Positions 1 to 64,000 of a stretch of 64,000 bases of DNA are shown piece after piece (within the stretch, counting starts at the first letter, position 1; each line of letters starts with the position of its first letter). Position numbers and translations under genes: made by a program. The notes under the pieces are model-generated. The model saw nothing but the letters and a program-made list of their open reading frames with translations, was not told the origin of the DNA and made no database searches. Source of the DNA: Thermoanaerobaculia bacterium (GTDB lineage Bacteria > Acidobacteriota > Thermoanaerobaculia > UBA5066). The stretch spans positions 1 to 64,000 of the forward strand of contig JBBRRY010000014.1 in NCBI GenBank assembly GCA_038245905.1, in the 5' to 3' direction.

Positions 1-345
1 CTCGAGGACGAGAATGAACTTGCCCTGCGTGACGAGGTACGTCTTGCAGGTTTCGTAGATCAGCTCGGACACCTCGAGCATCGCCTTGTGCACCGGCAGG
101 TTCTTCAGCTTGCCGTACATGACGAGGCCGAACGCGAGTCCGAGGGCGCAGACGACGAGCCCGAGCATGAGGAGCGCCCTTCCCGTCATCCCGAGGAACA
201 TGACGGAGGCGAGGTCCGGGAGGATGAGCTCGGACTCGTCGGCCCGGGCGGTCGTCGCGCTGAGGAGCGCGACGAGGAGCGAAGCGGCCGGTGCGAACCG
301 CAGCCAGCGGGCGGCGCGAGGGGCCGGACATGGAAGAGTGGTCAT
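1..345 (-). CDS. hppA: Membrane-bound H+/Na+-translocating pyrophosphatase, N-terminal part (runs off window)
   Basis: Manual translation: MTTLPCPAP...ELILPDL...LKNLPVHKAMLEVSELIYETCKTYLVTQGKFILVLE, typical HppA N-terminus; GAAAGGA SD upstream; not in ORF track. Confidence 0.85.
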   Translation of the reverse strand, partial: MTTLPCPAPRAARWLRFAPAASLLVALLSATTARADESELILPDLASVMFLGMTGRALLMLGLVVCALGLAFGLVMYGKLKNLPVHKAMLEVSELIYETCKTYLVTQGKFILVLE

Positions 346-373
346 CGCGGTGAACGTCCTTTCAAAACGAGCC

Positions 374-398
374 ACGTCCCCGGCAGGACCGGGGACGT
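374..398 (-). terminator. GC-rich hairpin between exbD and hppA (possible terminator or stabiliser)
   Basis: Perfect 10-bp stem ACGTCCCCGG-cagga-CCGGGGACGT; T-run is displaced a few nt downstream on the minus strand. Confidence 0.45.
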
Positions 399-431
399 CG
401 GGTGGGAGCGCGGTGGTTCCGGGAGTCAAGG

Positions 432-878
432 TCAGGGCGTCGCGGCCGCGGTCGGGTTGACCCAGTCCATGACGATGCCGATGTTGACCTTGTGATCTCC
501 GCTTCCGCTGTTGCGGACGGTGTCCATCAGCTTCATCGCGTCGTCATACTTGACGGTGTCTTCGGCCGAGAAGAAGACTACTTTCGAGCTCCGGTTGCGA
601 AGAACCTCCTGGAGGCGGATCGCGATGTTCGCGGGCTCCACCCTTTCCTTGTTCAGGTAGTACTCCTTGTTTGCCGTGAGCGACACGATGATCTGGTCCG
701 TCGGGGGCGGCGTGTTGGGCTGCGCAGGCGCGTTCGGAGGGACCTGCACCTCGTAGCCGCGCTGAAGGAGCGGCTGGACGACCATGAAGATGATGAGAAG
801 CACGAGGACGACGTCCACGAGCGGAGTCACGTTGATCTCCGACCTGGGTCCGCCGTGTCCTCCGATGTCCATGCCCAT
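432..878 (-). CDS. exbD: ExbD/TolR family biopolymer transporter
   Basis: EINVTPLVDVVLVLLIIFMV transmembrane motif with conserved Asp. Confidence 0.9.
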   Translation of the reverse strand: MGMDIGGHGGPRSEINVTPLVDVVLVLLIIFMVVQPLLQRGYEVQVPPNAPAQPNTPPPTDQIIVSLTANKEYYLNKERVEPANIAIRLQEVLRNRSSKVVFFSAEDTVKYDDAMKLMDTVRNSGSGDHKVNIGIVMDWVNPTAAATP

Positions 879-929
879 GATCCTGACTCCTTGGCCCTTA
901 CGTCTTCGTTTCTCGCAGGTCTCGTACTT

Positions 930-1349
930 CTACTTGTCGGCCTTTTTCTCGGTGATGAGGCCCACGTGCTCGAACCCGGCGTCCTTGATCATCCCCATGA
1001 CGTGCTTGACGTCGCCGAAGGTCAGGCGCTGGTCGGCCTTGATGAGCACATCCTTATTGGACGACCGCTCGCCCATCTCCTTCATCTTCGCGGCGAATTC
1101 CTTGTCCGGGAACCACTTCGTGTCGATGAAGATCGTTTTGTCGGCCTGCACCGAGATGAGAAGCTCCTTGTCGGATTCGGGCTTCTTGTCGGGCCGCTCG
1201 GTCTGCGGAAGCATGACCGCCTTGCCCTTCTGGAGCATCGGGGTCACGACCATGAAGATGATGAGGAGGACGAGGCACACGTCGACGAGCGGCGTCACGT
1301 TGATGTCGCTCTTCATGTCCTGCCGGCCGCCGAAGCTATCCATTCCCAT
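930..1349 (-). CDS. exbD: ExbD/TolR family biopolymer transporter
   Basis: DINVTPLVDVCLVLLIIFMV motif; VLIKAD periplasmic domain. Confidence 0.9.
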   Translation of the reverse strand: MGMDSFGGRQDMKSDINVTPLVDVCLVLLIIFMVVTPMLQKGKAVMLPQTERPDKKPESDKELLISVQADKTIFIDTKWFPDKEFAAKMKEMGERSSNKDVLIKADQRLTFGDVKHVMGMIKDAGFEHVGLITEKKADK

Positions 1350-1382
1350 CGAAACTTCCTCCTGGGATTCCCGGTCGGGTCC

Positions 1383-2063
1383 CTACACCGATTTCGCGGT
1401 CTGGCGCTTCATGAAGTAGTCGACCAGCTCGGACGCCGAGTTCGACATCTCGACCTGGAAGCGCTCGATCTTGTTCAGGAACAGGTTGTAGAGCCAGACG
1501 GCCGGAATGGCGACGAAGAGGCCGAGCGCCGTCGTGACGAGCGCCTCGGAGATACCGGCGGACACCGTGCCGAGGCCGCCGGCACCCGAGGCCGCCATGC
1601 CGCGGAAGGCGTTGATGATGCCGATGACCGTACCGAGGAGGCCGATGAACGGCGCCGTCGTCGCGATCGTGGCGAGGCCGCCGAGGCCCTTCTTCATGTC
1701 CGCGGTCGTCATCATGGAGGCGCGTTCGATCGCCCGTTCCGCGGCGGCGACGGTGTCGTGCCCTTGAGAGGCCGACCCGTGCGCCTCGTACGCGAACTCG
1801 AGGAGGCCCGCCGAGACCACCTTCGCGACATGGCTGTTCTTGTACTTCTTCGCGAGGTCGATGGCCTCTTTCAGCTTGTCCTGCTTGAGGTACTGCCCGA
1901 CCTCGAGCGCGAACTTCACGGACTGCTGCCGCGCCTTCTGGAAGGTGATCCAGCGCTCGACCGAAACGGCCAGCGAGTAGATCGAGAGCACACAGAGAAG
2001 GAGAAAAATGCCCTTGGCCGGCGGGCCCATCGAGGTCCAGAGGCCTCCAACACTCATATCCAT
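1383..2063 (-). CDS. exbB: MotA/TolQ/ExbB proton channel family protein
   Basis: LATIATTAPFIGLLGTVIGII and GISEALVTTALGLFVAIPA motifs; AAGGAGG SD. Confidence 0.9.
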   Translation of the reverse strand: MDMSVGGLWTSMGPPAKGIFLLLCVLSIYSLAVSVERWITFQKARQQSVKFALEVGQYLKQDKLKEAIDLAKKYKNSHVAKVVSAGLLEFAYEAHGSASQGHDTVAAAERAIERASMMTTADMKKGLGGLATIATTAPFIGLLGTVIGIINAFRGMAASGAGGLGTVSAGISEALVTTALGLFVAIPAVWLYNLFLNKIERFQVEMSNSASELVDYFMKRQTAKSV

Positions 2064-2147
2064 GTGATTTGTCCTCCTTGAATTTCTGAGTCGGTTCGTG
2101 CTGTTTTTCGAATGCCTAATGCTGTTTCGTCAGGGCTCGCCGTCCCG

Positions 2148-2882
2148 TCACTGCAGTGTGAAGGTCACGGTCACGGTGAGGTAAACGGGGACGGGCCGGC
2201 CGTTGAACGTGGCCGGTCTGTATTTCCACTGCTGCACCGCACGGATCGCCGCGTTGTCGAGAAGAGGGTTCAGGCCGCGAAGGACGCGGACGGATTCGAC
2301 GTCTCCTCCCCGCGTGATGATCGCTTCCAGGATGCAGACCCCCTGCATGCGTGCCTTTCGGGCGGCCTCGGGGTACTGAGGCTTCACGCGCGAGATCTCG
2401 ACCGGCTCCTTGACCTCGCCGCCGACGCGGAGGGGCTCCTCGCCCTTCTCACCGAGCATGCCGCCCTTGACGCCACCGAGGACGCCGCCCATGACGCCGC
2501 CGGCGACGCCTCCTTCGACGCCTCCTTCGACGCCGCCTTCGAGGCCGGCGTTATCGGGCTCCGGGACGCTCGTCGGTGGAGGAAGCGTGTCGGGAACGAC
2601 CATCGGCGAGGTCATTTGGCTCGGCTTGACGGGCTCGACCCTCGTCGTGGGCTTCGCCGCCGCAGCCTTCGGCGGAGGGGGAGGGGGAGGGGGAGGGGGA
2701 GCCGCCATGGAGTAGAACTGCACCGGGATCGGCGGCTCGGGGATGTCCTCGATGTACCACATCGAGAGGCCGAGCGCGGTCCCGATCACGACGACGTGGA
2801 TGAGGACCGAAAGCGGCAGGGTGTACCAGCGCTGGCCGCCGCCCCTGTGCTTCGCGGATTCGATGAGCGAGGCTTCGAACAT
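2148..2882 (-). CDS. tonB: Energy transducer TonB
   Basis: N-terminal TM with SxxxH, polyproline linker, GGVEGG repeats, C-terminal PQYPEAAR...WKYRPA domain. Confidence 0.9.
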   Translation of the reverse strand: MFEASLIESAKHRGGGQRWYTLPLSVLIHVVVIGTALGLSMWYIEDIPEPPIPVQFYSMAAPPPPPPPPPPKAAAAKPTTRVEPVKPSQMTSPMVVPDTLPPPTSVPEPDNAGLEGGVEGGVEGGVAGGVMGGVLGGVKGGMLGEKGEEPLRVGGEVKEPVEISRVKPQYPEAARKARMQGVCILEAIITRGGDVESVRVLRGLNPLLDNAAIRAVQQWKYRPATFNGRPVPVYLTVTVTFTLQ

Positions 2883-2900
2883 GCGTCCTCTCCTGCCTCC

Positions 2901-3797
2901 CTACATCGCCTCGAGCGGATTCTTGTTTGCCTGCTCGAGACGGTGCTTCTCCTGCATCTTCTTGCGGATCTCGAGCGCCTTCTGCTGCCACTCGGTCGCC
3001 TTCGCGTTCAGTTCGGCGACCTTCGCCGGATCCGCCTCGATCCTCACGTACTGGCGGTACAGCAGGTTCTTGTAGAGCATGGCCTCGAAGTAGTCGGGAT
3101 TGAGCTGGAGGGCCTTGTCGATCTGCGCCATCCCGAAATCGAGCATCTCTTTCCGTTTTTCGTTTGTGATGCCCTTCTCCGGAGACGTGTCGATCCCCAT
3201 CGTGTTGTAGGACTTGTCCCAGGCCGTGACGCCCATCGTGTAGAACACTTCGGCGTTGTTCGGCTCGAGCTCGCCGCGCTTCTTCTGCCATTCCATGGAG
3301 TTCTCGTAGTCGCCCTGTTTCGCGTAGAGCATCGCGATCGTCTGGACCGCCTGGGAGTCCTGCGGGTGCTTCTGCACGAGCTCCTTGAAGTACTTGATCG
3401 CGTCGTCGTACTTCTGAGCGTTCATGTAGGTCGTGACGAGGAACTTCGCGGCCTTCTCGTCCTCGGGCTTGGCGGCGAGATACTTCTTGAAGTGCTCGAT
3501 CGACCGATTCAGGGCCTCCTGGTCCTTTGCGTGCGTCGAGCCCGGGTTGTAAAGCGCCATGTAGCCCATCGCGACGAACTTGTCGAGGCGAACTTCGCTC
3601 GGGTCGAGCGCCTGGGCGGCTTCGTACTTCTTCAGGGCGTCCTCGTAGAGCTGTTCCTTGAAATAGGCGTTGCCCTCGCGGATGAGCTGCTTGCTCTTGA
3701 ACTTGTCGCAGCCCGCGGCTCCGAGCGACAGCACGGCGAGGCTCGCGGCGGCGATCCGCCGAACCGTCCGTCCCCTGCCGGTGAGATTTCCCGTCAT
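2901..3797 (-). CDS. TPR-repeat lipoprotein
   Basis: Lipobox-like LSLGAAGC followed by helical TPR-like repeats; start placed at ATG 3797 after AAGGAG. Confidence 0.7.
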   Translation of the reverse strand: MTGNLTGRGRTVRRIAAASLAVLSLGAAGCDKFKSKQLIREGNAYFKEQLYEDALKKYEAAQALDPSEVRLDKFVAMGYMALYNPGSTHAKDQEALNRSIEHFKKYLAAKPEDEKAAKFLVTTYMNAQKYDDAIKYFKELVQKHPQDSQAVQTIAMLYAKQGDYENSMEWQKKRGELEPNNAEVFYTMGVTAWDKSYNTMGIDTSPEKGITNEKRKEMLDFGMAQIDKALQLNPDYFEAMLYKNLLYRQYVRIEADPAKVAELNAKATEWQQKALEIRKKMQEKHRLEQANKNPLEAM

Positions 3798-3872
3798 CGC
3801 CCGTTCACTCCTTTCCAGTCTCGTCGTCCCGCGTTCCAAGCCGGCTCTCGGTTGGACCGCCCGCGGAGGCTC

Positions 3873-4460
3873 TTAGTTCCCTTCGTCTCCGGGGGGCCGG
3901 ACGACTCCGCCCGAGACGACGAGCTTGATCCCCTCCTCCACCGTGAGGCGGGGGTCGAGGATATCGCTTTCCTTCGCGAATATCAGGAAGCCGCTCGTGG
4001 GGTTCAACGCTGTCGGAACGTAGACCGAAAGGGTCCCGGTCTCTAGGGCTGCGATCCCGTTCCCTGTCACGAATCCCAACGCAAAGGTTCCCTTCTGAGG
4101 AAATTCGACGAGCACGACCCGCTGGAAGGCCCGACGACCGCCCGGCGACACAGCCTCGACGAGTTGCTTCGAGGCCGTATAGACGGTTTTGACAAGAGGA
4201 AGATTCTCCAAGACACGGCCGAAAAGTTCAAGGATTTTCTTCCCGATGAAGTTCGTGGAGAGAAGGCCCGTGAGCCAGATGACGACGACCGTCAGGACGA
4301 GCCCGAGGCCCGGGATCGTTCTGCCCACCAGGTGTTCGGTCAGGGGCTGACTCGCGCCGTCGATCGTGTTGAAAACGAATCTCACGACACCGACGGTGAC
4401 GACGAGGGGTACGAGCACGAGGAGACCGGCGGTGAGGTGGCGCCGGAAGCGGATCGTCAT
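3873..4460 (-). CDS. DUF502 family membrane protein
   Basis: GLLVLVPLVVT, LPLVKTVY, VVLVEFP, VYVPTALNPTSGFL, EEGIKLVVSGG motifs. Confidence 0.85.
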   Translation of the reverse strand: MTIRFRRHLTAGLLVLVPLVVTVGVVRFVFNTIDGASQPLTEHLVGRTIPGLGLVLTVVVIWLTGLLSTNFIGKKILELFGRVLENLPLVKTVYTASKQLVEAVSPGGRRAFQRVVLVEFPQKGTFALGFVTGNGIAALETGTLSVYVPTALNPTSGFLIFAKESDILDPRLTVEEGIKLVVSGGVVRPPGDEGN

Positions 4461-4469
4461 CAGGGCGGG

Positions 4470-4494
4470 ATTCTATCCGCGGACCCCCTACAAT
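4470..4494. promoter_or_regulatory. Back-to-back -10 boxes in a 40-bp divergent spacer
   Basis: TACAAT 4489-4494 (+), 6 nt before ATG 4501; TAGAAT (minus, 4470-4475), 9 nt before ATG 4460. Confidence 0.5.
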
Positions 4495-4500
4495 CCGGCT

Positions 4501-6228
4501 ATGGCGAACCGTTGGAGCTCTTCTCGTCTCCGTTTCCCCCTCCTGATACTCCTCTCGGGGGCGCTGGCGGCTTCGCGAGCCGCGGCGCAGGCCCCTCCCG
4601 ACAGGCCGACCGGCCCCTACGTGGCCCGCGGAGAGGTCGTGAGTGTCACGAACCTCGACGTCGTCGTCAGCGACGGGAAGGGGAACCGGGTCACCGGGCT
4701 CAAGCGGGAAGACTTCATCGTCATCGAGGACAACATCGAGCAGCTCATCACGAATTTCTCCCCGATCGAGCAGGGGAAGCTGATTCTGCCGGTCGAGGAG
4801 ACTCCGGCCGAGGCCGTCTCCGCCCAGCCCGCCGCCGTTCCCGCACCGCCGCCTGTCGCGAGCGCTCCGAAGACCCGCATCGTCCTCTTCATCGACAACC
4901 TCCACCTTTCCCCGTTCAACCGCAACCGCGTCCTCCGGAACGTCGAGACGTTCGTCCGCGAAAGCGTCAAAGACAACGTCGAGGGCATGATCGTCGTGTG
5001 GAACCGGTCGCTGAAGATTCGAAGAAAGTTCACGAACGATGGCCGCGATCTCTCCGATGTCCTCAAGCAGATCGAGGAGGAGAGCGCCCTCGGCCAGCAG
5101 ATCCTGTCGGACCGGCGCGAGGTCATTCAGGCGATCGACGACTCGACCACTGCCGATCACGCCGCCGGCCGCGTGCGCAGCTACTGCCTGGCGCTCGACA
5201 ACGACCTGACCTTCACGATCGACGCCATGAAGACGACGATCAACCAGCTCGCGGGCGTCGACGGCCGCAAGATCCTGATTCACGTTTCCGACGGCCTTCC
5301 GCAGTCGCCGGGTGCGGAGCTCTGGCAGTACCTTTCCGACAAGTACCGGGATGCGTCGACCCATTCCATCTCCCAGTTCGAGTTCGACCGCACCTCGAAG
5401 TACATCGGTGTCGTCCAGGCGGCGAACGCTTCGGGCGTTTCCATCTACACGATCGACGGGTCCGGTCTCTCGGTGGACTCGAACGTGTCCGCCGAGAACC
5501 GCACGACGAGCCAGCGCGTCGACACCTTCCTCGAGTGGAACAACCTCCAGTCGATGCTCAGCCTCATGGCCGAGGAGACCGGCGGCGAGGCGATCCTGAA
5601 CAAGAACGACGTACTCGTCGCGCTGAAGAACATCGAGAAGGACTACTCGTCGTATTACTCGATCGGCTACCGAAGCGTCCGCTCGGGCCTCGACCGCCCT
5701 CACAAGGTCGAAGTGAAATTGAAGAAGAAGGGGTTCGCCGTGCGCGCGCGCCGGAGCTATCTCGAGAAGGGCGTCGAGACGAAGGTCCGCGAGGCCGTCA
5801 CGTCAGCCCTGTTCTTCCCCCGAGACGACAATCCGCTCGCCGTCGGCCTGGAGGTCGGAAAGGCCGTGCCCGCGGACCGCGAGAACTTCGCGGTGCCAGT
5901 GGTCATCCGGATCCCGTACGCGCGTCTCGCGATGCTTCCAGAAGGGACGAAGGTGCGCGGCCGGGTGGTGTTCTACTTCGTGGTCATCGACTCCGCGGGC
6001 AAACAGTCCGAGCTCACGACGCAGCCCGTTCCGATCGAGCTCGACGCGAAGAGATTCGAGGCCCTCGCCCGGAAGGACTTCATTTACGACGTGAAGCTCA
6101 TCATGATCCCGGGCGGCCAGAAGCTCTCGATCGCCGTGCGCGACGACGTGACGAACCAGGTGAGCTACCTCCAGAAGTCCGTCTTCATATCGGCCTTCGC
6201 CGGCGAGGAGCCCTCGCCCCGGAAGTGA
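4501..6228 (+). CDS. Secreted VWA-domain (VWFA-related, Acidobacterial type) protein
   Basis: Signal peptide; LDVVVSDGKGNRVTGLKREDF, IVLFID, GRKILIHVSDG, MAEETGG, YYSIGY motifs. Confidence 0.8.
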   Translation: MANRWSSSRLRFPLLILLSGALAASRAAAQAPPDRPTGPYVARGEVVSVTNLDVVVSDGKGNRVTGLKREDFIVIEDNIEQLITNFSPIEQGKLILPVEETPAEAVSAQPAAVPAPPPVASAPKTRIVLFIDNLHLSPFNRNRVLRNVETFVRESVKDNVEGMIVVWNRSLKIRRKFTNDGRDLSDVLKQIEEESALGQQILSDRREVIQAIDDSTTADHAAGRVRSYCLALDNDLTFTIDAMKTTINQLAGVDGRKILIHVSDGLPQSPGAELWQYLSDKYRDASTHSISQFEFDRTSKYIGVVQAANASGVSIYTIDGSGLSVDSNVSAENRTTSQRVDTFLEWNNLQSMLSLMAEETGGEAILNKNDVLVALKNIEKDYSSYYSIGYRSVRSGLDRPHKVEVKLKKKGFAVRARRSYLEKGVETKVREAVTSALFFPRDDNPLAVGLEVGKAVPADRENFAVPVVIRIPYARLAMLPEGTKVRGRVVFYFVVIDSAGKQSELTTQPVPIELDAKRFEALARKDFIYDVKLIMIPGGQKLSIAVRDDVTNQVSYLQKSVFISAFAGEEPSPRK

Positions 6229-6244
6229 AGCTGAAAGTGAGATC

Positions 6245-6937
6245 GTGAACGCGCCCGTCTCGCGCTTCGTGCTGTTCGCCCGGGAGCCCGTTCCCGGGCG
6301 CGTGAAGACGCGTCTCGCCCGCGAGGTCGGCGCGGCCGCCGCGACGTCCCTGTACGAGGCTTTTCTCGCGGACCTCGCCGCCTGCCTGACGTCGCCGGCC
6401 GGGTGGGACGCGGTGCTCGCCTACGCCGAGTTCGAGCCCGGGCCTTACCTGCTCGCGACGTTCCGCCCTCCCTGGGATCTCGTGCCGCAGGGGGAAGGAA
6501 CTCTCGGGGAGAGGCTCACCCGTGCCATCGTGCGCGCGCGAATGGAAGGGCGTCGCGACGTGCTGGTGGCGGGCAGCGATGCGCCGACGCTTACGGGCGA
6601 GGATCTCTCCGAAGCTTTTGGTGCCCTTGCCGGGAACACGGACGTTGTTTACGCACCGGCGCCGGACGGCGGTTTTTCGCTCGTGGGGATGCGGGGAAAC
6701 GTCGATCCCGCCGCCGTCTTCCCGGCCGGCGTCCGGTGGTCGTCACCCCATGCGCTCGCCGATAGCAGAAGATCAGCCGAAGCGAAGGGTTATCTCGTGC
6801 GGTTGCTCTCGACGGTGCCCGACATCGACGAGATCACGGATCTCGGGAACGTCGAGGCCCTCTTCGCATCCGACCCGGATCTCGCGCCCGCGACACGCAG
6901 GGTGCTCTCCACGCTCCTGGGACGGAGTGCGGTCTGA
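6245..6937 (+). CDS. DUF2064/TIGR04282-like glycosyltransferase-fold protein
   Basis: FAREPVPGRVKTRLA, QGEGTLGERL, GSDAP, APDGGF, DID motifs. Confidence 0.8.
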   Translation: MNAPVSRFVLFAREPVPGRVKTRLAREVGAAAATSLYEAFLADLAACLTSPAGWDAVLAYAEFEPGPYLLATFRPPWDLVPQGEGTLGERLTRAIVRARMEGRRDVLVAGSDAPTLTGEDLSEAFGALAGNTDVVYAPAPDGGFSLVGMRGNVDPAAVFPAGVRWSSPHALADSRRSAEAKGYLVRLLSTVPDIDEITDLGNVEALFASDPDLAPATRRVLSTLLGRSAV

Positions 6938-8442
6938 GAGTCCTCGGTTCGGAGGCCGCCCGCGCCCTCGACGCGCGCACGATCGCGGCGGGAACGCCCG
7001 GGCTCGTCCTGATGAGGCGCGCGGCCAGCGCCGTCGTCCGGGAGATCGCGGGTGTCGTGGCGCGACGGCCCATGAGGGGCGTGCGTGTCGTCGTCCTGGC
7101 CGGCCCGGGAAACAACGGAGGAGACGGGTTCGAGACGGCGAGGCTCCTGCAGGCCGCGCGCGTCGCTTCAAACGTCGAAACGCTGCTCTTCGGTGCGCCG
7201 GAGCATCTCGCCGCGGACGCCCGGCGGACTCATCAGCGGCTCGGGCAGGCCGGCGGAGCCATCCGCGAAGTCACGAAGGAGGGCGACCTCGAGCCCCTTC
7301 GCGTGGCCACCGTCGTCGTGGACGCTCTTTTCGGGACCGGGTTGAAGAGGCCCATCTCGCCGGACGGGCTCCCCGCACACGCCGTGCGCCTCGTCGCCGG
7401 GGGCAAGGCGTTCGTGGTCTCGATCGACGTGCCTTCGGGCCTTTCGGCCGACGATCCTCTCCCTTGGATGCCCGCGGTCCGCGCCGACCTGACGGTCACT
7501 TTCGGATACCCGAAACCCTGTCACGTCCATCTGCCGGCCGCGGCTCTCTGCGGGCGGATCGCCGTCGCCGGGATCGGCTTTCTTCCGCTCATGGAGGACG
7601 AGAGCCGGTCCGGGAGTGACGTCGTCGCGGCAGGCGACGTGGCGTTGCTCTTTCCACGCCGCGAAGCGGCCGCGCACAAGGGGAGCTTCGGCCGCCTCCT
7701 CGTCGTGGGCGGCTCTCAGGGGATGGCTGGCGCCCCAGCGCTCACCGCGGGTGGCGCCCACCGATCCGGAGCGGGGACGGTCACCGTCTTCGCGCCGGAA
7801 TCCATCCGCGCCACGGTGCACGCATTGAGCCCCGAGACGATGACGGCAGGAGAGGGCGTCGACTTCGCGCTCTTCGACGCGCTCGCGGTCGGTCCAGGGC
7901 TCGGCGCGTCGCAGGCGGCCCGGGCGCTCGTGGAGCGCGCGGCCGATTCGCGCCTTCCCGCGGTTTTCGACGCCGACGCGCTCAACCTCGCGGGCGATGC
8001 ATCGTTCTTCGCGAGACGGCAGGCCCCTACCGTTTTGACGCCTCATCCGGGGGAAGCCGCGCGCCTTCTCGGCATCGATGCGGCACGCGTGAACGCGGAC
8101 CGCGAGGGGGCCGTGCGCGAGATCGCGTCGCGGGCGAGGTCCGTCGTGATCCTGAAGGGGTTTCGATCGCTCGTGGCGGATCCTTCAGGTCGCGTCGTGC
8201 CCGTTCTTGCCGGCAACCCGGCCATGGCCTCCGGAGGCACGGGCGACGTCCTCACCGGCGTCGTCGGGGCGTGCCTCGCGCGCGGCCTGGACGCCTTCGA
8301 CGCCGCCTCGGCGGCGGCGTGGCTTCACGGCACGGCGGGCGACTTCGTACGGGAGGCCAAGGGGGAGGAGTCGCTCCAGGCTTCCGACCTCGTCGAGGCA
8401 CTTCCGGAGGCGTTCTTCGCAGCGCGGGAGAGCGCCGGCTGA
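6934..8442 (+). CDS. nnr: Bifunctional NAD(P)H-hydrate epimerase/dehydratase
   Basis: GPGNNGGDG, VDALFGTG, DVPSG, HKGSFG, LTPHPGE, GGTGDVLTG; frame extends to CTG 6934 (ATG 7012 is the alternative). Confidence 0.9.
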   Translation: MRVLGSEAARALDARTIAAGTPGLVLMRRAASAVVREIAGVVARRPMRGVRVVVLAGPGNNGGDGFETARLLQAARVASNVETLLFGAPEHLAADARRTHQRLGQAGGAIREVTKEGDLEPLRVATVVVDALFGTGLKRPISPDGLPAHAVRLVAGGKAFVVSIDVPSGLSADDPLPWMPAVRADLTVTFGYPKPCHVHLPAAALCGRIAVAGIGFLPLMEDESRSGSDVVAAGDVALLFPRREAAAHKGSFGRLLVVGGSQGMAGAPALTAGGAHRSGAGTVTVFAPESIRATVHALSPETMTAGEGVDFALFDALAVGPGLGASQAARALVERAADSRLPAVFDADALNLAGDASFFARRQAPTVLTPHPGEAARLLGIDAARVNADREGAVREIASRARSVVILKGFRSLVADPSGRVVPVLAGNPAMASGGTGDVLTGVVGACLARGLDAFDAASAAAWLHGTAGDFVREAKGEESLQASDLVEALPEAFFAARESAG

Positions 8443-8879
8443 TGACCTCGCATGTCTCGGCAACCGTCGAGGAAACGAGACGTTTGGGCGCGAGCGTTGC
8501 GCGGGGCCTCGCGCCTGGCGACGTCGTGCTCGTCGAGGGAGAGCTCGGGGCGGGCAAGACCGAGTTCGTGAAGGGGATCGCGGCCGGGCTCGGCCTCGAC
8601 CCGGAGGACGTGTCGTCCCCGAGCTTCGCGCTCGTGCACGAGTACGGACCGGCGGGAGAGCCGCCCCTTCTCGTCCACGCCGACCTCTATCGTGTCTTCG
8701 CGGGCGCGTCGATCGCGGACCTCGGCCTCGACGAGCGGGGAAACGCGATTCTCGCGGTGGAATGGCCGCGTCCGCCGCTCACGGAACGGCGGGCGTGGAG
8801 GATCGTGCTGCGCATCGAGCCCGACGGGTCGCGTGTCATCGACGTCGAGCCTCCAGGAATCCACCCCTCCTCCCCGTAA
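8442..8879 (+). CDS. tsaE: tRNA threonylcarbamoyladenosine biosynthesis ATPase
   Basis: GELGAGKT, VSSPSFALVHEY, HADLYR, VEW; TGATG overlap with nnr. Confidence 0.9.
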   Translation: MTSHVSATVEETRRLGASVARGLAPGDVVLVEGELGAGKTEFVKGIAAGLGLDPEDVSSPSFALVHEYGPAGEPPLLVHADLYRVFAGASIADLGLDERGNAILAVEWPRPPLTERRAWRIVLRIEPDGSRVIDVEPPGIHPSSP

Positions 8880-8882
8880 GGC

Positions 8883-9557
8883 TCAGAACGCGAAGACGAG
8901 GCCTCCTGTGAGCTCGCCGTTGTACGACCAGCGGTTCCAGCGGTCTGAGCAGAAGCCGTCGCGGTCGCAGTTTCGATGGTCGGAGTCGGACTGCTGGTCG
9001 AGCGCGCGATAGCGGCCGTCCAGCCGCAGCCCGACGCGAGGCGTGAAGAAGAACTTCGCGCCTGCCGAGACGTTTGCGGTGAAGCGGGTGCGGGACACCT
9101 CGACAGTCGCGTCGGTCCGGTCGAGCGTCGCGGCCCCGGCGCCGAGGCCGAAGTAGCCGACCGCGCGGCGCTTGCCAAAGTTGAACAGCATGTTCGCCTC
9201 GTAAACGTTCTGACGGAGCCGCCCGACCTTCAGGTTTCGCGGAGACACTCCGAACTGGTTCGGCGTCTTGAGGTCGGCGCGCGCCGACGTCCAGTCGAAC
9301 TCGAAGGCGAAGTGCCGGGTCACGTTGTAAGCGAGCCGCGCCCCGTATGTGAGGTCGTCGGCGGGTTCGAGGAAGGCGAACGTCGTCGTCGTCCCCGGCG
9401 TCGTCGTGACGACCGTGTTGCCATACAGCCGCCCGCCGAAATAGCCGCCGGCGAAGGGCGAGATCTCGAACGTTCCGGTGCGGTCCTGTGCGAAGGCGGG
9501 TGACGCACCGGCGAGAAGGGCGCAGCCGAGAAGGGAGAGGACGAGAGCTCGACGCAT
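8883..9557 (-). CDS. Outer membrane beta-barrel protein
   Basis: Signal peptide MRRALVLSLL...AFA, alternating beta strands, C-terminal Phe (GLVFAF). Confidence 0.75.
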   Translation of the reverse strand: MRRALVLSLLGCALLAGASPAFAQDRTGTFEISPFAGGYFGGRLYGNTVVTTTPGTTTTFAFLEPADDLTYGARLAYNVTRHFAFEFDWTSARADLKTPNQFGVSPRNLKVGRLRQNVYEANMLFNFGKRRAVGYFGLGAGAATLDRTDATVEVSRTRFTANVSAGAKFFFTPRVGLRLDGRYRALDQQSDSDHRNCDRDGFCSDRWNRWSYNGELTGGLVFAF

Positions 9558-9660
9558 GGATCCTCCTGAACAGGCTGAGTTTAGGCCCGGACGAATTGCG
9601 TCCCCGTGAGGAGACGCACACCCGGGTTCGATTTGGAGAAGCAACTGGCGTACCCGCCGC

Positions 9661-10908
9661 TCATTTCGACGGGAAAAGCCCCGGCCAGATCGAGGTGACG
9701 ACGAGGACCATCGTCAGGAGGACCATGATTCCGACGGTGCCCCACGCGATCCAGTTCCAGACGCGGCCGTTCACGTACGTCCCCATCAGGTCCGCCCGGT
9801 TCACGAGGAGGACGACGAAGAAAAGGACGAAGGGGAGCAGGAGACCGTTCAGGACCTGCGAGAGGAACAGGACCGGGAAGAGTGGGACGCCGGGAATGAG
9901 GATGATTCCCGCCCCGATGACGATCATGGACGTGTACAGCACGTTGAACTGGGGGGCCTCGCTCCAGGACTTGTCGACTCCGGCCTCGAAGCCGAGCGCC
10001 TCGCAGATCGAGTACGCCGTCGCGAGAGGGAGGATGGACGCCGCGAAAAGCGAGGCGTTCGCGAGACCGAACGCGAAGAGAGCGCCCGCCCACTTGCCCG
10101 CGAGCGGCTTCAGGGCGAGGGCCGCCTGTTCGGCGCCTTCGATCCGGATTCCAGCCGGAAACAGGGTCGCGCCGCACGCGACGACGATGAAGAACGCGAC
10201 GACGGCTGCGACGATGCAGCCGACGATGACGTCCCAGCGCGAGTACCGGTATTCCTCGGGCCCGATGCGCTTTTCGACGATCGACGACTGGAGATAGAAC
10301 TGCATCCATGGTGCGATCGTGGTCCCGACGATCGCGATGATCATCAGGACCCACGCGGCGCTCGACTCGATCCGGGGCTCGAACGTCTGCTTGAGGACGT
10401 CCGTCCACACGGGCTTCGCGAAGAGCGCCGAAACCACGTAGGTGAGGTACACCGAGCAGGCGATCAGGAACACCTTTTCGACGGTCTTGTAGTTCCCCTT
10501 CACGACGAGCCACCAGACGACGAAGGCGCCGATCGGGACGGAGACCCACCGGGGGATCCCGAAGATCTCGAGCGCGGCGGCCCAGCCTGCGAACTCGGCA
10601 ACCGTGTTGCCGATATCGGTCACGAGGAGCGCGACCATCAGGTAGAACGTCGTGCGCAAGCCGTAGTTCTCGCGGATCAGCTCGCCGAGGCCCTTCCCGG
10701 TGATGGCGCCGAGCCGGGCCGACATCTCCTGCACGACGATGAGCGCGACCGTGATCGGAAGGAGAGTCCAGAGAAGCGAGTAGCCGAAGTGGGCGCCGGC
10801 GATAGAGTACGTCGCGATTCCGCCCGCGTCGTTGTCGACGTTCGCCGTGATGATCCCGGGCCCGAGAATCGCGAAGAAGATCGTGAGACGCCGCCGCCAG
10901 CTCCTCAC
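9661..10908 (-). CDS. Nramp family divalent metal transporter (NRMT-like)
   Basis: GPGIITANVDNDAGGIATYS, QEMSARLG, GTTIAPW motifs; multiple TM helices. Confidence 0.85.
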   Translation of the reverse strand: MRSWRRRLTIFFAILGPGIITANVDNDAGGIATYSIAGAHFGYSLLWTLLPITVALIVVQEMSARLGAITGKGLGELIRENYGLRTTFYLMVALLVTDIGNTVAEFAGWAAALEIFGIPRWVSVPIGAFVVWWLVVKGNYKTVEKVFLIACSVYLTYVVSALFAKPVWTDVLKQTFEPRIESSAAWVLMIIAIVGTTIAPWMQFYLQSSIVEKRIGPEEYRYSRWDVIVGCIVAAVVAFFIVVACGATLFPAGIRIEGAEQAALALKPLAGKWAGALFAFGLANASLFAASILPLATAYSICEALGFEAGVDKSWSEAPQFNVLYTSMIVIGAGIILIPGVPLFPVLFLSQVLNGLLLPFVLFFVVLLVNRADLMGTYVNGRVWNWIAWGTVGIMVLLTMVLVVTSIWPGLFPSK

Positions 10909-10946
10909 GTCCGGCCGCGATGGGACGGGTGCCGCAGCGGGGGCGA

Positions 10947-12266
10947 TCAGCGCAGCCTCCGGCGGCGCCGGCGCGGCTGCGGCTGAAGGCGGTCGACGAT
11001 GTCGTCGATCGTGATGATGCCGACGAGGACGCCCTCCGGATCGCTGACCGGCAAGGCGAGAAGGTCGTACTTCGACATCGTCTCGGCCACCTCGTCGGCC
11101 GAGACGTCGGGGGTGACGGTCCGTACGGGCGTCGCCATGGCGTGCTCGAGAAGCGTTTCGTCGTCGGCCGCGAGGAGATCGCGCACCGAGAGCGCGCCCA
11201 GGATGCGTTCCTGTTCGTCGACCACGTAGAAGTAGAAGAGCGCCTCGGCATCGCGCGCGACCGGCCGGAGCCGCTGGATCGTCTCGCGTACCGTGAGCGT
11301 CGGTGGGAACGTGACGAAGTCGGTTCCCATGAGGCCGCCGGCCGTGTTCTCGTCGTGCACGAGAAGCTCGGTGACGTCCTCGGCCGCGCTTTTCTCCATG
11401 AGCTGGACGAGATCGCGGGCGTGCTCTCCCTCGATTTCGCCCAGCACGTCCGCGGCCTCGTCCGCGGGCATCTGCTCGAGGATCTCCGAGGCGCGCGCTT
11501 CGGGGAGGTCCTCGATGATCTCGGCCTGCATCTCGGGCTCGAGCTCGTGGAGCGTCTCGGCCGCGGTCTCGACGTTCAGCTTCTGGAAGATTCCAGTGCG
11601 CTCGGTGCCGGATACCTGGCTCAGGATCTCGGCGATGTCGGCGGGGTGCAGGCGTTGAAGCTTCTCCTGCGGCAGCGTGGTCTCGAGCCGCTCGAGCCTC
11701 GGATGCAGCGGCTGCATCGAATCCCAGGGGATGAGGCGTGCCGGCAGCGACGCGTCGGAGAGCCGGCCTCCGCGGGGCGTGATTCCGGCACCGAAGACCC
11801 GCCGAACGAGGCCGCGCACACCAACGTCGGCCGCCGTCAGCACGAGGTCTCCCGACAGCATGTCGAGCTTGAGGTCGTTCACGCGCACGACCTTGACTCC
11901 GTTGATGTCCACGATCTGCTTGTCGAGGAGGTGCCGGGCGAGAAAGATCTCGTCGTCCCCCGCGGGGCGGTGGAGGAGGTCCTCCCGCACGAGGCGCGTG
12001 CGCACGGCGTTGCGCTGGAAGATGGCGACGTCTTCCCAGGGCAGAACGAACGTCTCGAAGCGATTGCGGATCAGGAGGCCCGTGACGCGCGGGAACGGGG
12101 CGCGCGTGCTCGTGGCGACGGCGAAGTCCGAAATCTTTCCGACCGGGTGCCGGCCCACGTCGCGCACCGTCTCGCCGAGGAACTCCGAGACGAAGAAACC
12201 CTCGTGGACGGGCACCGCGGTCGTACGCGCGGGCATGGACGGCGAAGACGGCGAAGACGTGGCCAC
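10947..12266 (-). CDS. MgtE intracellular-domain protein (PRC-like + MgtE_N + CBS pair, no TM domain)
   Basis: LLDKQIVDING..RVND, LHPADIAEIL, MPADEAADVL, TAGGLM, GIITIDD; start at GTG 12266 or ATG 12236. Confidence 0.8.
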   Translation of the reverse strand: MATSSPSSPSMPARTTAVPVHEGFFVSEFLGETVRDVGRHPVGKISDFAVATSTRAPFPRVTGLLIRNRFETFVLPWEDVAIFQRNAVRTRLVREDLLHRPAGDDEIFLARHLLDKQIVDINGVKVVRVNDLKLDMLSGDLVLTAADVGVRGLVRRVFGAGITPRGGRLSDASLPARLIPWDSMQPLHPRLERLETTLPQEKLQRLHPADIAEILSQVSGTERTGIFQKLNVETAAETLHELEPEMQAEIIEDLPEARASEILEQMPADEAADVLGEIEGEHARDLVQLMEKSAAEDVTELLVHDENTAGGLMGTDFVTFPPTLTVRETIQRLRPVARDAEALFYFYVVDEQERILGALSVRDLLAADDETLLEHAMATPVRTVTPDVSADEVAETMSKYDLLALPVSDPEGVLVGIITIDDIVDRLQPQPRRRRRRLR

Positions 12267-12325
12267 GAAAGCATTGTCGGGAGGCGGCGCGGTCCCGTCA
12301 ACGCCGTTCGGATAGTCTCGGCCGA

Positions 12326-13423
12326 ATGACTGGCGCACTCGGCCGTTCGCTCCCGGAAAGCGTCCCTCTCCTGGTCGTGAGACGCGGCGGCAGCGTCGAA
12401 TCCGTTCACCGCGGCTCGGTGGCGGTCGTCTCCGAGGACGGACGGCTCCTGGCCGCGGCGGGCGACCCGCGCTGGCCGGTCTTCCTGCGCTCCGCGGCCA
12501 AGCCCGTGCAGCTCGTGCCCTTCCTCGCCGGGGGAGGCGAGAGGCGCTTCTCTCTGACGACACGAGAGATCGCGCTCGCGGCCGCGTCTCACGGTGGCGA
12601 GCCGTTTCACACGCGCGTCGCCGCCGCGATGCTTGAGAAGGGGGGCTTCACAACCGCGGACCTCCACTGCGGTACGCACCCCCCGATGCACGAGGAGACC
12701 GCCCGCGCGCTGGCGTTTCGCGGGGAAGAGCCTGGACCGCTCCACAGCAACTGTTCGGGAAAGCACGCGGCGATGCTCCTGGCCTGCCGGCTTTTCGGTG
12801 AGGATGCCAGGACCTACTGGCGGCCGGAACACCCGCTCCAGAAAAGGATCCTGTCGGCCCTCTCGTGCCTGGCCGGCGTCCGGGTCGCCCGGATCGGTGT
12901 CGCGGTGGACGGTTGTTCCGTGCCCGTATTCCGGATTCCGCTCGAGAATCTGGCGCTCTTGTATGCGAGTCTGATGGGCGCGCGGTTGCGAGGGGAGGCG
13001 CCGCGAGCATTCGCGGCCCGCGTGCGCATCGTGGGCGCGATGACGGAGGCTCCCGAGATGGTGGCCGGAACGGGCCGGTTCACGACGAACCTCATGCGCG
13101 CGTTTGGCAGGAGCCTTCTGGCGAAGGAAGGCGCTGAGGGGGTCTACGCCATGGGAGTGGCACCGTCCTTGGCGTCGTCCGTGCGCTTCTTCTCCGGTGC
13201 CTCCTCCGTGGGGATCGCGCTGAAGATCGAGGACGGGGCCGAGCGCGGACGCGACGCCGTCGCCGTCGAAGTCCTGAAGCAGCTCGGCCTCGCGTCGGGC
13301 GCGCGCCTCGCGGCGCTTCGTCGCTTGGCGCGACGCCCCGTGAAGAACGTGCGCGGCGACGTCGTGGGCGACATGAAGACCGTTTTCAGGCTCGACCGTT
13401 TCGCGGGCGAGCGGGCGGAGTGA
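12326..13423 (+). CDS. Asparaginase (Rhizobium-type L-asparaginase II family)
   Basis: VESVHRG, RSAAKP, ASHGGE, NCSGKH, DGCSVP, KEGAEG, KIEDG. Confidence 0.85.
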   Translation: MTGALGRSLPESVPLLVVRRGGSVESVHRGSVAVVSEDGRLLAAAGDPRWPVFLRSAAKPVQLVPFLAGGGERRFSLTTREIALAAASHGGEPFHTRVAAAMLEKGGFTTADLHCGTHPPMHEETARALAFRGEEPGPLHSNCSGKHAAMLLACRLFGEDARTYWRPEHPLQKRILSALSCLAGVRVARIGVAVDGCSVPVFRIPLENLALLYASLMGARLRGEAPRAFAARVRIVGAMTEAPEMVAGTGRFTTNLMRAFGRSLLAKEGAEGVYAMGVAPSLASSVRFFSGASSVGIALKIEDGAERGRDAVAVEVLKQLGLASGARLAALRRLARRPVKNVRGDVVGDMKTVFRLDRFAGERAE

Positions 13424-13899
13424 GGCGGCCGCCCGTGCACACGATCCGCGTCGGCAAGGGGCTGCAGGGAACGCTTCTCGTCGCCTACTCGTGCGTCCTT
13501 CTCGCCGTGACGCTTCTCGTGCAGGGCGGAGGCAAGGTGCGGACGAATCTCGCGCCGTTCGAGGACGTCCAGCGCCTCGCGGCACGGGCCGGACATGGCG
13601 GGTATCTCTCGAACGCCTTCCTTTACGCGATCGTGGGGATCGTCGGAAACCTCGCGATGTTCGCGGTGTGGGCTTTTCTCTTCTGGAAGTTCCTGGACGG
13701 GCCGGGCCGCTCGGCGGGACGCAACCACGTGGACACCCTCCTCGCGGGCACGCTGTTCAGCGTCGGGATCGAGACCGTTCAGCTCTTCCTGCCGACGCGC
13801 GCGGCCGACGTGAACGACGTGTTCTGGAACGTTCTCGGGACGATCGCCGGCGGCGTGCTCGCGCATGTCCACCGCAACATCCGTCTCGACTGGCAGTAG
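13420..13899 (+). CDS. VanZ family membrane protein
   Basis: NLAPF, GNLAMF, IETVQLFLPTRAADVNDVFWNVLG. Confidence 0.8.
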   Translation: MRRPPVHTIRVGKGLQGTLLVAYSCVLLAVTLLVQGGGKVRTNLAPFEDVQRLAARAGHGGYLSNAFLYAIVGIVGNLAMFAVWAFLFWKFLDGPGRSAGRNHVDTLLAGTLFSVGIETVQLFLPTRAADVNDVFWNVLGTIAGGVLAHVHRNIRLDWQ

Positions 13900-13912
13900 A
13901 CTATCCCTGCGC

Positions 13913-13999
13913 GCCGGAGTGGCGGAATGGCAGACGCAGGGGACTCAAAATCCCCCGGTCCACAAGGCCGTGAGGGTTCGACTCCCTCCTCCGGTACCA
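13913..13999 (+). tRNA. tRNA-Leu (CAA)
   Basis: GCCGGAG/CTCCGGT acceptor stem, GGGGA-CTCAAAA-TCCCC anticodon arm, long variable arm, GGTTCGACTCC T-loop, encoded CCA; TAGACT -10 at 13897-13902. Confidence 0.95.
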
Positions 14000-14034
14000 C
14001 GAGATCGGGTACGTTGCTATCGTCATGGCCCGGC

Positions 14035-15213
14035 GTGAGAGATCTCATCTGCATTCCCCGGTCCGACGCGCCACGAGTTTCGATCGTCGTCCCGTCGGCG
14101 GCCGACCAGCAGCTCCTGTTCGCGTGCCTGCGCTCGCTCGAACGGCACCTGCCGGCCTCGATCCCGACCGAGACGATCGTGGTCCTCGACGGCGCGCCCG
14201 AAGGCGCGGCGGCGCTCGTCGAGGCCGCCGCGCCCGGAGCACGGGTCGTCGCGTCCTCCGTGCGGCTGGGACTCGCGCGCTCGGGGAACCACGGGCGGCG
14301 CGTGGCGCGGGGGAAGCTCCTGGCCCTCCTCCACGACGACTCCGAGATCGAGGCGGGCTGGCTCGAAGCCCTCGTCGCGGCGGCGGACGCCCACCCGGAG
14401 GCGGGCGCGTTCGGCGGCCTCGTCCTCTTCCCGGACGGGAAGCTGCAGGGCGCCGGAGTGATTCTCTGGCGTGACGGAGGGACGTCGCCGCCGTGGGCGG
14501 GCGCGCCGCCGCTCCCGGAAAGCTTCGATCGTTCGCGCGCCGTGGACTTCTGCGGGTCGAATGCGCTTCTCGTCCGCACGGCGGCCTGGGACGCCGCCGG
14601 CGGGCTCGACGAGCGGTTTTTCCCGGCGTATTTTGCCGATGCCGACCTCGCGATGGGACTCCGCGAGCGGGGATGGTCCGTCCTCTTCGAGCCGCGGGCC
14701 CGCAACCGGCACAGGCGGGGGTCGAGCTCCCGAAGGGAATTCCAGGAATGGGTCTCCGGGAGGAACCGCGGAGCGTTCGTCGCGAAGTGGGCGCGCGCGC
14801 TCGAGGATCACGAGCCCTGGGACGGCCGCTCGCCTCAGTCGATCGCCAGCGCGCTCACGAGGTCCGCCGAGCGCGCAGCGCACCTCGCGACGGGCCCGCG
14901 GCGATCCGTCCCGCACCCCGTGGGGGAGGACGAGCCCGTCCCCGAGGACGAGCGCCGGGCTCTCGAGCAGGACCTCGCGCTTCAACGCGAATGGGCGAAG
15001 GTGCTCGAGAGCCGTCTCGACGAGATTCGGGCCGACGTCGCCGCGGCCCGGGCGGAGACTCTCGCGGCCCGGAAAGAAGCGATCCTCGAGCGCGGGGCGT
15101 TCGAAGGTCTGCTCTGGTGGCGGCTCTACGTGCGTCTGCTGCCCGTTCTCGGGCCGCTCCGCGCGCTTGCGCGCCGGTTCAGCCGTCCCGGATCGTCCAG
15201 TCGAACGGGATGA
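14035..15213 (+). CDS. Glycosyltransferase family 2 with C-terminal coiled coil
   Basis: VSIVVP, LLHDD, LQGAG, GGLDERFFPAYFADADL; ORF-track start overlaps the tRNA so GTG 14035 is preferred. Confidence 0.8.
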   Translation: MRDLICIPRSDAPRVSIVVPSAADQQLLFACLRSLERHLPASIPTETIVVLDGAPEGAAALVEAAAPGARVVASSVRLGLARSGNHGRRVARGKLLALLHDDSEIEAGWLEALVAAADAHPEAGAFGGLVLFPDGKLQGAGVILWRDGGTSPPWAGAPPLPESFDRSRAVDFCGSNALLVRTAAWDAAGGLDERFFPAYFADADLAMGLRERGWSVLFEPRARNRHRRGSSSRREFQEWVSGRNRGAFVAKWARALEDHEPWDGRSPQSIASALTRSAERAAHLATGPRRSVPHPVGEDEPVPEDERRALEQDLALQREWAKVLESRLDEIRADVAAARAETLAARKEAILERGAFEGLLWWRLYVRLLPVLGPLRALARRFSRPGSSSRTG

Positions 15214-15745
15214 CGCCGGAGTTCGGGTCGATACGGGCCTTGTCGGGGTCCGCGGGGTCGAACCGCGCCGTGCCGAAGTTCACGATTCTCCCGAGTGTCG
15301 AGCCCCAGTTCTGCGTCGCGTGCCAGACGCCCTGCGGGATGTAGAGGAGGAGGGAACCGTTCCCGGTGAACCAGAACTGGCAGAAGGCGTTCTTCGTGGG
15401 CGAGCCCTCGCGCCAGTCGTAGAGGACGATACGCAGGTCGCCCGTCTGAACGAAGTAGCGGTCCGCCTGGCGGCAGTGCATTCCCCAGCCCTTGATGCGC
15501 CCGGGACGGATCGTGAACTCGTACCCGTGGACGATCGGTTCGCTCCAGAAGGCATTCGTGAAATCCATGAAGGGCACGAGCGAGCCCCGATGGTCGTGGT
15601 AGCCCGCGAGGCGCTCGGCACGCACGCCCGCGATGTTGCGGGCCATCACCTGATCGGGCTCTTCCGTACGCGCGGCGTCAGGTTTTCCAGGTAACGGAAC
15701 GGCGATCTCGGCCACTCGCGAACTGCGGCCGGATTCGTTCAGCAT
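15179..15745 (-). CDS. dTDP-4-dehydrorhamnose 3,5-epimerase family (cupin) protein
   Basis: HDHRG, PGRIKGWGMH, VLYDWREGSPT, LYIPQGVWH; start uncertain (15745 or 15646). Confidence 0.75.
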   Translation of the reverse strand: MLNESGRSSRVAEIAVPLPGKPDAARTEEPDQVMARNIAGVRAERLAGYHDHRGSLVPFMDFTNAFWSEPIVHGYEFTIRPGRIKGWGMHCRQADRYFVQTGDLRIVLYDWREGSPTKNAFCQFWFTGNGSLLLYIPQGVWHATQNWGSTLGRIVNFGTARFDPADPDKARIDPNSGVIPFDWTIRDG

Positions 15746-15920
15746 GTCTGTGAGTTTAGCCCGGGATCTTCGTTTGGAGACACGAAAGAACGTCGTCCGT
15801 GCGCAGAGCACGCCTAAATCGCTCAGCGTCCGACATAAGGGCGCCGCGAATGCCATGGTCGTTGACGCAATCCGGGCAGGAGAGTAGTCTCCTGTTCCCT
15901 TTCCCGAAGGAGGCGATTCC

Positions 15921-16466
15921 GTGGCATTCAAGATCGGAGACAGGCTCGTCTACCCGAACCACGGCGTTGGCGTCGTCGAGACGATTCAGGAATCCCTCCT
16001 CGAAGGTTCTCCCGCCCCCTGCTACCAGCTTCGCCTCCTCGGGAACAATTCGCGCGTGATGGTGCCGGTCGGAAACTCCGACCGCATCGGCCTCAGGCCG
16101 CTCACGCGGCGCAAGGACGTGGGCTCTGTCTTCCGCGTTCTCGAGAACGCGACGCTTCCCCCCACAGGCGACTGGAAGGGCCGCTACAAGCAGAACCTCG
16201 ACAGGATGCGTTCGGGCCGGCTCACGGACATCGCCGACGTTCTCAAGAACCTGACGTGGGTTCAGAAGCAGAAGGCGCTCTCTTTCCGCGAGAAGAAGAT
16301 GTACGAGCGCGCCCGTTATCTCATCGTCTCCGAGATCGCGCAGATCAACGGCCTGCCCGAGGGCGAGGTCGCCAGCGAGGTCGAGAAGGCTCTCGATCGG
16401 GCTATCCTCAAGCGGCGGCCCCTCACGCCCCTCGCGGCCGTGAGCGGAAACAACCGCGGCCACTGA
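15921..16466 (+). CDS. carD: CarD family transcriptional regulator
   Basis: FKIGDRLVYPNHGVG, WKGRYKQN, LSFREKKM; AGGAGG SD. Confidence 0.9.
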   Translation: MAFKIGDRLVYPNHGVGVVETIQESLLEGSPAPCYQLRLLGNNSRVMVPVGNSDRIGLRPLTRRKDVGSVFRVLENATLPPTGDWKGRYKQNLDRMRSGRLTDIADVLKNLTWVQKQKALSFREKKMYERARYLIVSEIAQINGLPEGEVASEVEKALDRAILKRRPLTPLAAVSGNNRGH

Positions 16467-16518
16467 AGGGGTCGATTCCCCGCGATGGGGGCCTCGCGAT
16501 TTCCGTATAGTGGTGACG

Positions 16519-17301
16519 ATGGCTGTCCGCCCCTCCCGCTCCGTATTCGTTGCGGCCCTTCTGCTGGCGATCGTGATGCCGCTGGCGGCAGCAACCCTCC
16601 CTTCCCGAACCGGCGATCCGGTACTCGACCTCCTCCTGTCCTCGGTCGAGATGGAGAGGCGGCGGGTCGTGGAGGATCTCGAGGAATTCGACCGCATCTC
16701 CGGACAGGCCTCGCGGGCCGAATCGGACCTCAACGCGTCCCTGAATCAGATCGCGCGGCTCGCGCGCGAAGGAATCCTCGACCGTGCGCTGGTCGAGCAG
16801 GCCGAGCAGGCAGCCGCTGACGCGCGAGCTCGCGTCCAGGCTGGACAGGACCGGCGCCGGGCCATTTCCGAGCGGCTCGCCGAGCACGTTCGCCGGATGG
16901 CAGCGTTTCGGGACGAGATGGCGCGCCGGCGCGACATCCTCCGAAGCAACCCGTCGGACCCGCTCACGGGACGCTGGGAGGTCTTCGTGAATCCGGGCGG
17001 CCGGCGGGGCATTTACCGCCTCTCGCTCGACGGCACGATCCTTTCGGGTGACTATGTGCTCGACGGCGGCTTTCGTGGTTCACTCCGGGGCACGTTCGTG
17101 AGCGACCGCGTCGTTCTCGAACGGGTCGATTCCGAGCGGGGAGTGGATGCGAAGTTCTACGGCCGCCTGACGACGGCGCCCGTCAGGCGCCTGGCGGGCA
17201 CCTGGGAAGGGACGCAGATCGCGCCCGCCCCGGTATCGGGTCCCGTGGCGGGCACATGGGCGGCGCAGCCGGCGCGCGAAGAGGAGACGGATTCAAAATG
17301 A
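16519..17301 (+). CDS. Secreted hypothetical protein (coiled coil + beta-rich C-terminal domain)
   Basis: Signal peptide, heptad-rich helix, PLTGRWEV...GTWEG...GTW motifs; ATGA coupling with next gene. Confidence 0.6.
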   Translation: MAVRPSRSVFVAALLLAIVMPLAAATLPSRTGDPVLDLLLSSVEMERRRVVEDLEEFDRISGQASRAESDLNASLNQIARLAREGILDRALVEQAEQAAADARARVQAGQDRRRAISERLAEHVRRMAAFRDEMARRRDILRSNPSDPLTGRWEVFVNPGGRRGIYRLSLDGTILSGDYVLDGGFRGSLRGTFVSDRVVLERVDSERGVDAKFYGRLTTAPVRRLAGTWEGTQIAPAPVSGPVAGTWAAQPAREEETDSK

Positions 17302-18053
17302 CGACGGAGAAGAATACGGAAGCGAACGACGACCACCTCCCGCCGCCGGTGCTGGTGGCGAAGAGTCCACGCGAGAAGAAGTCCCCGGTCGCGAGCGCGT
17401 CGGCGCCCCGGCTTTCTCCGTGGGCCGACCGGGGGATGTTCCTCGTCCTGGGGCTCCTCGCGGGCTTCACGGCCGCGTACCTGTACCTCGATAAGAACGC
17501 CTCGGCGGGTCCGCCTCAGGCCGGTGCGGCCGACCCTCACGCCGGGATTGCGGGTGTCGGGCCGGGCGCGACGCGTGACCTGCCGGGAAGCGGCGGTGGA
17601 CAGCCCTCGCTTTCGTCCGACCCGGTCGCCCTCCAGAAACTCGCCTCTCTCGAAGCCTCCGTTGCCAAGGAGCCGAAGAACGCCGAGCTCCTGGTCCAGC
17701 TCGGGAATACGGCCTACGACGTCGAGGACTGGAAGAAGGCGATCGAAGCCTACGAAAGGGCGCTCAAGCTGAAGGACGGCGATCCGAACGTCCTCACGGA
17801 CCTCGGCGTGGCGTACCGGAACGTGGGCAACCTCGACAAGGCGCTCGCGCTATTCACGCAGGCGGTGGCCAAGGACCCTGGCCACTGGCCCGCGCAGTTC
17901 AATCAGGCGATCATCTTCGGCCTCGACAAGGGCGAGACGAAGAAGGCGCTCGAGATCCTCACGAGACTCAAGAAGGAGCATCCTGAAATCCCGGCACTCG
18001 AGCGGCTCTCGGCCGACATCGAGCAGCGGGCCAAGGCGCGCGGAGGGGCGTGA
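17298..18053 (+). CDS. Membrane-anchored TPR protein
   Basis: Single TM helix then TPRs (LGNTAYD..AIEAYERAL, LTDLGVAYR); coupled on both sides. Confidence 0.75.
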   Translation: MTTEKNTEANDDHLPPPVLVAKSPREKKSPVASASAPRLSPWADRGMFLVLGLLAGFTAAYLYLDKNASAGPPQAGAADPHAGIAGVGPGATRDLPGSGGGQPSLSSDPVALQKLASLEASVAKEPKNAELLVQLGNTAYDVEDWKKAIEAYERALKLKDGDPNVLTDLGVAYRNVGNLDKALALFTQAVAKDPGHWPAQFNQAIIFGLDKGETKKALEILTRLKKEHPEIPALERLSADIEQRAKARGGA

Positions 18054-20671
18054 CGTCGTCGCCGGGCGACCTCTTCGAAGATGAGGGCCCGGCTGCAGGC
18101 CGGTTCGTGGTCGAAGACGTTGTGTCGCGGGACGCGCCGCTCGCCGAGCGGATGCGTCCACGGGATCTCTCGGAAGTCGCCGGCCCGCCCGACCTCGTGG
18201 GGGAGGGCTCGTTCCTCGCGAAGGCGCTCGCCGCCGACACGGTTCCTTCTCTCGTCTTCTGGGGCCCGCCGGGGAGCGGCAAGACGACGCTCGCCCGCAT
18301 CATCGCCGCGAAGACGCAGGCGCGCTTCATCGGCTTCTCGGCCGTCGTCTCGGGCATCAAGGAGATCCGGACCGTGATGGAGGAGGCGTCCCGCGCCAGG
18401 CGCCGGGGCCGCCGGACGCTCCTCTTCGTCGACGAGATCCATCGCTTCAACCGGGCGCAGCAGGATGCCTTCCTGCCGTTCGTGGAAGCCGGCGACATCG
18501 TCCTCGTGGGTGCCACGACGGAAAATCCGTCGTTCGAGCTGAACGGCGCGCTGCTGTCGCGTCTCCGAGTCGTGATCCTGCCGCCGCTCGAAGAGAAGGA
18601 GCTCGTTCTGCTGATGAAGAGGGCCTTGGCGGAGCCCGTACGAGGGCTCGGGGCGCGGGCGACGGTGAATGAAGAATCCTTCGAATGGTTAGGACGCTTC
18701 GCGGACGGCGACGCCCGACGGGCGCTCACGGCACTCGAAGCGGCAGTCTCCCATCTTCCTTTCAAAGAAAATTCTCTTTCTTCTTCTTCCCCTCTGCCTT
18801 CTCTCTCGGTCCCCCTCCTCGAGGACCTCTTCAAGAGAAAAGTGCTGCTCTACGACAAGTCCGGCGACGAGCACTTCAACCTCATCTCGGCGCTCCACAA
18901 GTCGCTGCGCGATTCGGATGTCGACGCGTCGCTCTATTGGCTCGCCCGTATGCTCGAGGCGGGGGAGGACCCGCTCTACGTGGCGCGCCGTCTCGTCCGC
19001 TTCGCGTCCGAGGACATCGGGCTCGCCGATCCGTCCTCGCTCACGCTCGCGGTCGCCGCCAAGGAGGCCGTGCACTTCATCGGCATGCCTGAAGGCGCCC
19101 TCGCCCTTGCCGAGATCGTCGTTCACATGGCGCTGGCGCCGAAGTCGAACGCGCTCTACACGGCATATGCCGAGGCCGCGGCCGACGTGCACGAGCGTCC
19201 GAACGAGCCGCCGCCGCTCGCGATCCGGAATGCCCCGACGAGGCTCATGAAGCAGGCCGGTTACGGCGCAGGTTACAAGTACGCGCACGACACCGAAGAG
19301 AAGACGGCCGGCTTGTCCTGCCTTCCGGATTCGCTCGCGAGCCGGAACTACTACCGGCCGTCCGGCGAGGGACGCGAGAAGGACCTCAAGGCGCGCGCGG
19401 AGGCGATCCGAGCGCTTCGGGAGAAATTGAAGAAGGGGATCTTGCTTCTCGCTCTCGTCCTCGCCCTCTTACCTTCTAGGAGGATCTTCTCGGCGCCTCC
19501 CGACGTCGCGCCCGTAGGTGTCTGGCACGCGGCGCTCGTTCCGTCCGAAGGGCGCGAGGTCTTCTTCGACCTGAAAATAGTCGCGACGGGCGCGGGTCTT
19601 TCGGCTGCGCTCGTGAACGACCGGTCCGAGTTCGCCTTCACGTCGGCCTCCTGGGACGGGACGAAGCTCACGCTCGAGCTCGCGAACTACGACGCGAAGA
19701 TCGTGGCGGAAATAGAGGGCGGCCGGCTCGAGGGCGGCTACACGCGCGTCGTCGCGGCGGGCCTCGCGGCGGTGCCATTTCGGGCCTCCCGCAAGGCGCG
19801 TCCGCTCGTGGCCGCGCCGAAGGACGGCGTTTCTCTCGCCGGAAGCTGGGGTGTCGAGATGTTCGACGGGAAGAAGACTGAAAAACTGACAGGCGTCTTC
19901 CGCCAGGAGGGCAGCGCCGTAACGGGAACGTTTCTCTCGACGACCGGCGACTACGGCTCTCTGCACGGCAGCTTCGACGGAGAGCAGCTCGTCCTGACCG
20001 TCTTCGACGGTGTCCACGTCTACCGTTTCGACGCGGAGCTGCTGCCGGACGGCACGCTTGCGGGCGAGTACCGCTCGCGCACGAATCCGCCCGTGCCGTG
20101 GCGAGGAAGGCGGCTGGACGCGGCCTCCCGGACCACGTTTCTCCCGGATTCCTTCGACATCGTGAAGCCGCGGAATCCGGCCGCTCCCTATGTCGTCTCG
20201 TTTCCCGACGTCGAGGGCCGCATCGTATCGACCTCGGACGCGCGGTTCGCCGGTAAGCCGATGCTCGTGGCCTTCATGGGCACCTGGTGCCCGAACTGCG
20301 CCGACGAGGCGCCTTTTCTCAGGGAGCTCGAGACACGATACGGGCCGCGCGGCCTTGCCGTGCTTTCCCTGTCGTTCGAATACGCGGACGACGTGGAGCG
20401 GAACCGCCGCCAGGTGAAGCGGTTCGTCGAGCGCTTCGGCACGAAGCATCCGATCCTCCTCGCGGGCACGACGAAGGACGCCGCGACATCTCCCGCGACG
20501 CTTCCGCTCGTGGGTTGGGAGGGCTACCCGACGACGCTCTTTCTCGACCGCCAGCACCGCATCGTGAAGATCCATTCCGGCTTCGACGGCCCGGCGACGG
20601 GAGAGCGCTTTACGAAGCTGAAGAAGGAGATCGAGGGAGCGGTGGAGATGCTCCTGGGATCGGCGAATTAG
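18050..20671 (+). CDS. rarA: Replication-associated recombination protein A in frame with a TlpA-like thioredoxin-fold protein
   Basis: PLAERMRP, WGPPGSGKTT, FVDEIHRFN, GATTENP, ISALHKS, ASEDIG, YKYAHD; C-terminal GTWCPNC and GYPTTLFLDR. Confidence 0.85.
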   Translation: MTSSPGDLFEDEGPAAGRFVVEDVVSRDAPLAERMRPRDLSEVAGPPDLVGEGSFLAKALAADTVPSLVFWGPPGSGKTTLARIIAAKTQARFIGFSAVVSGIKEIRTVMEEASRARRRGRRTLLFVDEIHRFNRAQQDAFLPFVEAGDIVLVGATTENPSFELNGALLSRLRVVILPPLEEKELVLLMKRALAEPVRGLGARATVNEESFEWLGRFADGDARRALTALEAAVSHLPFKENSLSSSSPLPSLSVPLLEDLFKRKVLLYDKSGDEHFNLISALHKSLRDSDVDASLYWLARMLEAGEDPLYVARRLVRFASEDIGLADPSSLTLAVAAKEAVHFIGMPEGALALAEIVVHMALAPKSNALYTAYAEAAADVHERPNEPPPLAIRNAPTRLMKQAGYGAGYKYAHDTEEKTAGLSCLPDSLASRNYYRPSGEGREKDLKARAEAIRALREKLKKGILLLALVLALLPSRRIFSAPPDVAPVGVWHAALVPSEGREVFFDLKIVATGAGLSAALVNDRSEFAFTSASWDGTKLTLELANYDAKIVAEIEGGRLEGGYTRVVAAGLAAVPFRASRKARPLVAAPKDGVSLAGSWGVEMFDGKKTEKLTGVFRQEGSAVTGTFLSTTGDYGSLHGSFDGEQLVLTVFDGVHVYRFDAELLPDGTLAGEYRSRTNPPVPWRGRRLDAASRTTFLPDSFDIVKPRNPAAPYVVSFPDVEGRIVSTSDARFAGKPMLVAFMGTWCPNCADEAPFLRELETRYGPRGLAVLSLSFEYADDVERNRRQVKRFVERFGTKHPILLAGTTKDAATSPATLPLVGWEGYPTTLFLDRQHRIVKIHSGFDGPATGERFTKLKKEIEGAVEMLLGSAN
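18674..18776. repeat. Dispersed motif, convergent pair in rarA
   Basis: + GAATCCTTCGAATGG 18674-18688; - CCTTTCAAAGAAAATTCTC 18758-18776 followed by CT-rich tract. Confidence 0.55.
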
Positions 20672-20717
20672 CGAGCCAGAAGAGCGCCGAAGTCGTGCAG
20701 ATCATGTGTAGGTCTCC

Positions 20718-21281
20718 TCAGGCGATCCGGCCCGCCCGCAGGGCGAGGGGCCAGGAGATCGCCTTCTCCGCGGCGGCGTCGCCCCACGCGGCGGCGAGGC
20801 GCGGCGCGAGTTCGGAGATGGGGTCGCGGCCGGTCTCCTTCGCGCAACGCTTCACGGCGGACCACGTGGAGAGGTAACCGAGCGTCCGTTCGAGATCCCA
20901 CGCGGCCGTCATCGTCACGGGCGGAACGGGGATTTCTTCGAATGGAAAGAGAAGATCGGCATAGCGGCGGGCGACGATCGCGCGCTCGGGCGGCCAGTAC
21001 GCTTCGACGGACGCGTGGAAGGCGCGGAAGACCGCATCGACCGCCGGCGAATCCGGGATGTCGAAGAGGTCGTACGCCCAGACGGCAATCGCCGCGCCCT
21101 CGCCCCCGACTCTCTTCACCTCGGCTGCCTGCCCGCTCCCGGTGCCCGCGTCCCAGCAGACGGTGTGCCGCGTGACGAGCGCCGCCACCGCGTCGAAGAG
21201 CTCCGGCGGATACGTCGGCCGGAAGCGTGTGTAGTCGCCCGCGTGGCCCGAGAAGTGGTCCTGGAAAGTGGTCCCGCTCAG
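20718..21281 (-). pseudogene. Class I SAM-dependent methyltransferase with apparent internal in-frame deletion
   Basis: FQDHFS..Y..FRPTYP, WDAGTGSGQAA joined directly to EVKRV; WDLERTLGYLSTWSA. Confidence 0.6.
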
Positions 21282-22750
21282 ATTTCTTCGCGCCGGTAGT
21301 TGGGAGCTTCCTTCGTGATGATGACGTCGTGCGCGTGGCTCTCCCTCAGGCCGGCCGCCGTGATGCGGACGAATTTCGCCTTCTTCACGAGGTCGGGCAG
21401 GCTCGCCGCGCCGGCGAGGCCCATGCCCGAACGCACGCCTCCGGTGAGCTGCGCCAGGAGCGTCGAGACGGGGCCCTTGTGCGGCACCATGCCCTCGATG
21501 CCCTCGGGCACCATCTTGCGCGGCTCCTCCTCGTCCTGGAAGTAGCGGTCGGCCGAGCCCTGTTTCATCGCGCCGATCGAGCCCATGCCGCGGTACGCCT
21601 TGAACGTGCGGCCCTGGTAGAGGATTGTTTCGCCGGGCGCCTCGTCGGTGCCCGCGAAGAGGCTGCCGATCATCACGGAGTGCGCGCCCGCGGCGAGGGC
21701 CTTTGTGACGTCGCCCGAGAACTTGATGCCGCCATCCGCGACGAGCGAGACGTTCGACTTGCCGAGACCCTTCACGCATTCCCGGATCGCGTGAATCTGC
21801 GGCACGCCCGCACCGGTGACGACGCGCGTCGTGCAGATGGAACCCGGTCCGATGCCGATCTTCACGGCGTCCGCGCCCCGCCGGACGAGATCCCGTGTGC
21901 CTTCCGCCGTCGCCACGTTTCCCGCGAGCACGGGTGTCGAGGGAAACTTCCTCTTCAGGGACGTCAGGGCGGAAAGCACGCCCTCGCTGTGGCCGTGCGA
22001 GGAGTCGAGGACGAGGATGTCGACCTTCGCGGCGACGAGCTCACGGGCGCGGTCGAGGAGGTCGCTGCTCGCGCCCACGGCCGCGGCAACGCGCAGGCGC
22101 CCGAAGGAGTCCTTGCAGGCGCTCGGGTACTTGATCTGCTTCTGGATGTCCTTGACGGTTATGAGGCCCTTGAGATTTCCCGCCCGATCCACGACGAGGA
22201 GCTTCTCGATGCGGTGACGATGGAGGAGCTCCTTGGCCTGCTCGAGTGTCGTGCCCGGCGGACAGGTCACGAGGTTTTCCTTCGTCATGCGCTCGGAGAT
22301 GGGGAGGTCCATGCGCGTCTCGAAACGAAGATCGCGATTCGTCAGGATGCCGACGAGCTTGCCGCGGTCGTCCACGACGGGAACACCCGAGATCCGGAAG
22401 TTCGCCATCACTTCGAGAGCCTCCGAGATCTTCTGCGTCGGACGGCACGTGACGGGGTCGACGATCATCCCGCTCTCCGACCGCTTCACCTTGTCGACCT
22501 CGGCCGCCTGGGCCTCGATCGTCAGGTTCTTGTGAATGACGCCGAGGCCGCCGTTCTGCGCCATCGCGATCGCGAGGCGCGACTCCGTGACCGTGTCCAT
22601 CGCGGCCGCGAGAATGGGGATGTTCAGGCCGATCCCCGTCGTGAGCCGGGTTTTCAGGTCGGTGTCGGCGGGATGGACCTTCGAGCGAGCGGGCAGGAGA
22701 AGAACGTCGTCGAACGTGAGGGCGAGCGGGATCTCCCGTTCATTCACCAT
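21278..22750 (-). CDS. guaB: IMP dehydrogenase
   Basis: [18 protein letters not shown] pair, [17 protein letters not shown]. Confidence 0.97.
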
Positions 22751-22790
22751 GCGGATTCATACCACAGAGGGCCCGTTTGAGGGGACGGCG

Positions 22791-25628
<2,838 letters not shown>

Positions 25629-25690
25629 GAGAGGAGGGCGCGCACGGCGCGCACGCGGAGGGCAGAGTTTAGCAGGGAGAGGGAGAAGAG

Positions 25691-25706
25691 GATTTTCTTA
25701 GAAAGG
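25691..25706 (+). repeat. Dispersed motif, intergenic consensus copy upstream of secA
   Basis: GATTTTCTTAGAAAGG flanked by GA-rich tracts; 15 bp identical to 44023-44037. Confidence 0.65.
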
Positions 25707-25715
25707 TGAGGAGAG

Positions 25716-25736
25716 TCTGACCGCTACGCGGTCAGA
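25716..25736 (-). terminator. Hairpin overlapping the M23 peptidase stop codon
   Basis: Perfect 9-bp stem TCTGACCGC-tac-GCGGTCAGA followed by a pyrimidine-rich (not pure T) tract. Confidence 0.4.
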
Positions 25737-26613
25737 AGGCGTTCAATACGTAGTCGAGCGGGTTCACCGGCTTGCCGTCGGCGTGCACCTCGTAGTGAAG
25801 GTGCGGCCCGGTGGAGCGACCCGTCGAGCCCACGAGCGCCACGAGGTCGCCGCGCCTCACGCGCTGACCTTCGGCGACGCGCGCCGTCTGGAGATGACCG
25901 AACAGGGTGGTGACGCCGTAGCCATGGGCGATCTCGACGAAACGGCCGTACCCCTTGTCCCAGCCGACGCGCACGATCGTGCCCGACGCCGGGGCGACGA
26001 CGCGGTTCCCGGCGGGCGTCGAGATGTCGATGCCGGTGTGAAACTCGAGGTGGTTCGTGAACGGATCGGGACGGCTTCCGAAGCCCGCCGTGAGGACGCC
26101 GGCGGCGGGAACGATCGTGGGCGTCAGGGCGAGCTGGTCGGCCTGAAGGGAGAGCTTCTTTTCGACGAGCTTGAGACGCGAGGAGAGTAGCGCGCCGCGG
26201 CGCCCGGCTTCGCTCAGGCCCGAGTCGATGGAATCCGCGGGATTGACCGGCACGGCTGAAAGTCCGCCGACGCCGCCAAGCCCCGGGTCGCGCACCGCCG
26301 ATAGTCCGGCCACGATCGAGAGCCGTCGCGTCCGGTCCTCGAATTCGGCCAGCATCTTCTCGATCGATTCGAGACGGGTGTTCGTGAGCGACGCCCGCGA
26401 CCGGAGGTCGGAGTTCTCCGCCAGGATGGCGGTGACCTCGCTGTTCTTTCGGATCGAGCGGACCCAGAGTGTCGAGAAGGTCACGCCGAGGAGAACCGAA
26501 AGTCCGAAGCAGATACCCAGAGACCACAGCAGCCGTGAAGAGACACGGAACTGCCGAAAACGCGCCCTGGCGTGGGGCAGGAAGATGATGGTGTGGTCTC
26601 GTTTTTTCGGCAT
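25732..26613 (-). CDS. M23 family metallopeptidase
   Basis: N-terminal TM, coiled coil, FHTGIDI, STGPHLHYEV. Confidence 0.9.
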   Translation of the reverse strand: MPKKRDHTIIFLPHARARFRQFRVSSRLLWSLGICFGLSVLLGVTFSTLWVRSIRKNSEVTAILAENSDLRSRASLTNTRLESIEKMLAEFEDRTRRLSIVAGLSAVRDPGLGGVGGLSAVPVNPADSIDSGLSEAGRRGALLSSRLKLVEKKLSLQADQLALTPTIVPAAGVLTAGFGSRPDPFTNHLEFHTGIDISTPAGNRVVAPASGTIVRVGWDKGYGRFVEIAHGYGVTTLFGHLQTARVAEGQRVRRGDLVALVGSTGRSTGPHLHYEVHADGKPVNPLDYVLNAF

Positions 26614-26713
26614 CCGTCTGGCTCCGTGGGCGCTCCCTTCCCTCTACTCCACTCGGTGACCGAAAAACTGTTGCACGAACCTACACGGGAAAGGCCTTCG
26701 CTTGAGCGATGGA

Positions 26714-26742
26714 ATTCTTAGTCCGTGCGGTGGGGGTGTCAA
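26714..26742 (-). promoter_or_regulatory. Putative sigma70 promoter for the M23 peptidase gene
   Basis: Minus strand TTGACA (26737-26742), 16-17 nt spacer, TAAGAAT (26714-26720). Confidence 0.5.
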
Positions 26743-26784
26743 GAAGAAACGTTTTCGCCATCCAACCCATTGACAAGAGGGCAT

Positions 26785-28311
26785 CTAGGTCAGTAGGGCT
26801 GAGTCCGGGGCAGGCCGATAGCGAAGTGCCTCGGCGATATGGGCCGGCTGAATCACCGGGGCCTCCTCGAGGTCCGCGATCGTCCGGGCGACGCGCAGAA
26901 CGCGCTGGAACCCCCGCGCCGACAGCGTGAGCCGGTCGACCGCGCGCGTGAGCAGCGCCCGGGCTTCGGGCGCCGTCTTGAGAATCGTGCGGGCGAGACG
27001 TCCCGTCAGGGCCGCGTTCACGAGGCGTGGATCTCCGCTCCGGGCCGCCTGGAGAGCGCGGGCCCCCTCGACCCGGGCGCGAACTGCGTGGGAGGCCTCG
27101 CCGTCTCCGTCCCCGCCGAGGTCCGACGAGGCGAGGGCCGGCACCTCGACGTGGAGGTCGATCCGGTCCAGGAGCGGCCCGGAAATCTTCCGGCGATACC
27201 GCGCGACGTCGCGGGGCGAGCACGAACAGGCGCGGCGCGGATCACCGCGGAAGCCGCACGGGCACGGGTTCATCGCGCCGACGAGTAGGAATCGGGCCGG
27301 AAACGTCCTCGCCCCGGCCACGCGCGCAACGGAGACCATTCCGTCTTCGAGCGGCTCGCGCAACGCCTCGAGGGCGTCCCTCCGGAACTCGGGCAGCTCG
27401 TCGAGGAAGAGGACTCCGAAATGAGCGAGCGAGAGCTCCCCCGGGCGCGGGTCGGCGCCACCGCCCGCAAGCGCCGCCGCCGAAGCGCTGTGATGAGGCG
27501 CGCGGAACGGGCGCTCGGAGAGGAGTCCGCTGCCCGCGGGAAGGCGGCCCGCGACGCTCCAGATGCGCGTGACCTCGAGGCTCTCCTCGCGCGAGAGAGC
27601 CGGGAGGATTCCGGGCAGACGTCTCGCCAGCATCGTCTTGCCCGAGCCGGGAGGCCCGGAGAACAGGATGTTGTGGCTCCCGGCCGCCGCGAGCTCCAGC
27701 GCCCGCCGCGCGATCGCCTGGCCCCGGACGTCCGCGAGGTCCGGCCCGGATCCGGCGGCCGGCCGGTGGACGGCCGAGGGCGCGACGCGCGGCAGGGGCT
27801 CGCGGCCGAGCAGGTGGGCGATCGCCGCCCCGAGGTGAGGCGCGGCGAACACGGGGAGGGAAGGCACGGCCGCCGCCTCTTCTGCGTTTCCCATCGGCAC
27901 GAGCAGGGCCCGCTCCTCGCGGCGCGAGGCTTCGGCGAAGGACAGAACGCCGGGCACGGGGCGGAGCTCGCCGTCGAGAGCAAGCTCCCCGACGAGCGTC
28001 ACGTGCCGGAGAGCCTCGGCAGGCAGGTCGCCGTTGGCCGCGAGAATCGCGAGGGCGACGGCGAGGTCCAGCGCCGTGCCGGATTTCGGGAGGTCGGCGG
28101 GCGCGAGATTCACGACGACGGCTTTCGGCGGGATCGGAAAGCCGACGTGGCGGAGCGCCGAGCGGACGCGCTCGCGGCATTCCTTCACGGCGGCGTCCGG
28201 CAGGCCGACGATCGTGAGGGCAGGAAGGCCCGCCCCGATCGCCGCTTCCACGACGACCGTGCGGCCCTCGAGGCCGGCGACCGTCGCGGAGTACGCCCGG
28301 GCGACGGTCAT
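26785..28311 (-). CDS. comM: YifB/ComM family Mg-chelatase-like AAA+ ATPase
   Basis: IVGLPDAAVKE, GPPGSGKTMLA, RPFRAPHH, LFLDELPEF, MNPCPCG, SGPLLDRID. Confidence 0.92.
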   Translation of the reverse strand: MTVARAYSATVAGLEGRTVVVEAAIGAGLPALTIVGLPDAAVKECRERVRSALRHVGFPIPPKAVVVNLAPADLPKSGTALDLAVALAILAANGDLPAEALRHVTLVGELALDGELRPVPGVLSFAEASRREERALLVPMGNAEEAAAVPSLPVFAAPHLGAAIAHLLGREPLPRVAPSAVHRPAAGSGPDLADVRGQAIARRALELAAAGSHNILFSGPPGSGKTMLARRLPGILPALSREESLEVTRIWSVAGRLPAGSGLLSERPFRAPHHSASAAALAGGGADPRPGELSLAHFGVLFLDELPEFRRDALEALREPLEDGMVSVARVAGARTFPARFLLVGAMNPCPCGFRGDPRRACSCSPRDVARYRRKISGPLLDRIDLHVEVPALASSDLGGDGDGEASHAVRARVEGARALQAARSGDPRLVNAALTGRLARTILKTAPEARALLTRAVDRLTLSARGFQRVLRVARTIADLEEAPVIQPAHIAEALRYRPAPDSALLT

Positions 28312-28319
28312 GTCCGACT

Positions 28320-30203
28320 TCAGTTCACGGTGACGAGCGAAAGCACGAGGATCTGCCCGGCCTGGAGAGAGTGCGGCGAACGGATGCGGCGGTTCTGGCG
28401 CCGGATCTCGTCGACGCTCACGCCGTAACGCGAGGCGATTCCGTAGAGCGTGTCGCCGGGCTTGACCCTGTGGCGAACGACGTGTCGCTCCGGCGCCGCA
28501 GGGCCTCCGGACGGCGTGTCTGCGAATCCTTCCGCGGGAATCGCGATCGCGGAGGGCATGGGCAGGCGAACGAGAACGACCGGAGCGGCCGTGGGCGGAA
28601 CGGACGTAAAGGGCCCAACCTCCGACGCCTGCCGGACGGCGGCCGCGGGCGTCGGGACGCCGCGAATCTCGCCTTTGGGCGAGGAGGAAGCAGCGACGAG
28701 GACGTCGTGGGAAGCGGTAGCGCGCTTCGTCGGGACGACGAGAACGGTGCCCTTCTTCGGGTGGGCCGTGCGCGGCAGGTCGTTCCAGTCGCAGAGTTCG
28801 GCGATCGAGACGCCTGCCCGGCGCGCGATTCTTCGAAGCGTCTCGCCTTTCTTGACGACGATGCGCCTTTCGGTGATCGCTGGCGCGGAGGGAAGCGACG
28901 CGATACGGGGGGCCAGGAGCGCCGCCGTCCCCGCGGGGACGCGCAGCTCGTACGAGGGCACGCCGTGCGGCGTGGACCGCGTGCGGAGCTCGCTGTTCAG
29001 GAGCTGGAGGTCGGGAAGCGCGTTACCCGTGAGCTCGGCCACGCGCGCGAGGTCGACCGGCTTCTTCACGGTCACGGTCTCCCAGGCGAGGGGTGGATCG
29101 GGCACGACGTCGAAGCCGAATCGGGTCGGATCCTTGGCGATGAGCGCCGTCGCGAGAACGAACGGTACGTAATCGCGAGTCTCGCGCCGGAGCGTGCTCC
29201 CGGCCGAAAGCTCCCAGAAGTCGCGCGCGCCCGTGCGCTGGAGGCTCCTGAGGATCTTGCCCTCGCCGGCGTCGTAGGCCGCCATCGCGAGATGCCAGTC
29301 CCCGAACATCTCGTAGAGGTCCCGGAAATAGGCGGCGGCGGCACGGGTCGACTTCACGGGATCGCTACGCTCGTCGAACGAGGCGTTCCGCCTCAGGCCG
29401 TAGCGCTTGCCGGTGCCCGGGATGAACTGCCAGAAGCCATGAGCGGCCGCGCGGGAGTGGGCCTGGTATTTGAACGCCGACTCGATCATCGCGACATAGA
29501 CGAGGTCCTCGGGAACGCCTTCCTCCTTGAGGATGCCGCGCATGACGTTCATGTAGCGCCCGCTACGCTTGAGGGCGGCCGCGAACGCCATGGGAGTCCG
29601 GAACTGATAGAAGGCGACGGCCCGGAGGACGGCGTCGTTCACGACGATCGGAATGTCGAAACCGGCTCCCGCGGGAGCCGATGCGATTTCCGTCTTGGCC
29701 TTCTCGATCTCGTCGCGGGAGGGAAGGGGAGCCCTCGCGACGAGGCTGTCGCGCGGGTCCTCCGCCGGCGGTCGCTCGGCCTCGGCCACGCGGTTTCCGG
29801 CCTCGATCGCGGGGCGGTAAAGCGCGATCGAGTCATAGAGTTCGGCCGCGAAAGCGAGATCGGATGCGTTTCCGGAACGCGCCGATACCCGGAACGTATC
29901 GAGAGCGCTCTGGAAGGCCTCGCGGGCGCAGTCGCTCTGGCCGGCGAGAGCAAGGGCCTTCCCGCTGTAGAAGAGTTCCGTGGCCTGAATTCGGGCGGCC
30001 TGGGTCGCGTCCGGCTCCTCGAGGGCGGGTGGGTGAGCCAGCTGCGCCTTCCGCGGGTCCGTCGCGCAGCCCGAAAGGGCGGCGACGAGAGCCCCCAAGG
30101 CGATTTGTGAGGCCCGGCCGGAGAGCCGGGAAGGAGTGGTCATCGAGGACGAGTGGACTCGACCGGGAGCGCTTTGGTCAAGCGAAATCGATTCTGGGTT
30201 CAT
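28320..30203 (-). CDS. mltD: LysM-containing lytic transglycosylase (MltD-like lipoprotein)
   Basis: LSGC lipobox, AMIESAF, GFWQF, AAYDAGEG, ETRDYVP, LysM repeats; ATGA overlap at 30203 (alternative start 30143). Confidence 0.8.
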   Translation of the reverse strand: MNPESISLDQSAPGRVHSSSMTTPSRLSGRASQIALGALVAALSGCATDPRKAQLAHPPALEEPDATQAARIQATELFYSGKALALAGQSDCAREAFQSALDTFRVSARSGNASDLAFAAELYDSIALYRPAIEAGNRVAEAERPPAEDPRDSLVARAPLPSRDEIEKAKTEIASAPAGAGFDIPIVVNDAVLRAVAFYQFRTPMAFAAALKRSGRYMNVMRGILKEEGVPEDLVYVAMIESAFKYQAHSRAAAHGFWQFIPGTGKRYGLRRNASFDERSDPVKSTRAAAAYFRDLYEMFGDWHLAMAAYDAGEGKILRSLQRTGARDFWELSAGSTLRRETRDYVPFVLATALIAKDPTRFGFDVVPDPPLAWETVTVKKPVDLARVAELTGNALPDLQLLNSELRTRSTPHGVPSYELRVPAGTAALLAPRIASLPSAPAITERRIVVKKGETLRRIARRAGVSIAELCDWNDLPRTAHPKKGTVLVVPTKRATASHDVLVAASSSPKGEIRGVPTPAAAVRQASEVGPFTSVPPTAAPVVLVRLPMPSAIAIPAEGFADTPSGGPAAPERHVVRHRVKPGDTLYGIASRYGVSVDEIRRQNRRIRSPHSLQAGQILVLSLVTVN

Positions 30204-31576
30204 TCGGCTTTGACGTGGAACTTCAGCGAGAGGAGGAGTTTGCTGATGTCTTTGAGGCCCGCGAAATCGACGTCGAATCGCTTTTCGGCACCGAGGGTCG
30301 CGCCCGCCCCGTCACCGAAGGAGAGACCGATGGTGACATGGCGAGTTTTCGCGAGCGTTTCCTTGGAGACCCCGAGATCGAAGGACTGAGCGACGTCTTT
30401 CTTGTGGTTACGCGTCGAACCGAGGAGATCGTCCAGCGAGACGTCGGCGGCGCTCTTGCTCTTCTGGGGGCTGCTATGCGCCGGCCTTTGAGTGGCAACC
30501 TTCCGAAGCTTTTCGAGCTCCGAAAGGATGTCCACGTTCGATCGCACGCGGACGTGTTTCATCGAGGCGGACGAATCAATGGACGTTTCGTTTGCAGGGG
30601 GCTGGATCTCCGCGAAACTCACTTCGCCCGCCGCGTCGTCGCCGGGCTGGAAAGCGGCGTCAAAAGGGGCCGTGACAGGGGGCAGCTCGGCCGACGTCAC
30701 GACGGAAAGCTCGGCCGAGGTGACCGCCGGAGCAAGACGCACTTCGGCCTGTCGCGATTCCTCCCGTGCCGTCTCCTGAAAGCGCCTCAGGCGCGAGATC
30801 GTCGAATCGGGATCCCCGGCCTCCGGAGCCGTGGCGGTTGCCACCGCGGACCCCACGGCCGCCCCTTCGATGGCCATCGCGTCGATGGCCGCGCCGATCC
30901 CGGACGCCGCCGCGTGGGAGGACATCGGGGGCTGGGGCGCGGGAGTCGGCGCGGACGCGACGACGGTGGGGCGCCTCTGCTCGACGGCCATGCGGCCTTT
31001 CAGGGAGCGAAGGGTCAGTTTCGAGATCGCCTTCAGCGTCTCGAAGACGCCGGTGCCGTTCGTGGCCGACGACTCGTACCACTCGATGGAGCGGTCGGCG
31101 TTGAGGGAGTCGTTCATCTCGTCGATCGTGAGGATGTTCGGAAGGTCGCGCTTGTTGTATTGAAGGACGCGGGGCGTGGCGTCGAGAGAGATCCCGATCT
31201 CGGCGAGGTTTTCGCGGAGGTTGCGGAGGCTCTCGACGTTCGGGTCCTTCATGGGCCGCTGGGAATCGGCGACGAAAACGATGCCGTCCACGCCCTTGAG
31301 CACGAGCTTTCGTGTCGTGTTGTAGAAAACCTGTCCCGGAACGGTGTACAGCTGGAGGCGGGTCTTGAAGCCGCCGATGACGCCCACGTCGAGCGGAAGC
31401 AGGTCGAAAAAGAGCGTACGGTCCGTCTCGGTCTCGAGGCACACCATCTCACCGCGTGACGTGGGCGCCGTTCGCCCATAGATCACGTGGAGATTCGTCG
31501 TCTTTCCGCAGAGGCCCGGACCGTAGTACACGATCTTCGCGGCCATCTGCATCGTCGCGTAGTTGAAAAAAACCAT
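30200..31576 (-). CDS. MglA-family small GTPase with long C-terminal extension
   Basis: KIVYYGPGLCGKTTNL, DRTLFFD, LYTVPGQVFY, VFVADSQ, QYNKRD. Confidence 0.85.
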   Translation of the reverse strand: MVFFNYATMQMAAKIVYYGPGLCGKTTNLHVIYGRTAPTSRGEMVCLETETDRTLFFDLLPLDVGVIGGFKTRLQLYTVPGQVFYNTTRKLVLKGVDGIVFVADSQRPMKDPNVESLRNLRENLAEIGISLDATPRVLQYNKRDLPNILTIDEMNDSLNADRSIEWYESSATNGTGVFETLKAISKLTLRSLKGRMAVEQRRPTVVASAPTPAPQPPMSSHAAASGIGAAIDAMAIEGAAVGSAVATATAPEAGDPDSTISRLRRFQETAREESRQAEVRLAPAVTSAELSVVTSAELPPVTAPFDAAFQPGDDAAGEVSFAEIQPPANETSIDSSASMKHVRVRSNVDILSELEKLRKVATQRPAHSSPQKSKSAADVSLDDLLGSTRNHKKDVAQSFDLGVSKETLAKTRHVTIGLSFGDGAGATLGAEKRFDVDFAGLKDISKLLLSLKFHVKAE

Positions 31577-31702
31577 AAAAAAAGGCCCTGCCGACCTCCT
31601 GAGGGGCATGTGATGTTACACCGGGGGTCAATCCCTTTGGTATCATGACGAATCCCGGTGCGGTCTCGGAGCCGGGCGGGGGCGGGAGGGCCTTGCGCCG
31701 CG

Positions 31703-32761
31703 ATGGCTAACGATTTCAAGGGTTTGGACGGACGATCTCGCGAGGTCCTCGCGTCTGTGATCGTCGCATACATCGAGAGCGCCGTGCCCGTGTCGTCGCG
31801 TCAGCTGACGAAAGGCGGAAAGTTCGGTCTCTCCTCGGCTTCGCTGCGCAACGCGATGGCCGACCTCGAGGATCTCGGCTTCCTGACGCATCCGCACGTT
31901 TCGGCGGGCCGCGTGCCGACGGATCTCGGTTATCGCGCGTTCGTCCGCGAGCTGATGCCGACTCTCGAGCCGAGTGAGACCGACCGCGCCCGGATCGCCG
32001 AGGAGCTTTCCCCCGAGCCCTTCGAGACGGAGCGTTTCCTGAAGGCCACATCGCGCGTGCTGTCGCGCCTGACCGGGGAGGTAGCCGTCGTCGCGGTCCC
32101 CGCCTCCATGAGCTTCATTCTCGCGTCCGTGCACTTCACACGTGTGGCCGAACGCAAGATCCTCGTGTCCGAGGTCTCCGACACGGGCCTCGTGGAGAGC
32201 CGTCTGATCGAGACACGCGATGACTTCCCGCAGCAGGAGCTCGACGGCATCTCGAACCGGCTCACGATCGACTTCGCGGGAAGGAGCCTCGGCGAGATCC
32301 GCGTCCTCCTGGTCGCGTCCCTCGGAGAGGAGAAGGTCCGCATGGACCACGCTCTCACGCGGGCCCTCGAGCTCGGGCGTCGGGCCTTTGCCGAATCGCG
32401 GCCGCCGGAAGAAGCTGTGTACCTGGAAGGCACCGAGTCGTTGCTCGAGAAGCCCGAGTTCCGGAACGACCTCGAGGCGCTTCGGCGGATGTTTCGCGCC
32501 TTCGAGGAGAAGGCCCGCCTCGTAAACCTCCTTACGGACTGCGTCAGCTCCGACGGTCTCGCGATCGTCATCGGATCGGAAAACCCCTTGACGGACGAGA
32601 CCGGCAGCGCCGTCGTCTCCGCGCCCTATCGCCGGGGGGACCGCGTGCTCGGAGCTCTCGGCGTGATCGGGCCCCGGCGGATGGAATACGCGCGGGTCGT
32701 CCCGCTCGTAGACGAGCTCTCGCGTTACGTCAGCCGACGGCTCACGGAAGGAGCCGCATGA
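31703..32761 (+). CDS. hrcA: Heat-inducible transcription repressor
   Basis: PVSSR, SSASLRNAMADLEDLG, PHVSAGRVPTDLGYR, IGSEN, GVIGPRRMEY. Confidence 0.93.
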   Translation: MANDFKGLDGRSREVLASVIVAYIESAVPVSSRQLTKGGKFGLSSASLRNAMADLEDLGFLTHPHVSAGRVPTDLGYRAFVRELMPTLEPSETDRARIAEELSPEPFETERFLKATSRVLSRLTGEVAVVAVPASMSFILASVHFTRVAERKILVSEVSDTGLVESRLIETRDDFPQQELDGISNRLTIDFAGRSLGEIRVLLVASLGEEKVRMDHALTRALELGRRAFAESRPPEEAVYLEGTESLLEKPEFRNDLEALRRMFRAFEEKARLVNLLTDCVSSDGLAIVIGSENPLTDETGSAVVSAPYRRGDRVLGALGVIGPRRMEYARVVPLVDELSRYVSRRLTEGAA

Positions 32762-33486
32762 GCGGCCCGCGAAAGCCTCACCGGGAGGAGGAAGACATCA
32801 TCTTCCTCGAGACCGAGAGCCGCGACGACGTCGCGCGCGCGCTCGCGGAGGCCGAGCGTGCCATCGAGGCCGTCGAGGAAAAGCACCGTCGCGTCGAAGA
32901 GGCGCGGCCCGTCGCGATCGCCGAGCCGGATCCCGTGCCTGCGCCCGCTCCCCGAGACCCGCCCACGCCGGATCCGCGCATCGCGGTTCTCGAGGACGAG
33001 GTTGCCAAGGAGCGCGAACGCGCGATCCGTGCCGAAGAGGACGGGGGTCGCGTTCGCGAGGCGCTTCTGCGCAAGTCGGCGGACTTCGACAACCTGAAGC
33101 GCCGCACCGAAAAGGACAAGGCCGACTATTTCCGGTTTGCGCTGGCCGAAGCCTTTACGGACATCCTGAGCGTCGTCGACAATTTCGAGCGCGCTCTCCA
33201 GCACCGTGGCGGCGCGACCGGAGACGAGTTTCACGCGGGAATCGACATGATCGCCCGGCAGCTGGCCGACACGCTCAAGAAGTACGGTGTCGTCGAGGTG
33301 CCGGCGCGCGAGCTCCCGTTCGACCCGAACGTGCACGAGGCCGTCGTCCGCGAGGAGTCCGAGACGGCCGCTCCGGGGACGATTCTCGAGGTTCTCCAGA
33401 AGGGGTACCTGCTTCACGACCGCTTGCTCCGGCCCGCCCGTGTGAAAGTCGCGGCGAGCCCGGCGGTCCGGGACTCGAAGAGATGA
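32758..33486 (+). CDS. grpE: Nucleotide exchange factor GrpE
   Basis: ADFDNLKRR, VVDNFERAL, FDPNVHEAV, QKGYLLHDRLLRPARV. Confidence 0.95.
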   Translation: MSGPRKPHREEEDIIFLETESRDDVARALAEAERAIEAVEEKHRRVEEARPVAIAEPDPVPAPAPRDPPTPDPRIAVLEDEVAKERERAIRAEEDGGRVREALLRKSADFDNLKRRTEKDKADYFRFALAEAFTDILSVVDNFERALQHRGGATGDEFHAGIDMIARQLADTLKKYGVVEVPARELPFDPNVHEAVVREESETAAPGTILEVLQKGYLLHDRLLRPARVKVAASPAVRDSKR

Positions 33487-33501
33487 ACGAGGAGGCGCCA
33501 A

Positions 33502-35352
33502 TTGGGTAAGATTCTCGGCATCGATCTCGGGACGACGAACTCCTGTGTCGCAGTCGTCGAGGTCGGTTCGCCGCAGGTCGTTCCGAATCGCGAAGGAGCG
33601 CGGACGACGCCGTCGATCGTCGGCTTCACGGAGGACGGAGAGCGGCTCGTGGGCCAGATCGCGAAGCGCCAGGCGATCACGAACCCCACGCAGACGATCT
33701 ACGCCGTGAAGCGGCTCGTCGGCCGCAAAATGACGGACGCCGAAGTGAAGCACGCGCGCGAGCACCTGTCGTATGCGCTCGTGGAGGCGCCAAACGGCGA
33801 CGTGAAGATCCGCGTCCGCGACCGGGACTACTCGCCTGAGGAGATTTCATCGTTCACGCTGCGTGAAATCAAGGAGTTCTGCGAAGAAGCGCTCGGTGAA
33901 GAGATCAAGGAAGCGATCATCACGGTCCCCGCGTACTTCGACGACTCGCAGCGGCAGGCCACACGCGATGCGGGCCGTCTCGCGGGCCTCGAGGTCCTGC
34001 GCATCATCAACGAGCCCACGGCGGCCGCGCTCGCGTACGGGCTCGAGAAGAACCGGAAGCAGGAGACGATCGCGGTCTACGACCTCGGAGGCGGCACGTT
34101 CGACATCTCGATCCTCCGGATCGACAACGGCATGTTCGAGGTCCTCGCGACCTCGGGGGACACGTTTCTCGGCGGAGAGGACTTCGACCGGGTGATCATG
34201 GACTGGCTGCTCGCCGAATTCCTGACGCAGACTGGTATCGACCTGAGACAGGACCGCCTCGCGCTCCAGCGGCTCAAGGAGGCCGCCGAGAAGGCGAAGT
34301 GCGAATTGTCGACCGCGCTCGAGACGATGGTCGCACTTCCGTTCATCGCGTCCGACGCCTCGGGTCCGAAGCACATCAACAAGCTCCTGACGCGCGACAC
34401 GTTCGAGGCGCTCGCGGCTGACCTCATCCAGCGGACCGAGGGTCCGTGCCGGAATGCGCTCGAGGCGGCCGGCCTCAAGCCCGAGCAGGTCGACACGATC
34501 ATCCTCGTCGGCGGCCAGACGCGGACCCCGAAGGTCCAGCAGATGGTCGAGACGATTTTCGGAAAGCCGCCGAACCGCTCCATCAACCCCGACGAAGTGG
34601 TCGCGGTGGGTGCCGCGATTCAAGCGGGAGTCCTGCGCGGCGACATCAAGGACCTCGTTCTTCTCGACGTGACGCCTCTGTCGCTCGGCCTCGAGACGCA
34701 CGGCGGCATCTTCGTCAAGCTCATCGAGCGCAACTCCACGATCCCGACGAAGAACACCCAGATCTTCACGACCGTGGCCGACAACCAGACGACGGTCGAG
34801 ATCCACGTCCTGCAGGGCGAGCGCGACATCGCCAAGGAGAACAAGTCCCTCGGCAAGTTCCAGCTCGTCGGCATTCCGGCGGCGGCGAAGGGTGTGCCCC
34901 AGGTCGAGCTCACCTTCGCGATCGACTCGTCAGGAATCGTGAACGTCTCGGCAAAGGATCTGGCGACCGGCAAGGCGCAGGGTCTTCAGATCAGTCCCGC
35001 GGGCGGCCTCTCGCAGGCGGAGATCGAGAAGATCATCGAGGAGGCAACGGCAAACAAGGCGGCAGATACGAAGCGCAAAGAGCTTCGCCAGCTGAAAAAC
35101 AAGCTCGAAGGGATGATCGGGGGAAACGACCGGATCTTCCGCGAATTCGGCAACCTCCTCCAGCCCGAAGAGAAGGATCGCGTCCAACGCACTCTCGAGA
35201 ACGCTCGCGAAGTGATGACGGGGGATGACCGGGGGCCCATCGACGACGCGATGATCGACATGAAAGGCGTTTCGCGCATTCTCACGCAGGCGATGCTCTA
35301 CAAGCCCGAGTCCAAGGAGCGCCGGGGCGACGGTGCGGAGAAACCGGCCTGA
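33502..35352 (+). CDS. dnaK: Molecular chaperone DnaK
   Basis: [41 protein letters not shown]; TTG start after GAGGAGG. Confidence 0.95.
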
Positions 35353-35375
35353 AGTCGGTTCCTGGCCAGTAAACC

Positions 35376-36500
35376 GTGAGTGCATCCGTTCGCGATTACT
35401 ACGAAGTTCTCGGTGTGGGACGAAACGCGTCCCCCGAGGAGATCAAGGGCGCCTACCGGAAGGCGGCGCTGCAGCACCATCCCGACAAGAACCCGGGCGA
35501 CACGCGCGCCGAGGACAAGTTCAAGGAGGCCGCGGAGGCTTACTCGGTCCTTTCCGATCCCGATAAGCGCGCGCGTTTCGACCGCTTCGGAGTCGAAGGC
35601 GTGCGCGGCGCGGGCGGGGGGACTGGCTTCGACCCGACTCAGTTCGTGGACTTCGCCGACATCCTCGGAGACCTGTTCGGTTTCGCTTCGGGCGGCGACA
35701 CGCGCGCGTCCCGGCGTACGGGCGAGGACCTGAAAGCCGACGTGACACTGTCCTTTGAGGACGCCGCCTTCGGCTCTGAAGTCTCGGTTCCGATCCAGCG
35801 ATACGAGCGCTGCGACGCGTGCCGAGGCCAAGGTGGGCGCGGCGGAGCCGTGCCGCTGACCTGCCCAACGTGCCGGGGCCAGGGCCGCGTCCAATACAGG
35901 CAGGGGTTCTTCGCGGTCGCGCGCCCATGCCCCGACTGCGGAGGCTCGGGCGAGCGAGTCAAGGACCCGTGCCCGGACTGTCGCGGTGACGGGCGCACGC
36001 GCCACGCGCGAACGTTGACGGTGGCGATTCCGCCCGGCGTGGACGAGGGCGCGCGGCTGCGCCTCACGGGTGAGGGAAACGCGGGCCGGCGGGACGGGCG
36101 CCCCGGCGATCTCTACGTCTTCATCTCGGTGATGTCGCACGAGCAGTTTCGGCGTGATGGCTTCGACGTCGTGCTCACGTGGGCCATCCCGTTCCACGTC
36201 GCGGCTCTCGGGGGGACGCTCCGCGTGCCGACGCTGCACGGCGACGCGACGTTCGACGTGCCTTCCGGTACCGCGGCGGGCCGCGTCTTCACGCTCAAGG
36301 GCAAGGGAGTCCCGCGCCTAGACGGCCGCGGGAAGGGTGACCAGCACGTCCTCCTGACGGTCCGGGTGCCGAAGAAGATGACGCACGCGCAGAAAGAGGC
36401 CGTCGAGAAGCTCGCGGAAGCGTTCGGGTCGGAGTCGGGAACGCCCACGAAAGACGAAAGAGGATTCTTCGAAAGGTTGAAGGATTTTCTTGGTTCCTAG
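35376..36500 (+). CDS. dnaJ: Chaperone DnaJ
   Basis: J-domain HPD, four CxxCxGxG repeats. Confidence 0.95.
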
Positions 36501-37344
36501 CGGCACGGCCGTCCGCATCGAGGTGCCGGCGGCGCTCGCCGAGAGGATCGAAGAGCCAGAAGGGGATTTCTTAGACGGATTAGGAGGCCTGGAGTTCTCG
36601 TCCACGGTCTCGACGGACGGCAACGTCCTGATCTGGGTTGACTCCGTAGACCGGGCGGAGGCTCTCGCGAGGCTCGCCGCGATCGGACTTCCCGGCCTTT
36701 CCACCTTCGAAGAAATCCCCCGGGACTGGGTGGCCGAGTCGGCTGCTTTGAGGAGAGCGGTCCTCGTGGAGCGATATCTCTTCGATCCCCACGACGGCGA
36801 CTTGGCTTCAGCCGTGCCGCCCGGCGTGCGGCGTCTCCATCTCCCCGCCGTCCGGGCCTTCGGGACGGGCTCGCACGAGTCCACGCGCCTCGCCGTGCGC
36901 CTCCTTCTCGCCCTTGACCTCCGCGGGGCGCGCGTCCTCGATGTCGGCTGCGGCACCGGAACGCTGGCTTTCGTGGCCGCGCTCGAAGGCGCACGCCACG
37001 TCATCGCGTTCGACCTCGACCCCTATGCCGCGTTCGCGACGCGCGAGCAGGCGCGCGCGAACGGCATCCTCGGCGTTTCGGCATTCGCGGGGCCTCTCGA
37101 CGCGCTCGCGGCGAAAACCCGCTTCGACGTCGTCGTCGCGAACATGATTCAGGAAGAGGTCGCGCCTCTGCTCCCGGCGATCCACGATCGCCTCGCGCCG
37201 AGCGGCCGGCTGCTGTGCTCGGGGCAGCTCGTGGAGAGGGAGGAAGACTTCCGATATTTGCTTCGGAAGACAGGCTTCCGGCCGGTCCGTTCGCTTCGAG
37301 AAAACGAGTGGTTCGGGTCAGCCTGGATTTCTTCGAATGGCTGA
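36490..37344 (+). CDS. prmA: Ribosomal protein L11 methyltransferase
   Basis: [28 protein letters not shown]; canonical position after dnaJ. Confidence 0.85.
36565..36717. repeat. Dispersed motif, convergent pair in prmA
   Basis: + GATTTCTTAGACGG 36565-36578; - CCTTCGAAGAAATC 36704-36717. Confidence 0.55.
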
Positions 37345-38107
37345 GGACACTCTCTCTCGTCCGCCGCGCGTCTACGTGCCGGATCTCGCGGAGTTCCTGG
37401 GGAGCTCCGACGAGAACCTGAAGATTTCTTTGAAGGTGGAAGAGCGAGATCACGTCCGCTCGAGGCGCCTCACGGATGGCGACGAAGTCGTCGCGCTCGA
37501 CGGAAAGGGCCTTCGGCTGCGCGCGACGCTGACTCGCAGCGGCTCGGCCTTGGCCCTCTTACCATTTAGGCAAATCTCCTCTTCCTCTGTTGTTTCTTCT
37601 TCTCTCCCCGGCGAGCCCGCGAATCGCGTGACCGTGCTGCTCGCGTGCGCGGAGCCCGCGCGGGTCGAATGGGCAATCGAGAAGGGCACGGAGTGCGGCG
37701 CGGCCGGCTTCGTGCTGCTGGACGCCGAGCGCTCCCAGCGTGCGCACGTTGCGGCGCTCTCGTCGCCTGCGCGGCTCGAGCGTCTCCGCCGCATCGCGGT
37801 CGAGGCAACGAAGCAGTGCGACCGAACTCTCGTGCCGGTCGTGGAGGGTCCGAAGAGCACGAAAGAGTTTCTTAGAGGGGGAAGAGGGAAGGAGACGCTG
37901 TTCGTAGCGGACCCCGCGGGTGCGCCGATGGGCTCGTTCGCGCCAGAAGCCGCGACGGTCGCCATCGGCCCCGAGGGAGGATTCGCTCCGTCCGAACTCT
38001 CTCAATTCAAAGAAAATCATTCTTTTGTTCTCTCTCTCGGTCCCCGCATCCTCCGCCTCGAAACGGCCGTGGTCGTGGCGCTCACGCGGTTGGTCGATCC
38101 CGGCTGA
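37337..38107 (+). CDS. rsmE: 16S rRNA m3U1498 methyltransferase
   Basis: IEKGTECG, EATKQC, IGPEGGF, SLGPRILRLETA. Confidence 0.9.
   Translation: MAEDTLSRPPRVYVPDLAEFLGSSDENLKISLKVEERDHVRSRRLTDGDEVVALDGKGLRLRATLTRSGSALALLPFRQISSSSVVSSSLPGEPANRVTVLLACAEPARVEWAIEKGTECGAAGFVLLDAERSQRAHVAALSSPARLERLRRIAVEATKQCDRTLVPVVEGPKSTKEFLRGGRGKETLFVADPAGAPMGSFAPEAATVAIGPEGGFAPSELSQFKENHSFVLSLGPRILRLETAVVVALTRLVDPG
37423..37576. repeat. Dispersed motif, convergent pair in rsmE (1)
   Basis: + GATTTCTTTGAAGG 37423-37436; - CCATTTAGGCAAATC 37562-37576 followed by long CT-rich tract. Confidence 0.5.
37865..38018. repeat. Dispersed motif, convergent pair in rsmE (2)
   Basis: + GAGTTTCTTAGAGGG 37865-37879; - TTCAAAGAAAATC 38006-38018 followed by CT-rich tract. 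Confidence 0.55.
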
Positions 38108-38167
38108 GATCGCCGCCGGATCGGGCGGCTCGTTTCGGTTAGCATCCCCCCGAAGACGGAGGACGCG

Positions 38168-39115
38168 ATGAGCTTCGAAAACGTCAAGAAGGTCTGGATG
38201 AACGGGAAGCTGATCGACTTCGCGGACGCGAAGATACACATCTTCACCCACGCCCTGCACTACGGGTCTGGCGTCTTCGAAGGGGAGCGCTGCTACAACA
38301 CGGCGCGCGGGCCCGCGATCTTCCGCCTCGACGATCACCTCGACCGCCTCTTCTGGTCCGCGAAAATCTACCGGATGGTGATTCCGTACGCGATCGACCA
38401 GCTCCGGGAGGCGACGCTCGAGGTCGTGCGCGCGAACGACTTCAAGGCGTGTTACATCCGGCCCCTCGTCTACCGCGGCTACGGCGCGCTCGGAGTCAAC
38501 CCGTTCCCGAACCCCGTGGACGTGGCGATCGGCTGCTACGAGTGGGGAAAGTATCTCGGCGCGGACGCCCTCGAGCAGGGAGTCGACACGTGCTGCTCGT
38601 CCTGGATGCGCATCGCGCCGAACACGATGCCCGCCATGGCGAAGGCCACCGCGAACTACGCGAACAGCCAGCTCATCAAGATGGAAGCGATCACGAACGG
38701 CTATCACGAGGGGATTGCGCTCGATCACAACGGGCGCATCTCCGAGGGCTCTGGCGAAAATCTCTTCCTCGTCTGGAAGGGCCGCCTCTACACGCCGCCG
38801 CTCTCGGCCTCGACGCTGCCCGGCATCACGCGCCTGTCCGTGATCCAGCTCGCGCGCGAGCTGGATTTCCAGATGGAAGAGAAGACGATTCCGCGCGAGA
38901 TGATCTACGCGGCCGACGAGATGTTCTTCACCGGTACGGCCGCCGAAATCACGCCGATCCGCTCCGTGGACCGGATTCCGGTCGGGAACGGCAAACGCGG
39001 TCCGATGACGGAGGCTTTGCAGAAGGCCTTCTTCGACATCGTCGAGGGCCGGGTGGACGACCGATACGGCTGGCTGACGCCGGTCTATTCGGCGGTACCC
39101 ACCGTCTCGCGGTAG
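38168..39115 (+). CDS. ilvE: Branched-chain amino acid aminotransferase
   Basis: HALHYGSGVFEG, YIRPL, AKATANY, SEGSGENLF, LPGITR, FTGTAAE. Confidence 0.95.
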   Translation: MSFENVKKVWMNGKLIDFADAKIHIFTHALHYGSGVFEGERCYNTARGPAIFRLDDHLDRLFWSAKIYRMVIPYAIDQLREATLEVVRANDFKACYIRPLVYRGYGALGVNPFPNPVDVAIGCYEWGKYLGADALEQGVDTCCSSWMRIAPNTMPAMAKATANYANSQLIKMEAITNGYHEGIALDHNGRISEGSGENLFLVWKGRLYTPPLSASTLPGITRLSVIQLARELDFQMEEKTIPREMIYAADEMFFTGTAAEITPIRSVDRIPVGNGKRGPMTEALQKAFFDIVEGRVDDRYGWLTPVYSAVPTVSR

Positions 39116-39124
39116 GTCGTTCCC

Positions 39125-39901
39125 TCACGCACGCCTTCGCGTCGCGATCAGCTCGGCCACGATCGCGATCGCGATCTCCTCGGGGGACTCGGCCCCGATG
39201 TCGAGGCCGATGGGATTCTTCGCGCGGCCCAGCTCGTCTTCCGTGAAGCCCTCGTTCCGCAGCTCGTCGAAGAGGGCCTTACGCTTGGCCTTGCTGCCGA
39301 TCATGCCGAGATACGCGACGGGCGCGTGACGGAGGCGGCGGAACGCGAGGCCGTCCGTCACGTGCCCGCGAGAGACGATGGCCACGAAGTCCTTCGAATC
39401 CGGGAGCGGCAGGTCCGCATAGTCGTCCCCGACGTGGACGAGCCGGGCGCCGGGCGGGAAGGCGGCGGGGTCGAGCTGCTCCTCCCGCTCGTCCGCGACG
39501 GTGACTTCGTACCCGCTGAACGCCGCGGCGCGGGCCAGCGCGCGTCCGCAGTGGCCGGCACCCACCACGAGAAGGCGGGGCGCGCGCTCGACGATCTCGA
39601 GAAGAACGGACGCGCTCCCGCCGCAGACCGCGCCGAACGTGTTCTCACCTGTCGGGACGAACGGATAATCGCGCGTGAACGGGAGGCCGTGGGCCAGGAG
39701 CAGCTTCTTCGCGTCGGCGATGACGAGCGACTCGAACTTGCCGCCTCCGATCGTCCCCTCGGTTGCCCCGTCGGGCAGGACGAGCATCCGTGCCGTCGTC
39801 TCCCGGGGCGTGGAGCCCACGGCGGAGACGACCGTCGCCATCGCGAGCCGGCCGTGGCGCTCGAGGAGTCGCGGGAGCTCTACGAAGAATTGATGGCTCA
39901 T
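39125..39901 (-). CDS. xdhC: XdhC/CoxF family molybdoenzyme maturation chaperone
   Basis: GSTPR, GTIGGG, CGG, GAGH, YLGMIGS, PIGLDIGAESPEEIA. Confidence 0.88.
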   Translation of the reverse strand: MSHQFFVELPRLLERHGRLAMATVVSAVGSTPRETTARMLVLPDGATEGTIGGGKFESLVIADAKKLLLAHGLPFTRDYPFVPTGENTFGAVCGGSASVLLEIVERAPRLLVVGAGHCGRALARAAAFSGYEVTVADEREEQLDPAAFPPGARLVHVGDDYADLPLPDSKDFVAIVSRGHVTDGLAFRRLRHAPVAYLGMIGSKAKRKALFDELRNEGFTEDELGRAKNPIGLDIGAESPEEIAIAIVAELIATRRRA

Positions 39902-40539
39902 GTGAGGAGATCCTCGGCCCTGTCGACGTCGTGGAGGATGGACTCGTCGAAGCCCTCGAGGTGCAGCACCTTCACGTCGGGCTCGGCGAAGAGGCGGTTT
40001 AGCCGCGCGGAGTCGGGCCACGAGAGGAGCCGCGCGCGCAGCGCCTCGGGGATCACGAGCGGGTGGCCGCGGCGGCGGGCGTGGGTGGGGACGACGACCG
40101 TCGTCTGGCTCGCTTCGACAGAACGCGCCGCGTCCAGAACCGTTCGGAGAGAAGATTTGCTTAGAAAGGGAAGATCGGCGGGGGAGATCGCGAAGTGCGT
40201 CGAAACGGGGCTCGCTGTGGCAAGGCCTGCCTTCACGGATGTGAACATCCCGTTCGGCCAGTTCACGTTCTCGACGAATCGCGGGGACGGAGCGGCTGAT
40301 CCGTCCCCCGATACCCTTCTAAGCAGGTTCTCTTCGATCGTGGCTCGAATGTCGGCGGCGCCGCATCCGAGGACAATGAGCAAATCGTCTATTCCCGCTT
40401 CCAGCCACGTCTCACAGACTTTCTGAAGCAATGGCTTCCTGTCATTGCCGACCGGAGCGAGCATCTTCGGCGAGCCGAAGCGCGAAGAGGCGCCGGCCGC
40501 GAGGAGCACTCCGGAGACGAAGGCTTTAGGTCCGCTCAG
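39898..40539 (-). CDS. MocA-like molybdenum cofactor cytidylyltransferase
   Basis: VLLAAGASSRFGSPK, GMFTSVKAG, ADLP, RGHP, DVD; likely CTG start overlapping the upstream TGA. Confidence 0.8.
   Translation of the reverse strand: MSGPKAFVSGVLLAAGASSRFGSPKMLAPVGNDRKPLLQKVCETWLEAGIDDLLIVLGCGAADIRATIEENLLRRVSGDGSAAPSPRFVENVNWPNGMFTSVKAGLATASPVSTHFAISPADLPFLSKSSLRTVLDAARSVEASQTTVVVPTHARRRGHPLVIPEALRARLLSWPDSARLNRLFAEPDVKVLHLEGFDESILHDVDRAEDLLT
40154..40332. repeat. Dispersed motif, convergent pair in the mocA-like gene
   Basis: + GATTTGCTTAGAAAGG 40154-40169; - CCCTTCTAAGCAGGTTCTC 40314-40332. Confidence 0.6.
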
Positions 40540-40784
40540 TCTTCGCCCTCGAAGCACGCGCGACCGGCTCGGCAGTCGTCGAGGAACGCGGGCTGGCCGT
40601 CCGGGCCGACGGGCCCCATGACCTGCAGGCACCAGTACGCGGCCGACGTCGAGGGGTGCTCGCGGGCGTGATCCTCCCAGTTACCCGTCGCGACGAACAT
40701 CGTTTTCGTGCGCAGGTGGCGGCAGCACAGCGCCGGGTCGAGCGTGACGGCGTCCGAGCCGCCGAGTCCGTCTTGCGCGCTCAT
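40536..40784 (-). CDS. Small Cys-rich hypothetical protein
   Basis: 82 aa; ATGA overlap with the upstream gene, GGAGG SD; CCRHLRTK..YWC..GPDG..CRAGRAC. Confidence 0.7.
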   Translation of the reverse strand: MSAQDGLGGSDAVTLDPALCCRHLRTKTMFVATGNWEDHAREHPSTSAAYWCLQVMGPVGPDGQPAFLDDCRAGRACFEGED

Positions 40785-41788
40785 GCGAATTCCTCCGTCC
40801 CGTCGGAGAGGCCGGCCGCCGCGAGAAGGGTCCGGCGGACGACGGCCGCGACCATCGGGAGCTTGTACGCGTTCTTTTCGAGAGGGGTCGCGCCGTCGAG
40901 CGCGGCCTGTCCGGCCTGCGCCGCGAGCGCCGCGTCGATTCTCTTGCCCTCGACGAGCGCCTCGGCCGCCTTCGCGCGGAACGGGACGGGCGCCGCGGAA
41001 CCGATCACGATTCGGACGTCCTTCGCGACGCCGCCCGCGTCGCGGTATGCGACCGCCGCGTCCGCAAGCGGCCAGTCGAACGACTGCTTCTGCTTAATTT
41101 TCCGGTATGCCGAACGCAGGCCTTGCGCCTTGTCGACGTGGATCTCCACAATCAGCTCGCCGGGCTTGAGCGCGTTCTCCGAGAAGATATCGACCTCTGG
41201 TCGCACGAAGAAGTCCGCGGCAGGGATCGTGCGCCCGCCGCCTGCCGCGAGCGTCTCGATCCGCGCGTTCAGGGCGAGGAGAGCGACGCCGGCCGCCGAA
41301 GGGTGGACGATCGCGCACGTGTTATTCCCGAAGACGGCATGGAATTCGTTCTCGCCGGATTTCGCGAGGCACTCGACGCCGCCCTTCTTGAGGCACTGGA
41401 ACTCCGACGAGCGGAAGTACCAGCAGCGCGGGCGCTGGCAGAGGTTCCCCGCGAGCGTCGCCGCGTTGCGGATCTGCGGCGTCGCGGCGCCGAGGCAGGC
41501 GTCCGCGAGGGCGGGGAATTCGGACTTCAGGCCCTCCGCAATCGCACTCAATGTCACCAACGCGCCGATTGAGACGGCGCCGGAAGATTTTCTTTGAATG
41601 GAAGAATGGGACGTCAGCCGCCTCAGGTCCACGACCTGGTCCGGTGCCAGGTTGTACTCCTTCAGTCGGTCGAGGAGCTCCGTTCCCGCTCCCTTACCTT
41701 CAGAAGAAATCTTCTCTTTCTTCGCCTTGGCGAGGAGGCCGACCGCCTCCTCCCAGGACTTCGGCTGCAACCTTTCGAAGCTCTTCAC
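40781..41788 (-). CDS. Xanthine dehydrogenase family FAD-binding subunit (PaoB-like, with 4Fe-4S insert)
   Basis: AGTELL, IGALVT, TPQIRNAATLAGNLCQRPRCWYFR..CLKKGG.EC..CAIVHPS; GTGA overlap. Confidence 0.88.
   Translation of the reverse strand: MKSFERLQPKSWEEAVGLLAKAKKEKISSEGKGAGTELLDRLKEYNLAPDQVVDLRRLTSHSSIQRKSSGAVSIGALVTLSAIAEGLKSEFPALADACLGAATPQIRNAATLAGNLCQRPRCWYFRSSEFQCLKKGGVECLAKSGENEFHAVFGNNTCAIVHPSAAGVALLALNARIETLAAGGGRTIPAADFFVRPEVDIFSENALKPGELIVEIHVDKAQGLRSAYRKIKQKQSFDWPLADAAVAYRDAGGVAKDVRIVIGSAAPVPFRAKAAEALVEGKRIDAALAAQAGQAALDGATPLEKNAYKLPMVAAVVRRTLLAAAGLSDGTEEFA
41586..41711. repeat. Dispersed motif, convergent pair in the FAD subunit gene
   Basis: + GATTTTCTTTGAATGG 41586-41601; - CCTTCAGAAGAAATC 41697-41711 followed by CT-rich tract. 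Confidence 0.6.
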
Positions 41789-44142
41789 GCCCTCACCTCC
41801 CGCTTCGGGACCTTCCCGAGCGCATCGAGGATCCTTGCTGGCGTGATCGGGAGTGCCGTCGGCCGGATGCCTGTGGCGTGCGCGATCGCGTTGGCGACCG
41901 CGGCAGCCGTCGGCACCGTCGCGGGCTCGCCGATGCCGCGCGCGTGCGCGTTGTTCTTTCCCGGGTAAAAGTCCACGAGGAGCGGGACGATCTCCGGCGC
42001 GTCCTTGCTCCCGAGGACCTTGTAGAACTCGACGTTCGGGTTCAGCACGCGGCCGGAGCGCTCGTCCACGATGCGCTCCTCGAAGAGTGCGTAGCTGATT
42101 CCCTGAAGAATCCCGCCGCGGATCTGGCTCTCGACGCCCGTCTTCCACACGGGCTGGCCGCAGTCGTGGACCGCGACGACCTTCTTCACGGCGACGACGC
42201 CGGTCTCGACGTCCACGACGACCTCGGCGAACTGCGCTCCGAAGATCCGGGTGTCGCTTCCGTCGTAGTCCTTCGCGCGGTCGCCCGTCGCGACGAGCGT
42301 CTCGCCGGGCAGGCGCGAGCACACCTTCCTGAATTCCGCGGTCTTGCCCTTCGCGGAAAAGACGCCGTTCGCGAGCGCGACCTCGGACGCGGGCGCGCCG
42401 AGGAGGTTCGAGGCGACGTCGAGGAGCTTCTCGCGCGCGTGAACCGCGGCGGCGCGGACGGCCGGAATGAGGGACCCGGTCGTGACGGAGCCGCCGGAGG
42501 CGGGCCCGAACGGAAAGCGCGAATCGCCGATCTTCACGCGGAGGCTCTCCACGGGCAGACTCAGCTCCTCGGCGACGACCATCGCGATCGGGTTGCGCAC
42601 GCCGCCCCCGATGTCCTGGACGCCGTTCTCGACCTCGACGCTCCCGTCGCGGTGGATCCGGACGAGGACCTGCGAGCCGGGCGCGACGAACGTGTACCAG
42701 AGGGACGCGGCGCAGCCGAGGCCGCGGCGGAGCGGGCTTCCCGCGGCCGCGGCGGCGGCGTTCGCCTTCGTGATCTCGGCCCGCCGGGACCAGCCGAACT
42801 CCTTCGCTCCGATTTCCCACTCGGCGCGCCGGACCTCGGAGGGGTCGTTCTGGAGCCGGAGCGCGAGCGGGTCCATCCCGAGCTTGTCGGCAAGCGCTTC
42901 GAGCGCCGTCTCGACCGCGAAGCAGCCCTGCGGGTGGCCGGGTGCGCGCATCGCGCAGCCGGGGCCGAGGTGCGTGAAGACGTCCGACTCAGCGACCTTC
43001 ACGGCCGGAAATCCGTACGCGGACTTCACGAATCCGCCCGTGCCCGTTCCCGTCGCGACACCGGCGGTGCCGAAGGACTCGTAGTCGGCGGCCGTCACGG
43101 TCCCGTCCTTCCGGTAGCCGAGCTTCACGCGGTTCCACGAGTCGGGGCGGTTTCCGGACGACAGCTGATCCTCCTTGCGGTCGAGGACCATGAGGACCGG
43201 CTTGCCGGCCTTCTTTGCGAGCTTCGCCGTGAAGACGCCGTAGTCGCGCGCGCCGAACTTCGAGCCGAAGCCGCCGCCCGCGAACTCGGCGCGGACGATG
43301 ACCTTGTCCTTCGCAAGCTTGAACACCTCGCTAAGCTCGTCCCGCACGCTGAACGTTCCCTGGGTCGACGCTGTGACCTCGAGCGTGTCGCCGACCCACT
43401 CGGCGAACATCGAGTGCGTTTCCATGCAGACGTGCGTCTGGACGGACGTCGTCGTCACGACCTCGAGCGTCCCGTCCGCCTCGGCGAAGCCCTTGTCGAC
43501 GCCGCCGTTTTCGCCCTTGAGCGAGTTCTTCGGCCCGCGGACGTTGCCGGTCTGCGGAAGGACGGCCGCGGCGCCGGGCTCGTCGCCCGCGCTGCGCTTC
43601 TCCTCGACGGGCTTCTGGAAAACGAGGGGCGAGCCCTCCTTCCGGGCGGCCGCGAGGTTCACGGTGTGCGGGAGGACGTCGTAGGCGATCTTGACGGCGC
43701 GAAGGGCGCCTTCCGCGGCCGCGGGCGTCGGCGCGGCGAGGGCGAGGATCGCTTCGCCGTGATACCGGACAATGGTCTTTTTCGGGTTCTCGATGACGAC
43801 GCCGGGGACTCGTTCGGCCTGAGAGGTGTCGATCGAGAGGATCTTTGCGTGGGCGTGGGGCGAGCGGACGATTCGCGCGTGAAGCATCCCCGGCTTCCGC
43901 ACGTCGTGCGTGTAGACGGCGCGGCCCGTGACCTTGATCGGGCCATCGAGTCGCGGGCGGCGGCGCCCCGTCACGGGCCGAGGCCCGACCGGATAGGGCG
44001 CTGGGTCGCCAGGAGGAAGAGAGATTTTCTTAGAAAGTGTGTGGCCAGCGAGCCCGATCTCGACCGTCACTGTGGCTCCCGCTGCCCCTGGCACCTTCAA
44101 AGAAGTCTTTTCTTTCTCTTTCTCTTTTTTCTCCTCAGCCAT
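41785..44142 (-). CDS. Xanthine dehydrogenase family molybdopterin-binding subunit (PaoC-like)
   Basis: KVTGRAVYTHD, RSPHAHA, GGGFGSK, MRAPG, SQIRGG, RGIGE. Confidence 0.92.
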   Translation of the reverse strand: MAEEKKEKEKEKTSLKVPGAAGATVTVEIGLAGHTLSKKISLPPGDPAPYPVGPRPVTGRRRPRLDGPIKVTGRAVYTHDVRKPGMLHARIVRSPHAHAKILSIDTSQAERVPGVVIENPKKTIVRYHGEAILALAAPTPAAAEGALRAVKIAYDVLPHTVNLAAARKEGSPLVFQKPVEEKRSAGDEPGAAAVLPQTGNVRGPKNSLKGENGGVDKGFAEADGTLEVVTTTSVQTHVCMETHSMFAEWVGDTLEVTASTQGTFSVRDELSEVFKLAKDKVIVRAEFAGGGFGSKFGARDYGVFTAKLAKKAGKPVLMVLDRKEDQLSSGNRPDSWNRVKLGYRKDGTVTAADYESFGTAGVATGTGTGGFVKSAYGFPAVKVAESDVFTHLGPGCAMRAPGHPQGCFAVETALEALADKLGMDPLALRLQNDPSEVRRAEWEIGAKEFGWSRRAEITKANAAAAAAGSPLRRGLGCAASLWYTFVAPGSQVLVRIHRDGSVEVENGVQDIGGGVRNPIAMVVAEELSLPVESLRVKIGDSRFPFGPASGGSVTTGSLIPAVRAAAVHAREKLLDVASNLLGAPASEVALANGVFSAKGKTAEFRKVCSRLPGETLVATGDRAKDYDGSDTRIFGAQFAEVVVDVETGVVAVKKVVAVHDCGQPVWKTGVESQIRGGILQGISYALFEERIVDERSGRVLNPNVEFYKVLGSKDAPEIVPLLVDFYPGKNNAHARGIGEPATVPTAAAVANAIAHATGIRPTALPITPARILDALGKVPKREVRA
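44023..44107. repeat. Dispersed motif, convergent pair at the 5' end of the Mo subunit gene
   Basis: + GATTTTCTTAGAAAG 44023-44037; - CCTTCAAAGAAGTC 44094-44107 followed by about 30 nt of pure C/T. Confidence 0.65.
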
Positions 44143-44761
44143 GTTTCACCTCCGCCTTCGCGGCCGCGTCGCACGCGGCGAAGACGCCTCCGTACGTCCC
44201 GCACCGGCAGAGGTTGCCGGCCACTGCCTCCTTCACATCGTGCGCGGTCGGGTGGGCGTTCTTCGCGAGGAGCCCGGTGCAGGAGACGACCATCCCGGGT
44301 GTGCAGAAGCCGCACTGGAGCGCGTCCGCGTCGACGAAGGCTCTCTGAATCGGGGACATGGCGTCGGGGGAGCCGAGACCTTCGATCGTCGTGACCTTCC
44401 GCCCGTCCGCGTCGTGGACCAGCGTGAGACAGGAGTTCACGGCGAGGCCGTCGAGAAGGACCGTGCAGGCGCCGCAGGCGCCGCGGTCGCATCCGATCTT
44501 CGTGCCCGTCATCCCCCACGAATCGCGCAGCGCCTCGGCCAGTGTCGTGCGAGGCTCGAACAGGCCCTTCTTCACGGCGCCGTTCAGCGTGATGCTGACG
44601 GGCAGCCCGCCGCCCGCGAAGGTTGCGGCCTTCGCGCGCTCTTCGGCGAGCACGGCGGCCCCCGCGGTGGCGGAGGCGACGGCGGTCGTCGCAAGGCCCT
44701 TGATGAGTCCGCGGCGGGTGAATCCGCCCGTGCCGTCCCGATGGTCTCTCTCGTCGGCCAT
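44135..44761 (-). CDS. 2x[2Fe-2S] subunit with Tat signal (PaoA-like)
   Basis: FTRRGLIK twin-arginine leader; GCDRGACGACTV..C, QCGFC, CRCG; GGAGG SD before ATG 44761. Confidence 0.9.
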   Translation of the reverse strand: MADERDHRDGTGGFTRRGLIKGLATTAVASATAGAAVLAEERAKAATFAGGGLPVSITLNGAVKKGLFEPRTTLAEALRDSWGMTGTKIGCDRGACGACTVLLDGLAVNSCLTLVHDADGRKVTTIEGLGSPDAMSPIQRAFVDADALQCGFCTPGMVVSCTGLLAKNAHPTAHDVKEAVAGNLCRCGTYGGVFAACDAAAKAEVKHG

Positions 44762-44883
44762 GACCCCTCCTGAAGCAGTGGGGACTATACCGCCGTCCCG
44801 CGGAGAATCCGTCGCGTCCGTTGACGGCAAGTGCCTGAAAAGCCTATCCTTGCCGCTATTCCGGAGTGATCGGGAGGGCCTCG

Positions 44884-46062
44884 ATGCACATCAACGACCT
44901 GCTCAAGATCTCGGTCGAGCGGAAGGCGTCCGACCTCCACCTGAAGGTGGGTGCGCACCCGATCATTCGGGTGGATGGCGAGCTGATTCCTCTCGTGGAC
45001 CTCAAGCGCCTCATGCAGGAAGACACGATCGCGATGGCGTTCTCGATCATGTCTTCCCGGCAGAAGGAAAAGTTCAAGAACAACTTCGAGATCGACATCG
45101 CATACTCGGTGCCGGGCCTCGGGCGATTTCGCTGCAACATCTTCCAGCAGCGAGGCACGGTCGGAATGGTCTGCCGCGTAATCCCGGCCCGCATCCTCAC
45201 GATCCGCGACCTCCTGCTCCCGCCCATCCTGGAGCGGATCTGCGAGGAGACGCGCGGCCTCATCCTCGTGACAGGCACGACGGGCTCGGGCAAGTCCACG
45301 TCGCTCGCGGCCATGATCGACCAGATCAACTCCTCGCGAGCCGAGCACATCATGACGATCGAGGACCCGGTCGAATTTCTCCATCGGGACAAGAAATCGA
45401 TCATCAACCAGCGCGAGCTCGAGGTCGACACGCGCTCGTTCGCGTCGGCCATCCGGGCGGCCCTCCGGCAGGATCCCGACGTCATTCTCGTGGGCGAGAT
45501 GCGCGACTTCGAGACCGTGGAGACAGCGCTCGTGGCGGCCGAGACCGGCCACCTCGTCATGTCGACCCTCCATACGATGGACGCGACGGAGACGGTCAAC
45601 CGCATCATCTCGGTCTTTCCGCCGCACCAGCAGAAGCAGATCCGTCTGCAGCTTGCGGCCGTCATCAAGGCCGTCTGCTCGATGCGGCTTCTCCCGCGCG
45701 CGGACGGTCTCGGGCGCGTGCCGGCCGTCGAGGTCCTGATCGCGACGAACTACATCCGCGATTGCATCGAGAACAAGGAAAAGACGAAGTACATCCACGA
45801 CGCCATCAAGGCCGGCACCTCGCAGTACGGGATGCAGACGTTCGACCAGTCGCTTTTCCAGCTCTACAAGACAGGTCTCATCACGCTGGAAGAGGCGGTC
45901 CGCCGCTCGAGCAACCCGAACGAGTTCAAGCTCAAGATCCAGGGCATCCAGTCCACGTCGGACATGGCGAACGAGCAGATGGAGGCATCTCTCGAGTCGC
46001 CGGACGCCATGAATCCGCAGGACACGGCGTCGCCCTTCGACTTCTCGAACCAGCCCGGCTGA
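44884..46062 (+). CDS. pilT: Type IV pilus retraction ATPase PilT/PilU family
   Basis: ASDLHL, GTTGSGKST, TIEDPVE, ALRQDPDVILVGEMRD, AETGHLVMSTLHT, GMQTFDQ. Confidence 0.9.
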   Translation: MHINDLLKISVERKASDLHLKVGAHPIIRVDGELIPLVDLKRLMQEDTIAMAFSIMSSRQKEKFKNNFEIDIAYSVPGLGRFRCNIFQQRGTVGMVCRVIPARILTIRDLLLPPILERICEETRGLILVTGTTGSGKSTSLAAMIDQINSSRAEHIMTIEDPVEFLHRDKKSIINQRELEVDTRSFASAIRAALRQDPDVILVGEMRDFETVETALVAAETGHLVMSTLHTMDATETVNRIISVFPPHQQKQIRLQLAAVIKAVCSMRLLPRADGLGRVPAVEVLIATNYIRDCIENKEKTKYIHDAIKAGTSQYGMQTFDQSLFQLYKTGLITLEEAVRRSSNPNEFKLKIQGIQSTSDMANEQMEASLESPDAMNPQDTASPFDFSNQPG

Positions 46063-46068
46063 CCCGAA

Positions 46069-46519
46069 TTGGACGCCTCGAGCGCCGCGCTGGCCGCCCT
46101 GGCCCGGCGCGCGCACACACGACGCGAGCTCGAGCAGAAGCTCGGTCGCAAGGGTTTCGACCGCGCGGAGATCAGGATTCTGCTCGACGACTTCGAAGAG
46201 CATGGCCTGCTGAACGACGCGAAGACGGCCACCGCACTCGCGGCGTGGCGCCTCCGGACCGGGCGGGGGCGCAGCCGCATCGCGTCCGAGCTGGCGGGGA
46301 AGGGCGTTTCCCGAGCGGACGTGGACGCGGCGCTCGCGTCTCTCGACCCTCGAGACGAGGCGGAGGCCCTGCGGGCGGCCCTCGAGAGGCGCGGACGCGC
46401 CCTCCCGGCCGGATTGACGCGGCAGGCCCGGTCGAAGAAACTGTTCGACCACCTCGTGAGGCGCGGGTTCGCCCCCGCCGCCATCCTCGAGGCGCTGCAC
46501 AGGAAAGGCGATTCCACGG

Positions 46520-46533
<14 letters not shown>
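46069..46533 (+). CDS. recX: Regulatory protein RecX
   Basis: LARRAHTRRELEQKL, GLLND, RIASELAGKG, LVRRGF; typical position before alaS. Confidence 0.85.
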
Positions 46534-49261
<2,728 letters not shown>

Positions 49262-49281
49262 GCCCCTGTATCCCTCTGGTT

Positions 49282-49287
49282 TATAAT
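49282..49287 (+). promoter_or_regulatory. Consensus -10 box 9 nt before the lytic transglycosylase start
   Basis: TATAAT in an AT-rich intergenic patch; ATG at 49297. Confidence 0.55.
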
Positions 49288-49296
49288 ATTAGGGCG

Positions 49297-50040
49297 ATGC
49301 CGTCTCTCAGGATTGGTCTGGCGCGGGTGTCGGTTGCGGCTTTGCTCGCGGCGTCGAATGGGCTCCACGCGGACGTCCATCTCGTGCGGCAGGCGAACGG
49401 TTCGGCGCTGATCTTCAACGACAGCGTTGGCAGCGGCTGGCGCGTGAACGGCGGCGTCCCCTCGGACAGCTACCTCGTCTCGCGCCGGAGCACGCCGACC
49501 CCTTACGATACGGCGATCGAGAGCGAGGCCCGGGCGGCGGGCGTCGATGCGGCTCTCGTCAAGAGCGTCATGCTCGTGGAGTCCAACTACAACCCGCGCG
49601 CGGTTTCCCGAAAGGGCGCCCGCGGCCTCATGCAGCTCATGCCGGAGACCGCCCGTCGCTTCGGGGTGTCGGACCGCCACGACGCGGGTCAGAGCATCCG
49701 GGCCGGCGTCCATTATCTGGCAACCCTCCTCGAACAATTCAAAGGCGATGTCTCGCTTGCGCTCGCGGGATACAACGCCGGCGAGGGCGCCGTTGCGCGG
49801 CACGCGGGCGTTCCGCCCTATCGCGAGACGCGCGAATACATCCGGCGGGTCCTCGTGGCGCGTCATGGCGAGGGAGCCGCGTCTCCCGCAATCGGGGGCG
49901 GATTCCGCGGGACGAAGACCGGCCCTGTCCTGCGCACGTCCTCGGTGCGCGTCTCGAACCAGAACGGAACCCGCGTGTTCTCGAATACGGCCGTGGAATT
50001 CGCGGAGCGACAGGCGCCGGCTCTCGGGCGCGTGCGCTGA
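49297..50040 (+). CDS. SLT-domain lytic transglycosylase
   Basis: Signal peptide; VESNYNPRAVSRKGARGLMQLMP, AGYNAGEG, PPYRETREY. Confidence 0.88.
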   Translation: MPSLRIGLARVSVAALLAASNGLHADVHLVRQANGSALIFNDSVGSGWRVNGGVPSDSYLVSRRSTPTPYDTAIESEARAAGVDAALVKSVMLVESNYNPRAVSRKGARGLMQLMPETARRFGVSDRHDAGQSIRAGVHYLATLLEQFKGDVSLALAGYNAGEGAVARHAGVPPYRETREYIRRVLVARHGEGAASPAIGGGFRGTKTGPVLRTSSVRVSNQNGTRVFSNTAVEFAERQAPALGRVR

Positions 50041-50055
50041 GGCGGCGGAGGCGGG

Positions 50056-51336
50056 ATGACGTCTTCGCGGGGATCCGAGACGACGAGGGCCTTTCGGCCC
50101 GCCCCCTTCTTCGATCACGGGCTCTTCCTCCTCCATCTGAACCGCGGAAAGGAAGAGATGGCGCGTGGGTATCACGAAACGGCTCGGCGCGAGTTCGAGG
50201 AAGCGCGGCGGCTCCGGCCGCGCGACCCGGAAGTACTTCTGAATCTCTCGATTACGCTCTTTCATCTCGGACAGTTCGACGAGGCCGAGACGATGACGCG
50301 TGATCTCCTCGCCGAGCACGCGGAGTCGGTGCCGCTCCTGTTCAACCTCGGCCTCATCCTCTTCAAGTCGGGCCGGGACCGCGAGGCGCGCGAGCCTCTC
50401 GAGAAGGTGCTCGGATTCGCGCCGGCCCATCGGAAGGCCCATCTCACCCTCGGGCTCCTCGCGCAGCGGCGGGGCGCGTGGGACGAGGCCCAACGGCATT
50501 TCCGGATGGCGGGAGCCGAATTGAAAGACGGCTCTGAGGGCGACGACTCGGTCGCCCGGACGGCGCGCGCGGCGGCCGCGGAGGTGCGCATCGCGACCGC
50601 TACTCGGACGTCCGTGAACGACACACGGCCGAGTCCCGCCGTGGTCGTAAAGCCCGAGCCCCTGGACTCACTTACGGCGAGCGGAAAGCTCAAGCTTTCC
50701 TCGGGTGCGAGACCGCGACCGTCCGCGGCCGTTCTCGCGGGAATGGACAGCGCGGCCCACGCCGTGGCCCGGCCTCTCGGGCCTTTTTCTCCCAAGCCCG
50801 GCGGGTTTCTCTCCGTGATGTGCGGCGGCGGCGTGCGCGTGCGGCGCGGCATCGTCGTCGGGCGTTCCGGGGCGCCGATCCTCGATGTCGCACCCTCTCA
50901 GACACCCGACGGGCTCGACCGGATTCTCATTGGAGCGTCGGGGGACGGCGTTCTCCTCCTTGCGGATCCCGGCCGCGTGCCGTGGCTCAAGGCGCTCATG
51001 GGCGAGGCCCTCTCCGTGCATCCCGAGCGCCTCCTCGCCTTCGAAAGCTCCCTCGCGTGCCGCGCGGACGTGACACCGGACGCGGGCAGCCGGACGGCGC
51101 CGCCCTTCCTGAAGCTGGCGGGCAGCGGAGCCGTGGCGCTCGCCGTTTCGACCGAACCGGCCCGCTTCGAGGTTGAACGGGGGCAACCCCTCGCGATCGC
51201 CGCGCGCGCGGTCGTCGCGTACGGGGGCGAGGTCGTGCCGGAGCTTCTCGAGGACTCGGATCCGCTCTCCCGTCTCGGAGCGGGCGCATCGATGCGCTTC
51301 ACCGGGACCGGGTTCGTTCTCGCGGACGCGCGCTGA
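50056..51336 (+). CDS. TPR protein with C-terminal AIM24-like domain
   Basis: N-terminal TPRs; C-terminal GDGVLLLA, LLAFE, LAGSGAVAL, FTGTGFVL motifs. Confidence 0.6.
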   Translation: MTSSRGSETTRAFRPAPFFDHGLFLLHLNRGKEEMARGYHETARREFEEARRLRPRDPEVLLNLSITLFHLGQFDEAETMTRDLLAEHAESVPLLFNLGLILFKSGRDREAREPLEKVLGFAPAHRKAHLTLGLLAQRRGAWDEAQRHFRMAGAELKDGSEGDDSVARTARAAAAEVRIATATRTSVNDTRPSPAVVVKPEPLDSLTASGKLKLSSGARPRPSAAVLAGMDSAAHAVARPLGPFSPKPGGFLSVMCGGGVRVRRGIVVGRSGAPILDVAPSQTPDGLDRILIGASGDGVLLLADPGRVPWLKALMGEALSVHPERLLAFESSLACRADVTPDAGSRTAPPFLKLAGSGAVALAVSTEPARFEVERGQPLAIAARAVVAYGGEVVPELLEDSDPLSRLGAGASMRFTGTGFVLADAR

Positions 51337-51340
51337 ACCT

Positions 51341-52340
51341 CTAGGGTCCGCTTTTCCAGGGATCCGAGAAGAGGGGATTCTCGAGAAACGACGTGTCCGT
51401 GAGGCTCTCGAGGAACGACACGAGATCGCTCTTTTCACCCGGCGTGATCGCGAAGCCTCGGACGAGAGGGCTGCGAGTCGGGGAGGGAAGTCCCCCCGAG
51501 GCGTAGTGGTCGATCACGGACTCGAGTGTGCCGAATCGGCCGTCGTGCATGTACGGCGCCGTGACGGCGACGTTTCGAAGCGTCGGCGTGCGGAAGTGTT
51601 CGCCGAGGCCGTTGTCCTCGAAGGCGGGAACCGGCGGCGGCCCTCCCTCCCAGACGACCGGACCTCCGAAGGTGAAGCCCCCGTGACACGTCGAGCACCC
51701 AAGATCCTTCGAGAAGAAGAGAGCCATGCCCCGGCGCGCGGGGGGAGAAAGGGCGTCACGCTGGTCATTCCACAGGAGGCGATCGTAGGGGGACCGGCCC
51801 GAGATGATGGTCCTCTCGAACGACGCAATCGCTCTTTGAACGTTCCCGAGACTCACGGGCGCCTTTTCGTGGGGAAAGGCTTCGGAGAAGAGCTTCGAGT
51901 ACAGAGGATCGGCGCCGAGGCGCCCGGTGACCTCCGTTTCGCGGCCTCCTAGGTTCATCTCCCTGGGTGTTTTCCCGAGAAGCGGGACCAGCATCTGCTC
52001 CTCGAGCCTCCGCTGGCCCGCGTCGATCCAGGTCAGCGACGCTCCGTACGCCACGTTTGCGAGGCTCATCGCGCTCCTCGGGTGGGCCTCGCCGGTGGAA
52101 CCGAGAGAGCGCGCGCGGCCGTCCGTGAAGGCGCGCTTCTGCTGGTGGCACGAAGCGCACGCCTGAGTCCCGTTCCCGGAAAGCCTCACGTCGTAGAAGA
52201 GCCGGCGTCCGAGAGCGACCTTCTCCGCGGTGATGGGATTGTCTTCAGGAACGCGCGGCGGGGGAAATCCCGGTGGGAGCCGCCAGGAGTATCCCGCCGC
52301 CGCGAGAAGGAGGACCGTTGCGAAGGGGAAGGCCGTGACG
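51341..52340 (-). CDS. Di-heme cytochrome c peroxidase/MauG superfamily enzyme (MbnH-like); start codon unresolved
   Basis: CASCH and CSTCH heme motifs, FRTPTLRNVAVTAPYMHDG; frame stays open upstream of GTG 52189 as ..VLLLAAAGYSWRLPPGFPPPRVPEDNPITAEKVALGRRLFYD. Confidence 0.8.
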
Positions 52341-53021
52341 CTACCAGCGCGCGGGAGCGTTCGGGTCCGTGAGCGACGAGGTCTGCGAGGCGAGCTGCTT
52401 CCGTTCGGCTACCCACTTCCCGAAATCCTGCAGCGCCGCCGGATCGACGCCGGCGGGATCGGCCTGCCTCTTTTCGACGTAGTTCTGCATCGCGGCGGCG
52501 AGCTCGTCGGCGCGCTTGCGGTCCGCGCTGAAGAGGGTCATGTACGCGGACTTCGCCTCGTCGAGCTTGTTGAGACCGAGATAGGCCTCGGCGCGATATT
52601 CGATCGCGGGCGTGTAGGTCTTCTCGAGCGCGAGCGCCTTGTCGTAGGCCTCGAGCGCCACCGGGAAGTTGCCGGTCTTCCGGTACCCGTATCCGAGGCT
52701 GCCCCATGCCTGGAACATCTGCGCGTTCCTCGCGACCGCCTTGAGGAATTTTTTGATCGATGATTCGTGAGCGCTCTTGCTCTTCTCGAGCAGCTTCGCC
52801 TTCTTCGCCGCGTCGCTTTCGGCCGACGCTTCGGTTTCGTACTTGTCCGCCTTGTCGCGATAGGAGATTCCGTCGTTGTAGTACTCGACCGCTTCCTGCT
52901 CGGGGGACGGAGTCGGGGCCTGGACGCGCGGCATCGACGAACTGCCGGATGCGGCGGCGACCCCGGGGACGACGAGCGCTGTCAGGGAAAGGGCGAGGGC
53001 GATTGCCGGGGTCTTGCGCAT
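52341..53021 (-). CDS. Secreted TPR protein
   Basis: Signal peptide; AWGSLGYGYRKTG..YDKALAL..AIEYRAEAYL. Confidence 0.75.
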   Translation of the reverse strand: MRKTPAIALALSLTALVVPGVAAASGSSSMPRVQAPTPSPEQEAVEYYNDGISYRDKADKYETEASAESDAAKKAKLLEKSKSAHESSIKKFLKAVARNAQMFQAWGSLGYGYRKTGNFPVALEAYDKALALEKTYTPAIEYRAEAYLGLNKLDEAKSAYMTLFSADRKRADELAAAMQNYVEKRQADPAGVDPAALQDFGKWVAERKQLASQTSSLTDPNAPARW

Positions 53022-53060
53022 GGGATCTCCTAGCGGCGGGAACGATACCGCGACCGAGTC

Positions 53061-54479
53061 TCAAATGGCGAGTTTGCCGATCTCCGCCTCCGTCTCGTCG
53101 AGAAGTGTGCGGATCAGCTCCGGGTCTTCGTGCTCGGCGTAGATCCGGATGATGGGCTCGGTGCCCGAGAGGCGGTGCAGGAGCCAGCCGCGCGATCCGA
53201 AAACCAGCTTCACGCCGTCCATGTCGTCGATGCCGGTGACGCGCTGGCCGCAGCGCGAGGCCGGGGGACCGGACCTCAGGCCGTCGAGAAACGCGCGGAG
53301 TACGGGCATCGGGAGATGGAGGTCCCGCCGGCCGTAGTGGAGAGCGCCGTAGTCGGCGTCCTGCCGGGCGACGATGGCCTCGAGCGAGCCGCCCGAGTGC
53401 GCGATGGCTTCGAGGACGAGGAGGGCTGAGAGGATGCCGTCGCGCTCGGGGAGATGGAACGCGACGCCGAGGCCGCCGGACTCCTCGCCGCCGATCGCGA
53501 CCTCGCCGGAGATCATCTTTTCCGCGATGTGCTTGAACCCGATCGGGGTGACGTGGAGCCTGACGCCGAGGCTCTGTGCGACGCGGTCGAGGAGCATCGA
53601 CGTCGAGAACGTCTTCGCGATGCCTCCCCGGATCCGGCCGCGGCGCGTGAGACTCTCGGCGAGGAGCGCAAGCACGCGATGAGGGGTGACGAAGCGGCCG
53701 GAGGCGTCGAGGACGCCGAGCCGGTCACCGTCGCCGTCGCTTGAGAGAACGACGTCGAATTGCCCGCCGGAGAGGGCCTCCCGCGCGGCGCCGAGATTCG
53801 CCGGAATGGGCTCGGGATGGACGCCCCCGAAGAGAGGATCGCGGGTGGCGCGCATGGAAACGACCGTCGTGGGATGGGACGTGCCCACGATCTCCTCGAG
53901 AAGCGTCCCCGCGGCTCCGTGGATCGCGTCGAAGAGCACCCGGATCCCCGCCTCGCGGATCGCATCGAGGTCGACGAGGGCCGCGAGCGCGCCCCGGTAA
54001 GGTGTTGCGAGGTCCAGTGTTTCGACCGAGCCGCCGGCGCGCTCGGGCAGCGGCCGCCCGGCCGCGCGCGCGATGGCGTCGTAGGTCGCGGGCATGGCGC
54101 TGCCGCCGAACGACGACTTCACCTTGACGCCGTTCCAGGGTGCCGGATTGTGCGAGGCTGTGATGGCCAGCCCGGCTCTCAGCCCCCGCGTCGCCACGTG
54201 CCACGACGCGCACGGCGTCGGGACGGCGCGGTCGGAGAGGAGGACCCGGAACCCGCGTGTCGCGAGAAAGTCCGCGCTGTCCCTTGCGAGCTCGGGGGAC
54301 AGGAAGCGCGTGTCGAACACGAGAGGGAGCGTCCATGGGTCGCCCGGCTCCGTGTTCTCCTCGTCGATGGTCCAGGCGCCCACGGCGGTCACGACGTTTC
54401 GGACGCTGTCGAAGGTGAGCTCCCGGGCGATCCGGCCTCGCCAGCCGTCGGTTCCGAAGACGATGGAAGGCGCCGGCAT
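53061..54479 (-). CDS. Phosphoglucomutase/phosphomannomutase family protein
   Basis: FGTDGWRG, TASHNP, DGDGDR, GGEESGG, SGTEP. Confidence 0.92.
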   Translation of the reverse strand: MPAPSIVFGTDGWRGRIARELTFDSVRNVVTAVGAWTIDEENTEPGDPWTLPLVFDTRFLSPELARDSADFLATRGFRVLLSDRAVPTPCASWHVATRGLRAGLAITASHNPAPWNGVKVKSSFGGSAMPATYDAIARAAGRPLPERAGGSVETLDLATPYRGALAALVDLDAIREAGIRVLFDAIHGAAGTLLEEIVGTSHPTTVVSMRATRDPLFGGVHPEPIPANLGAAREALSGGQFDVVLSSDGDGDRLGVLDASGRFVTPHRVLALLAESLTRRGRIRGGIAKTFSTSMLLDRVAQSLGVRLHVTPIGFKHIAEKMISGEVAIGGEESGGLGVAFHLPERDGILSALLVLEAIAHSGGSLEAIVARQDADYGALHYGRRDLHLPMPVLRAFLDGLRSGPPASRCGQRVTGIDDMDGVKLVFGSRGWLLHRLSGTEPIIRIYAEHEDPELIRTLLDETEAEIGKLAI

Positions 54480-54569
54480 GTAAGGGTCGATTCTCGGGGA
54501 GCGCGCGCCGCCTGTCCAGCGCGGCCCGTGCTACGAACCCGTAGCGCGCGGGTCTAGAATCCGGTCCCT

Positions 54570-55163
54570 GTGTTCGTAAACGTCCCAAACGCGCTCACGC
54601 TGTTCCGCATTTTTCTCGTTCCGCTTCTCGTCGTCCTTCTTCTGACGAAGCTCCCGGCCCGTGAGTACATCGCGCTCGCCATCTTCCTCCTGGCCGCGCT
54701 GACCGACTGGCTGGACGGCTACTGGGCGCGCCGATTCAAGAAAGTCACGACGATGGGGACGCTCCTCGACCCCATCGCGGACAAGCTCCTCGTTTCGGCG
54801 GCGCTCATCTCCCTCGTCGACCTGCAGGAAGCGGATGCGTGGGCGGTCTGCATCATCATCGGGCGGGAGTTCGCGGTGTCGGGCCTGCGCTCGATCGCCT
54901 CGAGCCGCGGCATCACGATTGCCGCTTCGAAGCTCGGCAAGTGGAAGATGGTGACGCAGGTCGTCGGGATCTCGCTCATGATCCTCGGCGGAAAGCTCGA
55001 CGACATCGGACTCTGGCGCAAGACGGGCCGCGCGGCCCTCTACGTGATGACGGCGATGGCCCTGATCTCGGGCATCGACTACTTCCGCAGGTTCCTGAAG
55101 CCTCTCCTCGCGAAAGACCGCGAGGAGGAGGCCGCCCGGTCCGTGGGATCGGCGGGGGCTTAG
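54570..55163 (+). CDS. pgsA: CDP-diacylglycerol--glycerol-3-phosphate 3-phosphatidyltransferase
   Basis: PNALTLFRI, TDWLDGYWAR, GTLLDPIADK, REFAVSGLR, GKWK. Confidence 0.92.
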   Translation: MFVNVPNALTLFRIFLVPLLVVLLLTKLPAREYIALAIFLLAALTDWLDGYWARRFKKVTTMGTLLDPIADKLLVSAALISLVDLQEADAWAVCIIIGREFAVSGLRSIASSRGITIAASKLGKWKMVTQVVGISLMILGGKLDDIGLWRKTGRAALYVMTAMALISGIDYFRRFLKPLLAKDREEEAARSVGSAGA

Positions 55164-55861
55164 CCGGCCGCGCGCCTCCGGAACACCGCCTTTTCAATCG
55201 GCCGGCCCGTCTTCTGGAACTTCAGCTCGTAGCTCGTACCGGTCGACCAGTCTCCCGCCTCTTCCGCGGAGAGCTTCTCGAAACCCGATTCGCTCGAGAG
55301 CACGCCGTCGATCACCGAGAAGTACTCCTCGTGGTCGGACGCGACGCGCAGGAGGCCGCCGGGGACGAGGGCCCGCGCGGCCGCGGCGCCCCAGGCGGCG
55401 TCCACAAGGCGGCGCTTGTGGTGGCGCTTCTTCGGCCAGGGGTCCGGGAAGTAGACGTGCAGGGCCGCGAGGCAGCCGGGGGAGAGGCGTCGCTCGACGA
55501 ACACCTTTCCGTCAATCCGCTCGACACGGAGGTTGAGAAGGCCCGCGCGCCCGGCCCTGAGGCGCACGATCTCGGCGTACTCGGGCTCGATCTCGACGCC
55601 GAACCAGTTTCGCTCCGGGTGCGCGGCCGCGGCGGCCAGCAGAAAACGCCCCTTGCCGACTCCGATTTCCATCTCGACGGGGGCGACGCGTCCGAACACC
55701 CCGAGGAAATCGACGGGATCCGCATCCTCCGTCTCGCCCGGCAGGAAGATCTTCGGCGGAGGAATCCGCCCGAGATTGCGGGGAGCTTCGCCTCGCGGCC
55801 GGCGCGGCAGGGGCTCGGCTCCCGCGCGTCGGAGCGCCCGTCGGACGGACGGCCTAGACAA
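55160..55861 (-). CDS. trmB: tRNA (guanine-N7)-methyltransferase
   Basis: EIGVGKG, FPDPWPKKRHHKRR, TSYELKF. Confidence 0.9.
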   Translation of the reverse strand: MSRPSVRRALRRAGAEPLPRRPRGEAPRNLGRIPPPKIFLPGETEDADPVDFLGVFGRVAPVEMEIGVGKGRFLLAAAAAHPERNWFGVEIEPEYAEIVRLRAGRAGLLNLRVERIDGKVFVERRLSPGCLAALHVYFPDPWPKKRHHKRRLVDAAWGAAAARALVPGGLLRVASDHEEYFSVIDGVLSSESGFEKLSAEEAGDWSTGTSYELKFQKTGRPIEKAVFRRRAAG

Positions 55862-56147
55862 GGATGGCCCTCGGGATCACGATGACGCGGATGCCCACGT
55901 CGCCCTCGACTCTCGCCTGACAGCCGAGGCGCACGTTCTCCCCGAGGTCGTATGCGATCTCGTTTGGCTGGATCGGCGAGAGGTTCTCGGGATTGACGAC
56001 GCACGTCACGCGGCACGTCGAGCACGTGCCGCCCCCGCCGCACACGTGGCCGATCGCGATGCCGAGCTCCAGCGCCACGTCGAGCACCGTCCGGCCCGCG
56101 TCGACGTGGGCGCGCTTGCCCTCGTTCAGAAAGACGATCCTGGGCAA
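55854..56147 (-). CDS. 2Fe-2S ferredoxin
   Basis: CGGGGTCSTC and RLGCQ; start at TTG 56147 or CTG 56159. Confidence 0.8.
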   Translation of the reverse strand: MPRIVFLNEGKRAHVDAGRTVLDVALELGIAIGHVCGGGGTCSTCRVTCVVNPENLSPIQPNEIAYDLGENVRLGCQARVEGDVGIRVIVIPRAILV

Positions 56148-56155
56148 TGGGTCCC

Positions 56156-57163
56156 TCAGAGCCTCGAGAGGACCGACCGTGTGAACGTGTTCGTGGTCGC
56201 GGTTCCGCCGACGTCCCGTGTCCGGGCCGACCCTTCCTCGAGGGCGGCGAAGAGGGCTTTCTCGACGCGCGAGGCCGTTGCCTCGTCCTTGAGGTGGCGG
56301 AGCATCATCACGGCCGAGAGGAGGAGCGCGGTCGGGTTCGCGATCCCCTTGCCGGCGATGTCGGGGGCGGAACCGTGCACCGACTCGAAGATGGCGCATG
56401 TCTCGCCGAGATTGGCGCCCGGCGTCACGCCGAGGCCGCCCACGAGGCCGGACGCAAGGTCACTCACGATGTCGCCGTAGAGGTTGTCGAGGACGAGAAC
56501 GTCGAACTGCTTGGGGTTCATGACGAGCTTCATGCAGGCGGCGTCGACGATGACGTCGTTCACCACGATGTCCGGGTAGCCGGCTGCGACGTTGCGGCAG
56601 GAGTCTAGGAAGAGCCCGTCCGAGAGCTTCATGATGTTCGCCTTGTGGACGATCGTCACCATTCGCCGCCCGTGCGCCCGGGCGAACTCGAACGCGAAGC
56701 GTGCGATGCGGGTGGACGCCTTCTCGGTGATGATCTTGATGGACTCCACGACGCCGGGCACGACGACGTGCTCGATGCCCGAGTAGAGGCTCTCGGTGTT
56801 CTCCCGGACGACGACGAGGTCGAGGTCGCCGTAGCGCGCGGGGACGCCGGGCACGTTCTTTACCGGCCGGAGGTTCGCGTAAAGATCGAGCGCCTGCCGA
56901 AGCGTCACGTTCACGCTCTTGAAGCCCTTGCCGATCGGGGTCCCGACAGGGCCCTTCAGGCAGACCTTCGTGCGCTGGATGGAGGCGAGCGTCGCCGGAG
57001 GGAGCGGCATTCCGGCGACCTTGATGCTCTCTTCGCCGGCGTCATGGCGCTCCCAGGCGAGGTTGGCGCCGGCCGCGTCGAGGATGGCCGTCACGGACGC
57101 GGTGATCTCGGGGCCGATTCCGTCGCCGGGAAGAAGGGTCACGGTGCGGGGGGAGGAGGTCAC
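56156..57163 (-). CDS. NAD-dependent isocitrate/isopropylmalate dehydrogenase family protein
   Basis: GDGIGPE, LKGP, RENTE, HKANIMKLSDG, NLYGDIVSD, FESVHGSAPDIAG. Confidence 0.9.
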   Translation of the reverse strand: MTSSPRTVTLLPGDGIGPEITASVTAILDAAGANLAWERHDAGEESIKVAGMPLPPATLASIQRTKVCLKGPVGTPIGKGFKSVNVTLRQALDLYANLRPVKNVPGVPARYGDLDLVVVRENTESLYSGIEHVVVPGVVESIKIITEKASTRIARFAFEFARAHGRRMVTIVHKANIMKLSDGLFLDSCRNVAAGYPDIVVNDVIVDAACMKLVMNPKQFDVLVLDNLYGDIVSDLASGLVGGLGVTPGANLGETCAIFESVHGSAPDIAGKGIANPTALLLSAVMMLRHLKDEATASRVEKALFAALEEGSARTRDVGGTATTNTFTRSVLSRL

Positions 57164-57168
57164 GTTCT

Positions 57169-58443
57169 TCAGGCCTTTCGTGCGTCGGCCGGCGCCGGGG
57201 AAAGGGCCGGGACGCGGAGGACGCGGATGCGCTCGATCGCGCGAGGCGACGCGCGCTCAACGAGAAACTCGAGATCGCCTTCTCGGGTCCTGGCTCCGGC
57301 TCGCGGGATGCGGCCGAACTTGCGGAGCAGGAAGCCGGCGACCGTCTCGTCGTCGGAGTCGCCGAACGAGGCTCCGAGGTCCCGTTCGAGCGAGGCCAGA
57401 GGATACGCTCCTTCGAAGAGGAGCGAGGTCCCGTCGTGCTCGGGCTTTCCGGCGGGTTCGTCGTGCTCGTCGAAAATGTCGCCCACGATCTGCTCGATCA
57501 GGTCCTCCAGCGTGACGAGGCCGGCCACGGCGCCGCTCTCGTCGACGACGACCGCCATGTGAAAGCGGTGGCGCCGCATCTCGCGGAAGAGATCCTCCGA
57601 GCGCTTGAGCTCGGGCACGAAGATCGCCGGGCGGAGATAGCGGCTGAGCTCGAACGCCTTCTCCTCGGAGTCCGAGACGTCGAACAGGTCCTTGACGTGG
57701 AGGATGCCGATGATGTCGTCGGAGCTCTGACGGGTGACGGGATAGCGGCTGTACCGGTGCTCCCGGCACGCGGCCTCGACCTCGAGGAAGGTCGCGGCGA
57801 CGGGCAGGACGACGATGCGCGCGCGGGGCACCATCGCCTCCCGCACGGGAATCTGCCCGAAGGCGAGAACGGCGTGCAGAAGCTCGCTCTCCTCACGCTT
57901 GAGACCGCCATGTTGGCGCGAGAGGTCGATGACGCTCTTGACGTCGTCCCCCGTGACGTCCGCCGGCGCATCGGCGCCGAGCGGGCCCAGGATCCAGCGC
58001 GCCACCGCCGAGAGGAGGCGCGTCACGGGCGCAAGCAGGCGCACGAAGAGCTCCATCGGGCCGACGAAGAGGAGCGCCACCTGCTCGGGGCGCCGCGCGG
58101 CGATCGTCTTGGGAGTCACTTCCGCGACGACGAGGAGGAGCGCGGACGTCAGGACCGTCGCGACGAGGACGCCCCACTTCTCGCCGAGGGCGACGATGGC
58201 GAGGCCGGCCCCGAGCGAACCCGCGGCTGCGTTTGCCAGCGTGCTACCGACGAGAAGAGTTCCGATCGTGCGCGGCAGATCGTCCCGCAGCCGCTCGAGC
58301 CGCGCGGCCTTTCTCTCCCCGGAAGTCCGGAGCCGGAAAACGGTCGCCTCGGAGAGAGACGTGATCGCGGTTTCCGCCGAAGAGAAGAACGCGGACGCCG
58401 CCGCGCAGAGGACGTAGAGGACGATGAGAATCGTGAACGTCAT
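57169..58443 (-). CDS. CNNM/hemolysin family protein (DUF21 + CBS + CorC)
   Basis: SAFFSSAETA, EVTPK, MVPR, YSRYPV, GILHVKD, GLVTLEDLIEQIVGDIFDE. Confidence 0.88.
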   Translation of the reverse strand: MTFTILIVLYVLCAAASAFFSSAETAITSLSEATVFRLRTSGERKAARLERLRDDLPRTIGTLLVGSTLANAAAGSLGAGLAIVALGEKWGVLVATVLTSALLLVVAEVTPKTIAARRPEQVALLFVGPMELFVRLLAPVTRLLSAVARWILGPLGADAPADVTGDDVKSVIDLSRQHGGLKREESELLHAVLAFGQIPVREAMVPRARIVVLPVAATFLEVEAACREHRYSRYPVTRQSSDDIIGILHVKDLFDVSDSEEKAFELSRYLRPAIFVPELKRSEDLFREMRRHRFHMAVVVDESGAVAGLVTLEDLIEQIVGDIFDEHDEPAGKPEHDGTSLLFEGAYPLASLERDLGASFGDSDDETVAGFLLRKFGRIPRAGARTREGDLEFLVERASPRAIERIRVLRVPALSPAPADARKA

Positions 58444-59270
58444 CGAGTCTCTCCGGCGTCAAGCGCCCAGCCGGCGCCGCTCCGGACCACCGGAAGCGGC
58501 ACGAGGGACTCTCCCTCGCACGGGCCGGCGATGCACAGTCCGCCTTCCGGGTCGAAAAGAGCTCCATGGTTCCGGCAGACGAGAAAGGCGCCGTCGGCCG
58601 TGAGCAGCGGCTCGCCGCCTCGGTCGAGCGGAATCGCCACGTGGGGGCACACGTTGCGGAAGGCGCGCGCGCCGTCCGGAGCGGCCACGAGGATCCCGGA
58701 CACGGTTCCATTTCCATCGGAGCGAGGCTTGCGGAAGGCGAACGCGCGGAGAGAGGGGAGAGACTCGGAATTTTCTATGAAAGGGGAGCGGGAAGCGAAC
58801 GCGCGAACGTGCTCCCGGCCTTCGTCGGACTCTGTGTCGGCGAATGTGCTGCCTGAGGACTCGTCGAGGAGGTGGCGGAGGGCCGCGGCGTCGGCAGGGG
58901 GCGTCGGCAGGAGCCGCGCTTCAGGCGCGGGCGAGAACCTCACAGCGTCGACACCGGCAGCGCGCGGCTCCCCGGCCAATCCCCCGACTCGAAGAAATAA
59001 CAGCGTCACATGCTGCGATGAGCCGCCCGGAGCCGCTCCTGCGACGGTCTCGAACCTCCAGGGCTCGAGGGCGACGGGAGTCACGTCCATCTCCTCGCGC
59101 CACTCGCGGACGAGCGCGTCCTCGGGCGTCTCTCCCGGTTCCACCTTTCCGCCGGGAAACTCCCAAAGGCCGGCCCATGCGCGGCCGGCCGGCCGGCGCG
59201 CGAGGAGAAGCCGCCCCTCCCGCACGAAGACTCCAGCCACGACGAGAAGCGTTCCCGGCGCCGCGCTCAT
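58440..59270 (-). CDS. MutT-type Nudix hydrolase fused to a Rieske [2Fe-2S] domain
   Basis: WEFPGGKVEPGETPEDALVREWREEM Nudix box; NVCPH...LVCRNHGALF Rieske ligands; ATGA overlaps on both sides. Confidence 0.8.
   Translation of the reverse strand: MSAAPGTLLVVAGVFVREGRLLLARRPAGRAWAGLWEFPGGKVEPGETPEDALVREWREEMDVTPVALEPWRFETVAGAAPGGSSQHVTLLFLRVGGLAGEPRAAGVDAVRFSPAPEARLLPTPPADAAALRHLLDESSGSTFADTESDEGREHVRAFASRSPFIENSESLPSLRAFAFRKPRSDGNGTVSGILVAAPDGARAFRNVCPHVAIPLDRGGEPLLTADGAFLVCRNHGALFDPEGGLCIAGPCEGESLVPLPVVRSGAGWALDAGETR
58768..58784 (+). repeat. Dispersed motif copy at the Nudix-Rieske linker
   Basis: GAATTTTCTATGAAAGG preceded by GGAGAGAGGGGAGAGA. Confidence 0.5.
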
Positions 59271-60220
59271 CGCCGCACCGCCGCGCGCGCATTCCTCACG
59301 AGACCGTCCCGCGTCGCGCGCCAGACCGCGGAGCCGAAGAAGCGCGCGCGAAATCCCTCCTCCGAGAGCGCGAGGATCTCCGTGGGGTCGAGGGACGCGG
59401 CCCCGCCGAACGGCACGGCGCCGCGGGCCTCGTTGAAGGGACAGACGTCCTGGCAGTCGTCGCAGCCGAAGAGGCGGCCCGAGAGGGCGGCCTCTTCCTT
59501 CGCCGTGAAGGGCGTCCGCTTCTCGATCGTGAGATAGGAGAGGCACTTCCGCGCGTCGAGAACTCGCGGTTCCACGAACGCCTGCGTCGGGCAGGCGTCG
59601 AGGCACGCCGTGCACGAACCGCAACGGTCGGCTCCCGGGTCGGCGGGCGCCGCCGTCGGAGCGAGCGCGACGTCGGTCAGGATCTCGCCGAGGACGACGT
59701 GCGAGCCGAGGCCCGGAACGATCAGGAGCCCGTTCTTCCCGATGAAACCAAGACCGGCGCGGACGGCGAGCTCGCGTTCGAGAAGCGGCGCGGTGTCGAC
59801 GCACACGCGGAAGTGACTGCCCCGCGGCGCGAGCGGCCTCAAGTCTTCGACGACCTCCTTCAGGTGCCGGCGGACGACCCGATGGTAGTCCTCTCCGCGG
59901 GCGTACTGCGCCACGTTTCCGGGACCGACGCCGGGGATCGCGCGGGCGACGGCGAGGACCGACTTCGTGAACGGAAGGATCGCGTCGAAGCGCATGCGTG
60001 CCGCGGCGTCGCGCTCGAGATACGCCATTTCCCCGTGGAACCCGTTCTCGAGCCACGCGCGGTAGCGTTCGAAAGAGAGCGGCTGGGAGGCCGCGAGGAC
60101 TCCCGCGGCCGCGAAGCCGCGTGCGCGCGCCGCATCGACCGCCGCCCGTGAGAGGCCGGCGGGATCGTCCGGGACAGGCGGGGGAGGCTGGCGGGGAGCG
60201 CGCGAGGCGGCGGGCCGCAT
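59267..60220 (-). CDS. queG: Epoxyqueuosine reductase
   Basis: GEMAYL, YARGEDYH, VDTAPLLER, CGSCTACLDACPT, CLSYLTIE, GCDDCQDVCP. Confidence 0.92.
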   Translation of the reverse strand: MRPAASRAPRQPPPPVPDDPAGLSRAAVDAARARGFAAAGVLAASQPLSFERYRAWLENGFHGEMAYLERDAAARMRFDAILPFTKSVLAVARAIPGVGPGNVAQYARGEDYHRVVRRHLKEVVEDLRPLAPRGSHFRVCVDTAPLLERELAVRAGLGFIGKNGLLIVPGLGSHVVLGEILTDVALAPTAAPADPGADRCGSCTACLDACPTQAFVEPRVLDARKCLSYLTIEKRTPFTAKEEAALSGRLFGCDDCQDVCPFNEARGAVPFGGAASLDPTEILALSEEGFRARFFGSAVWRATRDGLVRNARAAVRR

Positions 60221-60263
60221 GACACTTCAGTCTAGCAACCCATTTCGTATCATCCCCGTACCC

Positions 60264-61358
60264 ATGCCGCCACGCACGCACACGCACCCGTACGCGCTCG
60301 CGTTCGTTCTCGTCCTCGTTCTTGGAACGGGCGTCCTCTGCTTCGTCGTCCTCCGTCCCTTCATGACCGCGATCGCATGGGGCGCGATCCTCGCGGTTGC
60401 CCTCTGGCCGCTCTGGCGGCGCCTGAAGGCGCGTCTTCCCGGACGCACGACGCTCGCCGCCGCCGTCTTCTCGGTCCTGGCGGGTCTCGTCGTCCTGCTT
60501 CCGGCCGTCCTCCTCGGAAAGGCGATCGTGAATCAGGCGTCGGACGTGGTGACGAGCGTCGGAGAGAAGCTCCGCGCCCGGGAGCTACGGTCGCTCGAGG
60601 ATGTGCTGGCGGTGCCGGGCGTCGGCCGAGCGATCGCGTGGGTCCAGACGCGAACCGGGCTCTCGGCCGACGAGCTCCAGACGAAGGGCGCCGAGTTCGC
60701 GGCGCGGGCGTCGGCGGTGCTCGCGGCCCAGGGCGGAACCGTCGCGCTCTCGCTGATCGAGGCGATCCTCACGTTTGTCCTCACCTTGTTCCTGCTGTTC
60801 TACCTTCTCGTCGACGGGGAGAGCATTGCCGAGGCCGTCAGCGACCTCATCCCGATCGACGACGCCGTCCGTCACGGGATCATTCAGTCGCTCGGCGGGA
60901 TGATGGAATCAATCTTCAAGGGCTCCCTCGTGTGCGCGGTGGTTCAGGGCGCGTGCGGCGGCTTCGCCTGGCTGGTCGCGGGCTTCCCGTCGGCGATTCT
61001 CGCGGGCGTCGCGATGGGGATCTTCTCCCTGCTCCCGATTGGCGGCACGGCGATCGTCTGGCTGCCGGGGCTCGTCGTGCTCTTCATACAGGGGCGGACC
61101 GGGATGGCGATCTTCTTCCTGCTCTGGAACGTGCTCGTGACGTCCATCCTGGCCGACAACATCCTGAAGCCGCTCCTGATCGGCGACAAGGACACGGACA
61201 TGTCGACTCTGGTCGTCTTCCTGGGGGTTTTTGGCGGCATCCCGGCCTTCGGGCTCCTGGGCGTCTTCATCGGCCCGATGGCGCTTGCCGTGGGCGTGAT
61301 GGTAGTTCGCGTGCTGCGCACTCTCGCACGCGAGGCGCGTGTCAGCGGATCAGCTTGA
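60264..61358 (+). CDS. AI-2E family transporter
   Basis: Multiple TMs; DNILKPLL, GVFGG..AFGLLGVFIGP; ATG 60264 preferred over 60219, which overlaps the queG start. Confidence 0.85.
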   Translation: MPPRTHTHPYALAFVLVLVLGTGVLCFVVLRPFMTAIAWGAILAVALWPLWRRLKARLPGRTTLAAAVFSVLAGLVVLLPAVLLGKAIVNQASDVVTSVGEKLRARELRSLEDVLAVPGVGRAIAWVQTRTGLSADELQTKGAEFAARASAVLAAQGGTVALSLIEAILTFVLTLFLLFYLLVDGESIAEAVSDLIPIDDAVRHGIIQSLGGMMESIFKGSLVCAVVQGACGGFAWLVAGFPSAILAGVAMGIFSLLPIGGTAIVWLPGLVVLFIQGRTGMAIFFLLWNVLVTSILADNILKPLLIGDKDTDMSTLVVFLGVFGGIPAFGLLGVFIGPMALAVGVMVVRVLRTLAREARVSGSA

Positions 61359-61464
61359 CGATCAGCACCTGAAGGACCGCGCCTGTGGCCGCGAGCACGA
61401 GAACAAGAATGACCCAGGGAATCAGGTGGTCGTAGCGGGCCGCCGCATCCCTCAGTTTCTGCAT
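61342..61464 (-). CDS. Small (40 aa) single-pass membrane protein
   Basis: GAGGAG SD, MQKLRDAAARYDHLIPWVILVLVLAATGAVLQVLIVKLIR*; below ORF-track cutoff. Confidence 0.5.
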   Translation of the reverse strand: MQKLRDAAARYDHLIPWVILVLVLAATGAVLQVLIVKLIR

Positions 61465-61504
61465 GAGGCTCCTCATCTTCGATCCCGCTTAATATAAGCG
61501 ACGG

Positions 61505-62938
61505 ATGAGTGACAAGCCTGAGGACGCGGCGAAACGCGACGTCGCGGCTCTCGCCGCCGATCTGGCGGGCCAGATCGCATCTCTCTCGGCGTTCGCCGGC
61601 TCGGGTCTCGCGTCACACGGGTTCAGAGGGGCACCCCTCGGTTCCACGGCGGGCGTACCTGGATACGCGGGGCCGCGGACGATGCTGGAGAACGCCGGGC
61701 GTTTCGTGTCGCCCGTGCTCCCGGCCGGAGCCGCGCTGCGCCCCCTCAAAGCTGCCCTCCTGCGCGTGCTCCGGATCGTCACGCGGGACCAGACGACGTT
61801 CAATTCCGCGCTTCTCGAGGCCCTGCGCGGGGCGCTGGTCGAGACGGAGGCGAGCCTCAGCGGTCTCGCGTCGGCGTCAAAGGAGGCGGAAGAGGCTGCG
61901 CGGCGCGCGGAGGCCGCCACGGGCGTGGCGACGGAGCGCCTGGAACGGGCGGTCGCCGACCTTTCGGCTCTCTCGGCGCGGGTCGGAAGGGAAGCCGCAG
62001 CTCGTGAGAACGCGGGCCGCGACCTCGCGGGGAGCCAGCGCCGGCTGGATGACCTCGAAAAGGACCGCGACGCGCGCTTCGAGACGCTGGCGCGGGAGAG
62101 GGAGAGAGAGTCCGAGAAGTCCGGAGAGATTCTCAGAAGGTTGGATGACGCGAGCGAAGGGCTCCGGATGCTGCGCCTCGAATGGTCCTCCCTTCGAAGC
62201 AATTTGCAGGCGATCGCGACTGATCGAACGCCGGTCGAGCGGGCCGCCCTCGCGACGACCGGTTCGAACTTACGCCCCGAAGACCCCTTGCGAGCGGGCC
62301 TCTACGTCGACTTCGAGGAGCACTTCCGGGGCAGCGAGGCCGACATCCGCGAGCGCCAGGCGAAGGACGCGGCCCGGTTCCGGGGCGCGGTGCTTCCCGT
62401 GGCCGATCTCGGCTGCGGCCGGGGGGAGTTTCTCGAGGCGCTGAAGGCGGAAGGCGTGACGGGAATCGGCTGCGACGCGAATCCCGTCATGGCGACGCGC
62501 GCGACCGAGAAGGGTCTCACCGTCGATGCTGCGGACCTTTTCGCGTGGCTCGGCGCGCGCGGGGACGGCTCGCTCTCGGGCATCACGGCGTTCCAGGTCG
62601 TCGAGCACCTTGCTCCGGCTTCGCTGTTCGACCTCGTAGGGTTGGCCGTCCGGAAGCTCGCTCCGGGGGGCCGTGTCCTCTTCGAGAGCGTGAACCCCGA
62701 GTCCGTCTACGCGATGCGGTGGTTCTGGATGGACCTCACGCACGTGCGGCCCGTGCCGGCCCCCGCCCTCGCGCAGCTTTTCCGGGCGTCGGGCCTCCGA
62801 GATGTCGAGGTGGATTTTCGCTCGCCGGTGCCCGACGCGGAGGGTCTGCCCGCGGGTGTCGCGGAGGACCCGCGCTTCGCGCCGCTCGCGCGTCTCCTCT
62901 TCGCGCCGCAGGATTACGCCGTCACCGGCGTGAAGTAG
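61505..62938 (+). CDS. Coiled-coil + class I SAM methyltransferase (polysaccharide-associated)
   Basis: Long heptad region, YVDFEEHFRGS, DLGCGRGEFL, FQVVEHL, FWMDLTHVRP, QDYAV. Confidence 0.8.
   Translation: MSDKPEDAAKRDVAALAADLAGQIASLSAFAGSGLASHGFRGAPLGSTAGVPGYAGPRTMLENAGRFVSPVLPAGAALRPLKAALLRVLRIVTRDQTTFNSALLEALRGALVETEASLSGLASASKEAEEAARRAEAATGVATERLERAVADLSALSARVGREAAARENAGRDLAGSQRRLDDLEKDRDARFETLARERERESEKSGEILRRLDDASEGLRMLRLEWSSLRSNLQAIATDRTPVERAALATTGSNLRPEDPLRAGLYVDFEEHFRGSEADIRERQAKDAARFRGAVLPVADLGCGRGEFLEALKAEGVTGIGCDANPVMATRATEKGLTVDAADLFAWLGARGDGSLSGITAFQVVEHLAPASLFDLVGLAVRKLAPGGRVLFESVNPESVYAMRWFWMDLTHVRPVPAPALAQLFRASGLRDVEVDFRSPVPDAEGLPAGVAEDPRFAPLARLLFAPQDYAVTGVK
62126..62204. 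repeat. Dispersed motif, degenerate convergent pair
   Basis: + GAGATTCTCAGAAGG 62126-62140 after a GA-rich tract; - CCTTCGAAGCAATT 62191-62204. Confidence 0.4.
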
Positions 62939-62957
62939 GAAGGCCAAGGGGAGAGAG

Positions 62958-63995
62958 ATGGCGCGCGTCCTCGTCTGCACTGCGCAGGTGCCATTCGCCT
63001 CGGGCGGCGCCGAACGTCACGCCGAGGGGCTCGTGCGCGAGATCGTCGCCGCAGGACACGAGGTCGAGCTCGTGCGCCTTCCGTTCAAGTGGTACCCGCG
63101 CGCGGAGATTTTGACCTCCGCGCTCGCGTGGCGACTTCTGGATCTCTCGGAGGCCGACGGGAAGCGTGTCGATCTCGTGATCCCGCTGAAGTTCCCGTCC
63201 TATCTCGTGAGGCACGAGAACAAGGTCGTGTGGCTGATCCATCAGTTCCGCCAGGCCTACGATCGATTTGGGACGGCAGAGAGCGACTTCACCGCCTCTC
63301 CCGAGGACACACGCTGGCGCGAGCTCATCGCCGAGACCGATCGCACGGGTCTCACGGAGGCGCGAAAGATCTTCACGAACGCCCGGAACACCGCGGACCG
63401 CCTCGCGCGCTTCAACGGGATCGAGGCCGAAGCGCTCTATCATCCGCCGCCGCTCGCGGGCCGCTACCGCACGGAGGTGGCTCAGGGCTTCGCGCTCGCC
63501 GCGGGCCGACTGGACGCCTGGAAGCGCGTGGATCTCGCGATCGGCGCCGCGGCGGCGGGGAAGTTCCGGCTCGTGATCGCGGGCGACGGCGCCGACCGCG
63601 CGAGGCTGGAGGCGCTGGCCAGGAGGAGCGGCGCCGACGTGCGCTTCACGGGCCGCGTGTCCGACGACGAGCTCCTGCGCCTCTACGCGACGTCGAGCGT
63701 CGTGATCTTCCCCCCGGCGGACGAGGACTATGGGTACATCGCGCTCGAAGCGTTCCTTTCGAAGAAGCCCGTGGTGACGTGCACGGATTCTGGCGGCCCT
63801 CTGGAGTTCGTCGTCGACGGCGAGAACGGCCGCGTCGTCCCGCCCGACGCCGCCGCGCTCGGAGGGGCGGTCGCGGAGCTTCTTGCGAATGAGAAGAAGG
63901 CTTCGGAGCTCGGAGAAAGAGGCTTTGAAAGGGTGAGAGACATCCGGTGGGACCATGCCGTCCGGGCCCTGCTGGCGGCGGGCGGAATCGGGTGA
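62958..63995 (+). CDS. Glycosyltransferase family 4
   Basis: GGAE, WLIHQFRQ, GRLDAWKR, EDYGYIALEA, GGPLEFVVDG. Confidence 0.88.
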   Translation: MARVLVCTAQVPFASGGAERHAEGLVREIVAAGHEVELVRLPFKWYPRAEILTSALAWRLLDLSEADGKRVDLVIPLKFPSYLVRHENKVVWLIHQFRQAYDRFGTAESDFTASPEDTRWRELIAETDRTGLTEARKIFTNARNTADRLARFNGIEAEALYHPPPLAGRYRTEVAQGFALAAGRLDAWKRVDLAIGAAAAGKFRLVIAGDGADRARLEALARRSGADVRFTGRVSDDELLRLYATSSVVIFPPADEDYGYIALEAFLSKKPVVTCTDSGGPLEFVVDGENGRVVPPDAAALGGAVAELLANEKKASELGERGFERVRDIRWDHAVRALLAAGGIG

Positions 63996-64000
63996 TCGTG

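Follow-up and report, generated by a model that had tools for sequence, protein, structure and literature searches.

The 64,000-nucleotide stretch of Thermoanaerobaculia DNA analysed here (the window) carries secA, dnaJ and alaS together with genes for methyltransferases, a molybdopterin dehydrogenase and a MobA-like NTP-transferase. Scattered through it, in a genome of 68% GC, is a short, AT-rich and polar DNA word, RR(W)TTTCTTNGAARGK, with the core TTTCTTNGAARG (Table 1). The 9-bp core TTCTNAGAA is near-palindromic about its central base, the symmetry being broken by a G at matrix position 14. The polarity and the 5' polypurine tract described in an earlier note on this DNA were both found, together with a purine-rich 3' side that the note did not mention; the purine-rich flanks extend over about 20 bases outside and about 13 bases inside. 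No Rfam family matched the word, and a full-text literature search returned no paper on the motif in these bacteria.

Table 1. Copies of the word in the 64-kb window, in order of position, with weight-matrix scores
Positions	Arrangement	Strand	Score (bits)	Context
4090..4105	single	-	14.3	beyond the range given by the earlier note
18758..18773	single	-	31.6	antisense in variable linker of RarA/MgsA-like ORF (18050-20671 +)
19471..19486	single, degenerate	-	19.5	RarA/MgsA-like ORF (18050-20671 +)
20930..20945	single	+	18.9	
25691..25706	single, perfect 16-mer (0 mismatches)	+	36.1	spacer between stop of M23 peptidase gene (25732-26613 -) and start of secA (22791-25628 -); Pfam
36461..36476	single	+	12.3	3' end of dnaJ (35376-36500 +); Pfam
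36564-36579, 36703-36718	convergent pair	+, -	11.9 + 17.9	PrmA-like methyltransferase gene (36490-37344 +); Pfam
37255..37270	single, weak	+	12.5	
37422-37437, 37561-37576	pair, doubtful because the partner is weak	+, -	18.7 + 10.1	RsmE-like gene (37337-38107 +)
37865..38018	convergent pair		25.4 + 20.6	RsmE-like gene, flanking conserved IGPEGGF core
40154..40329	convergent pair		36.4 + 19.2	within MobA-like NTP-transferase gene (39898-40509 -); Pfam
41586..41711	convergent pair		33.3 + 11.5	CoxM-like FAD-binding subunit gene (40781-41788 -), near 5' end
44023..44108	convergent pair		34.5 + 12.5	molybdopterin dehydrogenase large-subunit gene (41785-44142 -); Pfam
47435..47450	single	+	27.2	alaS
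48005..48198	convergent pair		14.7 + 24.3	alaS (46520-49261 +), flanking conserved FYPEGGGQVAD core
48794..48886	convergent pair		26.2 + 25.3	alaS, around variable-length linker
58769..58784	single	+	20.4	
62126..62205	convergent pair		14.2 + 15.7	methyltransferase-domain gene (61505-62938 +); Pfam
63755..63770	single	-	14.9	glycosyltransferase gene (62958-63995 +); Pfam

The 16-mer GATTTTCTTAGAAAGG, with up to three mismatches, has 11 matches in the window, a number reached in none of 100 dinucleotide shuffles (mean 0.09, maximum 1). A 20-column weight matrix for the word gave 28, 25 and 22 copies in the window at thresholds of at least 10, 12 and 14 bits, against genome means per 64 kb of 10.7, 9.3 and 8.0. 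The earlier note had counted more than 20 copies, and all 21 places that it listed were recovered within a few bases, those at 19472 and 41697 being weak. Its expectation of enrichment beyond the window was also borne out, since 36 of the 48 contigs longer than 20 kb contain at least one 16-mer match (8, 37, 105 and 195 matches genome-wide at 0, 1, 2 and 3 mismatches) and the 3.8-Mb genome holds 554 matrix copies of at least 12 bits compared with 17 in a third-order Markov-simulated genome, the absolute counts being biased upward because the matrix was derived from its own matches. Within predicted coding regions there are 413 matrix matches, well above the 57-76 obtained in five synonymous-codon shuffles that preserved each protein and the codon pool of each gene, the comparison that the note had named as a possible refutation. 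The two strands carry 276 and 278 copies. At about one copy per 7 kb the word is patchy and clustered, with 139 of 336 10-kb bins free of it. Conservation across the family is equally strong in a 12-kb stretch lacking the motif and in the dense stretch of the window, which means that belonging to the core genome does not by itself predict where the word lies.

By crude in-house gene calls, 141 of the 195 16-mer matches are genic and 51 intergenic, so that the copies do lie mostly inside coding sequences as had been claimed, though intergenic DNA, at about 6% of the genome, is some fourfold enriched. Copies occur in each of the three reading frames, and the frames in which the word would contain a stop codon are either depleted or carry an altered central letter. 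The copy at 18758..18773, for example, is the TTCTTTGAA variant, which thereby avoids a stop codon and reads PFKEN in frame with a Ser/Leu/Pro-rich tail. The AT fraction at third codon positions is 0.61 within the word and 0.15 elsewhere; the word is held in place at the DNA level, by selection or drive, despite the strong GC3 codon bias of the genome. Its frequency per 10 kb is 0.19 in the genes of strongest codon bias and 3.14 in the weakest quartile, which fits a preference for permissive places. Unpaired genic copies are divided between the gene-sense and antisense strands (45 vs 47), so that the word is not a signal read in a single sense in mRNA; the paired copies are similarly divided (115 vs 120). 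Sense-oriented copies are also found 15-75 nt past stop codons, where 58 were counted.

The feature missed by the earlier note is that the word is paired. Spacings of 30-300 bp were found for 144 of 168 plus-then-minus neighbours but for only 5 of 149 in the minus-then-plus order, and among strong copies 260 of 405 have a convergent partner whereas 13 of 405 have a divergent one. The partners lie mostly 60-170 bp apart (about 100 bp, range ~30-300 bp) across ordinary gene sequence, and 103 of 148 pairs fall within a single gene. There was no excess of convergent pairs at 0.5-5 kb and no helical phasing of the pair distances (best periodogram power 5.5, 95% point of the null 7.7). Partner arms did not covary at variable positions, each matching the family consensus independently, and the three complete pairs that were folded were no more stable than their shuffles (z = -0.90, -0.01 and -0.96). 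Some spacers carry tandem arrays of the word with a period of 24-35 nt. Chi, KOPS and HIP1 are likewise over-represented in coding DNA and maintained at the DNA level. Chi and KOPS, however, are 8-mers skewed with replication, and HIP1, also an 8-mer, is symmetric and not known to be paired, whereas the word is polar and paired and is equally frequent on both strands, its single copies showing no association with local GC skew (p = 0.13). Of the candidates that the earlier note named for comparison (DUS, USS, HIP1, matS, NBS and KOPS), none is known to be arranged head to head at 30-300 bp.

The word is not inserted but arises by substitution, with rare codons, where the protein tolerates it. 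Pairs flank conserved protein cores, and of seven copies examined six show no length change relative to outgroup or solved homologues. Alignment of the RsmE-like protein to solved RsmE chains indicates that neither copy of the pair at 37865..38018 is an insertion, and the pair at 41586..41711, which flanks an AGT.LLD stretch, aligns continuously to the solved chain 5y6q_B. The pair at 44023..44108 lies within the first ~40 codons of its gene, and the N-terminus encoded by its outer purine tract is rich in Glu and Lys. In alaS, as many as 10 of 10 genus species have the copies at identical columns of the alignment, and the outgroup has GC-rich codons there, mostly at equal length. The copy at 47435..47450 overwrites the universally conserved GYVLRK peptide using rare codons; the full word is found there in 5 of 10 genus species and a partial one in the others, while all six outgroup genes have GC-rich codons. 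These intermediate forms mean that a stepwise build-up of the word is possible. For the pair at 48005..48198, the left copy is present in 7 of 10 and the right copy in 9 of 10 genus species, with length unchanged against six outgroup genes; both copies of the pair at 48794..48886 are present in 10 of 10, the right one in a stretch missing from the outgroup. Across the genome, 136 pair interiors gave only seven non-self matches, mostly from two interiors matching other contigs, which, judged by their motif, may be kinase paralogues.

Orthologous positions of the copies are common to ten species and partly to the sister genus; the pair in the PrmA-like gene, for instance, has a counterpart of equal 139-bp spacing in the syntenic DNA of G049, a genome of that genus. 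The scan of relatives proposed in the earlier note found the exact core in 28 of 28 genus genomes (27-245 copies), weakly in 8 of 8 genomes of the sister genus (1-25 copies), and in none of 24 genomes from seven other genera of the family. In a further comparison 24 of 24 genus genomes carried the word and 0 of 16 genomes from two other families did, with 0-1 for the reversed word as control. Since the 28 genus genomes are independent assemblies and reading frames stay open through the word, with the central letter changed where a stop would arise, an assembly artefact is excluded. The word is a genome-wide, frame-independent and clade-specific DNA-level signal, far above both the codon-shuffled and the Markov nulls.

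It is doubtful that the word acts in RNA. In such a reading the sense copy would resemble an extended Shine-Dalgarno or standby site, the antisense copy would mimic the 3' tail of 16S rRNA, and pairs would modulate translation, pausing or decay. Ten bases of the plus word (CTTAGAAAGG) are complementary to the junction of the 16S 3' end and spacer in four genus genomes, a likeness noted post hoc that may be due to chance; 28 sense copies lie 0-30 nt ahead of predicted start codons and are followed by GAGG-type sequence; GGAGG, AAGGAG and GAAAGG are enriched ahead of starts; and either transcript of a convergent pair would run from a purine arm to a pyrimidine arm. Genic copies nevertheless lack a strand preference, the arms do not covary, and the three pairs folded are no more stable than shuffles. 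Furthermore, the 16S tail is to our knowledge near-universal and so cannot explain a clade-specific word. It is highly improbable that the copies are what remains of the ends of a small mobile element, be it a MITE, a RAYT-mobilised REPIN or an in-frame element like those of Rickettsia, whose palindromic elements can lie in frame within genes. Like REP/REPIN and in-frame MITEs, the word forms dispersed inverted doublets roughly 100 bp apart, its convergent copies at 60-170 bp resemble a MITE in size and form, and the one alaS copy in a stretch missing from the outgroup would suit an insertion. Such elements, however, are insertions with a common interior, and REPs are extragenic and RAYT-dependent. 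Here the interiors are the unique sequence of the host gene, including the conserved cores of AlaRS, RsmE and the CoxM-like FAD-binding stretch, and pairs at 0.5-5 kb, the expected mark of autonomous copies, show no excess. This genome lacks the Y1 transposase (RAYT/IS200 type), as do 24 of 28 genus genomes, whereas 30 of 34 genomes of the other genera have it. Host-gene interiors, unchanged length and the missing transposase thus largely refute a REP/RAYT or MITE origin. Least probable of all is that the pairs are bidirectional terminators or other hairpins. Pairs are frequent after stop codons, some lie between convergent genes, and a pyrimidine-rich tract follows the 3' arm in both directions; this reading is excluded by the intragenic position of most pairs, loops of 30-250 nt, shuffle-like folds in the three pairs folded and arms that do not covary, and in two spacers the word is followed by a separate GC-rich hairpin of canonical form with a T run.

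It is possible, and nearly as likely as the uptake role considered below, that the copies are sites of a putative clade-specific chromosomal DNA-binding protein, either architectural (nucleoid) or a global regulator or roadblock. Such a protein would bind as a dimer to the near-palindromic core, with the flanks giving polarity, and two dimers would interact across about 100 bp. The broken palindrome of the core is consistent with this, arms that each fit the consensus without covariation are what protein reading predicts, and the strict head-to-head order suggests two touching, oriented readers. The clustered distribution, the tandem arrays and the many copies at places conserved between species also argue for it. 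parS (ParB), Noc-binding, SlmA and MatP sites, which are bound by dimeric DNA-binding proteins, similarly are 14-16 bp long, have a palindromic core, and are conserved and tolerated in coding regions. They number in the tens, are symmetric and are not known to form head-to-head pairs, whereas the word is polar, is paired and occurs in hundreds of copies. Against a chromosomal protein stand the wide, unphased spread of pair distances, the ninefold variation of copy number in one genus, the position of most sites deep within housekeeping genes, the absence of a common function among the genes annotated, and the lack of a DNA-binding gene adjoining the best copies or arrays at the three loci inspected.

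Tentatively, we propose as the most likely role that of a "self" tag for DNA exchange, by analogy with the neisserial DUS and the Pasteurellaceae USS. Each copy is inferred to be recognised singly and in fixed orientation by a putative sequence-specific protein of the two sister genera, with two bound readers acting head to head. In the uptake reading, tagged DNA would be taken up or processed preferentially and then recombined, which would both spread and preserve the word (molecular drive). The ninefold copy-number spread within the genus fits such drive better than a fixed regulon. DUS and USS are likewise short, polar and hugely over-represented on both strands; they are clade-specific and common to related genera in varying number, occupy permissive coding places in all usable frames while being conserved themselves, arise by multi-base change relative to homologous sequence, are enriched past genes and can form inverted pairs (PMC2397512, PMC3630211, PMC2346458). 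DUS, however, number thousands per 2-2.5 Mb (PMC3630211), or about one per 1.1-1.5 kb (PMC2397512), so that the patchy word is about tenfold sparser. DUS pairs are at most 21 nt apart and function as terminator hairpins (PMC2397512), in contrast to the mostly intragenic, hairpin-free pairs at 30-300 bp, for which known uptake biology gives no reason. The word also differs in combining an AT-rich core and purine tracts with a GC-rich genome of a different phylum. The ComP_DUS receptor domain was above cut-off in 0 of 63 family genomes, a weak test since 14 control genomes were also negative. The genome has ComEC, DprA and a ComEA-like gene, as do most bacteria, and we know of no description of transformation in the class. 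Of the earlier proposal of a genome-wide signal read by an uptake receptor, nucleoid organiser or recombinase, the signal is upheld by the nulls and the reader is a putative one. Taken as a whole, the word looks like a signal for a putative protein reader in one group of uncultured Acidobacteria.

The word that recurs in this window is built on a conserved core, TTTCTTNGAARG, with matrix positions 4-8, 10-12 and 14 (T, C, G, A) each 92-99% conserved. TTCTNAGAA is palindromic, while the near-invariant G at position 14 together with the flanks makes the word polar. The outer flank comprises about 20 purine-rich bases (R up to 0.9) and the inner flank about 13 bases that read RAARRRGG. An earlier note on this DNA had described a palindromic core in a polar element with a 5' polypurine tract, and this description stands in all three respects, with the addition that the inner flank is purine-rich as well. 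Across the genome, 219 of the 544 purine/pyrimidine runs of at least 15 bases were located within 60 nt of a copy.

In the window, which is contig C14:1-64000 of the assembly, the 16-mer GATTTTCTTAGAAAGG was matched 11 times with up to three mismatches, as against a mean of 0.09 in shuffled sequence, and none of 100 shuffles reached 11. The 105 genome matches with no more than two mismatches to this 16-mer were used to build a 20-column weight matrix, by which the window contains 28, 25 and 22 copies at thresholds of at least 10, 12 and 14 bits, compared with genome means per 64 kb of 10.7, 9.3 and 8.0. This means that the window is about 2.7 times denser than the genome average. Over the whole assembly (3,797,265 bp, 113 contigs, GC 0.678) there were 633, 554, 477 and 406 copies at 10, 12, 14 and 16 bits or more, while a third-order Markov simulation of equal length produced 44, 17, 7 and 2, a comparison that is partly circular since the matrix was derived from the matches themselves. 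The 554 copies were split between the strands as 276 (+) and 278 (-). Gene calls were made with a rough codon-likelihood finder (3,250 genes covering 93.8% of the DNA), and within called genes 413, 351 and 299 copies were found at 12, 14 and 16 bits or more. When synonymous codons were permuted within each gene, with its protein and its codon pool left intact, five such shuffles contained 57-76, 30-55 and 24-38 copies, respectively. This null is conservative since the rare codons and peptides created by the word itself are retained. All 21 places listed in the earlier note were recovered, and the genome-wide signal that it proposed from the window does extend beyond the window, both through this genome and into its relatives, with counts above the codon-shuffle and Markov nulls alike. 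Overall the density is about one copy per 7 kb and is not predicted by regional GC content (rho = -0.01). An artefact of assembly or polishing was rejected, since reading frames stay open, the phases that contain stops are avoided and all 28 genomes of the motif-rich genus, each assembled independently, carry the word.

The feature overlooked in the earlier note is that the copies are paired head to head, a plus copy being followed by a minus copy that faces it. In the 554-copy set, 144 of 168 plus-then-minus neighbours were 30-300 bp apart, compared with just 5 of 149 minus-then-plus neighbours and 28 of 174 neighbours on the same strand. Similarly, a convergent partner (at least 10 bits, 25-350 bp away) was found for 260 of the 405 strong copies and a divergent one for 13. 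Pair distances peak at 80-90 bp and lie mostly between 60 and 170 bp, with neither a 10.5-bp (helical) nor a 3-bp periodicity. Among 148 pairs, 103 are inside one predicted gene, 22 are between genes and 23 extend across a gene edge. Single copies account for roughly one quarter to one third of all. Some spacers contain tandem, iteron-like sets of two or three copies that point the same way at intervals of 24-35 nt (see table), and the genes near them are ordinary (rhodanese, TruA-like, thioredoxin-like and SpoU methylase). No candidate reader gene adjoined the best copies or arrays at the three loci inspected, each of which held ordinary genes.

The earlier note had the copies mostly inside coding sequences, and with our rough gene calls, on which all of the positional counts rest, 141 of 195 matches were indeed genic, while 51 fell between genes and 3 at an edge. 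In phases 0, 1 and 2 there were 44, 3 and 21 copies on the same strand as the gene and 19, 18 and 36 on the opposite strand; the phases that would give a stop are depleted, or the word is there substituted by TTCTTTGAA or TTCTTCGAA. Genic copies had no strand preference, whether single (45 vs 47) or paired (115 vs 120). Between genes, 58 copies in sense orientation were found 15-75 nt past a stop codon, and 28, also in sense orientation, were found 0-30 nt ahead of a start codon and followed by a GAGG-type sequence. With rising codon bias the copy density drops from 3.14 to 0.19 per 10 kb, a trend for part of which the word's own rare codons may account.

The copies arose by substitution and not by insertion, as was followed in alaS, for which the genes of ten species of the genus were aligned to six outgroup sequences representing two further families (16 of 24 fetched loci, leaving aside two unpublished genomes and six partial loci). 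The copies occupy identical alignment columns across species. Of the pair around FYPEGGGQVAD, the left copy is present in seven and the right copy in nine of the ten species, and both copies of the pair around the C-terminal linker are present in all ten. At these sites the outgroup genes have ordinary GC-rich codons, and their length is unchanged at four of the five sites when compared as codon blocks, the sole difference being at the right copy of the linker pair, which falls in sequence missing from the outgroup. Rare codons spell the universally conserved GYVLRK peptide in five species and partial forms of the word are seen in the others, which indicates that the word can accumulate stepwise. 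Third-position AT was 0.61 inside the word and 0.15 outside, and synonymous third-position identity was 0.73 inside and 0.68 outside. The word is maintained at the level of DNA. In the window, alaS follows recX, which in turn follows a gene for a PilT-type ATPase with a T2SSE domain; recX is usually preceded by recA. Elsewhere in the window, one open frame of 873 codons joins an ATPase-like part, presumably RarA/MgsA-like, to a C-terminal part that begins with a hydrophobic stretch like a signal peptide and ends in what we take to be a thioredoxin-fold protein; this may be a fusion, or two separate genes taken for a single one.

Alignment to solved structures likewise revealed no insertion at the RsmE pair that brackets IGPEGGF or at the CoxM-like pair. 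The interiors of the pairs are unique in the genome, since 136 queries gave 7 non-self matches, most of them between two interiors and other contigs and presumably due to kinase paralogues, as judged by motif. A MITE or other element inserting in frame was therefore rejected, there being no length change at six of the seven copies examined, and the uniqueness of the interiors also led to the rejection of mobilised gene fragments. Two genes on contigs C25 and C11 each carry a convergent pair with interiors 87% alike over 54 bases; from the encoded peptide we take these to be Ser/Thr kinase paralogues. The pair either predates the duplication or arose twice. REP or REPIN elements mobilised with a RAYT were rejected on the grounds that most copies are genic and that Y1_Tnp is absent from the window's own genome and from 24 of the 28 genomes of the genus. 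A Y1 (IS200/RAYT-type) transposase was seen in 30 of 34 genomes of the family's other nine genera, compared with 4 of 28 in the motif-rich genus. Finally, Logan contigs from four public DNA runs were compared over 36400-49400. Among the 15 joints listed (there are 182 more), none had both ends at pair boundaries, and one began inside the linker pair of alaS. Inversion or excision thus left no trace here, but such contigs lose rare variants and the result speaks neither for nor against these events.

A hairpin or cruciform was rejected since the arms of a pair do not covary and fold no better than shuffled sequence. At variable positions covariation was absent save that position 9 gave weak evidence of it (p = 0.02), and identity between true partners was no higher than between shuffled partners in the outer flank or the core, being marginally higher in the inner flank (5.22 vs 4.92, p = 0.006, a small effect). 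The fold energies of three complete pairs gave z values of -0.90, -0.01 and -0.96 relative to shuffles. An Rfam search of the window found no family at the motif, its one match being a tRNA gene, and with these results the word has the properties neither of an intrinsic terminator nor of a structured RNA. Each copy is kept to the consensus independently of its partner, and what counts is how a copy is oriented towards its partner, whichever way the gene runs.

The range of the word is narrow. With up to one mismatch the 16-mer was found 25-152 times in each of 24 genomes of the genus and in none of 16 genomes from two other families of the order (none of 14 without the unpublished G025 and G030), with the reversed word as a control giving 0-1 copies. 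The exact 12-mer core was present 27-245 times in each of 28 genomes of the genus, 1-25 times in each of 8 genomes of one sister genus, once in one of two genomes of another genus and in none of 24 genomes from seven further genera of the same family. In 400 kb of the sister-genus genome G049 there were 43 matrix copies, again with convergent pairs, some at places equivalent to those in the window, namely the PrmA pair with its 139-bp spacing kept and, for each of the two alaS pairs, the left copy. A k-mer screen that recovered the motif from 400 kb of the window's own genome found no comparable “dialect” word in 400 kb each of the outgroup genomes G027 and G028. The top word in G028 was the heptamer AGTTGCG, in short tandem arrays at no fewer than three intergenic places and unrelated to the motif.

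Locations of word copies and of other features in the window, its genome (G000) and related genomes
Feature	Sequence	Position	Remark
alaS, single copy over GYVLRK	window	47435-47450	
alaS, pair around FYPEGGGQVAD	window	48005-48198	
alaS, pair around C-terminal linker	window	48794-48886	
PilT-type ATPase, recX and alaS genes	window	44866-49261	
873-codon open frame	window	18050-20671	+ strand
tRNA gene	window	13913-13996	+ strand
Tandem-copy spacer	G000 C7	31715-31778	
Tandem-copy spacer	G000 C29	46791-46841	
Tandem-copy spacer	G000 C1	75340-75411	
Pair in putative kinase gene	G000 C25	29575-29684	
Pair in putative kinase gene	G000 C11	59928-60037	
Secretin-like and GspG-like genes	G000 C28	19379-22453	locus L220
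16S complementarity	L143-L146	~3040-3075 of each locus	reverse strand 9.1 bits in 2/4 genomes
AGTTGCG arrays	L147-L166 (G028:C1:100001-500000)	~54695, 92589, 102485	joined positions

The word has much in common with the DNA uptake sequences DUS and USS. In two studies, these are described as polar, clade-specific words that occupy permissive regions of core genes, are conserved themselves, originate through changes of several bases, are more frequent after genes and commonly occur inverted (PMC2397512; PMC3630211), with 2245-5918 DUS per genome (PMC3630211) and the inverted DUS pairs no more than 21 nt apart (PMC2397512). The present word is likewise short and polar, exceeds codon and composition nulls genome-wide on both strands, is clade-specific while common to related species and genera (28/28 and, at low number, 8/8 genomes) and is found in permissive coding DNA with its copies conserved, as indicated by the alaS alignment, third-position AT and the codon-bias trend. 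By this analogy it may possibly be a DUS/USS-like tag, which is our leading though tentative reading. A drive would fit with copy numbers that differ ninefold among genomes of the genus, with the intermediate forms that suggest stepwise build-up and with the scarcity of copies in genes of strong codon bias. ComEC, DprA and a ComEA-like gene are present as well. There were also ten pilin-like N-termini with N-methyl motifs, including those of a secretin and three GspG-like genes. On contig C28, three small genes for GspG-like pseudopilins come after a secretin-like gene, together possibly a competence or type II pseudopilus operon. Against a tag, the word is about tenfold sparser than DUS and USS, which are near one per kb and spread over the core genome; it is patchy, with 139 of 336 10-kb bins empty, and a motif-free stretch is conserved in the family as much as a motif-dense one. 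Uptake sequences act by way of a dedicated receptor, a minor pilin, to increase the binding and uptake of DNA and transformation with it. No match to the ComP_DUS domain above the cut-off was found in 63 genomes, although 14 control genomes were silent too. Above all, uptake biology offers no reason for intragenic pairing at 30-300 bp, which is unlike the closely spaced terminator hairpins formed by DUS. We file the word with the known clade-specific over-represented DNA words, and since neither the density nor the close-spaced hairpin pairs of uptake sequences were found, its membership in that family is not proven.

The main rival, a chromosomal site for a binding protein, would account for the palindromic core, the independence of the arms and the conserved places, but it leaves the lack of phasing and the swings in copy number unexplained, and we regard it as rather unlikely, if only slightly less probable than a tag. 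Sites of the parS or NBS type are symmetric, are bound by a ParB-family or similar protein and occur in tens of copies placed relative to the origin or terminus; here the core is palindromic, yet the whole word is polar. Chi and KOPS are skewed in orientation with replication direction; for this word the strands are equal overall, and the comparison of single copies with local GC skew gave p = 0.13 in an assembly of 113 contigs. It is improbable that the word acts in RNA: ten bases of the plus word are complementary to the 3' end/spacer junction of 16S rRNA in four genomes of the genus (G011, G003, G014 and G001), a match noticed post hoc that may be due to chance, and copies do occur ahead of start codons, but the absence of a strand bias argues against this reading. 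Something outside these explanations altogether is distinctly unlikely, though less so than a role in RNA.

We infer that the copies are read one by one, each in a single orientation, by a sequence-specific protein, with two such readers acting head to head. It is conceivable, and again only tentatively put forward, that bacteria have here a genome signal of an undescribed kind. It would consist of a polar word of 12-16 nt that is spelled into housekeeping genes through rare codons, always as two facing copies with about 100 bp of conserved but unrelated coding sequence between them, and that is read by a machine which requires two opposed copies. Such a machine could be a two-site translocase or nuclease, or a bivalent receptor for uptake or recombination, and its range would be limited to two Thermoanaerobaculia genera. 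With two-site reading of this kind the word would differ from uptake sequences of the known type, and it would be no mobile element or RNA structure either. Whether the paired architecture marks something categorically new is doubtful, with a real chance that it does.

It is uncommon for a word to be maintained in coding DNA in the face of codon bias, and DUS, USS, Chi, KOPS, parS and NBS have each led to a specific molecular machine. The signal described here is as clear as theirs, but in an uncultured class of the Acidobacteriota, and strict head-to-head pairs about 100 bp apart in essential genes are the architecture of none of them. Among the papers listed by text searches of the literature, supplements aside, none dealt with this motif in bacteria or with such elements in Thermoanaerobaculia or Acidobacteriota. 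As an uptake tag, the word would be the first known to us beyond the Neisseriaceae and Pasteurellaceae and would indicate that transformation is sequence-selective in Acidobacteriota of soil and sediment; otherwise it would point to an unknown DNA-reading system. Either way, the word can be used as a precise binning marker for the clade and as a probe to fish out its reader.
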